Assembly (NCBI GenBank): GCA_964658305.1 | Contig: OZ210885.1 | Location: forward strand, 9,982,001-10,046,000 | Length of the DNA stretch: 64,000 nt | Direction of reading: 5' to 3' | Origin: Leptogorgia sarmentosa | Lineage: Eukaryota | Shown here: positions 1 to 64,000 of the stretch, one piece after another | How positions within the stretch are numbered: the first letter of the stretch is position 1 | Layout of the letters: every line of letters begins with the position of its first letter | Translations under genes and position numbers: made by a program | The notes under the pieces: generated by a model | The model's input: the letters and a program-made list of their open reading frames with translations, nothing else | Told to the model about the DNA's origin: nothing | Database searches by the model: none

Positions 1-481
1 TAAACATTTATAGTTGGGGGGGTGTAGGCCAAAAATTTCCGAATGACAAAAATTTTCCGAATATTTCATGGCATACCGAAGCCACAAATGTGTTTACTAT
101 CCGGACGAAGCAGTAAATTATATAGATATTAATGAAAGCCGTTTTTTATTAGTCGCCACGTAATGAAAACGCCATTCATGCAGACATGACAAATGTCACA
201 AATTTATTCTTCGGTTAGTTTTCATAAACCATTTATCAACTAGCATGTCTATGTCCACACTGTCAGTAATATCTTTTTCGCTGGTTAAATGCTACAATTT
301 ACGTTATTATCCACACAGATTAAAATTACCAGATTTAAAGTTTCTAAGGGTTTTTTGAGAGAATTAAGTCAATTATTGACCAAATACAAACAATAAAAAA
401 AAAATACGCATATCTTACGCATAGACATATTACAGAGGTAACAAACCGAAAAACCGGATTTACCGATTTTTAAATTGTTAT

Positions 482-939
482 CAGTGGCGTAGCGAAGCCA
501 TTCCGATAGGGGGGGGTGTAATGCAAAATATTTTACCGACCTAAATAGGTTTGGGCACGACAGGGCCAGATTATTTGGTGGGGAGGGCGAGTCTCACCAG
601 ACGCCACCATGGTTGGCGTCGAGCGAGAAAATTTTGTGAATTTAGCTAGAGCCTCTAGATCGCCGGAAACGGCCATTTCAGAGTGTTAACCAAAGCCTTA
701 ACACTCAGAATAGAGTATAGAGGTTTAATCGCACACGAACTAATCGCACACGGACATAGACAACAGACATATACTTTTACATATTTTACTTTTCTGCTCT
801 CTCTGTGATTTAATGACATAAATTGAAAATTTACCGACTGCTTTGGCTTCAAAACCGACCGCAATTCATTTACCGACCATTATCAAGAAAATTGGGGGGG
901 TGTCACACCCCCCACACCCCCCCGCTCGCTACGCCCCTG
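482..939. mobile_element. Non-autonomous hAT-type MITE
   Basis: TIRs CAGTGGCGTAGCGA (482) / TCGCTACGCCCCTG (939); perfect 8-bp TSD ATTGTTAT at 474-481 and 940-947. Confidence 0.85.
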
Positions 940-1626
940 ATTGTTATCCTTGTAAATGCCATGATATCGTAAATCAGTTTATACTGACGCCACCCCCCAA
1001 TACCCCCCTCGCTACGGCCCTGAGAACATGTGTACTGTATACATGCGAACACTTACAATATATATACACATTGTGTGGCCATTTGAGTGAAATGTTTATG
1101 TTGGCATGCATGCAACCAGTTGTGCCAAGATGTGAATTTTGCCCAAAGGCGCTATGTGTATGAACACCCGGGGTCGTTATTAGGAATAAGTCCCAATAAA
1201 CAAGGAAATAAACACAAATTTTGTAAGGTTTCTGCATGGGAACAATTCAAAGGCGTGTTACAGAATATTAATACGGAAACGCTTCAATTTGAAACGGCGC
1301 TTGAGGTTTGCGACGAAGCGCACGATGATATCATGGTCATATTGCTCGATTTCTTGTATCGATAAAATTTGTTCTTGTTAGATGGTTTTCTTGTATAATT
1401 CAAAACGTTAATAAGCGGGTTAAAGCAGGTTCCTAATGTAATTATTCGTAACATTTAAGTCCTTACTCACTCCTTACTATTGAAATGTAACGTTGACTGG
1501 AAAAAGTGGAAAAATGTAATTTGAGACTTTCCCCTCACCCCCTAAGGCCAATCAATCACGTGACCAGCCCCGACCAGGGTCTTTCCTCAAGCGGGGAGCG
1601 AGAGGATCAAGAGCCTGGGAACGAGG

Positions 1627-2630
1627 TTGGAATTTCGCTTGACACCGTTCCAAGACATAAATTTGCGAATTTTCTTTATCTACCAACATACCACTTCACA
1701 GCGAAAACACCATACGACCACACTTTACGGCGAAAACATCATAAAACTGATCCTTGATGATTGTACCAAAATTCAATTTTCCGTCAACGGTGATCTTTAT
1801 AAACAATTTCGAACTTCGATGGGTTCGCCTTCAAGTCCAACTTTAGCTAACATCATCATGATGGCATTAGAAGACGAAATAATAAAAGACCTTTTCGAAA
1901 ACGATACTATAAAATTCTATATAAGATATGTTGATGACACACAAGTTTTGGCCAAACCGTCTGATATTAACTTGATTTTAAATAAACTGAACAGCTACCA
2001 TCCGGATATACAGTTCACGCATGAAGAGTTCGTCGATAACGAGGTAAATTTTGTGGTTTTCTAATTAACATCTAACGGCGCTTCGATTTTTCGTAAGAGT
2101 ACACACACAGGCCAGTATATCCATTAATCTAGTTTTACTCCGTGGTCGTACAAAATTGCATGGATTAGGTCACTTGTGCATAGTACTTGCACTGTTTCGT
2201 GCAAAGATAAAACACCTAAGGAGTTTCAAAGTTCGGTGGTTTATAAATTTTCATGTCCTGGGTGCGGCAAAACATACATAGGAAAGACAGACAGATGCCT
2301 CTATACAAGACTGAACGAACATGCAATCACAGACAAAAACTCAGAGATTGATAAAAACATTAACACTTGCGAACAATTTAACTATCTGAACCTACTGAAC
2401 AACTGCAACATCATAGACAGGGCTAAGCATTGGTCAAATCTGCTGTTCAAAGAAAAAAATCATTCATCGACAAAAACCGGAACTGAATCATGGGACTAAA
2501 GCATCTAGAGAACTATCGGTTGTCTTCTGATCAGATATCAAATTACGTAGAGTATATATAACGCATGCACATGAAATAGAACCATTCCTGAATCCTGATG
2601 ATGACTAAATAAAGTCGAAACGTTGAATCA
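1627..2630 (+). mobile_element. Decayed Penelope-like retroelement (RT + GIY-YIG endonuclease fragments)
   Basis: ORF 1627-2064 has SMGSPSSPTLANIIM and YIRYVDD; ORF 2176-2499 has VVYKFSCPGCGKTYIGKTDRCLYTRLNEH. Frameshifts and stops lie between them; a hammerhead motif follows. Confidence 0.85.
2589..2630 (+). ncRNA. Minimal type I hammerhead ribozyme (Penelope-associated)
   Basis: TGAATC-CTGATGA-T-GACT(aaataa)AGTC-GAAA-CGTT-GAATCA: core boxes intact, 4-bp stem II, palindromic ACGT stem III, stem I 5/6 paired. Confidence 0.7.
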
Positions 2631-3320
2631 AAATGCTTACGTTATTCGGAGTTACCGTTGTTGTGTATTTAATGAATATACTCAGACTGAGTGTTTCCCG
2701 TAATTATAAGTAGGCTATGTATATGCATATTTCAGGATGGACAGGATATGTAAAAAGAACAATGTTTTACTTAAGTCTGAGCATAGACGATTGTCTATGA
2801 TCTAAGTTACTTTTAAGCGCTTATTACATTAATATGGCACGGCTTGAATGACATAATTAACGAAAGAAATATATTTAATCGTTGTCAGTTTACAACTATC
2901 CATAATATGCTCGAAATACGGAACACACTGCGAGGCAACGAATATTTGGAGACAGCGTTGAGTGGTCAATACTTTCCACTCGCCTTACAAATTGAATAAA
3001 TCTGGCTTGTCTGATTGTTCAAAACTGGGTTACTCATATAGATTATTTGCGATAGCAAAGTAGGAAGTAAGATAGTATGGTTAGGAAGTGATAGTATGAT
3101 AGTCAGTTCCTTGGGCAAAGCTGAGAAATAATAAAAGTAATTCTGAAAACCATAATCTTGTTGCCATGTTCATTCTCCCGGAAAGAGGTATATGGAAGAC
3201 AGCGGAGATGCCATTTCCCACCATCAAGAGATTCCAAATTTCTAAAATTTTCTCGCTCAGGCTCAGCGCCCATCCTAGTGGCGGTGTATGACGTCTCGTG
3301 AGCTGCCGTTCCCACCCAAA

Positions 3321-6154
3321 CACTGTTATTTTCAGGGTGTTATTTTAACACCAAAAAGAGGGGTTACGGCATTTAGTCTAAAATAATCCTTTTTTAGGGG
3401 TTACAAATAACTCCAATTAGGGTGTTAAAATTTAACCCCAGTTTTGGAGTTAAAATAACACCGATTTAGGTGTTAAAATATAACACCTTTTGAGGAGTTA
3501 AATAAATCTAACTCCGTTCCAGGGGGTTAAAAAAATTCATTCGTCGAATTTCAGAAACAAACCTTTCCAAATGGTCCATTTATATCTTTAGCTATGTTAT
3601 CGTCTTTGAAAAAACATTATTTTCCGTCATCAATAAATAATTTAAATTGTTATATAGTTGGTGTCAAAGTTCAATTTTCCTGTTTGTTGATTGGACAAAA
3701 CCGTATCACGTGCCGGTCCACAAAACGTCATGTTCGCCAACCGGTCAAAAATCAAAAAATTATTGACCGGGCAACAATTAAATGGGCACAATGCGCATGC
3801 GCGTTAACCGTGAAGTCCAAAGTTCATTCAATCGTACGATGTTTTGATGGCGTAAGGCGTCCCATTTAATGTCTGTTTTTTTGTTTCAAAGGTCACTCCA
3901 CTGGTTCACTCCAGTATTAAACCGGTGAATTCATTCATATTTTGACACTAAACTATATAACAAAACACTTATTTACTGAAACCTCGGGAAACATTGTGTT
4001 TTGTGGCCCCTCGACCGCCATTGTTGCCCTCGGCTTCGCCTCGGGCAACAACGGCGGTCTCGGGGCCACAAAACACAATGTTTCCCTCGGTCTCAGTAAA
4101 TAAGTGATAAATATCGAAGTGTCAGTTGCATAGCAACTGCGAAAGAATTACTGTAGCACGCTATCCATAAATATAGCTACATGCACATACACGGAAATAT
4201 ACAACTTACTACAGAATCATAACAGAATTGAAGTCAATGAGTCGCATGCATATTGTTTAAGTATGTGCAGTACCAGCTTTGTTGATAGGCTTAAAAAGCA
4301 TCACAAGCATGGCAAGGACAAGAAGTTTTGGTCAGTTCATTCTAAACCACATGTTGTGTAATTCAAGAATCACCCATATTAAAATTGTAAAGACATTTGA
4401 TTACTTTCCATCAACATATTGCTGTACTTCTAACTTTTTAGTGCCAGAAAGTTTACCCCAGAATGTAAGATATTTAACTGTAAAGAAGTTGCTGAAGGTT
4501 TAGAATTTACAAGAACACTCATACATATATATAAATTATATGCAAACTTGTATGTTTTGTTTACCTTATATATCAAAAAAATATACACATAACCATGTTT
4601 AAATGTGTAAAAGTATTTTGAAACTAAACTAAATGAGGAGTGTCTAAACTCTAAAAAACCAAAAGCATTGTTCAAAACAGTACATGTTGTTCAAATTTGA
4701 ATTTCATAGCAGTGAGCTAAAGAAATGCTTTTGTGGATCTTTAGACTCCCAGAACCTATGATAAACACATATCTGTTACTGCAAGTGGTCAGAAACTCAG
4801 AGATTGTTTGTACAAGTTAGATATCTAAAATTTAATATAAACTGTCATTAAATGTAATCCATTCATGGCAAGGGAAAACAGTGTTACCAGTATGCTGTCT
4901 TCTGTAACTATAAGGCAGGGCTGGAGTTGTTTCTTTATGTCTTCATCAAGGGTTCGGCAACATTCTAAGATGAAAGGAAATTCAAGTATTTAAAAAAATA
5001 GGCATTTTCCATATTGAGCTGGAGTTCACCCATGATGTCCTACATGGGCATATATTTAGGGTCTTATCATAAGTATGTAGCTGGCATCGATTTTAATGTA
5101 TGTCAACACAAATGTGTTTATTACATTGCTAAAAGGAACAGTGTTTTTGAACAAAATGACAATTTAATATCAAACTTAGACACAGCTGTTTTTGAAATTC
5201 TTCCATGTCATGTGCCATACCGGTATTAATAAATGCAAAGTGAGATGTTGAATATGATTTTGAAATTTCTGGTAGCAGTTGCAGGTCTTTGCCTGAACAC
5301 CTTAGGCCAAAATATAGAGCCATGTAGGCAATATAAATATGTTCCAACATGAAATAGTCACAGTTCAAAGTTGGCCTGTCAGTGTCTTGTGTTAGAAGGC
5401 ATTGGTTGTCATTATTTTACAAACTCTCCACAATACATGGCAAACTAATGAACTATAAACAAATTATTTATTTACCTGTGACTCATTCAACCAGAAGTCA
5501 ACTATGCATGTCCTTTATAGTTTATACTGGCACTGTATACTGCATAATACATTGCGTCATTGCCATACTATTATCACATGGAAAAACCAGTTTCTTTGGG
5601 AAACCCTGAGCAAAAATAGTGTGTAAATACAAAAGAATACATAGCAGTATAAATATGGCTAAATCATAAACACAGTCTGCTAAAATTCACCTGAATTTTG
5701 CGGCTCATATTTGTCGTTGAATGTTCACATATAATGCTAAAATTTTGGATGTAAATAAACGCTTTATTACTGCATAAATTCGTATAAAATTTGAGTATTG
5801 AGAATGGATAACACTTACCCAACATAAGATCGTGTAGATACGACACAATTGGCACAATTTCTCCTTTTTTCCGTCGAAATTTCATCAAAAATCGCATCCA
5901 AAATAGCGTTAATTTAAAAAATTTAAAAATGCCGCTCCTTAAAATTAATCCCTTAAATGGAGTTAGATTCACTAATCCCCCTTACGTGGTGTTATTTTTG
6001 AATACTGATTAGCCAGCGAATGCCTGTAACCCCTCAAAGGGTATTATTTTAACTCCAGTTATGGAGTTAAAAGAGCTAAAATTTGTAACCCCTCTATTAC
6101 TCCTCTAGAATCCCTTCAAAGTGGTGTTAAAATAACACCTTGAAAATAACAGTG
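3321..6154. mobile_element. Non-autonomous CACTG-terminated DNA transposon (CMC/EnSpm-like)
   Basis: 32-bp TIR CACTGTTATTTTCA(G/A)GGTGTTATTTTAACACC with 1 mismatch; subterminal GGGTTA/GGTGTTA repeats at both ends; no transposase ORF; no clean TSD. Confidence 0.75.
3650..4106. repeat. Palindromic element: short IR pair plus 141-bp hairpin (3966-4106)
   Basis: CACTTATTTACTGA...TCAGTAAATAAGTG hairpin with apex GGC-TTC-GCC and three TC/TC internal loops; adjacent IR TTATATAGTT..TGTCAAA / TTTGACA..AACTATATAA. Confidence 0.85.
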
Positions 6155-6190
6155 TTCAATAAACGAATACAGCCATGAACAACGAAAATT

Positions 6191-6272
6191 TGGCAGCGGT
6201 GGGATTCGAACCCACGTCATCGAAATGACTGGTGCCTGAAACCAGCGCCTTAGACCACTCGGCCACGCTACC
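6191..6272 (-). tRNA. tRNA-Leu(CAG)
   Basis: GGTAGCGTGGCCGAGTGGTCTAAGGCG CTGGT-TTCAGGC-ACCAG ... GTTCGAATCCCACCGCTGCCA; 82 nt with long variable arm. Confidence 0.9.
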
Positions 6273-6614
6273 TGTGACTTGTTGCATACATGATTCGTGT
6301 TCAGTAAATATCCATAAAGAGTAAAAATCAAGAATTTATATACCAATGCAAAAACTCTGTCCACAATCAAATAGTTTGCGGCTATCAAATAGTTTTCATA
6401 AGAGACGGTGATATCAGAAAATATTAATTTTACTATCCTGGATAAATAATTTGATTATGTCTGTGTTACAAATCTACGTTTTTCTCGTGTTGCATTTGAA
6501 ATTTAAACTCGTCAGAATGATAATATTCTGCGTTAGCAGGGAATCTAATCCCAGTCTCGAGCGTGTTTGAATATGTGAAGACAAACTGTTCCAAATAGAA
6601 ATTGTCAGAAAAAT

Positions 6615-6686
6615 TTCCCACGCCGGGAATCGAACCCGGGCCATGGCGGTGAAAACGCCAGATCCTAACCACTAGACCACATGGGA
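6615..6686 (-). tRNA. tRNA-Glu(TTC)
   Basis: TCCCATGTGGTCTAGTGGTTAGGAT...TTTTCAC...GTTCGATTCCCGGCGTGGGAA; 72 nt, followed by a T-run. Confidence 0.9.
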
Positions 6687-6770
6687 ATTACAATTTCGAG
6701 ATCATGTCTGTGTTACAAACCCACATTTTTTCTCGAGTTGCAATTGAAATGCAACAAAATGAAAACATTC

Positions 6771-6841
6771 TGCGTTTCCTGTGAATCAAGCCCCGGTCCC
6801 AAAGGTGGCAGGCGAGAATTCTACCACTGAACCACCAACGC
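6771..6841 (-). pseudogene. tRNA-Gly(GCC) pseudogene
   Basis: 5' half GCGTTGGTGGTTCAGTGGTAGAATTCTCGCCTGCCA intact; anticodon stem and T-arm degenerate. Confidence 0.8.
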
Positions 6842-7128
6842 AAAGTTGACGCCCTTGTCTGGAGGTAAAATGTTGCTTCAGGCAAATTCAGGCTTGTTCC
6901 TGCCCAGTTAGCTAGGTAGCATTCTATATATTTTAGTTCAAGTTTCATATCTTTCCACCATTTCACTACGTTTGGAAAAAAAATTAGCATTGCTAATAGA
7001 ATGGTTTCGAGTGGAATTTGGAATTAACTTGCACGAGTGAGTTTAGCAAAGACCTCAAAATAGAAAGTTTCTATTGTTCAGAGTGTAGCGCTGAGAGTGT
7101 GTAGGTCAGTTGTAGATGGATGTGAATG

Positions 7129-7358
7129 TTCATTAATGAACAACGTGAAAGCGGTTGGTTGTAGCAACGTAGTAAAATAATATCCATTATTTTTATATTT
7201 CTTTTTTCATTAATGAACAACGTGAAAGCGGTTGGTTGTAGCAACGTACTAAAATAATATACATTATTTTTATATTTCTTTTTTCATTAATGAACAACGT
7301 GAAAGCGAATGGTTCTAGCAACGTACTAAAATAATATACATTATTTTTATATTTCCAT
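7129..7358 (+). repeat. Tandem triplication of a ~76-77-bp unit
   Basis: TTCATTAATGAACAACGTGAAAGCG...TATTTTTATATTTC occurs three times directly upstream of tRNA-Asn. Confidence 0.9.
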
Positions 7359-7381
7359 TCGGAAGGTTTTCAATGGAGTCA

Positions 7382-7397
7382 GTCTCTGTGGCGTAAC

Positions 7398-7431
<34 letters not shown>

Positions 7432-7455
7432 TTGGTTCGAGTCCAACCAGGGACG
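7382..7455 (+). tRNA. tRNA-Asn(GTT)
   Basis: GTCTCTGTGGCGTAACCGGTTAGCGCG TTCGG-CTGTTAA-CCGAA ... GTTCGAGTCCAACCAGGGACG. Confidence 0.88.
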
Positions 7456-7568
7456 TGTTTGGTGTGTTCAGACGTCGTGATGGTAAATGTAACCCAATTT
7501 TTTGCGCGAGGTTTTCTAAGGATTTATGGATTTATGGAAAAGAGAACATCTTAGTTGGTTAATTAACT

Positions 7569-7599
7569 AGGGCTTGCACGGGAATCGAACCCGTGACCT
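7569..7599 (-). pseudogene. tRNA-Pro 3' fragment
   Basis: Only the T-arm and acceptor (GGTCACGGGTTCGATTCCCGTGCAAGCCC) remain; flank matches the full copy at 8094. Confidence 0.75.
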
Positions 7600-7658
7600 G
7601 GGGAATTAATGTAATATCTCAGCCCTTCCAAAACATTTTCCAATCTTCCAACGACGTC

Positions 7659-7730
7659 GCTGTGATCGTATAGTGGTTAGTACATTGCGTTGTGGCCGCA
7701 ATAACCCAGGTTCGAATCCTGGTCACGGCA
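7659..7730 (+). tRNA. tRNA-His(GTG)
   Basis: GCTGTGATCGTATAGTGGTTAGTACA TTGCG-TTGTGGC-CGCAA ... GTTCGAATCCTGGTCACGGCA. Confidence 0.9.
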
Positions 7731-7898
7731 TCTGTTTCAAACACCAAAAAGTATTGTAATCGCCATTGCCGGCTTCGTCACCGTTGAAGTTCTGTTTATT
7801 GTTGCCGTTGCATATGGCCTTGGCTAAAAATCAGATTTTGACCAAAAATAATATCCATTATTTCTATATTTCTCTTCGGAAGGTTTTTACGGGGGTAG

Positions 7899-7904
7899 GT
7901 CTCT

Positions 7905-7948
<44 letters not shown>

Positions 7949-7972
7949 TTGGTTCGAGTCCAACCAGGGACG
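7899..7972 (+). tRNA. tRNA-Asn(GTT)
   Basis: GTCTCTGTGGCGCAATCGGTTAGCGCG...GTT anticodon...CCAACCAGGGACG. Confidence 0.92.
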
Positions 7973-8093
7973 TGTTTGGTGTGATGTTATTCAGGCGTCG
8001 TGACGGTAAATTAACCGAATTTTTTGCGCGAGGTTTTCTAAGGACTTACGAAAGCTTTCAAAAAAGAGAACATCTTACTTGGTTAATTAACTA

Positions 8094-8165
8094 GGGCTTG
8101 CACGGGAATCAAACCCGTGACCTCTCGCACCCGAAGCGAGAATCATACCACTAGACCAGCAAGCC
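8094..8165 (-). tRNA. tRNA-Pro(CGG), T-loop variant
   Basis: GGCTTGCTGGTCTAGTGGTATGATT CTCGC-TTCGGGT-GCGAG; B-box reads GTTTGA rather than GTTCGA, so it may be impaired. Confidence 0.8.
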
Positions 8166-8445
8166 ATTGATGTATCAAAATGTTCAAAAACTTCTCACGA
8201 AGAAAAATATGGGATTAATGTTATATCTCAGCAGTTCCAAAACATTTTTCAATCGATCTTCCAGCAAAAAATCAGATTTTGGTGAAAAATTGCATCCATT
8301 ATTCATACTACGATTCGTGTTAAATATATCGATTGATACTTGAAAACGATTAGTCTTGCTGTTAATTACTGAAATATTTTGTTAGATTTTACTGGCAGAT
8401 TGAAGATTTATTCATTTCGAAGTGCAAGTCAAGGGTTATGCCAAC

Positions 8446-8527
8446 GTAGTCGTGGCCGAGTGGTTAAGGCGACAGACTCGAAATCTGTTGGGAAATTCCC
8501 GCGCAGGTTCAAATCCTGCCGACTACG
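8446..8527 (+). tRNA. tRNA-Ser(CGA)
   Basis: GTAGTCGTGGCCGAGTGGTTAAGGCG ACAGA-CTCGAAA-TCTGT, variable arm, GTTCAAATCCTGCCGACTACG. Confidence 0.92.
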
Positions 8528-8713
8528 TTATGCAAATTTTTGGGGGAACAACTCGATGAGATGAAATTCTGTTCTCGCGGTGGTGATTGCTCAATGTTTA
8601 AGTTCCATCTACAAAATCAACGGAAAGGAGTCACGTTTTTTATTGTATTAAGGTTATGAAACATGCCAAGAATGATTTTGTATTTGAATGTAGAATTGAA
8701 AACAAAGAGGTCT

Positions 8714-8759
8714 TTGGACTTTGAATCCAGCGATCCGAGTTCAATTCTCGGCAGAGCCT
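8714..8759 (+). pseudogene. tRNA-Gln(TTG) 3' fragment
   Basis: TTGGACTTTGAATCCAGCGATCCGAGTTCAATTCTCGGCAGAGCCT, lacking the D-arm and 5' acceptor strand. Confidence 0.75.
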
Positions 8760-9024
8760 ATTTTCGACATTATACATTTGATTTTTTTATAATGAAGCGA
8801 ATTGTATTACCTTTCTCTTCCACCATTCATTTGGCAATTCAGAGTTAATTGAAACAAATTGACCCAAGCACAAAATTAATGCGAAGGTGAACTTGATAAT
8901 TTAATTACTAAAGGATTACTCGTATTCGACTCACGTCAGTTGTCAAGAGAAAATCAGAACGGGATATGGCATGTTGAAGGTAGCAAAGAATAAATGTGGT
9001 AGGAAATTCCATGTTTTCATGCAT

Positions 9025-9148
9025 GTCAGGATGGCCGAGCGGTCTAAGGCGCCAGACTCAAGTGCAAAAACTTGTCACGACAAACGTTGACATAATTGGG
9101 CGTTCTGGTCCACACATGTGGTCGTGGGTTCGAATCCCACTCCTGACA
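9025..9148 (+). tRNA. tRNA-Leu(CAA) with 40-nt intron (9063-9102)
   Basis: GTCAGGATGGCCGAGCGGTCTAAGGCG CCAGA-CTCAAG | intron | T-TCTGG ... GTTCGAATCCCACTCCTGACA; intron at the canonical 37/38 position. Confidence 0.92.
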
Positions 9149-9290
9149 AAAAATTTACATAAAAATTGAGAACATTTCTTTGCAAAGTTGATCTATTTAC
9201 CAATTTCGATATCACCAAGAATATTTTTCTGGTTTTTGACTGAAAAATTCCAAAGAAAAAAATATCTCCATTCAAAAAAGCTCATATATA

Positions 9291-9363
9291 TGTTTCCGCG
9301 CAGGATCGAAGTGGGGACCTTGCGCGTGTGAGGCGCACGTGATAACCACTACACTACAGAAAC
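9291..9363 (-). tRNA. tRNA-Val(CAC), probably impaired
   Basis: GTTTCTGTAGTGTAGTGGTTATCACG TGCGC-CTCACAC-GCGCA; T-stem CCCAC/CTGCG has two mismatches. Confidence 0.75.
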
Positions 9364-9452
9364 AAATTGGAACAAAATTACAAAACAGAGACAAAATTCT
9401 GGAGAAGTGAATCGATGCAACAAAAAAATTGAAACAAATTCATGGAGATGCA

Positions 9453-9525
9453 GGTCCCTTGCCAGATTTAAACTGGGGTCCTTCCAGTGTTAGAAGCGTG
9501 TAGTAACCAGTGCACTACAAGAAAT
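9453..9525 (-). pseudogene. Highly degenerate tRNA-Val(AAC)-like relic
   Basis: TTTCTTGTAGTGCACTGGTTACTACACGCTTCTAACACTGGAAGGACCCCAGTTTAAATCTGG; an inverted copy lies at ~19365-19432. Confidence 0.55.
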
Positions 9526-9835
9526 GTATAACAAACCCTCAATTGCACCGTAGAAATCGCTAAGAAGATCAAATCAAAAATAACAAAAACACTGTATTTC
9601 GATGACCATTGGAAATTCGCAATGGTATTAAAATCGTTTGATTTTAACTGCGATGGATTGAAAAAATTGCAATAAAATAATGTGTAGCTCCGTCACGTAA
9701 ATTGATTTTGCTGATCATGTTTAAAGTAGAACAATTTCCTGGAACTTACTTGTGTTTATTATTTGACGATGTTTGGTGAAAATGTTCGTCATCTTGTGGA
9801 ATATGAATATTATTACCAAAAAATTGGGCAACTTT

Positions 9836-9892
9836 GCGTTGGTGGTTCAGTGGTAGAATTATCGCCTGCCACGCGGGAGACCGGGGTTCGAT
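9836..9892 (+). pseudogene. tRNA-Gly(GCC), 3'-truncated
   Basis: GCGTTGGTGGTTCAGTGGTAGAATTATCGCCTGCCACGCGGGAGACCGGGGTTCGAT, then deleted. Confidence 0.8.
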
Positions 9893-9961
9893 GTTGCATT
9901 CCAACTGCAACACGGGAAACAAACTGGCTTTATAACACAGCCATAGTCAACAAGGTATCAC

Positions 9962-10033
9962 TCCCATGTGGTCCAGTGGTTAGGATCTGGCGTTTTCACC
10001 GCAATGGCCCGGGTTCGATTCCCGGCTTGGGAA
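9962..10033 (+). tRNA. tRNA-Glu(TTC)
   Basis: Inverted paralogue of 6615-6686 with a few stem mismatches; TTTTTT Pol III terminator follows immediately. Confidence 0.82.
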
Positions 10034-10087
10034 TTTTTTCCTGAAAAATTCAATTTGAAGCAGCTTGTGTTCACATTCTCAAACTCT

Positions 10088-10131
10088 GCTGTTTTACTAG
10101 ACCAGTGCTTTAACCCCTGAGCTAAAGAGGC
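10088..10131 (-). pseudogene. tRNA-Thr(AGT) 5' fragment
   Basis: GCCTCTTTAGCTCAGGGGTTAAAGCACTGGTCTAGTAAAACAG; 3' half eroded. Confidence 0.7.
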
Positions 10132-10341
10132 AACTTCTTCCCTGTTGAAACTCAGAACATAAATCCAATTACGAAGTTAATTAAACTTAATTTCCCGTAT
10201 TATCATGTGTTTTCATGAAATAAACTCACTTGGAAAATTTTGTTTCAGGTCACACTTATACAATCTGTAACTGCATACCTTGTAACCAATCACAAAAAGT
10301 AAATGGATGAATTCTTATTCACGATGGATACTTATTGCCAC

Positions 10342-10414
10342 AGCCTCATCAGAGAATTGAACTCTGGACTCCTGGTTTACGAAACCAGTGCTCTAACCCC
10401 TGAGCTAATGAGGC
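10342..10414 (-). tRNA. tRNA-Thr(CGT)
   Basis: GCCTCATTAGCTCAGGGGTTAGAGCA CTGGT-TTCGTAA-ACCAG ... CAGAG-TTCAATT-CTCTG ATGAGGCT. Confidence 0.88.
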
Positions 10415-10563
10415 GACAAGTTAAAATCTTCATAGCATTTTTTTCGAACATAGTACTCTTCCAATAGCTTTTTTATTTCATCAGTTTTTACTCACTGAAC
10501 AGCACATAGAATACAATCTGGGCGTTTGTCTTCCACGTTCTTCAATGTTTTCGAAGAAAATAA

Positions 10564-10636
10564 AGCCTCATCAGAGATTTGAACTCTGGACCCCTGGTTT
10601 ACAAGACCAGTGCTCTAACCACTGAGCTAATGAGGC
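10564..10636 (-). tRNA. tRNA-Thr(TGT)
   Basis: GCCTCATTAGCTCAGTGGTTAGAGCA CTGGT-CTTGTAA-ACCAG ... GTTCAAATCTCTGATGAGGCT followed by TT. Confidence 0.92.
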
Positions 10637-10777
10637 AACTCAAAAGCTTGCTGTAGAATTATATTACTTTCCCATCCTGCACTGATGTGATGTTTCAAAA
10701 TGTTAAAAATAAGAGTGAAGATTATGCACTTGTTTTCATTCTTTGTAAAACGTTAACATTTAGTCTTTGATATAATA

Positions 10778-11063
10778 TTTCATAAACGAGTGCGAGCGTT
10801 TTAACGGGGTTTCCAAACACGCGAGAATAATTGAATTAACGAGACTGTTCACCAAGCAATTTTTATTGTTCACGAGAGTTTGTGAAACACGAAAGGCAAT
10901 GAAAGCAACGAGGCCGTTACGGCCGAGTGGTTTTTATTGTCTTGGGTGTTTTACATACTCGAGAGGACAATAAAGAAAATCGCGCGGTGAACAGTCGAGT
11001 TAATTCAATTATTCTCAAGTGTTTGAAGACCCCGGTAAAACACGAGTCATAAGTTTATGAAAA
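10778..11063. repeat. Palindromic element with GA/GA loops
   Basis: TTTCATAAAC...GTTTATGAAA ends, nested IRs, centre AAC-GA-GGCCGTTACGGCC-GA-GTG. Confidence 0.7.
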
Positions 11064-11198
11064 AACTTCTAAGGCGAAACTACAGGGTGTATCAAAAAAA
11101 AGTTTACTCGCGAAAAATGTCTTTTAGGCCGAAGCGCACGCACCCCATTGCAAACCATTGGTATATCTAAGTAGTTTGAGCCCTTCGGATACATCCTA

Positions 11199-14100
11199 CA
11201 CTGTAAAACTGGGGGAGTAAAAATTACTCTAAAAAGTGGGGTAAATTTCATGTCCAATGAATGCCCCGGGTTTTGAGAGTAATTTTGCGCAAAGAGTAAT
11301 TTTTACCCCCCTATAAAAAAGGGTAATTTTTACCCCCAAATGAAATGGGGTAATTTTTACCCGGATAAAAATTGGGGTAAGTTTTACTCTCTTACCAAAT
11401 GGGGTAAATTTTACACTTCTACCAACGATGGGTAATTTTTACTCCTTGTACAAACGGGGCAATATTTTACTACAATTTGAATTGAAGTAATTTCGGCAGG
11501 AACCTGCATGAGTAATGATACATCGAACTTCACTTGTAGCACTCCAATTTTATTATTGTAATACACAATACACACATCCATATGGCGGATCAATTTATTG
11601 TAGTATTTTAAAATCTATTTAAAATTAACAACAAACATAAAAGGTTATATTCGAGCGCGCAAATTTGATATTTTGCATTGTCTTTCCATTCTTGAGGACA
11701 GGAGATTTTGGAATAGTAACGCCAACTCCGCTTTTGATGACCTTTTCTCGCGCAATTTCTCCTCTTGCTCCAAGAAACAACCTGCTCAGTGTGTCTGGTC
11801 AGTCTGGATAATCCTAAAATGTTGAATGCATGACAACAGCTCTTAAGTTGAACAACTTGGACCAATTGAGAGTGGAACTTGAGCAAAAAAATCAAAGTTA
11901 ACATTCAACATTCAGGTATATTCATACATGCATCTCATAATTTCAAAACTCGCTTCGTAATTAGGTAGACGTTTATGTGCAGATTGCTCATACAACTCTC
12001 AAACTAGCTAAATTATTTGTGTTGATTTCCTACCCATTACGTGTAGAATATTTCATCGATTTCATATTTTGAAGCCCAATTTTATTCCAGCGAGGAATTC
12101 ATACATCATATTTTTTTTTCTTTTTGGCATGCAAGCAGAACCTATGAGGAATTAAAATTGCAACCTTCGCAAGGCGTGACGCCTCAACGTTCTGTTTCAG
12201 GTCGAGACAACCCGAAACTTCAGCACGGCGCAAAATTCATTCCTAGTAGGTATGCATTCAGTGCATGCTAGTTAAATTAGAATTGTTCTCATTAAATTGA
12301 AACTTCTCCACTTCGCAAGGCGTGCCGCCTCAACGTTCTGTTTCAAGTCGTGCCAACTCAAAACTTCAGCACGTGAAGAGTTATTTCAATTCATATTCAA
12401 ACAATCTGCGACCAAAAGAATTTCTAATTTTTATGAGATACACTACACAAAATGGTTAGGAATATAGGAGATCTTCATGCGACTTGAACATATGCGATGT
12501 AATGATATTTAGTCTCTCCAGATCTACATATATTATACACAAAGCCAAATGCCTGATGCTTTGGAAAATATACAAATGAGCTATATCATGTTTGCATGTA
12601 TTATTTACAGAATAAGAGCGTGGCCATTGTCACAAAAAACAGTAAGTTGGGTCTGTTCTTAATGAACACATCATCTTAATAGTTCCATATCGAGGTTCAT
12701 AATAAAGTGATGCGTGTGTAGTTTACATAGGAACTGATAATTTCCTTACCGACTAGGCATGCATACTGAAACATGAATCACGCCACACAATCACCGCATA
12801 AGATTTAAAAAACAGGTATACAAGTTCTAATAAATTTTACATGACTTTTACATGAGCAAAAGCATTTAACAAAACTGTTGATTTTGAAGAGTTTCAACAT
12901 ACAAAATTACACACACAATTTAATAGCACCGAATGCTGTTATTGATCAAACCCGCATTTTTTGCATTCCAACAACGCAAATGAACCTTAACCTTGATCAG
13001 TTTGTGGCAACAACACGCAATATTTGAACGTGGAATTCAGCAATATATAGAGTATAATAAACTTTAAAAGCTTTTAAGATTTCATAGCAACTATATATAC
13101 TACAATGTATAAGAGTCAGCCGGAATGTAATAAGCCATGCATATATATAAATATAATTGATACTTGAGGAAGAGTGAAGAGATTTGCCTTGGTATTGCTT
13201 ATGTTTATGTTAGCGCGCCGACATACATATAAACCATCGGATTCAGTGCGCATTGGCGGCGATAAGTTCGTTCATAAAAGTACAACTTACAAATCACGCA
13301 GGAATTATACAATGTTAATCTAAATCAACGCACATATGTTGTTGAATTGAATATATATTGATCTACTCAGAGTCAGATTTCGCGACAGAGACGCTTGTAT
13401 GTATAAACATGCAGTGTATCAAACAAATAAGAAGCGCTTACCTGTGAAACGCGTTGATGTTATAAAAACCCAACACTGCTTTGATCACGAACGAAGATGA
13501 AGCGCGAAAGAGGAGAAGCCTGATTGTTTCGTTATTTTACCATCGTAATTCAGCGCCAAAAATGCGCATTCACTGATTGGTAGATTTGAAACACGTGGAC
13601 ACAGAAGAGTTAATCATTGTGTCACGACTTGATAAATTTACAAACATTTGTTTCTATTGCTGTCAGATTAAATTTGATATGTGGACAAATGCGCAACATG
13701 CAAGACTACAAATTTAGAATTACAGTTTGAAATATTGTAAGTCCTTTGCGCGCACGTAATACAAAAGTATACAAAATCCGCAAAATTTCCATGACTGTAT
13801 ATTCTATGCATATTGTGAAATATTTTGCAACAAAACTTCACAGCAAACCTTTCCGAGCAAATGTGCTGCTCTGTGTACAAATACTACGTCTATTCAAAGT
13901 AATAATCACTGTATGAGAATTATTAAACTATTTGTCCTTTCAGCTTCACTTTTTAACATTTATATGTGAGGCGCAATAACACAGCTTCATTCACATTTCA
14001 TAACAATGGCAAAAGCTACACATTGAATACCCGGCGGGGAAAGAAACGTACCGCGCTTTCGTCGATAAAGACGGTAATTAAACACTTCAAAAATAATGAA

Positions 14101-14510
14101 TAATGTCGTTCGGCTTACCTTGTTATTTGCCAAGAGTGGACCGTTTATTCAACATCATTAGTAAATGATAAATGTTGGATAATAGCTTGCGGAATTTCAG
14201 TATTGCCAGCGCAGAAATAGCTTAGAAATCTCGGCGCTCCTTATTGTCGCCGCCATCTTGAAAAATTGGGGGGTAAGCGTGGGGTAATTTTTACCCCTTT
14301 TTATTTTACACCCGAGTTACACCGCAATCAACTACCCTCGTAACAGGGGTAAAATTTACCCCATGTCAAATTACTCTTCTATATTCTACCCCTAAAGTAC
14401 AAATTACCCTCAATTCGGGAGTAATTTCTACCCCAAAATAGATTACTCCTCTTACATGGGTAATAGTTACTCTCCGAAAGAGTAATATTTACTCCTCCAG
14501 TTTTACAGTG
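11199..14510. mobile_element. Non-autonomous CACTG-terminated DNA transposon (CMC/EnSpm-like), 3.3 kb
   Basis: TIR CACTGTAAAACTGG(G/A)GGAGTAAA(A/T)ATTACTCT; arrays of GGGGTAA/TTACCCC subterminal repeats at both ends; flanks TA/CA; no transposase ORF. Confidence 0.8.
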
Positions 14511-15255
14511 CACATACACATATACTTGCACACATTGAGCGAACATAAACGAGACTGGAATTACTCATGCATGAAATGGCGCGATTTATTCTATAAAGTC
14601 ACTTTTATGTGAAACATCTCGCGCAGTCTAATCTTAATGCCGCAAGACAACTTATTATCTATGTACTTACTTTGGTTTGCTAACGCACCATACTTAGCTC
14701 CTTTTACAGCGTAGACTTAGCGTGGCTTCTTCCTAAGCCGGGATAGATATAGTCTTCTTAACGTGGATAGAACTTGGCTAATACGAAGCCCAAACTATAT
14801 TGCTTACTCACAAGCGCGCGTTAACGACTTATGGCCGAATGAACACTGTAGGCTATGTAAACTGTTTTAAACGCAAAAACAACTGGAATTTACTGAGCAA
14901 AAAACAACTGTATGTTTTTCGCAACGGATATAGCGTATCTAGGCTTGGAAACCGCATTGCGCATTTGCTAACCATACTTGCGCATTTGCTGACCATAGCT
15001 GCATATTTCCCATGGGAATCTAGCTAACTGCGGAAAATAACAAGCTTAATTGTTTGTTTTCCTTCGAATCTTTCGAATACGCTGCTTTGACCTTCCGTTT
15101 CGAAACCAACAGTTACATAATGCCTTCCCAGTATAAATACTTTTGTTTTCAAAGATTTTCAGCGAAAATTGCGTCGGCACCAAGATTGTATTGTTAAAAA
15201 AGGCCCTCACTGAACTTGTTTATATAACTTTTCTCTTTTTTCTCCTTTATTGTAT

Positions 15256-15312
15256 GCGGAAATTTCCCAATAGATTTCAAGTCTGTCGCCTTAACCACTC
15301 GGTCACCACTAC
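15256..15312 (-). pseudogene. tRNA-Ser(TGA), 3'-truncated
   Basis: GTAGTGGTGACCGAGTGGTTAAGGCGACAGACTTGAAATCTATTGGGAAATTTCCGC with no T-arm. Confidence 0.8.
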
Positions 15313-15528
15313 GTTGGCATTAATATTGGCTTGCATGCACTTTGAACTAAATAAATCTTCAATCTGGCGCGTAAAATCCAACAAAATATTTTTGTAATTA
15401 ACAGCAGGACTAATCGCTTTCGAGTATTAGTGGATATATTTAACACGAATCGTAGTATGTGGGTCGTATATTTCCCATCAGGCCCCTTTATTGAATTTGA
15501 AAGTTTTTCAGTTTATAGCTAAGATAAA

Positions 15529-15600
15529 AAGGAGCGGGCGGGTTTGAACCATTGACCTCTCAATCTGCAGTCGAATGCCCTACCACTGAGCTACACTCCC
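15529..15600 (-). tRNA. tRNA-Cys(GCA), likely pseudogene
   Basis: GGGAGTGTAGCTCAGTGGTAGGGCA TTCGA-CTGCAGA-TTGAG; T-stem AATGG/CCGCC poorly paired. Confidence 0.7.
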
Positions 15601-15744
15601 TGTGTAGTCCACTAGGTTAATTACGTACATATACTTTCAACTGAGCTATAATCAATTCACGGACCCCTTTGTTTTCAATTCTACATTCAAATACAAAATC
15701 ATTCTTGGCATGTTTCATAAGCTTAATATATTAAAAAACGCGAT

Positions 15745-15965
15745 TGGGTCAACTTTTGTAAGCACAGCTGGTTTCATAAAATTATCAACAACAAAGCTCT
15801 CCGCGACTTTCGACACAATCGTACTAAGGGAAATGGGCCGAAAGTGGCGGTTAACATCGCGTACTGGTTCTTTTTTCGCAATTGGTACAACATCAGCGTG
15901 TTTCCAAGATTGTGGGAGACCGCCTTCGCGATACGAATTATATACAATTTCTGCAATGGGTATGT
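15745..15965 (-). mobile_element. CR1/L2-type LINE RT N-terminal fragment
   Basis: PIAEIVYNSYREGGLPQSWKHADVVPIAKKEPVRDVNRHFRPISLSTIVSKVAE, with the WK..A.VVPI.KK and RPISL motifs. Confidence 0.85.
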
Positions 15966-16204
15966 TGTGGAAAAATATCAGCATTAAATTTCTCAAGGCG
16001 GCCTTCCCTGCTCGCTTTTTAAATGTTACATAATGCCTTCCCATCCATTAAAAATATTTTTGTTTTGAAATATTCTCAGCGAAAATTGCATCGGCACCAA
16101 GATTGCTTTGTTAAAAAGGTTCTTTACTGAACTTCTCTTTATAACTTTCCTCTTTTTTCTCCTTTATTGCATGCTATAACACCAAAGTTGAAATTTTGCT
16201 TTTC

Positions 16205-16286
16205 CGTAGTCGGCAGGATTTGAACCTGCGCGGGAATTTCCCAACAGATTTCAAATCTGTCGCCTTAACCACTCGGCCACGACTAC
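16205..16286 (-). tRNA. tRNA-Ser(TGA)
   Basis: Identical to 8446-8527 except the anticodon loop (TTTGAAA vs CTCGAAA). Confidence 0.9.
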
Positions 16287-16470
16287 CGTGACGTGGCATA
16301 ACTCTTGGCTTGTACTTAGAAATGAATAAATCTTCAATCTGCCATTAAAATCTAATTTTTTGCACGAAGATCGATTGGAAAATGTTTTGGAACGGCTGAG
16401 ATATTACATTAATCCCATACGTTTCTTCGTCAGTACAAAGTACATTAGAGAACATTTTGATGGCAACAAT

Positions 16471-16542
16471 GGCTTGCTGGTCTAGTGGTATGATTCTCGC
16501 TTTGGGTGCGAGAGGTCACGGGTTCGATTCCCGTGCAAGCCC
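16471..16542 (+). tRNA. tRNA-Pro(TGG)
   Basis: GGCTTGCTGGTCTAGTGGTATGATT CTCGC-TTTGGGT-GCGAG AGGTC ACGGG-TTCGATT-CCCGT GCAAGCCC. Confidence 0.92.
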
Positions 16543-16652
16543 TAGTTAATTAACCAACTGTTCTCTTTTTTGAAAGCTTTCGTAAGTCCTCAGAAAACCC
16601 CGCGCAAAAAATTCGGTTAATTTACCGTCACGACGTCTGAACACACCAAACA

Positions 16653-16726
16653 CGTCCCTGGTTGGACTCGAACCAACAACCTTTCGGTTAACAGCCGAAC
16701 GTGCTAACCGATTGCGCCACAGAGAC
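16653..16726 (-). tRNA. tRNA-Asn(GTT)
   Basis: Inverted copy of 7899-7972 with one D-stem mismatch (GCAC). Confidence 0.85.
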
Positions 16727-17392
16727 TGCCTCCATTGAAAGCATTCGGAAAAAAATATAACAATAATGGATGCTAATTTTCGACAAAAATCTTATTAAAT
16801 GCAGTGTTTGCAAAAGCCACATTGAACGGGAAAAAGAAACTTCAACGGTGACTTACCAAGTATCCCTAAGAAAGTGAGCCCAGAATAAATTTCTGCGTCC
16901 CACGCTGATTAGAAGCCACGGTCCCCACAGAACGTTGATCCGGTCTGGCGCCGGGGAGCGGGATTTGATTCCCGGCTAACAGAAAGTATTTTCATTCTGA
17001 TGGGTTTCGATTTCAATTGCAACACAAGAAAAACGTAGCGTTGTAACACAGACATAATCTCACAATTATTTTATCCATAACAGAGGAATGTAAAATTAAT
17101 ATTTTCCGATATCATCGACTTTTAGCTAAAACTATTTGATAACCACAAACAATCTCATCATGGACAGAGTTTTTTCATTGGTTTCCAAATTCTTAATTAT
17201 TTTTCAATCGTTTTTAATTTTACGCGTTAAAGCTTCTACAACCGAGTATCGATTATCACTATCGTAACTAAAATAAGAAGTTCACCTTCGCATCAATTAA
17301 TTGTTTTCTTTTTCAACTAACTATGGACATTGTAATAGAAACGTATTGAAATTCGCTACCTTATGCAATGTTTCAAATGCCTACATTAATCT

Positions 17393-17464
17393 AGGTTCTG
17401 CCGAGACTTGAACTCGGATCGCTGGATTCAAAGTCCAAAGTGCTAACCATTACACCACAGAACC
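17393..17464 (-). tRNA. tRNA-Gln(TTG)
   Basis: GGTTCTGTGGTGTAATGGTTAGCACT TTGGA-CTTTGAA-TCCAG CGATCCGAGTTCAAGTCTCGGCAGAACCT. Confidence 0.92.
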
Positions 17465-17586
17465 TTAACACTTAATGGCAAAGTTCCGAATTGTTAAACG
17501 TTTCTTCCTTTCATTGATATCGAAAGACATCTCTTTAAACGATGTGGATGTTTACTAAAAGGAAATGATATTGTCTGCACGTCACA

Positions 17587-17631
17587 GGTAGCCTAGCCGA
17601 GTCGTCTAAAGCGCTGGTGTAGGCACCAGCC
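17587..17631 (+). pseudogene. tRNA-Leu (TAG-like) 5' fragment
   Basis: GGTAGCCTAGCCGAGTCGTCTAAAGCGCTGGTGTAGGCACCAG; same GTCACA leader as the Leu gene at 6272. Confidence 0.7.
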
Positions 17632-17902
17632 AGGTTTGTGCCTGGATTAGAAAAACAAAAAGAAAAAAGAAATTAAAAGAAAAGAATCAGAATCAGTTTT
17701 CTGTTTAGAATCAGAATTGCCATATAATATTCTCGACCCAGTACCTCTCGAGTAAAGTGAGCCCAAAATAAATTTCTGCTTGCTGCATATATGTATTCCT
17801 TGTTAAGTATTTTAATTGATCAGTTTTAACAAGTTGGATAGCTCATGCAGTGTATTTGCGGCAATTGTCTTCCTCGTTCTTCGAAGCAATCGAGAAAAAT
17901 AG

Positions 17903-17975
17903 AGCCTCATCAGAGATTTGAACTCTGGACCCCTGGTTTACAAGACCAGTGCTCTAACCACTGAGCTAATGAGGC
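17903..17975 (-). tRNA. tRNA-Thr(TGT)
   Basis: Same sequence as 10564-10636. Confidence 0.92.
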
Positions 17976-18164
17976 ACCTCGTTTCGATCATAAATTTCAT
18001 AATATAAATTTATTTACCATAATAATTTGCCATTTCAGTAAAAAAAAATTCTTTAAAAATTTAGCTTCTATTCACATTTCATAATATCGCAAGAATTCCC
18101 TTCACTTCCAAACATGTTATAACACGATTTACAAAAACTTGTATTTACCAACATTTATCCTCAT

Positions 18165-18238
18165 AGCCTCATCAGATAATTGAACTCTGGACCCCTGGTT
18201 TACGAAACCAGGTCTCTATACCCCTGAGCTAATGAGGC
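18165..18238 (-). pseudogene. tRNA-Thr(CGT), degenerate
   Basis: Paralogue of 10342-10414 with D-stem changes, a 1-nt insertion and a T-stem mismatch. Confidence 0.75.
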
Positions 18239-18390
18239 GACCTGCAGGTGAAAGTTTCTAAGATGCTATATCGTACATAAGCTCTTTGATTAGGTTTTTT
18301 ATTTGATCAGTCTCCACACATCTTGGATACCTCATGCAACATATTCGTGGCAATTGCCTTCACTGTGCTTCGAAGAAATCGAGAAAAATG

Positions 18391-18474
18391 AGCCTCATCA
18401 GAGATTTGAACTCTGGACCCTGTTTTACCAGCTGTTTTACTAGACCAGTGCTCTAACGCCTGAGCTAATGAGGC
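18391..18474 (-). pseudogene. tRNA-Thr(AGT) with internal tandem duplication
   Basis: CTGGTCTA-GTAAAACAG-CTG-GTAAAACAG-GGTCCAGAG; about 11-12 extra nt at the anticodon arm. Confidence 0.75.
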
Positions 18475-18782
18475 ACGCTGTCAACTGCATGTTGATTTCA
18501 GAAGCTTGCTGTTGAATTTTATTACCTAATTTACCTTTGCTATTCCTCAATAATTCATTCATTTGCAAAATGATTAAAATTCAGATAATGTCCTGGTTTT
18601 CTATCTTTAACAAACGATTACTCCCAGAGTCGATAAGTCTGTTAGAAGTTTCTCACTTCCTGTTAAAAGTTCCTCGCGTATTGACTTCCTGTGTGAAAGT
18701 TGTAACTTAAAACCACGAAATGGCACCACAAATTTCGAACAATAATTATCTAATTAAACTGAATTATTTTGCGCATAGGTCA

Positions 18783-18855
18783 GTTTCCGTAGTGTAGTGG
18801 TTATCACATGCGCTTAACACGCGCAAGGTCCTCAGTTCGAACCTGGCCGGAAACA
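18783..18855 (+). tRNA. tRNA-Val(AAC)
   Basis: GTTTCCGTAGTGTAGTGGTTATCACA TGCGC-TTAACAC-GCGCA ... GTTCGAACCTGGCCGGAAACA; T-stem slightly imperfect. Confidence 0.82.
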
Positions 18856-18996
18856 TACATATGAGCTTTTTTAACTGGAGAAATGTTTTCATTGAAAATT
18901 TTTAGTAAAAAGCTAGAAACATTTTCTCGGTGATATCGAATTTGTGTAAATAGATCAGCTCTGAAAAGAAATGCTCTCAATTTTTGGTAAAATTGT

Positions 18997-19096
18997 TGTC
19001 AGGAGTGGGATTCGAGTCCACGACCACATGTGTGGACCAGAACGCCCTATTATGTCAAGGTTGATCGTGACAAGTTTTTGCACTTGAGTCTGGCGC
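18997..19096 (-). pseudogene. Intron-containing tRNA-Leu(CAA) pseudogene, 5' end deleted
   Basis: Inverted copy of 9025-9148 that keeps the intron but lacks the 5' acceptor strand and D-arm (A-box). Confidence 0.85.
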
Positions 19097-20959
19097 ATGA
19101 AAACATGGAATTTCCTACCACATTTATTCTTTGCTACCTTCAACATGCCACATCCCGTACTGATTTTCTCTTGACAACTGACGTGAGCCGAATACGTGAC
19201 GCAATTACACATTATTTTATTGGAATTTTTTCAATGAATCGCAGTTGAAATCGAACGATTTTAATACCATTGCGAATTTCCAATGGTCATCGGAAATAAT
19301 GTGTTTATGTTATTTTTGTATTATATTGTTAGTGTTTGGGAGGGTGAAATTTAGGGATTGCTATACATTTCTTGTAATGCACTGACACGCTTCTAACACT
19401 GCAAGGAACCCAATTTAAATCTGGCTAGGACCTTCATTTCCATGAATTTGTTTCAATTTTTTTGTTGCATCAATTCACTTCTCCAGAATGTCTCCAGAAT
19501 TCTCCAGAAAAAAAACGCGTAACTGGAAAACATTGCGTCTTAAGTATCATGCACACGTGAGATAAATATAGCCATTGATCGCTGATATCTTGGAATATGG
19601 TGAAATATCAAGTACTTACTGACTAAGCATGAGGAGTGCACGGTAAATATCAAACCGAGGCCAATATCAAGATATGAAGACCGAGGTTTGAAAGTTAACC
19701 ATACAGACGAAACAGTCGAAGTCAACGAAAAAGGTACAACCTATTTCCGGAAGGGAACTGATTGAATTGATAGTTTATTAGAAATATATGGCAAACCCAA
19801 GGGCTGAATTGCATATTTACAAATATAGAACTATAATTTACACATATTATTCTTGGATCAAATTTAGTAGACAATTTTCAGACGGTAGCTAAAACTGACT
19901 ATAATTAGAACAGCTAAGCATAATTCTTTTTAATACAATTTGTCATTTCGTAATTCGTTCGGAATGTTATTTGCAGTTGGTACTCAATTTATTGCACTAT
20001 CTTTCTTTTCACGTAGATTCTGTAGCAGGAGAAATTTGAAAAAATGCGAGTTGTTACAACAGGCGAGATGCATTACATTTTGCCAAAGGCACGTGACGAC
20101 AAATGAGTTAATCACTTGTGCTAAATACTGTATTAAGGGTGTCAATCCTGTGGAGTCCCCCAATTTTTGGCTTGGGGGGACGACTATATAACTGTCCCCC
20201 ACTGTTTACCATTTCTCCTTTTCTTTTACTTGTGACAATAGTAATTATAAAAGTTATACAGCAATATAATACTTAATGTGAGCGATCTTTGATTCGTACA
20301 CCTTAATGACCTTAACAAAGAGGTAGAGTTAAGGTTCTGGAATGGGCGTTTCCGGCAACGTTTCAGAAACGTTTTCCACCCTAAGAAAATCAGAAGCCCA
20401 CAAGTTTGGGGATGTATATTCTTCCTTGTATTCTACCCATTGTGCCTATTACGTAATAATTTCGGTGGAACATTCAAGTATTTTTCAATATCTCTACTTT
20501 TGAGATTCCAGAAATACTTGGAATGCTGGTTGTTTTGGTAAAAAATAGTCATAATCGAATATTGGTATACAGGGTGTGCCAAAAAACCCCAAACCATTGA
20601 AATTAACGCATTGTTTGAATTTGAATGCCCTAACAATAAACTAATCCCACGAGTACATGAATGATTATGCAAGCCATTATTTTACTCTATTCAAATTTTA
20701 GTTCTAATCAATCTGGACGCACAATACAAGTATATCTTAATTTCTTAATCACTGTTTACAGATTTTTGACTTCCAAGGGCTCTCAAATCCCAACAATGCG
20801 TTATTTTCATTGTATTTTGGGGTTTTTGAGTCTTTATTTTACTTTATATATATTTTAGAGTATTTTTGATTGGAAGAAATATTGATATTGCTACTTCACA
20901 TATCCTTGTTTCCACGTTTAATATTCATTTCAGACAATGTTGGAATTCCTCTTAAGTCT

Positions 20960-21285
20960 TCAACCTTTTGGTTCCAGCTGTTTTGAATGCGAGGATAACT
21001 TATTAAGACGAAGGAAGCAGACCCGACCTCCTTCCAGGCCAACACAAACCATTCCATTTGAGCCACATGCGATGGCTAAAACATCCCGGTCGAAATGAAA
21101 TTCTTCAACACACTCTCCATTTGGTAGGTTCCACAGTTTCAGCGTCTTGTTTAAATACGAGCATGACAAAAGAAATTTACCTGGAGTCGCTAATGCCAAC
21201 GCTCTGATAAGTTCAGGATTTTGAAGTGGAAATCTGTGGAGAACCTTTCCAGTTATGAAGTCCTCAATCGCCAAAGAACCATGAC
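20960..21285 (-). CDS. Exon 16 (last): WD40
   Basis: ttttag|GHGSLAIEDF...NKTLKLWNLPNGEC...VCVGLEGGRVCFLRL..stop; ATTAAA (~20917) and AATAAA (~20833) lie downstream on the minus strand. Confidence 0.88.
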
Positions 21286-24200
21286 CTAAAAATGAGATTT
21301 AAATTTTGTTAATCTGTTAAAGCAATGTTACGCGAGGCAATTTTTGCGATCAATTTTGGATTGATAGCCATGTTTTATATTCATAGTGGCTGTTAGAACG
21401 AAAGATTTTGATCGCATTGCATACCCAATGTTCTTTCCCATGGCAATTTTGATACAACGTGAGACGTATTTTAATTTGGATTTACAGCCATTTTTTCGAA
21501 CCGGAATTTCACGTGAATCAATTTTTGCCATCACTTGCGAGCTGATCTTGGATGGTTAGCCGTGTTATCTAACGGCTACGTTATACAGAATAATTATTTT
21601 GCCAATATTTGTGACGCAATTTTAGCTTCATTGTGATTTATGATGTTGCAGGTATGTTACCCAAAGGAATTTGTCGCAAGTGGCAATTCAATTTCGAGTA
21701 CTGAGCTGCCTCTGCAACAGGAGCTTTTATGCTTTCAATAGAAATTAGTAACAAGTGCGGGCGTAAATTTAGGGATGCGCGGGTAGTTTTGACACATCAA
21801 CTTTCCCGCAAGTGTCAAAACTGCCCGCGCCTGACAGGATTTGCACCTGCACCTATTCCTAATTTCTATTAAAAGCATAAAGCGCCTGTGGGGGAGGTAG
21901 GGTCCAGAGGTCACGTTATTTAAGTTGCTGTCTCAGAAATTGTTCACGTAGACCGCTACTACACTCGCTTTTCACAATTCTTCACATAACATACTATAAC
22001 TAGGAAATATTAGCAGAATAAACAGGGACAGATCTCCACAAATTTCCATCGAGTCTCGTCAAAATAACATAGCTTTAAATCAGACGTTTCGTAACATGCA
22101 GCTAAAACTGCCTGATCTATCACCTGTTTGTACGAAAGAGAAAAAAAGAAGTTTGGCCAAGAATTACAGAGGCCTATCTCCATTAGAGCAAATATGAGTC
22201 GTATTTTAGCGAAGATCATTATAGCTAGCACGTATCAAAGAAGGATATGAAACAAACATCAGTGAAGTCCAGTGAGGTTTCAGGCGAAATCGTTCAACGT
22301 CTGATGGGATATTCATTAGGTGAAGACAGTGATAGAGAAGTATTGTGGGCCTCTGATACTGGTAAAGATTGATCTTACTGCCGTGTAGCTACGAACATAT
22401 TCCAAGAGACTTCCTATTTCGTGTACTAAACATACGAACAGGTGCAGCACATCTAGTGGTTATCCTTCAGATCTTGTAATGTACAAGAACACAACAGCTT
22501 CGACACTTCGTATGAAAAATAATTTTGATGCATGTTGGTTGGTGGTAGACAGGGAGGGCAAGAATCCCTATGTTTATTCAACTACTATTTCGACTGCGTA
22601 TTCAAAGTCGCTGCAGGAGAGATAGATCGCACATTCACAGATGGATGAGGGATTGATTTTGAATAAAGCCGGGCGCATAAGACACGATTTTTGTCCACCG
22701 ATGAAAATGTTTTTGTGTATACGTTGCATGAGGCGATTTTAGGAGGGAGTTTACGCAAGGTAATTTCGAATTTACAGCCATGTTATATTGTGGCTAGCTT
22801 ACACATGAAACATTTTTATCGCATGGCACACCCACTATTCTAAATGTTGCAGAAGGGAATTTCTCACACAACGTGTGACTTACTTTGGATTCGTAGCCTT
22901 CACACGAGTCAATTTTCACCATCACTTGCAATGTAATTTTGGATTCATAGCCATGTCAATGTCATACTGTATAACGGGTCAGTTACACGGAGTAATCATT
23001 TTGCGGTCATTTGTGAGTTCATGATCATTTCATCAGAGATTTTAAAGTCTGTAGGTAAGTTATACAGAGGAATTTCCGTCGACTAGCAATTCAATTTCGG
23101 GCCCGGAGAGCGCGTTAAAGCCCGCATTCTACATTTATTTTCAGATTTTTTCTCATAGCATGTTTATAAGAAAATATAGACACAGTAACCTGCGATTTAC
23201 GAGCACAAATTTCTCAGCAAGTTTCGTGTAAATGACACAGCTTTAAATCAGATGTTTCTTTCCAAGGGGCGGTATAAACTTCTGTCGTACTATCCAGCGG
23301 CAGAGTTTCTGGTGCAGGGAAATTGTTCACCCCTTCAAAAAAATTGCCATCTCCTGCAGGGGCGGATCCAGGTGGTTGCAAAGGTTGCACGCGCAACCAT
23401 CAAATTTTGAGGGAAAATTACTTTTTGAAACATTCTTCACTTCAGAATAAATGCTGTTTAATTATTTGCCAATGTTAATTCCGGAATGTTATAATTTACA
23501 TAAATACCGCGCGGTATTGTGTATATTAATGCGTTCACAAAAGGTTTTACTGCTTTTCAGTATTCATTATTCGCAAATAATACATACATTACAATCATTT
23601 ACATAAATGTCGTTGAATCTGTTTGCCATTAAATTTCGCGTCCGTAGTCTGTAGGGTAGTTTATATAACTCACTGACTCATAAGTTGTTCTTATAAACAC
23701 ATGGGATTGTGTTGTCTCAGTTGGGTCTCTGACTTAAAAGAACTGTTTGTCGTCATGTTATTTAAATAATGATACTAGGTAAACTGTTTTTTCAAACACA
23801 GACTGCACTGTTGCAGTGTTGCTTAAGTATGTTGCTTAAATATTTGGCTCATTGAGTGCGTTTCGTTATTTTCTCTCTAAAATATGGTGGAATTAACGAC
23901 CAATTATATGATATAATTCGATGCTCAGAATGCAGGAAATGGCATTTCGGGGGTTCAAATTCCAAAATTTTCAGGGGGAGAGTGCCCTCACATATTTTAT
24001 GCTTTGAAAGGCTTTTAATTGCAATAATCTTGCGTACAGTAGCTTGACGTCGCTTGCTTTGTTGCATGAATCTTAGACGGGAATTTTGCTGGCAGCGCTA
24101 GAGACAGAGCAAATTTCGTTCCTAGTTAATATGATGTTTCTTTGATAACGACCGAAGGAATTAAGCGAACGAATAGGTGAGCTAGAAAAATCGTTGTCAT

Positions 24201-27200
24201 ACCGCGAATAAAATTTGGAACCTTCGTTTTGTATTGTATGTTCAGGCAGTTTCTACCACTGTAACATGCTGCACGATTTTTGTTTTACAACACTTGATGA
24301 ATTTGAGTAGAACTTTCAACAGGCCTATAAAGCTAATAGAGAGGCTAAGATACCCAGGTTCCGGTTTACGGCTACGGCTGCATTTCCCGTTCCAGTACCC
24401 GTAAACCGGAACCGGGGTATCGTCACCTCTCAAATAACCACAGCTGGCCCAGGTTGCTCGCGCCCGCCTGAAAATTACTAAAAATAATAGGATGGAGACA
24501 TTGCGACCAGACGAGGCATATGTGACATAAACTATCCTCGATTTTGTGCATTTAAATATATCTCTTTCCAAATTAATTTCCCCAGTAAGAAGGATACCCT
24601 ATAACTCTCAAAACAATGATGCTTTTATCAAATAGCGTAAATTCGGCAAACATATATCCGCGTACCAGATGTGCTGTGCATAAAACCGGAAGTCGTTGAT
24701 TACTCATTAAATTCAAACCTTATTGTGTCGCGAATATTAAAAAACATTCGCTGCCCAATCAGATTTGAGTTTCTGTGGTGTAATTGAGTATATTCGACGA
24801 TTTCCGGTTTATTGCACAGGAAAGCGGGTACGCGGATATATATTTGCCAAATCTTGTCATTCCTTCTTCGACAATTTTAGAGCGAATTTACGCTATTTGA
24901 TAAAAGCATCATTGTTTTGATAGTTACACGGGATCCTTCTTGCTGGGGATATCGATTAATTTGGAAAGAGAAATGCGAAAAATCGAGGATAGTCTGTGTG
25001 AGATATGCCTCGTCTGGTCGCAATGGTTCCATCCTTCTATTATTTTCAGTGATTCTCAGGCGGGCGCGGGCAAATATTTAGCCTGGGCTTCCTGGCAGTT
25101 TGTCACGTTGTTACCCTATTTTAGTTAGTGATTAATTAACAAAACTTATTAGTGAAAATTTTTCTCTCATTAAAAATCTTTGTACTAGCCTTTTTGTTAA
25201 CGCTGACAACGAATTAATAATAACAGTTAACAAGGCGCCTGCTCAGGCGTTCACTCCGCCTGCACTGCAAAAATGGTTATCTGTAATTCTGTAGTTTGAC
25301 TCATGAAAATGGATTGAACTCGCGAGTTTTAATTAAAACATGCACAAGTCTAATTGTTTAAGGGCATTAAAGAGATCAAGCCACACTCATAGGATAACAT
25401 ACGACCTTAGTTATTCTTCTTTTCGTTCTATTGGATGACCCCAGACATCGCAAAGGAATGCGTTCATATTTCGGCAATTTCAGAATCATTTACGCTTATT
25501 AAAATAAATGCACAATATACCTTCCTTTAGAACTTACTTAAGATTTCGTTGAAATCCAGCATAAAATAAGGACAATATACTCATTTAAATTGTTAGCTAC
25601 ACGTTCGTTATATTTATAGTTCACAAATCGCAATGACTGCGGCCGAAACGCCGGAAGTAAAATGTGCGTGCCTAAACAACAAAGGCTGCGACGTCAAATT
25701 ATCCATAAACCTACACCGATGTACCTATTTATCAAGTAGCCAGTTTGTGACGCCGTCGACGACACAAGACACGGACATGTTAAGACTCCGCTGGGTGGCT
25801 ACGCCTACGCGGGCGGAGTGAAAAGGATTTCATTAAGTGCAAGTTTGACTTTGCCTGCTGTCAGATGTAGGCTCTATGTTGATCACATTTAAAGTGTGCC
25901 ACGCTGTAATCTTAGAGGTCACTGATATAATGAATGGCCTCAGGTCTCGCCCGGTGACGCTTTGCATCACTGTAGCGATAAATAATTTAATAACACAACA
26001 TTGTCACGACCCTTTATTACGCGTTTGGTGGAGTTATCGTGGGCGTTGGAATTTACGACGACAATTCGATTTGTGCATCAGCAGCGGCAACAAGTTCCCG
26101 CACAGAATGTTGAAGAGTTAAGGGCCGATAACATGGAGCATTTTCAAACCCGGGGTTTAAGTCAGCCCTGTTGACAGGGGTTGAAAATGCCTGCACGTGA
26201 ATGTTTTTTTCTATATAGTTTCCCAATTTTATTCACTCGAACCCTTCAGCTAATACTCCATGAATTACGCGATCACACCTTGTGCAATTGAGATTAGAAA
26301 ATAAAATAATAACAATGAAATTATTTACCTGATATAGCCACCAGGTTGCCAGGATTGTTAATCCTTAAAACTTTCTCAGTATAGAAATCAATGATGCTTT
26401 CTCTCTCGGTGCCGTTCAAGTTCCACTTTGTGATTTCCTCTGCAGCTTCAGTAGTAAATGCCTTATGAGCACAAAAAAGAGAGTTGTGGACCACACGAAT
26501 TGTTTGGATTCTCCCCATCCAGACGTATTCGTACCTATGCACGACACCATTTTCATTTACCCGATCAATCTGTCAAAATTATCAAAAAACGGCTCAATAT
26601 AACGTCCTTCCATTAAATATTTTCTCACCAATTCACAAAATGTTATTCAGTTATAAATGCTTATCATTATGTATTTTGAATTCGTGATTCCGATTCGGAG
26701 GCGTAATTTTCAGAATCGCACGCAATTCTTGAATTTATTTTACATAATATAGGTATTTTAAGAGAATGAAGGCAACGGGGTAAATCATGGAGGGGGGAGG
26801 GGGATGAAACATGTGACCTACTTTTTTGGCTGAGGGGATGGATGTGTTATCCCCTCACTTTTTAACAGTAAAGTCATATTAGCTGATGAATGTCTCGATA
26901 TTCTTGCATTAAATGAGACAAGATTAGATAATACTATAAATAACCAAGCTATGTGCATAAGTAATTATGATCTTATTAGGGTTGATCGTTCTAGAACAGG
27001 GGGAGGCGTCTTCTTATTTGTGAAAACTTCCCTTAACTATTTAGAACGAAAAGATCTGACTAGAGATAATCTTGAAGCTGTATGTGTTGAGATTAATGTA
27101 TGTATTTAATCTTCCACTGCACCATTTATCGTTGGTACTATTTACAGACCTCCAGGTGCTTCTGTTGACTCTTTTGCCACAATTGAGCAATTGGTACAAA

Positions 27201-30200
27201 CAATAGATGACGAAAACAAGGAATTTTATATACTCGGTGACTTAAATGCTAACTTGCTAGACACCTCAAACAATGCCACAAAGAATTTAAACTCAATCAT
27301 GGAATTATTAACACTTATTGACTGGGTCCAAGGGAAACAGTGTGTTTTGTGGACCCGAGACCGTCGGGTCCACAAAACACACTGGTTTCCCGAGGGCGCA
27401 GTCAATAAGTGCTTTATTATATACCAATCGTCAAAGAAACAACAAAATAAAAGCGGAACAAGTGAACAAAAATGTACGAAATATTTTATTCTTAAAATGT
27501 TAAATTAAATTAAAGCATTAGCAGGTCGTCCAAAGGTCGCGTCTTCACGTGATGGCGCACGTGATTTTTGATGTTGTTCACCGGTGAATAACGTATTATC
27601 TCCCTCACTTGCTGATGCGAGGAAGACAGTCTAATTTCGTACTCTGATACGCTCTCGACTGATACGCTCTCGACAAGAAAAGGGAAACTTGGACGATTAG
27701 TATATAATAATAAACAATTATTGGATGAGGCTGAGCATGATATCAAGAATTATTATTACAAGCGCTGGATATGAGCTATTCTGCAATCTGATTGGTTCTC
27801 TAAATATCATAACTGAGGGAAATATCGCCGAATCCCCCGAGCGGAGGGTCTATAAATGATATATTATACCGAAAAATATGCCCCAGAAAAAATAGCACTA
27901 CATGGACATATTGTGGTTGAATTATTTAATCAAAACTGCATGTATAATGGCAAACGTTATTTACGAATATCATGATCAAAGTTATTTACGAATAAAAAAT
28001 TCAATAAGTTAAGTTCACATATATAAACATCGAGTGTCGTTCATCTAATATTCGTTTGATTTCTTCGTCGCTTTCTGCCTCTGTGCTCTCCGCCATCGCC
28101 GCCATTTCGACTTAAACAACATGAAATTTTCCCGCCATATTGCTCGAGTCGTGCGTGTTGTCTCGCGTGGTTGACACGAATAATATTCCACCCCATATTT
28201 CCCGGTGAATATGGGGTGGAATATTGTCAAAAGGAACGCAGGCTCGCAAAATGATGACGTAAGGCTTGATATTGTGTTTAATTTCATGCTCACGTGTCGC
28301 AAATTGGGCTTTCTCATTGGACAATTTGAAATTGAGGTATAATATTAGCTCATATCCTGCTAGTACAGAAATGTAAACAAAATGGCTGAAAGAGCGAAGC
28401 CGGAATTCAAGTGTTCAACAGTTAAAAACGTCTTTGCGACCGATTAAAAGAATAAAATTCAAGAAGTTTAGTTGTAAATGTTTATTGTGCAGTTTTGAAT
28501 CTGGAAAACCGGACTCAACGCTGTAATATTCATCGCTTGACTGAGTTGGATCGCTTGTTGCTGTTCGTTGACATTTTACAACGGTAAAATTTGTGTTGTA
28601 CTTTCAAATGCAGAAAAATACAGATGAAAACTGCTGAAATTTAAAACTAGCTATAGTTTAAACGAAACGTCGACTATTTTAATTCCGTAACTGTTGGTTT
28701 TTCCGTGCTTTTTGGCGTGTATTTATCAAGTAAAACTGTTTAAATTTGTAAATATGTCGATTTCAAAGCGATAGAACACTCAATGCACGCATGAGGACTC
28801 TGACAATACTAAATCTTGAATTTAGTCATTTCCCAAGTATGGACATTCGAGCAATTTCAACAGATCTTGACCTTGCATGTTATACTATATTAAGACCACA
28901 ATACCTATAGCTACATCTACACTCTACCTTCTATTTAGACTTATCAGGAATCAAACAGGCAAATAACTTAAATTGAAGTTACATTCATTAGAAAATAAAC
29001 ATTTTCAATCCATGCCATGGAGCAAAATTGGAATTCATAATTGAGTTTAGGACTTCTGGTGGGCAAGATATTTTGGATGATTGACTGTCATTCATTTTTA
29101 CTTGCGCCATCCTTTGTTCTAGGAAACTTTGTATCCATCATCAAAAGCTCTTTCTTGTATTCATTTAAGCGTGTCTTCTCTTGATAGGGACTTTTGAGGA
29201 TTGGATTGCGAAGTTTGTGTTGAAATTTACGCAAACATCCGAGCGTGCATAAAATTAATTGTTCATCACTCAGGAAACAGTGGAAAAGTTTTCGGACATC
29301 TCCGGCTTATATCAGCGTGCAGCAAATTTCTCGAAGCTCGATAATATAACCTATTCTCCGTATATTGACCCGATTAAATCAAATCGCATCAATTATCTTC
29401 GTTTTTTTTGTGAGAGTCATTTTTAATTAACGTGTCTTAGATTTTAAAATAAATTAGGTTCCAGATGTACCAAAAATCGAAAACTACGGCCGCATAAAAC
29501 ATGCAGCTAAATTAGTATAGTAAAATCTTTACATAAAGAAGGGGAATTAAACTTAAAATTGAGCTGTGGCCACTAGCGAAGACCTTCGACAAAACGAATC
29601 GCGAATGGCGCAGTGATAACGCCAAAATCCGACAATATGTTTTTAGCTCAGTTACACCATATTGCGTGCTAACTAGGAGTTACTATCGCAAGGGAGGTGC
29701 TGCCTGTGTGCTCAAACTTTAAAATCCCGGGGGGTTCTAGAATACCCGTCCACTTTTGAAACAGTGACTTGTTATCGTGATACGATGATACGAAGTCAAA
29801 ATAATCACGCAATGTAATCCGAGTTTTTAAAAAGCCTGGGCAACATACATTTTTTCGCAATACGATGACGCGAAGTGAAATCATCCATCCATCCTTTAAA
29901 ACGCTTTTCGGATAGTGATCGCAGTTTATATACCCCCGATTCCCGACGTCAGGTAAATGCGATTTATGTTGTCAAAATACACCAAAATGGCGGCAACTTG
30001 CAATAAACCTTTTGTTAATTTGGTATTATATAAAACAAATAATGATTGTTTTCATTCGTGCAATGGTAAGAATATTTTCATTGGGTGAAAGATGGAATGT
30101 TCCATTCAACTCGGCATTCCATCTTTCACCTCATGAAAATATTCTTACCATTGCACTCATAAACATTCATTATTTGTATATTATATAACACTTTGTTAAA

Positions 30201-33200
30201 TTGACGCGATTTAATTGGTTATTTACGATCACGTGATATAAAATAGAAATTCCATTTTCATGATCGTGCAATGGAACCGTGCAAATATTTCTTTCCATTG
30301 CACGGTAGTTTTAATTATTTTCAATCACTCAAAATGTTATCGCACGCATTTAATGGCGAATCCATGAACGTGGCGCGACCATGTGAGCGATGGAATTTTA
30401 TTTAGTAAACTAACAAAACAAAATGGCGGGTATTTCAAATACCAAAACGCCTTTTTGGTGTCATATAAAACAAATAATGAATGTTTATTTCGTGCAATGG
30501 AAAGAATATTTTCATTCGGTGAAAGATGGAATGTTCCATTCAACTCGGCTTCGCCTCGTTGAATAGAACATTCCATCTTTCACCTCATGAAAATATTCTT
30601 ACCATTGCACTCATAAACATTCATTATTTGTATACTATACTATTAGTAATAGTAAGAATATTCACCGAGTTGAATGGAACACTCCATTTTTCACCGAATG
30701 AAAATATTCTTACCATTGCACGAAATGAACATTCATTATCTGTTTTATATGACACCAAAATAAATCATTGACCGGAAATACCCGACATTTTGTTTTGTTA
30801 GTTTACTAAATAAAATTCCATCGCTACATGGTCGCGCCACGTCATGGATTCGCCTTTAAATGCGTGCGAAAATAACATTTTGAGTGATTGAAAATAATTA
30901 AAACCACCGTGCAATGGAAAGAAATATTTGCACGGTTCAATTGCACGATCATGAAAATGGAATTTCTATTTTATATCATCGTAGGTGATTAATTGTTAAG
31001 TAGGAAACAACCTTTGCGAATAGAATCGAGCAAAACCTCGCCAATTTACGACAGCTTTAGAACTCGGCAAAGTTATTTTACTGTTCTGAAAATGTATTTT
31101 ATACAAAAAACACATGATGGTGGGAAAAAGAAGTTGTGGTGCCTTCGCATCTCGAAATTTGTTCGGTGTATGCCCTGACATAGAAGCTTTTTTTCCGTAG
31201 AAAATGTTATTTATCACGACCATTATAAACGAATGTATAATGAAAAATTTGTTTTAACCTGACCACTCTATTTCTAGCCCATGTTATTCGCAAATATATA
31301 TTTTAATAAGAACTGTCTTCGCATAGTTTAATTTTAAAGGTTTTACCGTCTTCTTGCCACAAAATAGTATTTCCTTAATATTGCCAATTAAAATTCGGAT
31401 TCTTAATTATAGCTTAGGAATATTGCATCTCACACATTTCTGGTAATGAAACAAACATCCAGCAAGAAAAAAACTATTCATTTGGTTGAATTCTTCCAGA
31501 TATGGTTTGAACAATGGGGATTTTTTTCCGAATTTGCCTCCCAATTTTCAAAATGAAGATTGGAACGAAGTTAATTTGCAATAATTCTAGAAACGCTTCA
31601 TAATGTGTATGTGCATGTGCTATTTTACATCATGAAATTTGAATTACAGCTGAACCTACAACAAGTAGCTAACACGTCCAAAAATAACATTTGAAAATCT
31701 CGTTCGGAAAATGATATACATACCTTTTTGCCAGAAGCAATTATGATGTCATCGCAGCGGGGCACGAATTCTAACGCGGTAATGGGATCCGAACAAATGT
31801 TGTCATGTAACCATACTAACGTCGGCAAGTTTTCTTGAACTTTCCAAAGCTTCACAGACCCAACGATAGACCCAGATGCAAAGCGACGTGAACGATCATG
31901 ACCTCCTCCCTCGCCTTTAACTTGAGAAATAGCATCCTCGTGTGCTGGAAATTTCAACTGCGATTTATTGTTAAGATGGAACAATAACAGTTCTCCGTCA
32001 TCACAACCAAGCAATGCATATTGTGACCCAAGAGCAGTAATGCAAGTGACTTTAACATCTGGTTGTCCCAAATTAATGCTGGCCTCGATATCATTAAAAG
32101 TTATTAGTTCGATTTTGTTTACCTCGTCAACAAAAACGAAACGGACATCATCACTTAATACGCAGACAAAACGTATGGCGACTCCAGATTCGCTCTTTGC
32201 GAATTGAACTATTTTAGAACACTCTGTGTCGACCAGCGACAATGTTCCCGAACTGCTTCCAGACAGAGCAAATTTCGCATTTGATGTGATGTCAATTGCT
32301 GTAACTATCGAGTCGTCAGGGTGACCTGCATGAAGGAAGTAAAATTTTTATTTGAAGTATTCAAGTATGCGATGCTTCAGCGGTTTAGCCTGCCAATCAT
32401 TGAAAAATATCCTTTAGACGACAAGTAATCTATACAGGTGCAGCAATAGAAATTTTCTTCATATCCAGGTAGGAAAATGCATCACTGATATCGAAAACGC
32501 AAAAATAAGTCATTCACTGTTGTGAATAAAAGACTAGTATACTGGAATAAAGGCCGTTTTCCATTACAGTCGTTTTGCCAGCGCGGGCGGAGCGAACGAT
32601 TTAAACTTCGTCAAAAATACGTCGCGCGGGCACGCCAGGAGAGTTGAACGTAGTTCCACTTCTAAGCGTCTCCGCGCGTGCAAAATTAGACAGAGAACGC
32701 TCGTATTAGACATCCATAGCAAAAGTTGAAACATGTTCGCTCTGCCCGTGCGGGCAAAGCGACTGCAATGGAAAACTGCCGTAAATCACACCCATTTCAT
32801 CCAAAATTCAATCACTTTCACATGATAAATAGTACGTACATTGCACGAACTTTAATTTGAATGGCCATAATATGTTTTTTATTGTTCCCAATCATTGCAG
32901 TTATACTAATTTTGACACACTGTTACACATTGTAGCGATGGATTTTTGTTTCTTTACTTATTTTCAAATTTTTGAGATCGCTAGATTTCTCTATTATGTA
33001 TACGTTTACTCTAGACTAAAAACTTGCAGTGGGCTGAGAACAGTCTCACACTAAACTCACGGAAAGACAGTTTAGTAGAACAGAACTTCCGTGTCAATTG
33101 ACAGCTAATCCTCCAAAACGTCAGCTGAGGTTTAAATCTTGAGGTATGTTCGCACAGCGCAACTAGTTAGGCTCGTTTTAGACGTCTAATTTTCGTCAAA

Positions 33201-36200
33201 TTCAAACAATGAGGGAAGTAATCTCATGAATGATACGAAAATGGCTTGAAAAATTGCAATGTGTTGACATCCTTCATATGTCGTGAAGGCACATGGATGG
33301 GAAACTTACTGTACCAAAATACCCGTTTAGAAAAAGATGAGATCAAAAATAGCAAGTTGAAATTTTTGAAATCTCGTAGCTTTGGTATTCTTTCGCTACA
33401 TGCAACACGACTAAAAGCGGATACAGGTTTGTAGAAACTCGTGACGAAACCGTTTTAATTGTATTCTCCGTAATCGTTTAATACATAATCAGAACAGAAA
33501 ATAGCCTGTAAAGCTAGCCAAGACAATTTCAGAGCTAACACGTAAATCGAATTCAATATTTGACTCATTCGCGAGTGAATGCAGTGGTTTTTCGGGAAAA
33601 ATATATGCTCATTTAAAACGGATATTTCACACATATAAATTATTGTGTGTGTGAATATGGTAAAAATCCTGTAGTCGCATCAAAGACTTAAAGTATTTAG
33701 AATTTTCAAATAGTCCTTGATTTACCCACCTGCATTATGGTCGATCCAACTATCAGTTGAAAGTTTCCGGGTGAGAAACACATTTTTCTGAAGCGAGCAA
33801 AACAAAAGATTTTTGCCGTCGGGTGATATTACATGTGGGACCCTCGGCCGCTGACGTACAGTCGATACTTGCAAAGAGTTGGGATTGATTCCACTAATAT
33901 GCATATCAGGGCTGCATGTGTAAAGCATGTTGCGATCGCATGCTATTTCCACTGTATAGGACGCGGGTAAAATGACTTCTTTCAAAGACGCATCAGGATT
34001 TTGCCAGTCCCAGATGAACACATGGTTATCTTTGCATCCAATTATAACTTGCAACCCATCAGAACTAAAGCGAACAATCTCAGGTGAGCCATCGCTATCA
34101 ATTCCATTGATCACACTGCCAACAGACAAATTCCACACCTTAAAAAATAAAAGGAAAAATTAATATTCTGTATGAAGCTTAAAACTTGTGATATAATGAT
34201 TTATCAAAACTAATTGTGAATATAATAACTAACAAGCAAAGTAAGTTTCGTTACTTATATTATGCGTGCTACTCAAAGCGATTACTGGAAGCCAGTTTTT
34301 AAAGATGTAGAAAGGGCATAAAAAGTTAGTTAATACGTTCCAGATTAGTTTTTACGTTTTATTTTCGAAAATATACGTACACTTGAGCAATAATATGACT
34401 GAACAAAGCTTCTGTAATGCATAAATAAAACAATGGCGGCCATATTGGTCTAAATAAATTTCCTCCAAAAATGGCGTCTTTTTCCTTTTAAATTTGGCCT
34501 TGAATAACTAATGAGGTCACATCAAGATGGACGCCGAGTGATTCATGATAAAGCCATAGATATAGGAAGCCTAGATTGCTGACTCCGTATAAAATGTGTG
34601 GCAACTTTTGAAAATCCAAGATGGCTGCTCAACCAGTCAAGTTAATAGGAGCTAGTATGGGAAAAACCATGTTTTTCGCATTTTACGACCGCATAACGTT
34701 TCCGATCACGTTCTAGCACCATTTTTTTGGAAATAACTACCCGTGCTGAAGGTTTTGGATGAAAATTGAGCAATTTGAATGGAATTAACCCCGAAATAAT
34801 CGATCGTAAAGTGCGGCCAAAACAGTCACTTGACTTCGTTCGAAACATTTCAGGTCAAGAATGAAGCTTTTGGATAACTTTGAGGTGTTGGAATATTCTA
34901 TAGGACTTCTGTGAAAGATAAGAAATAGAAAGCGGCGTGTTGGGAGAGAAACAGGAAGCGATTTGTCGTCCACAATTCTCACTGTATATTTAGTCGACAT
35001 TTGGGCGACCGAGTTGTCCGTGAAGGGAATTCATCCAAGAGGCCAAAGTTTACAAAACATATTCTTTCTGGCAACGATTAGTTGAAGAAAAATAAGTTAG
35101 TTTACCGGTTGATAGGCTCGAACGTCTTGAAAAACCAATTTGACTGCCTTGGGAGCACTTGACGATCGATTATTTGGGGGTTAATTCCATTCAAATTGCT
35201 CAATTTTCATCCAAAACCTTCAACACGGGTAGTTATTTCCAAAAAATGGTGCTAGAACGTGATCGGAAACTTTATGCGGTCGTAAAACGCGAAAAACATG
35301 GTTTTTCCTATACTAGCTCCTATTAATTTGACCGGTTGAGCAGCCATTTTGGATTGCTCATGTTTGCCACATGCGTCAGCATATAATTATTCTACAGTCA
35401 GCAATCTAGGCTTCCTATATCTATGGATAAAGCTTTTAAACGTTCTAGAAACCACTAGAAAAGTTATGACAAAAGCTCTGTGTATGTCTTAAACTGCAAA
35501 AGACATTTTCTTTGTAATTCGACCATGCATGTTGTGATACCATTTACGGAAATTGCGATCGATTTCACTCATTTTAGTATTTCATCTCATTACGGAACTT
35601 CAAAATTATTGACTGAATTCAAAAGGATGATAAATTCAGTACTTCGAATTCAGTGGGTTAAAGGGCTCGAACAGCAAGTTTTGCCATTTCATGAAAATAA
35701 GTCGCGCGAAAGTACCAGAAAGCCATCTTAATGAACAACATTTACAGTTGTACTGCTTTGTATTACGAGCGACGATTATTGAGATATTTTACACTTTTTT
35801 AAAAAAGTTGTCTTGTTTCAACGCATAACTCGAATAGCAATGGATCGAGTTTATGGTAAAATGAAAGGGACATCGTCGAACATGTTTTCGGGCATTTTCA
35901 GGGCTCATTCTGTTCAATTGGTATAATCATGCATCATGTGGAAAAAACTTAATATCAGTTCACAACTGTATCAAAAAAATTTTTTTCCTATGTTGCCAAA
36001 GACAACTAATTCACGACTTCATTTACTTCAGGTGAGTGGGGCTCCAGAGATCTCATCTTACGGCGGGCCTGCTTTAATTCTAAGATTCAGTACCAACTGC
36101 GACGTCAGGAATTAGGCTTGGAGTAGGGAATAAGAAATATAATTTCCATCACTCTAACGCTTTTCCAGTGACATAATCTTGGTAATGATTTTGTTCAATT

Positions 36201-39200
36201 TGAGTCTTCAAATTTTATGTATGCATTTAACAGTTTAACTGCATGCATAGAACCGCGTGAATAAAGCTACTGCAGAAAGTTTGACTGGTTTGCTTGAGTT
36301 CAGGGGTCTATTGCAATTTTCGTTATACGAATAATGAAACGGCCATGCAAATTGTGGAAAATTCAGAAAGGCCCATTTACTTGTTAGCAAATATTTCAAG
36401 TTTCAGCCGTTTTAAAAATGATCAGAAACCTATAAAATCGCAGATACGGAGCAGGCAATTGATAAAAACCAGGCAATTTCAAAATATTTAAGTTTTATTC
36501 CCGTCAGATTTTAACGGGTTGTTTTAGGAAATTCAACAAAGAGCAACAGTCTTGCTCACCACCTAAACGATAGGATAGCGCAATCTTATATGTGAACAAC
36601 CATCCCGTTGCAGGAACGTTATAAATCGTTACTGCATTAGACCTCCTCCATTACACGAGCGGGGGGAGTTGAAATTTGATTTCTTTCACCAGTTGACAGG
36701 TATTACTATTTACGCATGCGTTGCCATCATTATATGGTCATAGTCATCGATTAAATACAGGATTATCTCGAGCGTCATATTAATTGGACTATATCAAATG
36801 TCAATTATACGTAACTATTGATACCGATCTTGAACAATATATATCTTGTGTCGCATCACGAATAGGTAAACTCGTACATGACAGAACTTCAGCATTCTGT
36901 AAGTTGTTGCTGGGTCTTCCAGCAAGACAAAATAGGTAGTGAGTATTTTTCCCGTACAGATGACAAATTTGGTGGGGATTTTAGTAATGGGGATATTTTA
37001 CGATCGGGTTAATCTTGTTCCTGATTATCCAGCTACAATACAAATAAAAGTTGTATTTATAGTACTCATTTGTGTTGATAGTGGCTTTATTAACAGGAAG
37101 CAAAGAGTCTACCTAAATAATTTAAACAGAGTTTACGTTTCGAGCAAAGGCCCTTCGCTGGGATCGAATATTGTGTTAAACTAATTCCCGGCGAGGGCCC
37201 TTTTGATGGAAACGTCAAATCCGTTTGTATCCCTTATAGGTATTGAGTAGACCTTTATTTGTTGTTGATGTTGCCATCTGCTACCTACACTGGTCACATA
37301 TTCATACTTCAATTATTATCCATCATGGGTTATGTGTACGTTGACCTGAAACCGTCATCATATAGATCTGAATGAAGTTGATGTATAGTTTGTCTTAAAT
37401 CTTGCATGAGAATCCATTCCATAATAGCTACATTGTAAATTAGTAACTTTTTTTACTGAATCTGTCGAAACTTAAAGCTGTTTATGAAATTGAAAGTCAA
37501 TGCTTCAATGTTCGTATCCATACACTGATATACAATTTTCCTAATATAACCTAATTAAATATAACCTACTTCAAACGGTCATTCTTATGTTTTCTTATAT
37601 GTATTATATGTAAATGTACATTTCTTTCGGTTCCGTTTAAAATAATTATGTCATTACGAAGTCCTGGAATGGATTAAATGTGAAGTTACAGGTTTCAAAA
37701 CAAAGCGCATAACGCGGATGTCGTACAGTTTAAGCCAGAGTTTCCCGTCCATGTATGCCTTCGATTATCTAGGTCTGATACGAACCTTCTTTAATTTTAA
37801 GAACACATCTGATATAACATCAGAAAATCAAAGTTATAGTTTCTGCCAATCAACCGAAATGTACGTATAACATATACTGACACACAGGCGCGGATCTAGG
37901 GGTGGTCAAAGCGGTCAAGCGACCAACGTAAAATTTGCGTAACAGTCCAGTTATTGAGGGCATTGCGGTCAGTGGCTAAGAAATAAACAAAATCATAGTC
38001 CAGTTACAACAATTCGGTCAGTGCTTCAGGAATTTTTTGGCTCGGTCAGACTGGTCAGTCATCAGCGGTTTTTGCATGAGTTTTGACCGAATCGGGTGGC
38101 AAATTCAGTCATTTGATTGGTCAATATGATTTTTGACCGACTTGTGGGGTGGACTGACCGGTTTGCGTAATCAGGGGCTTTAACATGATGCCAATGATTG
38201 GTTCATTTAAATAAATCCTGCAATTTTATTGGCCCAATTCTTTGACCGACTTGGCTGATTCACAGTTGGGGGCCATTCACCGGTCATCGAATAAATGTTA
38301 GTGGCGACGTGGAATGTTTGCGTAAAAGATTTATCAAAATCTTATAAATCGCGTTCATGCGGCACGCAAGTGCTCCATTGCAGAGTTGCTGTCTGCTATA
38401 AACCGTCGTAGTCTACGTTCAGCAGAAATTTCTCCGTGGAACATTTTATCCCCAGTTATGCACGTGGACGGGACTGCCGGAGAGGTTTTTCACAGTTATA
38501 AGGTAAACCTTGAATTATTTACAATTAAATTGTATAAACACGGCTAAAGATGGGTTTGCATCGAATTTATATAATATAAATAACGGATTTGCATGTTTGT
38601 GCGTATAGTGAATCGGTCAAGCAAGGTCAATTGAGCGATTTAGATTTTAGACATATCACTAGTTTGTTTGCAAGTATTACTTTTCAACTGCACTAAAATT
38701 TTGTGATAATATGTGTTAAAAAATGTAAACCTGGACTCCTGAAGTAGTATAGAAAACCCCCGCATGGGTAATTGAACTTTGAAACACGAATCCACATACA
38801 GTATATACACGTGTTAGACTGTTAGTCTGTTACTATTATTGTATTATTAAGTAGTAACACTACACTAGTGCAGTATTTCTACAGGGTTTTTAGTTGAAAC
38901 TTTTTTAAGTTGCTGTTTGTATTTTAAAATTAATTTAATTACATATTCCTTTACTTTCTTAGATCTGAACCTTCTGGTAATTGCTTCTATAGCTCTGCAT
39001 CAATGGTACAGGTAGGTGATAATAGTTTGTAGAGAGTTTGGATCATTTGACTTCAAAGCCACCCATGCACATGGGAACATGGTCAGTATTTTAAAAATAT
39101 TAACAATCTTTTACCTCAGTCTGTTTCAAGAGAGAGTTTGGATTCTGGTAAGACCAGAGAAGAGTTGGTAAAACAGGAGGCCATTTTTAATTGCAATGAC

Positions 39201-42200
39201 AAGAAATGTCTTCATTTCTTTGTATTTTAGGTATCTTCTGTTTTAGGTAGAAATATATATATTTAATACCCTGATTGTGGTGAGGAATGGTAGAATGTGC
39301 TCTTTATAGGTGCCTTGTAAAACCTCGTTTGCCTGCCAAAGAAGCTTTGATGATGATCTTCACATACTATTTTGCTATTATGGTCATATAAACCTGGGGA
39401 GTGGGGACACCATTCATCCTAACCATTTTGTTCCCCTTCTTTCTTATACTAACCAGCATAAAAGAAAACTACCTATTTCCAGTGTGCAGTCCAAGAAGAT
39501 TAGAAGTTCAACAGTGCCTGGTGCCAGCATTGCATATTATTTTTTTACTGTTTCTAAAGCACCCCCAGCCCACCTGATTGCACAAAATGCCCCTAATGAA
39601 ACATTTCCCTCTGCTGCATCCCTTAAGTTAAGGCTAGTACTAACTAAACCTACTGTAAACCCTCCACCTACTGTAGCTGCAGAGAGAAGGTCAATGGTAT
39701 GAATACAGGACAAATTAATAACTTAATTAAGAATATTTTCAGACTGGGATTGACCTGAAAACTGAGCATTTTCATGTCCATGAAATGTCCCATATAGTCA
39801 CCCATTTCTAACAAAAATCCTTTTCACATATGGAAAAGGTGTGAGGGCGAGTCCTGGCGCCTTAAAAGCAGTTGCTCTATTGCTATCCATGTCGGAAACA
39901 TTGATATGATATCACATATATTATTGATAAAATAATATATGGCATCAAGTCATTAACAAATGTTTTCTAGGGATGCTGATGAGCTCTGATATGGAGCGAA
40001 ACAGCTACGCTATATTTATCATAATACTGCGCACAAAATCTTTAAACGAACATCGCTGGACATTTTTTTAGCCACGCCCCAAACGCCCGGGACCACGCCC
40101 CCAGAAAGCCCTTGACCACGCCCCATGGACCACGCCCTTCGGATATTTAAATTTTGACCAACGTACGAAAAATCCTAGATCCGCGCCTGACTGACACATG
40201 CACGCTGACGATTTCCCGTGTTTTCTTCATGAATTATTAATGCATTTCACAAGTATATATACCCATGTTTTGTAAAAATTGTATACATTCCTAATAATGA
40301 ATACGCCGAGTCGAAACGTGGAACAAACAATTGAAAAAATTTCTTGTGATCGGATGTTTGTATTTCTATATGCACAGTATGGCTAGTAGCCTTGTGTACT
40401 ACACCTTTATTGAGGACTTCGTCGAGTCCTGGGAGATATTCCCATCCTTTGACAGCGACACGACATAACGATCATCAGCAGAGACTGCAACATGTTTTGC
40501 CCATTCAAGGTCACCTATTAATCAGGAAGGAAAAAATAATCAGTCCAGAAATTGAAGTAAACATCAAAAGGATATTTTCTGTAACAGTCACAAATGATCA
40601 GGTTGGACGCGTTATTAAAATTAATGTAAAAATCTTTGCAATTTAAGGATTTAAATACAATGAAAAGAAAAAGTCTTGAGGAGTGGATTAAATACTGTAT
40701 CTAATATAATTTGATACTTTAACAAGCAGCAAAATTGCAACTCACCAACTGAACGATAGGCAGTGAATTTGTTTTCTAGCGTTTACTAGATAGTAAGTAG
40801 AACTTTTGTTGCTTGTTGATGTTATTATATCCGGAACCTTCACGGGTCGCATATATATAGGATATTACACGGTTGCGAGAAGATATGGATTTTATGTTCG
40901 AGTGGCAAGAACAATATTTCACGAGTGAGCGCAGCGAACGAGTGAGATATTGTTCTTGCCACGAGAACATAAAATCCATATCTTCGAGCGAACCGTGTAA
41001 TGTTCTCTTTATTATATGGACTTATTCAGAGTGACACAAATACACAACAACTACCCTTTTAATGCAAACATGCAGTCTAAAACACGACAATTAATGGCTT
41101 TAAAATTAGCCTTTACTAAATATAGATTACAAAATACGGCTTCATTGTAGTTCATTGTAGTATTGTAGCTTTATTGTTCGTCGCAAAACGTACTAATATC
41201 GTCTTCGCTTAAATTCACAAACCTTGAAGTAGAAGCCATTTGTAAACAGCGAAAAAGGTGGGAAGGTTATGTCGCCGCTAAGCGTGACATACGGAAAATA
41301 CGCGCACCGTATCCCGGATGTAGTGGCGTATGAGTTCTACGAGTGTTTTAGTTCCCAATAAAATACCGCTGTCCATATAATAATGAACCTTATTCTAGCG
41401 GGCTAGACCATAAACTATCAAAAGAATGGACTGGAAACGCACGCTGAAACTGCACAACAACCGTGATACGCTTGATGTGGAACCCTGTAACTTCACATTA
41501 AATCCATTCCAAGACTTGGTATTGACAAATTTCAAACCAGAAGAGAAATGAGTGTGCAACTATCCACTGTTCAAGGCATAAAATCACCTTTGCAATAAGT
41601 GGTGAGAAATTTTATATCTTGATATTTTGCTTACGTTGTGTTTGTCATTGTTGTCTGTCAGTATCAAATATTCCGTATCTCTACACTCTTCTTTATACTC
41701 CTGTAATAAACAAGTAACTTCACAGTTGCTCGTTTGTACCGTTATTATTTACTCGTTGTGATCGCTAAGCTCACTCGTTCACTGCGCTCAATTGTGATGG
41801 CACAATTGTTAAATATAAATCGTACGCACTCGCCAACCGTGAAGTAGCCGCCAATCTCTATGTATTGTCTTTCCATCTTAGACAGTCGCCAAATCTCATA
41901 AAACATTTCCCTTTCGTCAATGATGTAAATATAGATGTCTACCGTCCAATTCGCAAATAATAAAATTCGACCAAACGAGTCAACTGCGCATGAAGTAATT
42001 TGTTTATTATATGAATACAAGGAAGAGTGTAGAGATACGGAATATTTGATACACACAGACGACAATGATAGACACAACACGAGCGAAACATCAAAATATA
42101 AAATATCTTAGCTTATTGTTTTGTATTCAAGGAGGTTTATATCGTCATTCTGCATGAAAGTAGTTGAAATTTTGTAATTACGATTGGTTATAAGAATACC

Positions 42201-45200
42201 AAAGGAATTCTTTTCTTTACATGCAATTATCTTAGGGAATACAAATCAAAAGGCAATTAACGTAGGCCTAATTAATCGACGAAAGCCTGCTACCATTCAA
42301 CTGTAGTTAACCACCGGTTTTCTGTCTTCATATCAGTGCAGAGCGTTGCGCAGACAAGAACGTTTCTCATTAACTATTCCGATTTGCTTATTATACACGA
42401 GTTTTACAAGATTTGAATTTCCAGGTAAATCTGTTCTACGTAAAAATAGTAGTTTTTGAACATGGTACAGTACTTGAAGCACAAAAATTAACAAGGTTGA
42501 GGCTAGGTTCATATGAATTTAGTAAAATGAAAGTGAATTTAGTGAAATGAAATGAAAACGAGATCGTCCGCAACCTATTTATAAGAAAGCTGGCCCAAAT
42601 AGACAATTTGAACTATACCTGTGACAGAAAAGCACTGTGTGTGAAGATTCCAAACTTTGAAAGTTCCATCTGTAGATGTGGAAACACATCTGGAGTCACC
42701 ACGAGCGATTGTAATATCTGTGACGTCTTCTGAATGATCAGAGAAACTGTTTTGTTCCATGTACGCAGCAGTTCCCAGGTTCCAAACCCTGATACTTCCA
42801 TCCCATGACGCTGTCAATACCTTCTTCGCATTGGGAATTATTGCAACACCGCTGAAATATTACAAGTTGATTGTTTATTTCTAATAATAATTATTTCTAC
42901 CGAAAAAAGGCAAAGACGATCTCTGTCAGATTATTGATTGTTTAAGAAACCAATGTTTTCAAAATATGCTGTATAATTTATTCATACATGATCAGGGAAA
43001 TATGTCGTATTCATCAAATTTTAGTGCAAATGAAAGCTACACCTATGGTCACTTTAATTTTTGCAAAAATCTTTCTATTAGTATGTCAACAATTAAGAAG
43101 ATGGATAGATAGATAAAATCTTTATTTACATAGGGTAGTCCCGTCAGTAATAAAAATAACTGTTATCAACGGGAGCCCTATTGACATATTGTAGAGTTCA
43201 GTAGTAAAATTATGTTGCATTGGATGTCATACGCTGAATTTCCTACGTTTATCCCTCATTAAAATCTTTCTAAAGCCCAAGTCGTCCTTTGCAAATAAGC
43301 ACGACTATAGCCAGAAGCCAATTAGTATATTAGTGTAATAAATAGAAATTCTTGCGTTGCGAACAAATGGATGACTGAAAATTACTTTCATGGCGTTCAT
43401 CTTCGCTATCTTTTCAATTCATCAATAACCGATTTCAAGAAGCAGTACGTCTAAGTGTAACTGTGAAATATCGTAATAAATTAATACAATTACACAAAAC
43501 AGAACGTGTTGTATGTTAAGCTTAATGTTATGTATTGGGTCTTCGTTGTTGCCTTGTCCGCATAACGATCCTTTCGCTAAATTAGACATAGCTGCTAGAG
43601 TGAACCCACCTGATGAGATTGGTATGACCTTTATAACAGGAAAGGCACTTTCCAGTGTGGAAACACCACAACCTCGCACTTCCTTCATCGTCTCCAGAGA
43701 TAATATTCTTTTTATCTCCGCTCACAGCGACACTGGTAACAGGAGATTCATGACCCTTAAGAGTACGAATTTCTTGATAAGTTTTCAAATCCCAAATTTT
43801 TATTGTCCCATCGCCTGAAGCAGACACAAGCATTGGATTGTTTTTTCCTGAATCTAAAAGAGAAACTTCGCACTTTAGTCGAACTGGCACAAAAGGGGAA
43901 GCAAAGTACATGATATCCTAAATATATTCCGTAACTCGATCGCTGACAGGAGAAATTTTTATATATGCATTCTGCAAGTCCAGGCAATGGATTCTGCAGT
44001 AGTAGAATACCGAAAGTTTATTTTGTTGGTACCGTTAGGATATTGAAGAGAAATTGACGCAAAAAGAAATTCCAATGTGTCAGGATAAACTTAAAATACT
44101 CAAAATATGGCCGAACCGTCTGGCACGTACAGCAGTTATGATCACGAATGAATTGTGCAAAGTAACATCATATTCTTCTAGTTAGTTTTGCATAATTATT
44201 ATGTTAAAGCTCATTACCTCTGCAAGGAGGTTATGTAATCATCTTGGTTTGTCTGTATGGTGTGTGTGTGTGTGTGTGTGTGTGTGTCTGTGTTTGTGTG
44301 TTGGTCTGTGAACACGATAACTTGAGAAATATCGAACATCTTGCACAATTGTTTGGCATTGCACAAGGAAGAGATGATTACATTTTGGTTCAATTTGGCT
44401 GAGAATCAAGTAAAACATTTATGGAAAAAAACTTTCGTTGCTTTATTTTTTAAATATGAATGCGTAATGAAGTTAATTGATATTCTGGATCTGTTGTGTG
44501 AATTAGTATATTTACGGTATCAATTTTGGGTGAACATTTATTAAGCCCCCACCATCTACTTAGTCCCCTCTTCAGATAACCGCTCACCTGAAAGCAGGAA
44601 AACATAAATATCCCCCAAGGGGCTAAATAGAGGAAATACGGTAGTCTTTCTTGAAGCTGCTCAAATAGTTAATTTCGCAATACGTGTTTAATTGGATTTT
44701 ATACAAAATAAACTTCTTTCTCGTTTATTAAAAATAAATAGGAAATGCGCAGTCGTAATCAACGTTTAATTTGGGCCTCAACGTTCAAAATTTCAAAATT
44801 TTATGATATTATAAATGTTACAACGATGATTAACTTCTGAAAAGTCAAAAAAGTTTTTTCCTGAGGAAATATTCGAGTACCCAAATTTATAATTGCTATT
44901 TCAACCTATATCAATACTATGTAGTGTAAAGTTACTGAAAACTCTAATGAAAGATCGTAAGAACTCTGCGTCGGTGCAATTACTCAAACCAGAGTGTAAC
45001 AGTACTGACCAGTACGTACACTGTAGCACGTACCGCAACGGGAAATTTTCATTGCTGCATTACATCATTATTAGTTTGCACATGTATTCATACTTATGTT
45101 TGGGAACATAACTGTGTTTAACTGCTCTTAACTGTTGCCTATCTGCTCTTTCATGTCAATGAGTAGCTGTGATAATTGACTGATTAAATTCAATTATTAT

Positions 45201-48200
45201 CACATTTATTCAAGCAACTAACCTACCAAGTTCTAACAGTACAGCACAATGTTTGTCACAACAATTATAAAACAGGTCAAACTATATCAATTTTGTCTGT
45301 TGGAAAAAGAGGATCTGAGGTGAAGATGGACAAGATATGTCAAACGACACCTGGCTATATATCTTGGCAATGGACAGTGTATCTAAAACAATATTACTTT
45401 ACAAACAACATTCATGTTGGCTTCCATTTGTTACTTTATCTATATAATTTCATAAGTTAAAAACAAATGGTATAAAATGCTGTCATATTCTGTTGTCAGC
45501 TTGTAATTCAATTCATTCTCCTGTTATTGAATTCTATTATATATTGTAGTTCAATTCGATACATGTGCATTTAATTAAATACATGTGAAACGGCTAAAAT
45601 TGTTCTTGATTGATGTATCCCTATGAAATACATTTCAGAGCAGTGGCGTAGGACGGTGGGGCACTTGGGGCCAGGTGCCCCACCCCCCAACTTTCACGGT
45701 TATAAGTGCCCTTTTAAAAAGAAATGCCCTTCTTTCATGCCTAGGATTTGTACAGCTTTCTGATAGACATGAGAATTTGCCCAAATGTACTAAAATATTT
45801 TGTAGGATTCCATTATTCACTAGCTTTTATATGTTTTTTTTTAAATGCCGCCTTGCTGATTGCAAGTTGCAAATACAGTAATAAGTTTTCTCAACCAAAA
45901 ATATCATGTCTTCTTGTTGCTAAGTTATCGAAAGTTAAAGTTGAAACTTATTTAAAGTTGCAACATTTAATAGTAAAGATTTGGATTCTGTTCTCCCTGT
46001 GCCTCCCCCCCCCCCAAACTACAACTTGATTCGTATGCCCTTGTTTCATAGCCTGTTTCTACTTTTAGGGCAGACTATTATTACTTACAAGAGGTCTTAA
46101 CGCCAATAAAATATACAATACCCGGCCTAAATGCCAAGTCTTTTGAATCTACTTGTACAGTATCACAATTTATACATTAAGGTCTGCGACACAGGGTAAT
46201 CAGTTGAAATATACACACACAAGCAAATTGTCTCAAAGTATATTTAGAAAGCTAGCATAGAGAAATCTAATGGCCATTTTAAAATACTCTTAGCTTATAC
46301 AAATACAACCAGCCTAAAAATTTGGAAGAAATCAGAAAGTCCTAAAATAGTGCTTGCACATGAAAGCACTGGTTACCACCATACTAACAATTAAGGAAAG
46401 ACTTTGCTTTCTTTCTAGGCATAATTTTTCATTACAATATTAGAATGCTGTTGCAAGCAGGTATTTTTGTGCAATAATTGGGAAAATTTATTCCAAAACA
46501 TGATAGCTATTCCCCTCCAATCATTGCTTTATTGAAACATTAAGGAAGTTTATAATAAAGAATATGTTTTATCCGAAAGAAATAACAAATATAATTCTGA
46601 AGAGACTCTATTGAAGTAAGATCTTCAAAATGTTATGGAATATTAACTCATACAGTATTGCATACCTGTTGCGACAACACATCTCACCCGATCTGTATGG
46701 CCAACCAAACTGGCCTCAAAATTTAGTGTATCGGCTTTCCACAACTTGATAGTCTTGTCAGGATATCCACCAGTAGCAACGAACTGTCCATCTTTGGTCG
46801 TACACAGCGACTCGACTACCTCAGGAATACTTGTTGAGAGGTTTTCTCCGGTAGATACACAATACACTTTCAGCCCTACAACGCATGATGGATACTCGTC
46901 AGACTGATGTTTCAATAATGTCTAACCCTAGACGATTTTGTGAAATCTTGTTTTTAATTGTGTCCCTCTCCGGCGCTGAGCATGCTCTGGCTGTTGCTGG
47001 CTTATGTTTTTACACTGCGTTTCACTGCGCTCTACACGAAGTTTACAGTTAACCGCTGGTTTGAAGATACGCAGTCGCTGGAATCCTCAAACCAGCTGTT
47101 GCAATTATTGTTTAAATATTTACAATTTGTACTTTTGGCGAAGGTTGAGAGGTGCTACTCAAACAGACGTATCTGGTTTTCCCAGGAAATCATTTTACTA
47201 CAGCTACGTTACAAAACTGCTGTTCCTGGCATCAAACACAAAAAGAATTAGTGAACATGGTCCAATCACACGATACGATGCCGTTTGTAAATTTTATAAA
47301 CCCACCCTCTACCATAGCTACATTGTTGTCAAATTGTATGCATTGTACAGGGCATCCATACCAGTGGTACTGTTGGTAAAACTTGGTTACAAATCGTGAA
47401 AGTTACATCCGTGAAGCAAGGGCCATGTATGGCAGTTGGGCTTCGTTCAAAATAATGAAAATATACTTTGTTTTCAAATGTAGTCGATTATGTACAACAG
47501 GTTACAGGAACGAATTCAGATAAAATGGTTGAAATGTACGACATACAGTCGAACCTCTCATTGCGGACACCTCTTGTAAGCGGACACCTCTCATAAGCGG
47601 ACACCATTCTTAGGTCCCGGCCAAACCTCTATTAAATTACTTTATAATATAAGTAGGGTAAAATCTGCAACGTGATTGGCTAATGAGCGTGCATTATAAC
47701 AGCGTAATGCACGCATCTAGCTATTAAATTTCTCCCGCGACTCTTTGGTTTGACAAAAAGACAATAAAAATACATATATACTACAACTACATCCATAAAA
47801 AAGGCTTGAATTGTTTGCTTTCGCTCAGCTAAAGGAATAAAGCTGTGTTGCTGCTTGGCAACATTTGAGAACACGCTTGATTACATGTAAAGAGAATTGT
47901 AATTTTGATCTTCCTAACGAAGTTTTTTGTTGCGCTAATATTCTCTTATATTATAAAAGAAATAGAAAAACTCGTCGCGTGCCATTATGCTGTTATAATT
48001 ACACTCGGGCAATGTTGTGAGAATACTCGAGAATCGCGTAAAACACTCGGCTACGCCTCGTGTTTTACGCGATTCTCTCGTATTCTCCCAACATTTCCCT
48101 CGTGCATTATAACAGCATAATGGCACGCGATTCGTTATCTATTTCTTAAATATTTACGACCTGCGGACACCTCTCGTAAGCGGACGCGGACACCAAAACA

Positions 48201-51200
48201 AAATCCAAAATGGCATTATAACCTCTTGTAAGCGGACAGTTTGCATTTTGCTTCCATTATTGACATAGTTTTAATTCTGCTTCCATTGACATAGTTTTTA
48301 TCAGTTTATGACCGGCAGCTAAAATCAACATCTGTTTGGTGTTGATAACAATAACAAGAACATGTTGTATACTCTGGACATTAAAAATCGATAGTCATCT
48401 GGTGAAAAATTCAAGTACGGTCAACTCTCGCTTTGCGGACACCTCGCTATTGCATGGGAACACTTTGTAAGGTTTAGTGACAGTAAATGATGGTCCCGTG
48501 TCCGCTTTAACGAGAGTTGGCTGCATGACTGGGATAATGGGAATAATATGATATTTATTTGACAATTTTTAATAGATGCAATATGGTTAAATATTAACTT
48601 GATATTAATGAACCTCTCATAAGCGGACACCTCCCGTAAGCGGACACCATGACCAGGTCCCGAAGGTGTCCGCTTATGGGAGGTTCCACTCTATTAACAA
48701 CGAGCTCTCTTTCTCTCCAACCCGTTTCCGAAAGTTGAAATACAAATTTTTAATTCTTTTTTTTTCACTGAGTATATACCGCACGAAATAAAGACAAACA
48801 CCATTGAAATCCTAATAAAATGATCTTTCAAACGGTGGGTCGCATGTTAGTTAAAACACAACAAAAAAAATTAAGATTGCATGATCGTCGGAAACGTAAG
48901 GCATTAGCATCTATCTGAGAAAAACAGAGTCCAATATGTTGAAATGCATCTCCTTATTTCTCATTTCTCCCTGAAGCAGCATATTCATGAAACCTGTTTT
49001 ATGTTCGTGTTATTTGCACATATAATAACATTTCTACAAGCTTTTTTGCAATTGTCAAAAATTTCCGCACGCGCACGGCATTTACTAAAACAGGATAAAT
49101 TCGAATAAAACGAATTCGACCTATATTAATATGGCGTTGGAGAGAAAGAATACTTTTCGTAAGTTATACATTTTTCTAAAATGTATTAACGATTATGCTG
49201 CACGAAACTGACGAAATGCTTCTGAATTTCACATATTCGCTACGAAGCACAAGTTGAATACATACAGTGAATATTTAACTCACTGTGATGACTACGTCGC
49301 TATTTAGAGTTGACTCTCACTCAAATATGGAACGTTACGTGAAACCCAAGAGCTGAAACGATATGCATCAATCCGCTTCATAAACGTTCTTGTATTAAAA
49401 TGTGAAGCCAATTTTTTAGTAAATAGCGATGTACACAGTGGCGTAACTACTAGGGGCCCAACCTGGCCGGGGGCCCTGGGAAGAGGTTTCTTCAGGGCCG
49501 TGGCTAATGTGAAATTCAAATAATTTTTATTGAAACTGAAGATGCAAAAAAGTTCGAAGTTAACAAAATGTTTGATATCATTCAGTAGCTGAAACAATTT
49601 TGTTGCCTTTTAAATTGTGCTTGGATGTTGACAGTATATTAATTGTTGTGTATTACAGTCAAACTTTTACTGTTGTCATTGTTTCTGCTTTATAGGAACT
49701 TATTTTAGTGTGCTTCTTTTTACGGAACGTTTTTGCCTTTTCAGTATAATTGAAGAGAAGAGATGTTAAATAGCTATAATATGTTCGATAAGAAATAGCA
49801 GAATTAAAATCCGTACCCGTCAGCAAAATCTTATTTCTTATCGAAACTCGCGCACTTTAATACTAACTTTTAAGCAGAGCGGAAATCGAGAAAACGTTTA
49901 TGCAAATTTTCGTTTACCTATTCTGAACAACATTTTGATATCCTTGTTTGATTTGTGTTTAAGATGCTTACCATCGTCTGTTCCAATAAACACTCGCTGA
50001 TCATCTGCACTGAAATCCAGAGCATTAACGTCTCTCTCCTCTTCGAACACAAAAAGCTGTTCATAATTATCCATTCTCCAAAGGATTGTACTTCCGTCGC
50101 ACGACCCCGACGCTAGTATTGTTCCACTTTGTGACACAGCCAAACAGGAAACATCGTAAGAATGTCCCAGTAGTTGTTGAACTTCTCTACCTGTTTATAA
50201 AATAAGATAGCACGTATATAAAAGGGTGTAATAGGTAATTTTCACTCACATCGTTACTACATTGGGAGTATTTTTCAAAACATTGCGGCGATAAAATAAA
50301 TGATTGAGACAAGTAACTACATTAACAAACCCATCAGCTACACTCTGTTTACACCGCTAACTTCCATTTATACTATTACGTCCCTATAGCAACTTAAACA
50401 GCAATGTAAGCGATAGACAAACACTGAAACGATCTTCATTGTTTGGGCACTTATAATAATGTAGAATAAACAATAAAATGTTGAAATTTAAATTTGGAAA
50501 ATCGAGGGATATGTGTCTTTTCCAACAAAAAATGTCTTGCGCACGAAATTTAAAGGCTTAAAAGTCATTTTGAGTTGAGAAAACGGAAACTTTGTCGAGT
50601 TGTGTATTGCTTTTGAAAGTTTCAAGAACACTGGTTGAGTTTAAACGCTCGAAAACGTCGCACAAACTTACGTTTTTTAGAATAATCAGCTTTTCGCATG
50701 CTTAATTTCGGCTTGCATACCTGTCTCTTGGTCTATGACGCTGATTGAACCATTCCCTAAACCACAAATGGCTAGAGTACAGCCTGCAGCATTGGTCGTG
50801 GCTAATGAGATTACGGCCGTATCAAACGTCTTTCGCGATATCTCAGAGCCTCCGAGATCCAGACACGAAGATTCCGGTAAAAGATAGCAGGTCTTCGTGC
50901 CTGCTTCACGGAGTTGCTCTAATATCGTTTTTATCCTTGGATACTCTTGATACGATAGCAGCCTGCCTGGAAAATAAATATACACAACAGTCTTATGATA
51001 TATCCTGGCAAAATCATAAATTTAGGCCTACATATTATCGTTCTTGCCTTTGCAACTTATTTTTAAAATGGATAGCTTTTTGATAGAAAAAAGTAAAACT
51101 GATAAAACAAGTTATGATTTACATTATTATACATTTAAAATTTATTCTCGTTCCTGATTGGTCAGAAAGCACCGGCTAATTCTCAGTATTCGGTATTTAT

Positions 51201-54200
51201 TACGTATTTTCCGCCGATGACGTCATCAGCGTCCAATAATTATTTTTTTGGATCGAACTTGGATCAAAAAAAAATATTATTAGACTCTATCGTGCCCAAG
51301 CCCTAGCGCTGTCAAAAGCTTGAAGCTAAAAGCCCGCGAAAAAACAAACAAACAATGGCCTGCAGAAGATTTGCTTGGCTGAATGAAAGTGAACTCTCTT
51401 TTAAATGTATAATAAAACAATTATTCGATTCGGCTTTCGCATGATATCAAGAATTATTCATACCTCGGTCAATGTTATCCGCCTCAGCTTCGCTGAGGTG
51501 GATAACATTGACCGAGGTCTGAATAATTCTTGATATCATGCTCAGCCTCATCCAATGATTGTTTATTATATAACAAAATTACGATATTATTTCTTTGAAG
51601 AGTTTTGATTGGTTAAGAGCTGTGTATGAAATGGTTATATCCGTTCGCCAAAAAACGTATATGACATTTGGACGTAATTTTTTCGTATATTGAAAACTCA
51701 CATACGACATTATTTTCAAAAATCTCGTCTATAATGGAATTGTCTATAATATTATTGAATTCAGCTCTCGTAGGACATGCGGAATTATTAGCTCTTTGCG
51801 TCTGCAGTAACACAAATCTCTGCTTCAATAATTGAACATTAATAGTAGATGAATTTTCAAAACCTTTCATTTGTAAACGTCGTCGCGATTCAGTGATTTT
51901 CACATAATGGGGCCATAGGAAAACTCAGAATCGAGTAGATCTCGTGCGAATATCAGAGTTGGCATTTGAAAAATTCCTAATGTACGTTAGACATACATAA
52001 ATGGTGTCAGCCCGTTTATTATCTTATAAGCCAACGAGGAATCTCAAACCGTCGAGTCGCTCTTTTCTGCAATCCATAATACCCTTTGAAGTATATTTCT
52101 ACCGCACGATTGCTTCACGGAACTGAATTACATCATTACTTGTTCTATTATCGCACAACATGAAACTTCGGTCAAGCTTCGTTGATAGTTTATGCTTGTA
52201 GAAAGCAAAGTTAAGGTGAAGTGATTAGTGCACTCGTTGCCAGACTTGGGCAGATGTTTTCCTTTACCCGAAGATGAGTACAGTATGGAATTCCCATGAT
52301 TACGCTGGGTTTGTTTTTTTATTTTCAGTCTGTAACCAAATAATACAGGTTCTGGTTGCGCGTGACGCAATGTACGACAAGACAAGGGAAGGTAAGACAA
52401 CGCAAGAAGTGTGCACGTAAGGGAAAATTACGGGGCAAGAAAGGCCAAGAAAGAATATTCCATAGCAAGCTGAGGCATACAATCCTGGACAAAAGTTGTT
52501 GTAAATCCAACTCTTTCCTCCAGAATTCAATGTTGCCACGTGAAATCGCAACAAAACATTGCAGGGCTTTAGCAAACACGACGCGAAGTCAGCGGGAACG
52601 TGACAATGGCGTGGCATGAGAGATTTTTTACTTCCGGTTGAGTCTAGGACGCCGCACATGGTCCGTTGAGAACGGCATCTGGGCTGTTTTCACCTCCTCT
52701 CCAGAACGTGACATATGAATGCTTGTGTTCAAACATATTTTCCTTGCTAGTTCTGAATTTTATTTTGATTGACAAGCGTACGTCTAAAAAACTCAACGGG
52801 TTTTAGCTGCGTTAATTCTTAGCAAACATTTTAATCGCCATAACTAGAAATACATATATGCAGCAACCCCTCGCCTTACTAACCAAATAATGCAACTATA
52901 TTTTTGGAACATGAAGTACTTTAAAGCCGCCTGAGGTTGTTGTCATGGCAACACGATCGGAATTCATATTTCTGTAATTTTTTTAAAACTGTCAGAATAT
53001 CAGCTTTTATCTTTGTTTTATTGGCATTTTTTTTAATTTGGTGAACTATTTGCTATCCGTACGTTATTAGGACTAATATAAACTTGAATTTACTGCGAAA
53101 TACTGCATTTATTTGCATGAAACTTTTTATTTAAATATTCAAGTCAGTCTTTGATATACGAGTTTCCGGCCAATGTTCGCTCGTTTTAGGGTAAAATTTG
53201 TAAATATTTTGTGAAGCCTTGCATTTAAAAACATAAACTTATACTCTGGAATCGAACCGTTAATAGATTAAATGCGGCTACGGCCGGCGACCTTTCATAC
53301 AAATAGTAAATATACGCAAAACAAAAGTTCACTGCCGACAATATATTGACGAACTTGTCGGTTCTGTGTGTCAATTCATGGTCGTTTCTTCCCCTTTCTC
53401 AGCGTTTTGTATCTTCTGAGAAGGCTTTTTAAGTCATACAGCGTAGATATTGTCTTTGTTTTCGCCTTTCCAAAAGCTTTAAGCCTTTAAAAGCTTTTTA
53501 AAAGCTTTAAAAAGCTTCGGCTCTTCAAGATAGTCCGCCATATTTTTGAGATTAGTGGTACCACCCTTCGACGATGACCCAAAATGGCGGCCTAATCGAG
53601 CAACTTTGGACTCCGCTATGCTGAATTATGACCCTCGCCCCGGGCTAACGCCCGGACGGCGCTTCGCGCCGTGGCTCGGGGATAAAATGACCAAATTGTA
53701 TACGTCGTTAATCGGTTCAATGTTAGTCGTTTTTTACCAAATGCCACATTTTAGAATACAAAAGTTGGACGAAAACAACCTGACGTTAAAATGAACAAGT
53801 AAAAATAGAAATAAGTTGAATCTGCACCACTTGAACAGAAGAAAACAGATTTCAATCATTTTATTTGCATTAAAAAACTGTCAATTGATATATATTCAAA
53901 CACACGACGGAAAATTGAACCTAAATATGGATATTGATATCGAACAGTTTTATTAAACGGAATGAAGTATTTAACTCGTAAAAATTACTTGCAGATTTGC
54001 GATTTCAAAACCGCGAAAAGACCAATAAAACTGTCTTTTCCAAAGAAACTCGTTAAGTGTTACTCAAAAATCTTCACAAAAATCTTCTTGCTCGCTTTTT
54101 GCCTAGTTTATTACAAATTTAAAAAGACATAAACTACGCTTGATCCCAACCCAGATCCCGAAAACCCGAAAAAGAAAAGTCGGGAAAATATTGGGAAAAA

Positions 54201-57200
54201 AGTTTTAACTTGAAATCACTATACCACGAATATGCGTCGAATCGGGGCCTGAACTACAGGGTGTCTCAAAAAAAAGGTAATCGAACTTTAGCATGCCATT
54301 GTGCGTTAATTACTGGGTGTACGAACGTGATTTTTGCATGGTCATAAAGATCAAGGTCTTAGCAGTTGAATGACATATTTCTTGTACGATATGGAAGAAA
54401 ATCAGGCAAATGCGAGCGTGTTGAAAAATCTTGGTGAAAAACGCATTCTTTCACCTCTGTGCCTAATTAAAGCAGTGCATAACAAAAGAAAAATGCAATT
54501 CATCATGAATGTGTCATGGTAACAAAGATTTTATCAGGATTATTAATAATTATGCATAATCAGGTCGATTGTTGAAGGGAAGGTCGTCATCTTCGAGTCC
54601 CAGAGGGAGCGAATTTTGAATAAGTTTAGCTGCAATTCTCAGAGGTGAAAGAATGCGTTTTACACCGAGATTTTTCAACACGCTCGCATTTGCTTGATTT
54701 TCTTCCATATCGTACAAGAAATATGTCATTCAACTGCTAAGACCTTGATCTTTATGACCATGCAAAAATCACGTTCGTACACCCAGTAATTAACGCACAA
54801 TGGCATGCCAAATTTGGATTACCTTTTTTTTGAGACACCCTGTATAAAACTGCGACAGACACATCGCGCGCCTAACCGTCTGAGCAAATTTTGAGCTCGC
54901 TGAAATTCTTCCAAAACAAAACTATTTGTAGTGGAAATGTATTATGTAACATTCAAATGTGAGCAGGGAAGGTAATGACCGTTTTAGAAGCCAACGACCG
55001 TTTACGAAAAGGAAATAAGCAGCGGCGTACAACAACATTGATTTTGGGGGGTGGGGAGTTACAACACTTTTGTTCAAGATTGAATCTTGGACAAACGTTG
55101 TTGTAAACCAACGTCCCCCCCCCAATTCAATGTTGCTACATGAAATCTCCTACCTTGATTTTGGGGCAGTTACATTTTTTTTCCCACGTCTGCGTAGCAT
55201 GGGGGAAAGAATGGAATGGTAATGAGAAGGCAAAAGTAAACTAAACTATAGGAAAACTGGATAAAATAAAGTTCATTATTTTATTACCTAGCAGTTGTGG
55301 ACAGATTGAATCAGCATTCTTCTCGATAACGTGGGAAGAAAACATTAACGATGATTTGAGGAGTTGGGTTTCCTGTGACAATGTGCCCAAAAAACGAAAA
55401 TCTGATACTACGGAGGGTAGGTCAATGTGTTTCACTTTTTGTTGAAGCCAGTTTAAATCGAAGAACAGTTGAAGTAGTTCACCGTGTTGTTCTGAGGAGG
55501 AGATGTGATAGGGAAGGAACTTGAAGTAATAGTCTTTTTGCGCGGTAGTTGAATTATCATTCCATTTACCGTTCACGCATTGGCCACGAAGTGTTTCCAC
55601 AAACAAACGCTGAACACCAGTTAGTGAGCCCGTCACTTTAAGTTTTCTCCGGGCAAAATCCAGCAGTAAATCATGCACACGGTAGCTTGTCTTCTTATGA
55701 AGTTGAGGTCCTAAAAAAAGATTATTGGGACGTCAAGCATCAATCAGTTACTGACATTGGTGCATCGACAAGCGATATCCAACGGACAGTAGGTTTTCGT
55801 TTTTCTAAAACTGACCAATAAATAGTAATACAAAGACAAAAACTGTTTTGCAACTTTACTTTTGACTTAAAGGACAGTCATTCAATGCCCGACTTGCGGT
55901 TTGGAGTAATTTTAATGCGAGGATTTACTAAAACATGGCTTTCACATAACTTCCTTAATTTAAAACTCGCTTGTGTACCTTTTTGAATCATGGATTTTCT
56001 TTCAAGAGCATCAAGTATACGTCTTGTTTTCCTAGGTTCACACGATGTTCTACCGGCTCCTTCCGCGGACCAAAACAGCTCCAGTACATCTGAAGGTATA
56101 TTTGTATCTTCTGGAAATATACCAAAATCTAGGAACTTTTCTTGTTCCGATTGTTCTAAGCGTTCAAAGCTAATATTAATGGCTGTAACGATGTTATCAT
56201 AAGGATAATCGTCGGTGGCAACCATTAAATGAAGTTCTTCCAAATCAGTAGTAAATCCATCTAAAATATCTTGCCAAGCCTGTTCCGACCGATTGCCGTT
56301 TAAATTTGAGCCAACAAGTGAGAGGGCCAGCGGCAGGCCTTTGCACTGTTTTAATAGTTCTTCAATAATTTGCTGCATTTTTGGACTAAAGCTAGGCAGT
56401 TCATCTTGCTTAATCCCAGCACATTGAAAAAAGAGCTCTCTAGATTTATCCTGTTCCATTATATCGAGTTCGTAGACAAAACCTCTTGAAACTCGGACAA
56501 CATTGACATCTCTAGTTGTTATCAATAACTGACATTTTTCAGACAAGGTATCAAACACAGCAACGTGGTTAACATTCCAAACATCATCAAGAACTACAAG
56601 ACATTCTTTATCGCTCTGCAATAGATAGAAAATATTACATGTAAGATACTCTATGGTCTTTTTGCTGAGTGTCTTCACAGTAGACAGCCTGGAAATGACT
56701 TCACCGCAGTGCGACTATACCTTTCAGCTTATTAAAACTTTAGAAAGTGTTTAAGGAACGCGCCACGTACATTATTAACTCCTATGCAAATCCGATTAAA
56801 GATATATTAAATAGTGCTTTTATTTCAAGGGTTACACAGCGGAGCCAAGAACCTCGAACAGCCAAGCGAAACAAGGATTGAATACAGGGTGTGTCAAAAA
56901 AGTTTAGTGTAGGAAATATTCCCTCAACTAACGTGCGTTAACGAAATCTGTGAAAACGTTGAGTTAACCTATGCAGATTAACACCCTCTGGTACATCTCG
57001 CACTGAGTTTATTTAAAATATTTAACTTTCTTTTTTAGAGTAGGAAATGTGTTGCTGCAGGGCATTTTAAAAATAACTTGGGCACAAAAACTAAGTTCTT
57101 TTCGACTCAAAATATGGAGCATGTTGTACAAGTTATTAAAGTGTTGTGGAATTTGCTGCCCGCAGTGTTGTCACTGCGAGAACTGGATTTTGCGTTGCTT

Positions 57201-60200
57201 CCTGCGTGATTACCCATTAATTTAATGCATAATTGGATATTCCATTAATTTTCAATGCGAATTCCAAGGCCTTAACTACGCGAATAAATTGCGTTAAATC
57301 CAGATTTCGGACATCGCTCGTTCGCCTCAGCGAGTGCGTAAGTTACAAACCTCAACGAATGTGCATAAGTTACAAACCCATGGACGACCCAGCGGCCTCC
57401 AACACAAGTTACGGGTAAAGTAATACCATATTATTCAAACAATTATACATGCACCTTTTAATAATAATCTAAATAATATGGTAATGCTTTAACCTTAAGC
57501 CCATTTTCCACTCCATTATTTCGCGACAGAAATTGACAAGAATATGATGTTTTATATTCATTCGCCACTGAAGAAAATTGTTCCACTTCTGTAGTTGTTG
57601 AAAATGTTCACTGTTGGCGCGAAAGAACGAAGAATTAGATTTGTCGGTGGCAAAATTATTCGCGAGCGGCGGCCAAGTACGTGAGTGGAAAACGGGCTTT
57701 ACGCGAGCTTGTCCGGGAAGAATAAAAATAAGGCTTGTTTGAAATTGATTTCGAACTCAAAAAATTCGAATGCATACATACTGTCTTCTTTTTAATCCAG
57801 TCTTGTGCTTCACGGATAACACTGAAAGGTTTTGCTCCACCAAGAACTTTTACTAAGATGTTAATCAGTGCTAAACAGTCAGGAGTTTCCCCAACATCAA
57901 GCCATATCACTTGACGTGAAACTGAAACTTCCCATGCGACAGCCAGAGCTAAGATGGTCTTACCCAGACCCCCCATACCACGGATACCAACGACGTCACC
58001 GCTGCGACTTCCCACCACACCAACTTTACTATTTCCCTCCGTAAGTAACTTCAATATCTCGTTCACTTCTGATGGTCTTCTCACCATGTCACGAGGTAGA
58101 CTGCGTAAACCATACCAGCCTAAGGTAGGAAATAAACGAGTTATGCTGGATGAGTACAACTGAACCTAAAAAATTTATAGTAAATGCATAGAGATTATTC
58201 ATTCAAAAGATATCTCTTTACAAGTTTTTACCAGAACTGCAAAACAAAACGTTGTCATGTATTTAACAACGATTTTGGTAAAATATATCTTTCATGGTGA
58301 TTAGTACAAGAAGTGTCCTAACTTTGGTTTTTCATTTCATGAACATGACTCATTCTAATACCTCAATGATGGAAATTAACCTCAAATACCTTTGATGGAT
58401 GGAAATTGCTGAAAACATAAGGGTACACTAGAACACAACGCATAGTACAATTGCGCTCTCTCTGTTCCATCAGTTCTCATAATTTGTATATTTAAACTCT
58501 GAATTCGAGATCACATGACAATAAAAATAAACGAATTCGGTATTTTGACATAAATGGAAAAATGAAACTTAAATATCTGACATTGTCATTTAAGCACTCC
58601 CGTTGCAGTTGAGCTGGGTTGGCTCTTCACCGGCTTTTTTATTTGGTTGACCACTATACCGCGCAGTTCTTTTTTTCGCCTGACCGGAGAGGGAGAGTGT
58701 GTTTCAAAATTATTCGGAGAAACATCGGATTCGCATGAAATTTGCAATGTTTTCATATCGTATTTCTTTTGCCATTTACTCAATCCAGCATATAATTGGC
58801 GACAAAGGAGAAACTGGACGTTCGAATCCAGAATTGGAACCAAAATTTTTAATGAATTTCCTGACAGATCCAGATACTCAAAAGGTTAATTTTGCTGCAT
58901 AACATGTTTTGCATAAATACAGTTTAACTAAATTAAATTTTATAGTCATAAAAACAATACCTGGTTTCTCTGCATAATCTGAATGCTCTGTTCTAAGCAT
59001 TTTATCAATTTTCTCCGCCTGACGTTTAAGTTTTTCTGAGTTTTCAGCTGCACATCTTGCAACGTCTTCAATTTTGCACAACAGTCTTGACTTTATATTG
59101 TCAAGTTCTTCCACCACTTCATGCATCTGGGAAGAGAAAAGTGACATGTTACATAAATAAGTGATAAATCTTTACAATATGAAGTACACAGCTGTAGTGT
59201 TTAATAGGGATTTCGGGCACTGATAAAACTAGTGAAAGTATTTATAATTTCCAGCGTGAAAATTACAGTTTTTAATCTAATGTCATTAGTATGTAAGCAT
59301 GCATTCTTCAGTGGCGTATACCCAGAATGATAATTGGGTGCCCCATATTAATATATTCATGTTCTGCGCTATTAATTTCTTTTAAAATCAATTGTCTTAA
59401 TGTGAACACGGGAATATGAATATGGGTACCTCCCAATTATCGCTATTGCTACGCCACTTGCATTTTTAAAGTTTTTTTCCTCTGTTGTCAATTAGCCTTT
59501 TTGATCTGCTTTTTTGATCTTTTGACAGATCTGCTTCAAGATCTGTCAAAAACTATGAAATGCATGTACCTCACAGTGAGGACGACATATTGAATGCTTG
59601 GTCGACATAGAAGTAAAGTAGAACACCAGCTAGAATTAGGTATTGTAATTTAAATGCAGCGAGCAGAAGTGGAATCCCAATTGGCTGCATCTTTCGCAGT
59701 CGTCTCTTGGTTAGTTGAGTGGTCGTCATGCCATCAATCGCACTAAACGGTCTACGCACTTACGGTCTTCAGGCGTACTCGATCAAAAGTAAACCGCTGC
59801 GTGGTTTATAGGCGTATTCGGTCAAAACTAAAACGCTTTCTGGGCGTTATTGATCATAACTAAAGGGCTTTCTACACGAAATTCTGTCGACTACGTAGGT
59901 ATATAGGCAAAACAAAACGACTGCTTGGTTATGCATTGATGGAGGTCACTATGGGCTTTCCCGTATCGTGAATTTAAAAGCGTCTTGTTTCACATTTAAA
60001 CTACAATTCCAGCTATTTTTTCAATTTTGTTTATTTTAGCTGTTTAGTACATTTCAAGACGAAAGAGAATATATTTTTAAGAGTAAGCATTCGATTCGTG
60101 GTCTTCTGCGGTGTTTAATGGTGCCTGAGTTGAGGATCACTTAAAAACACTCAAAAGTATTTTGAGCGTGTTATCACTGAACATTGTTACGTAATTACGT

Positions 60201-61939
60201 ACGTTTTAAATTGGCTAAAAACAATTCCAATTTTTTATCACGCAATAACGAGCACCGTACATACAATCAATTACAACTCCTAAACACCTTTGGCAAAAAA
60301 ACAACCTTTACGAGCTAACCTGTGGAAATAGCTTCATGACTTTTCATGTCCCGGAGGGAGACAAGTTCCCGAAAAGGGGCCGGGAAAAGCAAAATATGGT
60401 CCGCTTGTTGAACGGGTCGATATAATACTATTTTAGCGATTGTTAGGGGGAATATTAGATTTTGCTCAAACCTTTTTGTCTGCTTCAAACTGCCAGGTTT
60501 CACCACTTCGGCGAAGTTCGTCAAGTAATTTTAAGTAACGACCATCAACAAAAACGTCCGAAACTAAGAACGAAAAAGTATATTATTAAATCAAGCAAAT
60601 AATACAATAGCACAGGTACCGTATTTGCAGTTATAAGGAAGTCCCAGAGTTGGGTATGAGTAATTTCCGGTAATACGGGAAAATTATACTGATATTATCG
60701 GTATACCGATTTTTGAACGAGGTCATCAGCTAAGGTTAAGCTTAAAAACCTCTAAGTCTAACGCTGTAATCGCATGATGAGAATATTTACCAATTCGAAG
60801 CATGTAAAATGCTGTGTTCAAGCATAGCCTTAAAAACCGCACCTAATTACAACAACCAATTAACTGATAAATTTCAGGTTAACTACACTCGCACATAGTT
60901 GCAACAATACAGAACTATCACAGTTTATTGAAGAATTTCGGTATTTATAAAACTTCGATATATGGGTATGACGAAAAAACCTATACAGATATACCGATAT
61001 TAGTTTTCATACAGATATTTCGGTATATTGGTAGCTATACCGAACAGTCCTTCCCAGAGTACAACATTCCCTCGAACAAGACATACAAGGTGTAGTATTT
61101 AAGCACTTCTGACGACAAAAAAATGTGATTCAGTAACCTTTCAAGTATCTTTCAAGTGTCAAACCACAATTAATAAGCAATAAACTGATAACGAACAAGA
61201 GCAGGAAGGATAATCTCACAACCTAAACCATAAAACAGATTCGACGTATCGTTTAGCAAGTGAGATTATCCTTCTTGCTCTTGTTCGTTATCCTGAAGTG
61301 CTACCTACACTGGTCACGTGTGCTGTAATTTAAACTGATACCTTTATTCTTCCATTCCAGTAGATCATCACACGCCTGTTTTTCAAGATCAGGTGATAAC
61401 TTAATGCTTTTCAGCAAGTATTCCATGTCTTGAATTGCATCATTGAACATGACATTGGTCCATTTGGGAAAGTTACAATGAGCCCACTCATTTCTCACTT
61501 TTGACCTTACATTCTTTGCGTAAACTGAGGCACCAGATGTTATGAATGGATCTGCTTCACACATGAGAGTCAGTAAAGCAGAAAGATCCATTGTATCGTC
61601 AAAACCTGTAAACTTTGCCATGAAGGGTTGAACGAACAACTTTGCCAAAGACAGAGCATCTTTCACCGCGTAGTCATATGCACGGGAAGATTTGTGTACA
61701 TTATTACCGTTGATGTTTTTATATTGTAAAGACAACGTTGATGGTGGCAGCGTTTTAATTTGCTTTCCGAAAACTTGTTTGTCAATTTCAACAGGTGGTT
61801 TACATAAGTCTTGATACCAGCTCTGCAATTCTGCATCGACAACTTTCCTCAAGGTGGGAGTGACAACTTTGGTAAGGCAAATACCCGTTACAACCCATCT
61901 GGATTCTTCATCTGTTGTGTAACTGGCACTGGTTGCCAT
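20960..61939 (-). CDS. Multi-exon APAF-1-like STAND protein: HEPN-like N-terminus, coiled coil, NB-ARC, WD40 repeats (whole-gene span)
   Basis: 16 GT-AG exons assembled by hand. Intron phases are consistent from exon 2 (59126) to the stop at 20960; the exon 1/2 junction is unresolved. Walker A GMGGLGKT, Walker B LVVLDDVW, LLITTRD, CKGLPLAL, VHDLL, at least ten WD40 repeats. Confidence 0.88.
21712..21894. repeat. Palindromic MITE-like element
   Basis: TTTATGCTTT(C/T)AATAGAAATTAG...CTAATTTCTATTAAAAGCATAAA with an inner GTTTTGACAC/GTGTCAAAAC hairpin. Confidence 0.7.
24567..24968. mobile_element. Foldback/MITE with long TIRs
   Basis: TTCCAAATTAAT..CCCCAG(T/C)AAGAAGGAT..AAAACAATGATGCTTTTATCAAATAGCGTAAATTCG is mirrored at 24880-24968. 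Confidence 0.75.
26329..26569 (-). CDS. Exon 15: WD40-like
   Basis: ttgacag|IDRVNENGVVHRYEY...EEITKWNLNG...NLVAIS G|gtaaat; phases fit both neighbours. Confidence 0.78.
26880..27310 (+). mobile_element. CR1/L2-type LINE AP-endonuclease fragment
   Basis: LDILALNETRL, DRSRTGGGV, IVGTIYRPP, YILGDLN motifs; disrupted, and cut by a palindromic element at 27312. Confidence 0.88.
27312..27710. repeat. Palindromic element related to 3650-4106
   Basis: Hairpin CACTTATTGACTG...TGTGTTTTGTGGACCCGA/TCGGGTCCACAAAACACA...CAGTCAATAAGTG, plus IR TTATTATATAC..ATCGTC / GACGAT..GTATATAATAA. Confidence 0.8.
30024..30980. repeat. Cluster of palindromic elements with inverted duplication
   Basis: Hairpin 30470-30630 with apex AAC-TC-GGC-TTC-GCC-TC-GTT; deleted copy at 30030-30180; 30235-30520 is inverted at 30685-30978. 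Confidence 0.85.
31724..32325 (-). CDS. Exon 14: WD40
   Basis: GHPDDSIVTAIDITSNAKFALSGSSSG...AHEDAISQV...FASGSIVGSVKLWK; donor AAG|gtatgt. Confidence 0.88.
32551..32781. mobile_element. PIF/Harbinger-like MITE
   Basis: TIR GGC(C/A)GTTTTCCATT(A/G)CAGTCG; 3-bp TSD TAA. Confidence 0.7.
33730..34138 (-). CDS. Exon 13: WD40
   Basis: tttaag|VWNLSVG...RFSSDGLQVIIGCKDNHVFIWDW...ISPDGKNL. Confidence 0.88.
34554..35426. mobile_element. Long-TIR DNA element with 6-bp TSD
   Basis: CCATAGATATAGGAAGCCTAGATTGCTGACT / AGTCAGCAATCTAGGCTTCCTATATCTATGG; arms mirrored for ~250 bp; TSD ATAAAG. Confidence 0.85.
37885..40189 (+). mobile_element. hAT-like element with 9-bp TSD carrying decayed vertnin/OTU-like coding remnants
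   Basis: Perfect 16-bp TIR CAGGCGCGGATCTAGG; ACTGACACA on both sides; many TGACC/GGTCA subterminal motifs; internal SGNCFYSSAS and HPNHFVPLL peptides. Confidence 0.82.
40405..40514 (-). CDS. Exon 12: WD40 (short, absent from the ORF track)
   Basis: taatag|GDLEWAKHVAVSADDRYVVSLSKDGNISQDSTKSSIK|gtgtag; bridges phase 1 to phase 0 and joins VWNL. Confidence 0.8.
40855..41383. repeat. Palindromic element with GA/GA loops
   Basis: ATTACACGGTT..GAAGATATGGATTTTATGTTC-GA-GTGGCAAGAACAATAT mirrored; adjacent IR TTATTATATGGAC/GTCCATATAATAA. Confidence 0.8.
41630..42085. repeat. Inverted-repeat element
   Basis: GTATCAAATATTCCGTATCTCTACACTCTTC is mirrored by GAAGAGTGTAGAGATACGGAATATTTGATAC. Confidence 0.7.
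42619..42851 (-). CDS. Exon 11: WD40
   Basis: GVAIIPNAKKVLTASWDGSIRVWNL...DHSEDVT...STDGTFKVWNL; phase 2 start matches exon 10. Confidence 0.9.
43610..43853 (-). CDS. Exon 10: WD40
   Basis: LVSASGDGTIKIWDL...LKGHESPVTSVAVS...YKGHTNLI; ends phase 2 at AG|gtgggt. Confidence 0.9.
44214..44345 (+). repeat. (GT)n microsatellite (~44260-44287) within a possible HINE/DINE-1-like Helentron relic
   Basis: TTACCTCTGCAAGGAGGTTATG small IR followed by GTCT/GT repeats; the family call is inference. Confidence 0.5.
45641..46043. mobile_element. hAT-type MITE
   Basis: CAGTGGCGTAGGA / TCGTATGCCCTTG; TSD TTTCAGAG / TTTCATAG (7/8). Confidence 0.7.
46666..46875 (-). CDS. Exon 9: WD40
   Basis: LKVYCVSTG...VATGGYPDKTIKLWK...LVGHTDRVRCV; phase 1/1. 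Confidence 0.88.
47546..48691. mobile_element. Pogo/Tigger-like MITE with nested insertions
   Basis: TA|CAGTCGAACCTC...GAGGTTCCACTC|TA; repeated GCGGACACC motifs; contains a palindromic element (47642-48150) and a small related MITE (~48418-48523). Confidence 0.75.
47642..48150. repeat. Palindromic element (hairpin 47955-48147)
   Basis: Apex AACAC-TC-GGC-TAC-GCC-TC-GTGTT; further TC/TC loops; adjacent IR TTATAATATAAG/CTTATATTATAA. Confidence 0.85.
49972..50190 (-). CDS. Exon 8: WD40
   Basis: REVQQLLGHSYDVSCLAVSQSGTILASGSCDGSTILW; donor G|gtaagc. Confidence 0.9.
50721..50966 (-). CDS. Exon 7: end of helical domain, start of WD40
   Basis: ttccag|GRLLSYQEYPRI...CGLGNGSISVIDQET G|gtatgc; completes QLLGRLL. 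Confidence 0.88.
51125..51568. repeat. Palindromic element (hairpin 51413-51566)
   Basis: GCATGATATCAAGAATTATTCA..CCTCGGTCAATGTTATCC mirrored; apex CCTCAGC-TTC-GCTGAGG; adjacent IR TTATACATTTAAAA/TTTTAAATGTATAA. Confidence 0.85.
54257..54842. mobile_element. Tc1/mariner-type MITE with ~200-bp TIRs
   Basis: TA|CAGGGTGTCTCAAAAAAAAGGTAATC...GAGACACCCTG|TA; near-perfect arms. Solo CAGGGTGT ends also occur at ~11083, ~20570 and ~56886. Confidence 0.9.
55288..55710 (-). CDS. Exon 6: MHD-type motif and APAF-1 helical domain
   Basis: YRVHDLLLDFA...YYFKFLPYHI...LFFDLNWLQQKV...ICPQLLG. Confidence 0.9.
55979..56615 (-). CDS. Exon 5: NB-ARC Walker B, GLPL, winged helix
   Basis: CLVVLDDVW, LLITTRD, CKGLPLAL, FLDFGIFPEDTNIP..VLELFW; ttgcag| to G|gtacac. 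Confidence 0.92.
57498..57698. mobile_element. PIF/Harbinger-like MITE
   Basis: AGCCC(A/G)TTTTCCACTC TIRs; TSD TTA. Confidence 0.7.
57782..58165 (-). CDS. Exon 4: NB-ARC P-loop
   Basis: LPRDMVRRPSEVNEILKLL...VVGIRGMGGLGKTILA...VIWLDVG; donor ACA|GTATGT. Confidence 0.9.
58598..58860 (-). CDS. Exon 3: linker
   Basis: tgtcag|GNSLKILVPILDSNVQ...SSTATG|gtgctt; phase 1 to phase 0; donor is weak. Confidence 0.6.
58961..59126 (-). CDS. Exon 2: coiled-coil linker
   Basis: ttttctcttcccag|MHEVVEELDNIKSRLLCKIEDVARCAAENSEKLKRQAEKIDKML..KP G|gtattg; starts phase 0, ends phase 1. Confidence 0.65.
59309..59459. mobile_element. hAT-type MITE
   Basis: CAGTGGCGTA / TACGCCACT; TSD GCATTCTT / GCATTTTT; related to 62797-62975. 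Confidence 0.7.
61187..61292. repeat. Hairpin just 3' of the HEPN exon
   Basis: GATAACGAACAAGAGCA(G/A)GAAGGATAATCTCAC / GTGAGATTATCCTTCTTGCTCTTGTTCGTTATC; 33-bp arms. Confidence 0.85.
61342..61939 (-). CDS. Exon 1: HEPN-like (CXorf38/DUF4559-like) effector domain
   Basis: MATSAS...RWVVTGICL...SLAKLFVQPFM...DLSALLTLM...VRNEWAHCN...EWKNKG; donor AAAG|GTATCA, phase 1; acceptor AG just upstream of the ATG at 61951-61952. Confidence 0.8.
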
Positions 61940-62796
61940 TATTCAGGGATCTACACATAAAATATACGTGAATTAAGTATACGCAATTTAAATAGACTTT
62001 CAGCTGCAATCAATGAATTTCATAACATTTTCATGCACTCCATATTTAAAATATGCAGGTAACATCAAAATACGTGGCACTAAAGGCCCATTTACACTAC
62101 ACATGAATTGGCGCGGCGCGGCTAAAATTTGGAACGGATGCCGGTTTTTATTGGCAAGGCACGAGGAAATTTCTGGGTGTAAATTTCTGTATCTACCCGT
62201 GCCGAGACCCAGAACATAGTTGGACAAATGCCGTGCCATACAAAATGATACCAGGTTGCTTCGATGTACGCATGCTCGGTACGTTTTTCAAAATCGCGGA
62301 AAAGAAAGAAGCGGGGGGCAGTTTCGAACGCATTTACTAGAGTGATGCAAAACATCATTGGGCGAGCCCTGAGGCCATTGTATACCAGTGAGGTTTCCGA
62401 GATTATAGCTCAGTCAAACTTGAATTTTGTTAAAACCCTTTTGTTATCAGCGTTAACAAAAAGAATTAAAGCTTAAAATCAGTAGAAAGCTTTATGACCT
62501 GAGAAAATTTTGTACAGTTATAAATTTTGTTAATTAATTAATAGCCATCTAAAATAGTGTGACCACGTGGCAAACTTCCGGTTTAATCCAGATTGTAGCA
62601 ATTCAATTCAAGTCTATTGTCATTTCGTTATTAACTCTACACATAGGTCAAGGTGAAGTTCTATTCAAATTTATCAAGAGATACAAAACAAAAGCAGTGC
62701 AATAGTCAAAATATAGAATTGTCAAACAATGAATCGAGTACAAGACGGCGGGCGGAAAGTTGTAGTGTGCAATCGTAGAAACTGCCTCAACATACG

Positions 62797-62975
62797 CAGG
62801 GCCGTCGCTAGAACGTTAATTGGGGGTGTGCATGTTCATATTTTGGCGTTCTGCCGACTGATTTCTTTTGAAATCAGTTGTTTATGAATTAATTTCTAAA
62901 GAAATCAGTCGGCAGCACGCCAAAATATGAATACGCCCCCCCCCCCCCCCAATTAACGTTCTAGCGACGGCCCTA
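62797..62975. mobile_element. hAT-type MITE upstream of the STAND gene
   Basis: AGGGCCGTCGCTAGAACGTTAATTGGGGG TIRs; almost wholly palindromic; perfect 8-bp TSD AACATACG. Confidence 0.9.
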
Positions 62976-64000
62976 AACATACGATAAAACGTTCATTAAG
63001 ACATGCGACAAAGCACGACAAAACCCAAAGTGCCTGCACTCATGACAAAAACGACTGAACGTACGTATGACTACGTCCGGCACGTCGAAAAAGGTTTTTC
63101 ACGGGGTCAGGGCTATTTCAGATACCTTGAGGCAGATCGGTCCTTTGGCACGTAATTTTCACAAAATAAACAAGTCCCAAACCATGAATCTAACCCTAAC
63201 CGTAGCATTCTAACCCAAGCCACTAAAAACAATTCGAGAGAGTAAGAGAAAAATCAAAGAATGTTTTCAAAGGCTTTTGGGAGGCTAAGTGGTGCTTGGG
63301 GCACAGTCCCTCGGAAAATATCATCACTTTGGGAAATATTACGCCGAATTCCCCTCCCTCCGGGTCTATAAATGATAAATAGACTGTATTTCTTTCGTTA
63401 TGTGTGTCATTCATTCCGTGCCATTCTAATGCAATAATCGCTCAAAAATACGCTTAACTTTAGGTAAAACATTGTTCGGCACAATACATAATTTTCCTCC
63501 GGAAATACACTGGAAGGCATAATGAACAATCACAAAAACTTCCGCTATAATACAATTTAGCTACTTGCATGCTATCAGTCTCGGTCTTGCTTTAATTAAC
63601 AATGAATGTTTTATGGTAAACGAAATCTATCAACTGCATTTTACAGACTGAAATGTTGCTTCTCATATACTATAGTTTTTAATGAAACTTATAAACAAAC
63701 TTACGTGAGGTATACACTGCTAGTATTGAAGCTTGCTTTCCTATGAATTTGAAGACTTCGTCGCAACCTAATTAGTCAAGAAAAGCAAATTTGCTAACAG
63801 CGCTACAGACTGAGCGTTGCTAAGTTGCAGTTATATCGCTGAAAACCTGAAAGCAATAAAGGTCCACCTGTTGTTTGGTCCCTGGTCATTGCATGCTCAA
63901 GTCTGTATTGAATAAGCCCGAAGTGAGGATGGAAGCTGCTTTGTTTGGCAATGCTCAATTCAATTTAGGATTTCAACAAATCGTGCCAAGTAGCGCTGTA

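Follow-up and report, generated by a model that had tools for sequence, protein, structure and literature searches.

The described systems closest to the elements analyzed here are the animal Cryptons (CryptonA and CryptonV). As far as the available text of three sources extends (PMC3212892, PMC5753468, PMC8869645), these resemble our elements in carrying a single DUF3504-type gene, in inserting into AT-rich targets without target duplication, and in occurring in cnidarians. CryptonA elements span 1.2–2.3 kb in the available part of the supplement to PMC3212892, compared to 1.8–2.3 kb for the coding copies reported here, and non-autonomous Crypton derivatives are likewise short, i.e., about 350–700 bp in the accessible portions of PMC3212892, PMC5753468, and PMC8869645. 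In the part available of their 2011 account, Kojima and Jurka (PMC3212892) found no terminal repeats in animal Cryptons. The present elements differ from the animal Cryptons, as described in the portions of the literature available, by a long left hairpin, an inner motif (M), and an inverted pair formed by M and the right end (R). Eulor5/6 and salmon Crypton-N may have the same hairpin-and-tail layout. Full-text searches of the open literature returned, for Cryptons, no account of GA-coded hairpins, i.e., stems broken by 2 × 2 GA/GA mismatches, or of the L-M-R layout (left end, M, right end), although Repbase Reports, Dfam, and subscription papers may contain one of the hairpin; the portion searched of a sea-anemone repeat library supplement contained no matching motif.

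Three other systems use folded single strands. Integron attC sites, recombined by IntI, are defined by their fold, with strand choice by imperfect pairing and about 3 nt shared at the crossover (PMC4792948, available part). The elements here are alike in having a tyrosine recombinase, a putatively fold-defined site, and a shared crossover sequence of about 3 nt. In contrast, attC as described there uses extrahelical bases and an I2-domain integrase, whereas the present elements have symmetric tandem G.A loops, a junction bubble, and an enzyme model closer to Cre; the site would form from three segments (L, M, and R), and the two systems are not homologous. In the single-stranded genome of CTX phage, folding brings two distant inverted segments together as a duplex XerCD site (PMC4792948, same portion). 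A folded single strand that restores a duplex site for an unspecialized tyrosine recombinase is what we predict here, but the phage depends on an enzyme of its host and a single fixed site in the chromosome, whereas the present elements encode their own enzyme and would use a loosely defined YAW^T target. Sheared G.A closure, GNA loops, and Y-folds also occur in Streptomyces telomeres and in the terminal hairpins of parvoviruses, on DNA that is single-stranded in vivo (PMC4513846, available part); these are replication ends that work with terminal proteins or by self-priming, whereas the hairpins here are transposon ends. We put the probability at roughly 0.6 that seven of the eight hairpins studied are left ends of non-autonomous Cryptons with Cre-like partners that transpose as one folded strand.

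Hairpin-bearing elements in the coral window

The window is the whole 64 kb stretch of Leptogorgia sarmentosa DNA that was analyzed. All eight hairpins of the preliminary description lie at the coordinates it gave, and seven are the left ends of 400–530 bp non-autonomous elements with a common architecture. The hairpins had been called unrelated; this does not hold for most, which form one class of element, and those at 3966 and 27312 share a superfamily (81–86% identity over 48–59 nt). In total, the window contains eight whole or partial hairpin-bearing copies and one arm fragment. No recombinase was detected in the 19 ORFs scanned of the 32 of at least 100 aa.

The best delimited copy, E1, is a complete 464-bp non-autonomous Crypton on the minus strand (3647–4110), with its left end at 4110, the hairpin at 3966–4106, M at 3953–3963, and R at 3647–3657. 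All four public runs contain an empty allele, in which 3644 joins 4109 with a 2-nt overlap. The hairpin has three GA/GA loops and a GAA apex, and is 73% identical over 139 nt to the hairpin of a recombinase-coding copy (L351); the elements are therefore Cryptons. E2 (10778–11063, plus strand) is the hairpin of a Crypton family, as judged by its arms, which are 85% identical over 54–55 nt to a hairpin upstream of a recombinase fragment (L381); the coding relative of this family has a QRICH1-type N-terminus. A search for its R end found none, and a MITE-like end starts at 11081. E3 (27308–27710, plus strand), likewise a non-autonomous Crypton, belongs to the E1 superfamily; its left end is deduced from the family alignment, its hairpin is shortened (27312–27411), and M and R lie at 27414–27424 and 27700–27710, respectively. 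The R end abuts a left-arm fragment of the E8 family (27711–27754, plus strand; 98% identity to E8 over 48 nt). E3 sits behind a putative endonuclease-like LINE fragment, so labeled from a reading of its ORF, which has no match in Pfam.

The remaining elements are assigned to the Crypton type by architecture, direct sequence ties to coding copies being confined to E1/E3 and E2. E4 (30179–30632, minus strand; hairpin 30470–30631, M 30458–30470, R 30179–30191) has ends deduced from a tandem junction, and no empty site was seen for it. Its tandem copy E4a (30023–30178, minus strand) begins one base past the E4 R end, is truncated with its apex deleted, and has no R that could be found; a partial inverted duplication of E4, which takes in M, the right arm of the hairpin, and some of the spacer, lies at 30665–30978 on the plus strand (92% identity over 318 nt). 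E5 (40854–41383, plus strand; hairpin 40862–41003, M 41009–41021, R 41371–41383) is delimited by an empty copy of its host repeat in one of four runs, and E7 (47642–48150, minus strand; hairpin 47955–48147, M 47945–47956, R 47642–47653) by an element-free copy of its host MITE, also in one of four. The E5 hairpin contains four GA/GA loops and a GCA apex, that of E7 three loops and a GTA apex, and both junctions overlap by 3 nt (ATA). E8 (51124–51565, minus strand; hairpin 51413–51566, M 51404–51415, R 51124–51135) has a deduced left end, and its left flank looks like R from a further copy. The host gene, intron-rich and with NB-ARC, APAF1_C, and WD40 domains, was recognized in pieces by Pfam matches on ORFs over approximately 20963–61942 on the minus strand; E3 to E9 interleave with its coding pieces in both orientations.

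Coding partners, insertion sites, and a Helitron-like insert

The preliminary description anticipated long copies with the same ends that encode a tyrosine recombinase, and such copies exist (1.8–2.3 kb, DUF3504/Phage_integrase). Among 15 recombinase-bearing contigs, the hairpin, M, and R flank the gene in L332, L334, and L336, and also in L351, where R is degenerate; the hairpin adjoins the gene in L337 and L381, and L333 has the R end only. Eight of the 15 contigs, several of which are fragments, show no linked hairpin. The Pfam cut-off for DUF3504 is passed by L332, L333, and L334, that for Phage_integrase by L332 and L334, and those for QRICH1 and DUF3504 by L336. The copies on contigs are broken by frameshifts, stops, or insertions, and the catalytic R, K, H, R, H, and Y are retained in 58, 58, 57, 56, 56, and 55 of 58 homologues, respectively. 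The predicted structure (pLDDT 85) has Cre as its top fold match (E 7e-9); Cre is closer to the model than the integron integrase 2a3v, which ranks 35th in the fold search, and a PDB sequence search returned nothing but QRICH1 at E 0.46. Two layouts occur, with the gene on the GA strand or on the opposite one; since the GA strand is the template in three coding copies and the coding strand in three, it is untied to the transcript.

On the GA strand the elements read L, long hairpin, M at the hairpin foot, spacer, and R, with the recombinase gene in the spacer position in full-length copies. The short inverted-repeat pair previously reported to adjoin most hairpins is present in six of eight and, read along the GA strand, invariably follows the hairpin on its 3′ side; a blind scan of the whole window found four such pairs, all at the foot of a GA hairpin. 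R terminates in AYAA or ATA, and insertion occurs 3′ of a similar YAW, mostly before T. M repeats the joined R+L ends in inverted orientation, except that the first few bases of L stay unpaired. L and R are each inverted against M but not against one another. From family to family, M and R vary together (TTGTTATA with TATAACAA, TTATTATA with TATAATAA, and others). On circular folding, both R and L pair with M in five of six window elements, the sixth being E4, which was cut with wrong ends. Head-to-tail R|L junctions occur at E4-E4a, at E3 and its neighboring fragment, and in L308 and L334; they bear only indirectly on a circular intermediate.

As proposed earlier, the insertions lack target duplications, as the empty sites demonstrate. 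Other copies diverge immediately past ACAA, and the R end is not copied in the left flank in any of six F1-family copies checked at both ends, the YAW flank being similar to R but no copy of it. The overlaps differ by site (TT, ATA, and ATA), with the crossover in E5 and E7 one base earlier than in E1. A fixed 3-nt ATA duplication was considered and is ruled out by the E1 empty allele. Identity as DDE MITEs was likewise rejected, as junctions and R-end comparison show neither terminal inverted repeats nor a pattern of fixed-length duplication. Together with the DUF3504-type coding partners, these insertions bear out the proposal of a Crypton-type tyrosine recombinase system.

The eighth hairpin belongs to E9, a Helitron-like insert of 839 bp (52844–53682, minus strand). 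Three of four runs carry an empty allele joining 52842 to 53682, the letters between the two sides of this joint not being known. Non-autonomous Helitrons have 5′ TC and 3′ CTRR ends, insert between A and T without duplication, and carry a GC-rich hairpin just ahead of the 3′ end. E9 is alike in its 5′ TC, its 3′ CTAG, and its insertion between A and T without duplication. In contrast, its strong hairpin lies at the 5′ end: the first 50 nt are computed to fold into a Y-shaped hairpin (53632–53680) that contains a single GA/GA loop and has GC-GAA-GC at its apex, while no strong 3′ hairpin was found, the last 60 nt folding at −1.7 kcal/mol. No homologous copy that could be a coding partner was found in three partial host-bearing genomes, and viral contigs contained no match to the E9 motif. 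In two of three genomes, a pattern for further hairpins of this type matched no more often than its control; the single locus fetched was unrelated.

An HUH enzyme, the alternative agent named in the preliminary description, appears to hold for 53632; the other seven hairpins are assigned to tyrosine recombinase elements. Mobilization of all eight by such an enzyme (Helitron, Helentron, or IS200/IS605-like peel and paste), with the recombinase genes as passengers, is very improbable. HUH elements do insert without duplication and have a 3′ end resembling the target 5′ of the insertion, as is seen here, and E9 has Helitron ends. Against this, the tyrosine recombinase is the sole recognized coding sequence in four elements of about 1.8–2.3 kb with these ends, and TC...CTRR ends are missing from E1–E8. 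Moreover, 105 of 127 ORFs flanking metagenome hairpins were scanned (leaving aside 18 from two doubtful loci and four short ones from two near-identical loci) and yielded no HUH, helicase, recombinase, or transposase family. HUH mobilization of E1–E8 is thus already largely refuted.

GA/GA loops and strand asymmetry

Arm-against-arm alignment identified GA/GA on one strand in 16 of 22 gap-free 2 × 2 loops, always as C- or T-GA-G, and TC/TC on the GA strand in none; the eight hairpins counted are the seven listed ones and the truncated copy at 30027–30185, excluding the Y-shaped 53632. The chance expectation at a random 2 × 2 loop is 1/144, and none of ten such loops in 11 other long window hairpins is GA/GA, a comparison that is partly circular because the hairpins were originally picked by their loops. 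Among 120 metagenome matches, 57 are long hairpins of GA type; in the metagenome set, non-apex loops are GA/GA in 23 of 84 and TC/TC in none, with 17 of the 23 from a single family and intact non-apex loops counted in only four of 17 families. A second set gave 11 GA/GA among 23 non-apex loops, versus one TC/TC. Mismatch types are therefore far from random, as the predicted enrichment implied. The recurrent GA/GA break itself stood with one exception, 27312, which has no intact GA/GA and only one decayed AA/GA; 51413 has a single intact loop. The five reported GC-GAA-GC or GC-GTA-GC apices were recovered (4036, 30551, 48053, 51490, and 53664), and the GC-GCA-GC apex at 40932 raises the GC-GNA-GC total to six of eight.

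It is extremely unlikely that the hairpins belong to ordinary DDE MITEs or are selected as RNA. The 2–3 nt junction overlaps do resemble short duplications, and tandem GA pairs form in RNA too; the overlap nevertheless varies by site, the flank is not copied by R ends, and GA/GA loops are missing from the other long inverted-repeat elements of the window. With respect to the recombinase gene, and likewise within the host gene, the GA strand occurs in both orientations, and an Rfam search returned only tRNAs. This reading is refuted by the coding partners and by the empty allele of E1.

The preliminary description held the two strands to be unequal in stability. The GA strand is indeed computed to be more stable in seven of eight window hairpins and in 48 of 64 hairpins overall, but the gap is small (mean 1.7 kcal/mol), and in three of 20 families the opposite strand is computed as the more stable. 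Both strands are thus capable of long stems. On the GA strand, G.T numbers 89 vs. 50 for A.C. Between E1 and L351, both bases differ in 18 of the 63 stem pairs although the loops are still in register, and CGAG words keep an exact mirror register, with spacing that differs between families. An origin of the loops by CpG decay was ruled out, as two transversions are needed; such decay rather accounts for the AA/GA forms.

These patterns, which suggest constraint on the fold, could also arise if the loops were neutral, i.e., if the strand folded in the course of replication or copying and repair fixed ordinary arm mismatches while sheared G.A pairs escaped and built up, the enzyme being indifferent to them. 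In the F1 family, the outer loop is frequently decayed or converted to perfect pairs, and such conversion is seen in the outer loops of L131, L308, L144, and E8; arm-to-arm correction hence also shapes the stems and can yield double changes without selection. Loop number and spacing vary, and the energy gain is small. On the other hand, each loop takes two transversions, and the same C-GA-G context and GNA apices recur across unrelated families and in the Helitron-like element. Of 28 copies, 25–28 retain the two inner loops despite stem divergence, the innermost loop having been part of the search pattern. We consider neutrality improbable, and strand folding would be required even then.

Predicted recombination of a folded strand

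Overall, the interpretation given in the preliminary description is supported, and we infer a single-stranded intermediate from the layout of the sequences. Since M is an inverted R+L copy, a single-stranded circle is predicted to fold as a dumbbell with a duplex recombination site. The GA strand would be exposed as a lagging-strand template or an excised strand; the left half of M would then bind L and the right half R, so that M acts as a splint bringing both element ends together. One strand exchange would yield a dumbbell-folded single-stranded circle whose R|L junction is the duplex recombinase site. Integration would take another single exchange, this time with duplex DNA at a YAW^T target, and replication would resolve the product. 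Through its GNA apex and its tandem sheared G.A pairs, the GA-strand stem may be kept stable, or be marked, while the T.C partner strand is weakened, an asymmetry that would select one strand and limit cruciforms in duplex DNA.

The same elements and enzyme might instead go through two strand exchanges on a conventional double-stranded circle, with the hairpin in a side role as a second-strand priming signal, an extruded cruciform, or a set of repeated CGAG binding sites. This is the published Crypton model (PMC13565253, PMC3212892, available portions). The Cre-like enzyme model speaks for it. Among 123 apex-pattern loci in small viral contigs only three have a long stem, so the apex motif may act as a signal alone; neither the combined apex and M pattern nor the recombinase query matched in these contigs. 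Among 93 apex matches at 77 loci of prokaryote genomes, three represent GA-type elements on host-like contigs and four a different Bacillaceae repeat. A double-stranded circle nevertheless leaves unexplained why M is an inverted R+L junction that co-varies with R, and L and R lack mutual inverted repeats; the mirror register of CGAG with family-specific spacing fits pairing rather than duplex-DNA binding. We hold this route to be unlikely. Transposition as a folded strand can be stated more broadly, namely that animal Cryptons recombine folded single-stranded DNA via the M splint under a G.A/GNA strand code that is perhaps a general mark of single-strand mobile DNA, a proposal that we judge evenly balanced. 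The code may be general in animal single-strand mobile DNA because the Helitron-like element of the same genome uses it.

Crypton movement is without experimental demonstration in the available part of PMC13565253, and animal Crypton ends were previously described as featureless in the literature available. The exact ends, the YAW^T rule, an intact natural enzyme (P0001), and the predicted L-M-R dumbbell, a structured DNA substrate of less than 200 nt, turn this into a question testable with oligonucleotides. The L-M-R layout also provides a structural signature to find and delimit gene-less Cryptons; the introns of corals contain these in abundance, and they are polymorphic between haplotypes. 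A folded-single-strand route is known in bacteria and would be new for Cryptons; if true, eukaryotes have integron- or CTX-like single-strand recombination.

GA/GA loops in the hairpin stems

All eight hairpins of the preliminary description were located in the window, which is animal DNA with a GC content of 37%, and six of the eight carry a GC-GNA-GC apex. Judging by the kinship of the elements and the naming of homologous proteins, the DNA would come from a stony coral. Its claim that the stems are broken by one strand-specific mismatch was upheld. In seven of these hairpins plus one truncated copy, 16 of the 22 gap-free 2x2 loops were GA/GA on one strand (hereafter the GA strand) and none on the other; in 11 other long hairpins of the window, the proportion was 0/10. 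Since the window hairpins had been chosen for their GA loops, independent sets were collected, and the GA/GA enrichment proposed as a check was seen in both. The first was a metagenome scan with a pattern joining the apex to M, the inner site at the hairpin foot, which matched 120 loci, 57 of them long-stemmed. With the loop contained in the pattern excluded and two hairpins from a viral collection added, 23 of 84 loops were GA/GA and 0 of 84 TC/TC; one family supplied 17 of the 23, and by this strict count only 4 of 17 families had an intact GA/GA loop. The second used another apex pattern on one host-bearing genome and gave 33 matches (reversed control, 0); 30 loci were retrieved, 23 of them distinct and 18 long-stemmed, and 11 of 23 non-apex loops were GA/GA against one TC/TC.

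Single mismatches on the GA strand comprised 89 G.T and 50 A.C, counted over copies that are not independent, and among 28 copies the outer loop was frequently decayed or perfected; the middle loop was retained in 25 to 27 of these. When E1, a non-autonomous element of the window, was compared with its coding relative, both sides had changed in 18 of 63 stem pairs and the loops stayed in register.

Related structures were observed elsewhere. A long inverted-repeat element at 41593-42118 lacks GA/GA loops and holds at its centre a 28-nt match to the apex of E5. A multi-copy element in viral-collection contigs of 30% GC (L013:4740-5020 and L039) has two consecutive GA-coded hairpins with the same apex, and no enzyme was linked to it in these contigs. 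A Bacillaceae intergenic repeat (L258, L288, L303) folds into a long, imperfectly paired hairpin whose GC-GCA-GC apex has GA mismatches on either side. In L030, L034, L050 and further short viral contigs, a short GA-flanked GC-GAA-GC motif occurs in as many as six copies and lacks a long stem.

The window also holds about 20 clustered tRNA genes (6191-18855), partly within a large inverted duplication (approximately 6.2-10.0 kb versus 15.2-19.3 kb), and Penelope-like fragments with reverse transcriptase and GIY-YIG domains (1564-2499, forward strand). An intron-rich APAF1-like gene lies in pieces on the reverse strand (20963-61942), with NB-ARC, APAF1_C and many WD40 domains; its N-terminal 213-aa ORF (61301-61942) had no Pfam hit.

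Ends, inner site and insertion target

Read along the GA strand, intact elements consist of a left end (L), the hairpin, M, a spacer and a right end (R), with approximately 200-400 nt, and up to 670 nt, between M and R. The M-R pair lies 3' of the hairpin in all six window elements (E1, E3, E4, E5, E7 and E8), and an unbiased window-wide scan for such pairs found four, all at GA hairpins. In the set from genome bin G001, whose search pattern did not contain M, a noisy test placed a partner repeat on the 3' side six times and on the 5' side twice (n = 18). M is complementary to both R and L, flanking a few unpaired bases, and M and R co-vary between families.

Contigs from all four public runs contain an empty E1 allele in which 3644 is joined to 4109 with a 2-nt overlap, and E1 relatives diverge immediately beyond the terminal ACAA and ahead of the initial TTATCAC. 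This joint and these divergence points define E1 as 464 bp without a duplication, so that the reported lack of target site duplications is borne out for this element. In the E1-related family, left flanks end mostly in YAW and right flanks start mostly with T, and R is as encoded regardless of flank. For E5 and E7, empty copies of the host repeat, each from one of four runs, overlap by 3 nt (ATA), which would place the crossover one base earlier, the compared copies being paralogues. Head-to-tail R|L junctions are common (E4 with its truncated copy E4a, E3 with a fragment, upstream of E8, and in L308 and L334), as expected if R itself resembles the target. An origin as MITEs or through RNA is, in our judgement, extremely improbable.

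Three further arrangements were noted. In E4, the right arm, M and spacer are duplicated in inverted orientation, so that the hairpin sits within a 745-bp palindrome (30234-30978), possibly a product of fold-back copying. A decayed element follows the E8 fragment at 27755-28344 (forward strand), with an M-like site at 27862 and an R-like site at 28334; with E3 and the E8 fragment it makes an array of three. The MITE that holds E7 is a 1.15-kb nested insert (47543-48698) absent from contigs of all four public runs.

Tyrosine recombinase partners

Neither the scanned window ORFs nor those next to the metagenome hairpins yielded a recombinase. When prokaryote genomes were scanned, host-like contigs were matched, and a query of the genomes concerned for DUF3504 and its relatives identified 15 recombinase-bearing contigs. 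Animal-like contigs bearing introns and Crypton copies occur in the bacterial bins G001, G002 and G004 and appear to be contamination from a host.

Long copies sharing the ends and encoding such an enzyme, anticipated in the preliminary description, were thereby found. The element in L332 comprises a GA hairpin, M, the gene and R over approximately 2.26 kb, with M and R complementary at 28 of 29 nt; those in L334 (approximately 1.84 kb) and L336 (approximately 2 kb) share this construction. So does L351, although its R is degenerate, and its hairpin is 73% identical to that of E1 (E 4e-16). A truncated gene in L381 follows a hairpin 85% identical to the arms of E2, a window hairpin for which no R end was found, and in L337 the gene is preceded by a GA hairpin of smaller size. 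The R end of L333 resembles that of short copies in L338, the L333 contig stopping before any hairpin position. No linked hairpin was seen in eight of the 15 contigs, several of them fragments. In L336, L337 and L381 the GA strand also carries the gene; in L332, L334 and L351 the gene is on the other strand. The L332 gene is broken at 2450-2567 by a 118-nt palindrome, nearly perfect and free of GA loops, which recurs on four further G001 contigs.

The partner proteins match DUF3504, Phage_integrase or QRICH1. Among 173 homologues, the catalytic residues R, K, H, R, H and Y are retained in 55 to 58 of 58 aligned. The model of an intact natural recombinase (P0001; pLDDT 85.3) best matched Cre, followed by Tn1549 integrase, QRICH1 and an integron integrase. 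The elements are thus very probably Cryptons, E4, E5, E7 and E8 being putatively assigned to the class by architecture alone.

Of the two enzymes originally suggested, a tyrosine recombinase holds for the main class, and an HUH-type enzyme would apply only to the hairpin at 53632. This hairpin belongs to E9 (52844..53682), an 839-bp insert defined by an empty allele in three of four runs, with TC at its 5' end and CTAG at its 3' end, inserted between A and T. The opening 50 nt of E9 fold into a Y-shaped hairpin that has a GAA apex and a single GA/GA loop. At the 3' end, the hairpin expected of a Helitron is weak, and searches of host-bearing genomes and viral contigs revealed no relatives; E9 is probably a non-autonomous Helitron. 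HUH mobilisation of the whole set is highly improbable. If E9 is a Helitron, a class known for single-stranded DNA transfer shares the GA code, which mildly favours a single-strand reading.

A folded single strand as proposed intermediate

The ends, the target rule (YAW^T), the absence of duplication, the enzyme type and the pairing capacity of M are established. We give a probability of roughly 0.6 to a mechanism in which the GA strand would become transiently single-stranded and M would serve it as a splint. A single strand exchange would yield a circle of dumbbell shape, integration would take one further exchange, with a duplex target, and replication, and the G.A loops and GNA apex would bias which strand is folded or read. 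When the elements were folded computationally as single-stranded circles, both ends paired with M in five of the six window elements, E4 having been cut at the wrong ends, and the GA strand was the more stable in five of six, by 1.5-3.3 kcal/mol. The two strands were also unequal in the hairpins, as the preliminary description had supposed: the GA strand was computed to be more stable in 48 of 64 hairpins and 16 of 20 families, by a mean of only 1.7 kcal/mol. The contribution of sheared pairs and GNA loops may be underestimated by these energy parameters.

Eulor5/6 repeats may have a hairpin layout of this kind. One report links them to salmon Cryptons (PMC5753468), and others describe animal Cryptons as having no terminal repeats (Kojima and Jurka, 2011, PMC3212892) and cite microsatellite targeting by CryptonV (PMC8869645). 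Further sources cover the attC and CTX systems (PMC4792948) and sheared pairs in Streptomyces telomeres (PMC4513846); PMC4455052, PMC3706591 and PMC6061790 contributed no decisive evidence. A 2026 review calls the Crypton mechanism undemonstrated and assumes a double-stranded circle (PMC13565253). We regard a duplex circle, in which the hairpin would play only a secondary part, as unlikely here, and consider it doubtful that the G.A loops are repair-resistant by-products. A full-text search, with Repbase and Dfam outside its reach, found no literature describing the design of GA hairpin and L, M and R sites. The feature is genuine and its transposon class already known; its end structure was not found described, and the folded-strand mechanism proposed for it is testable.
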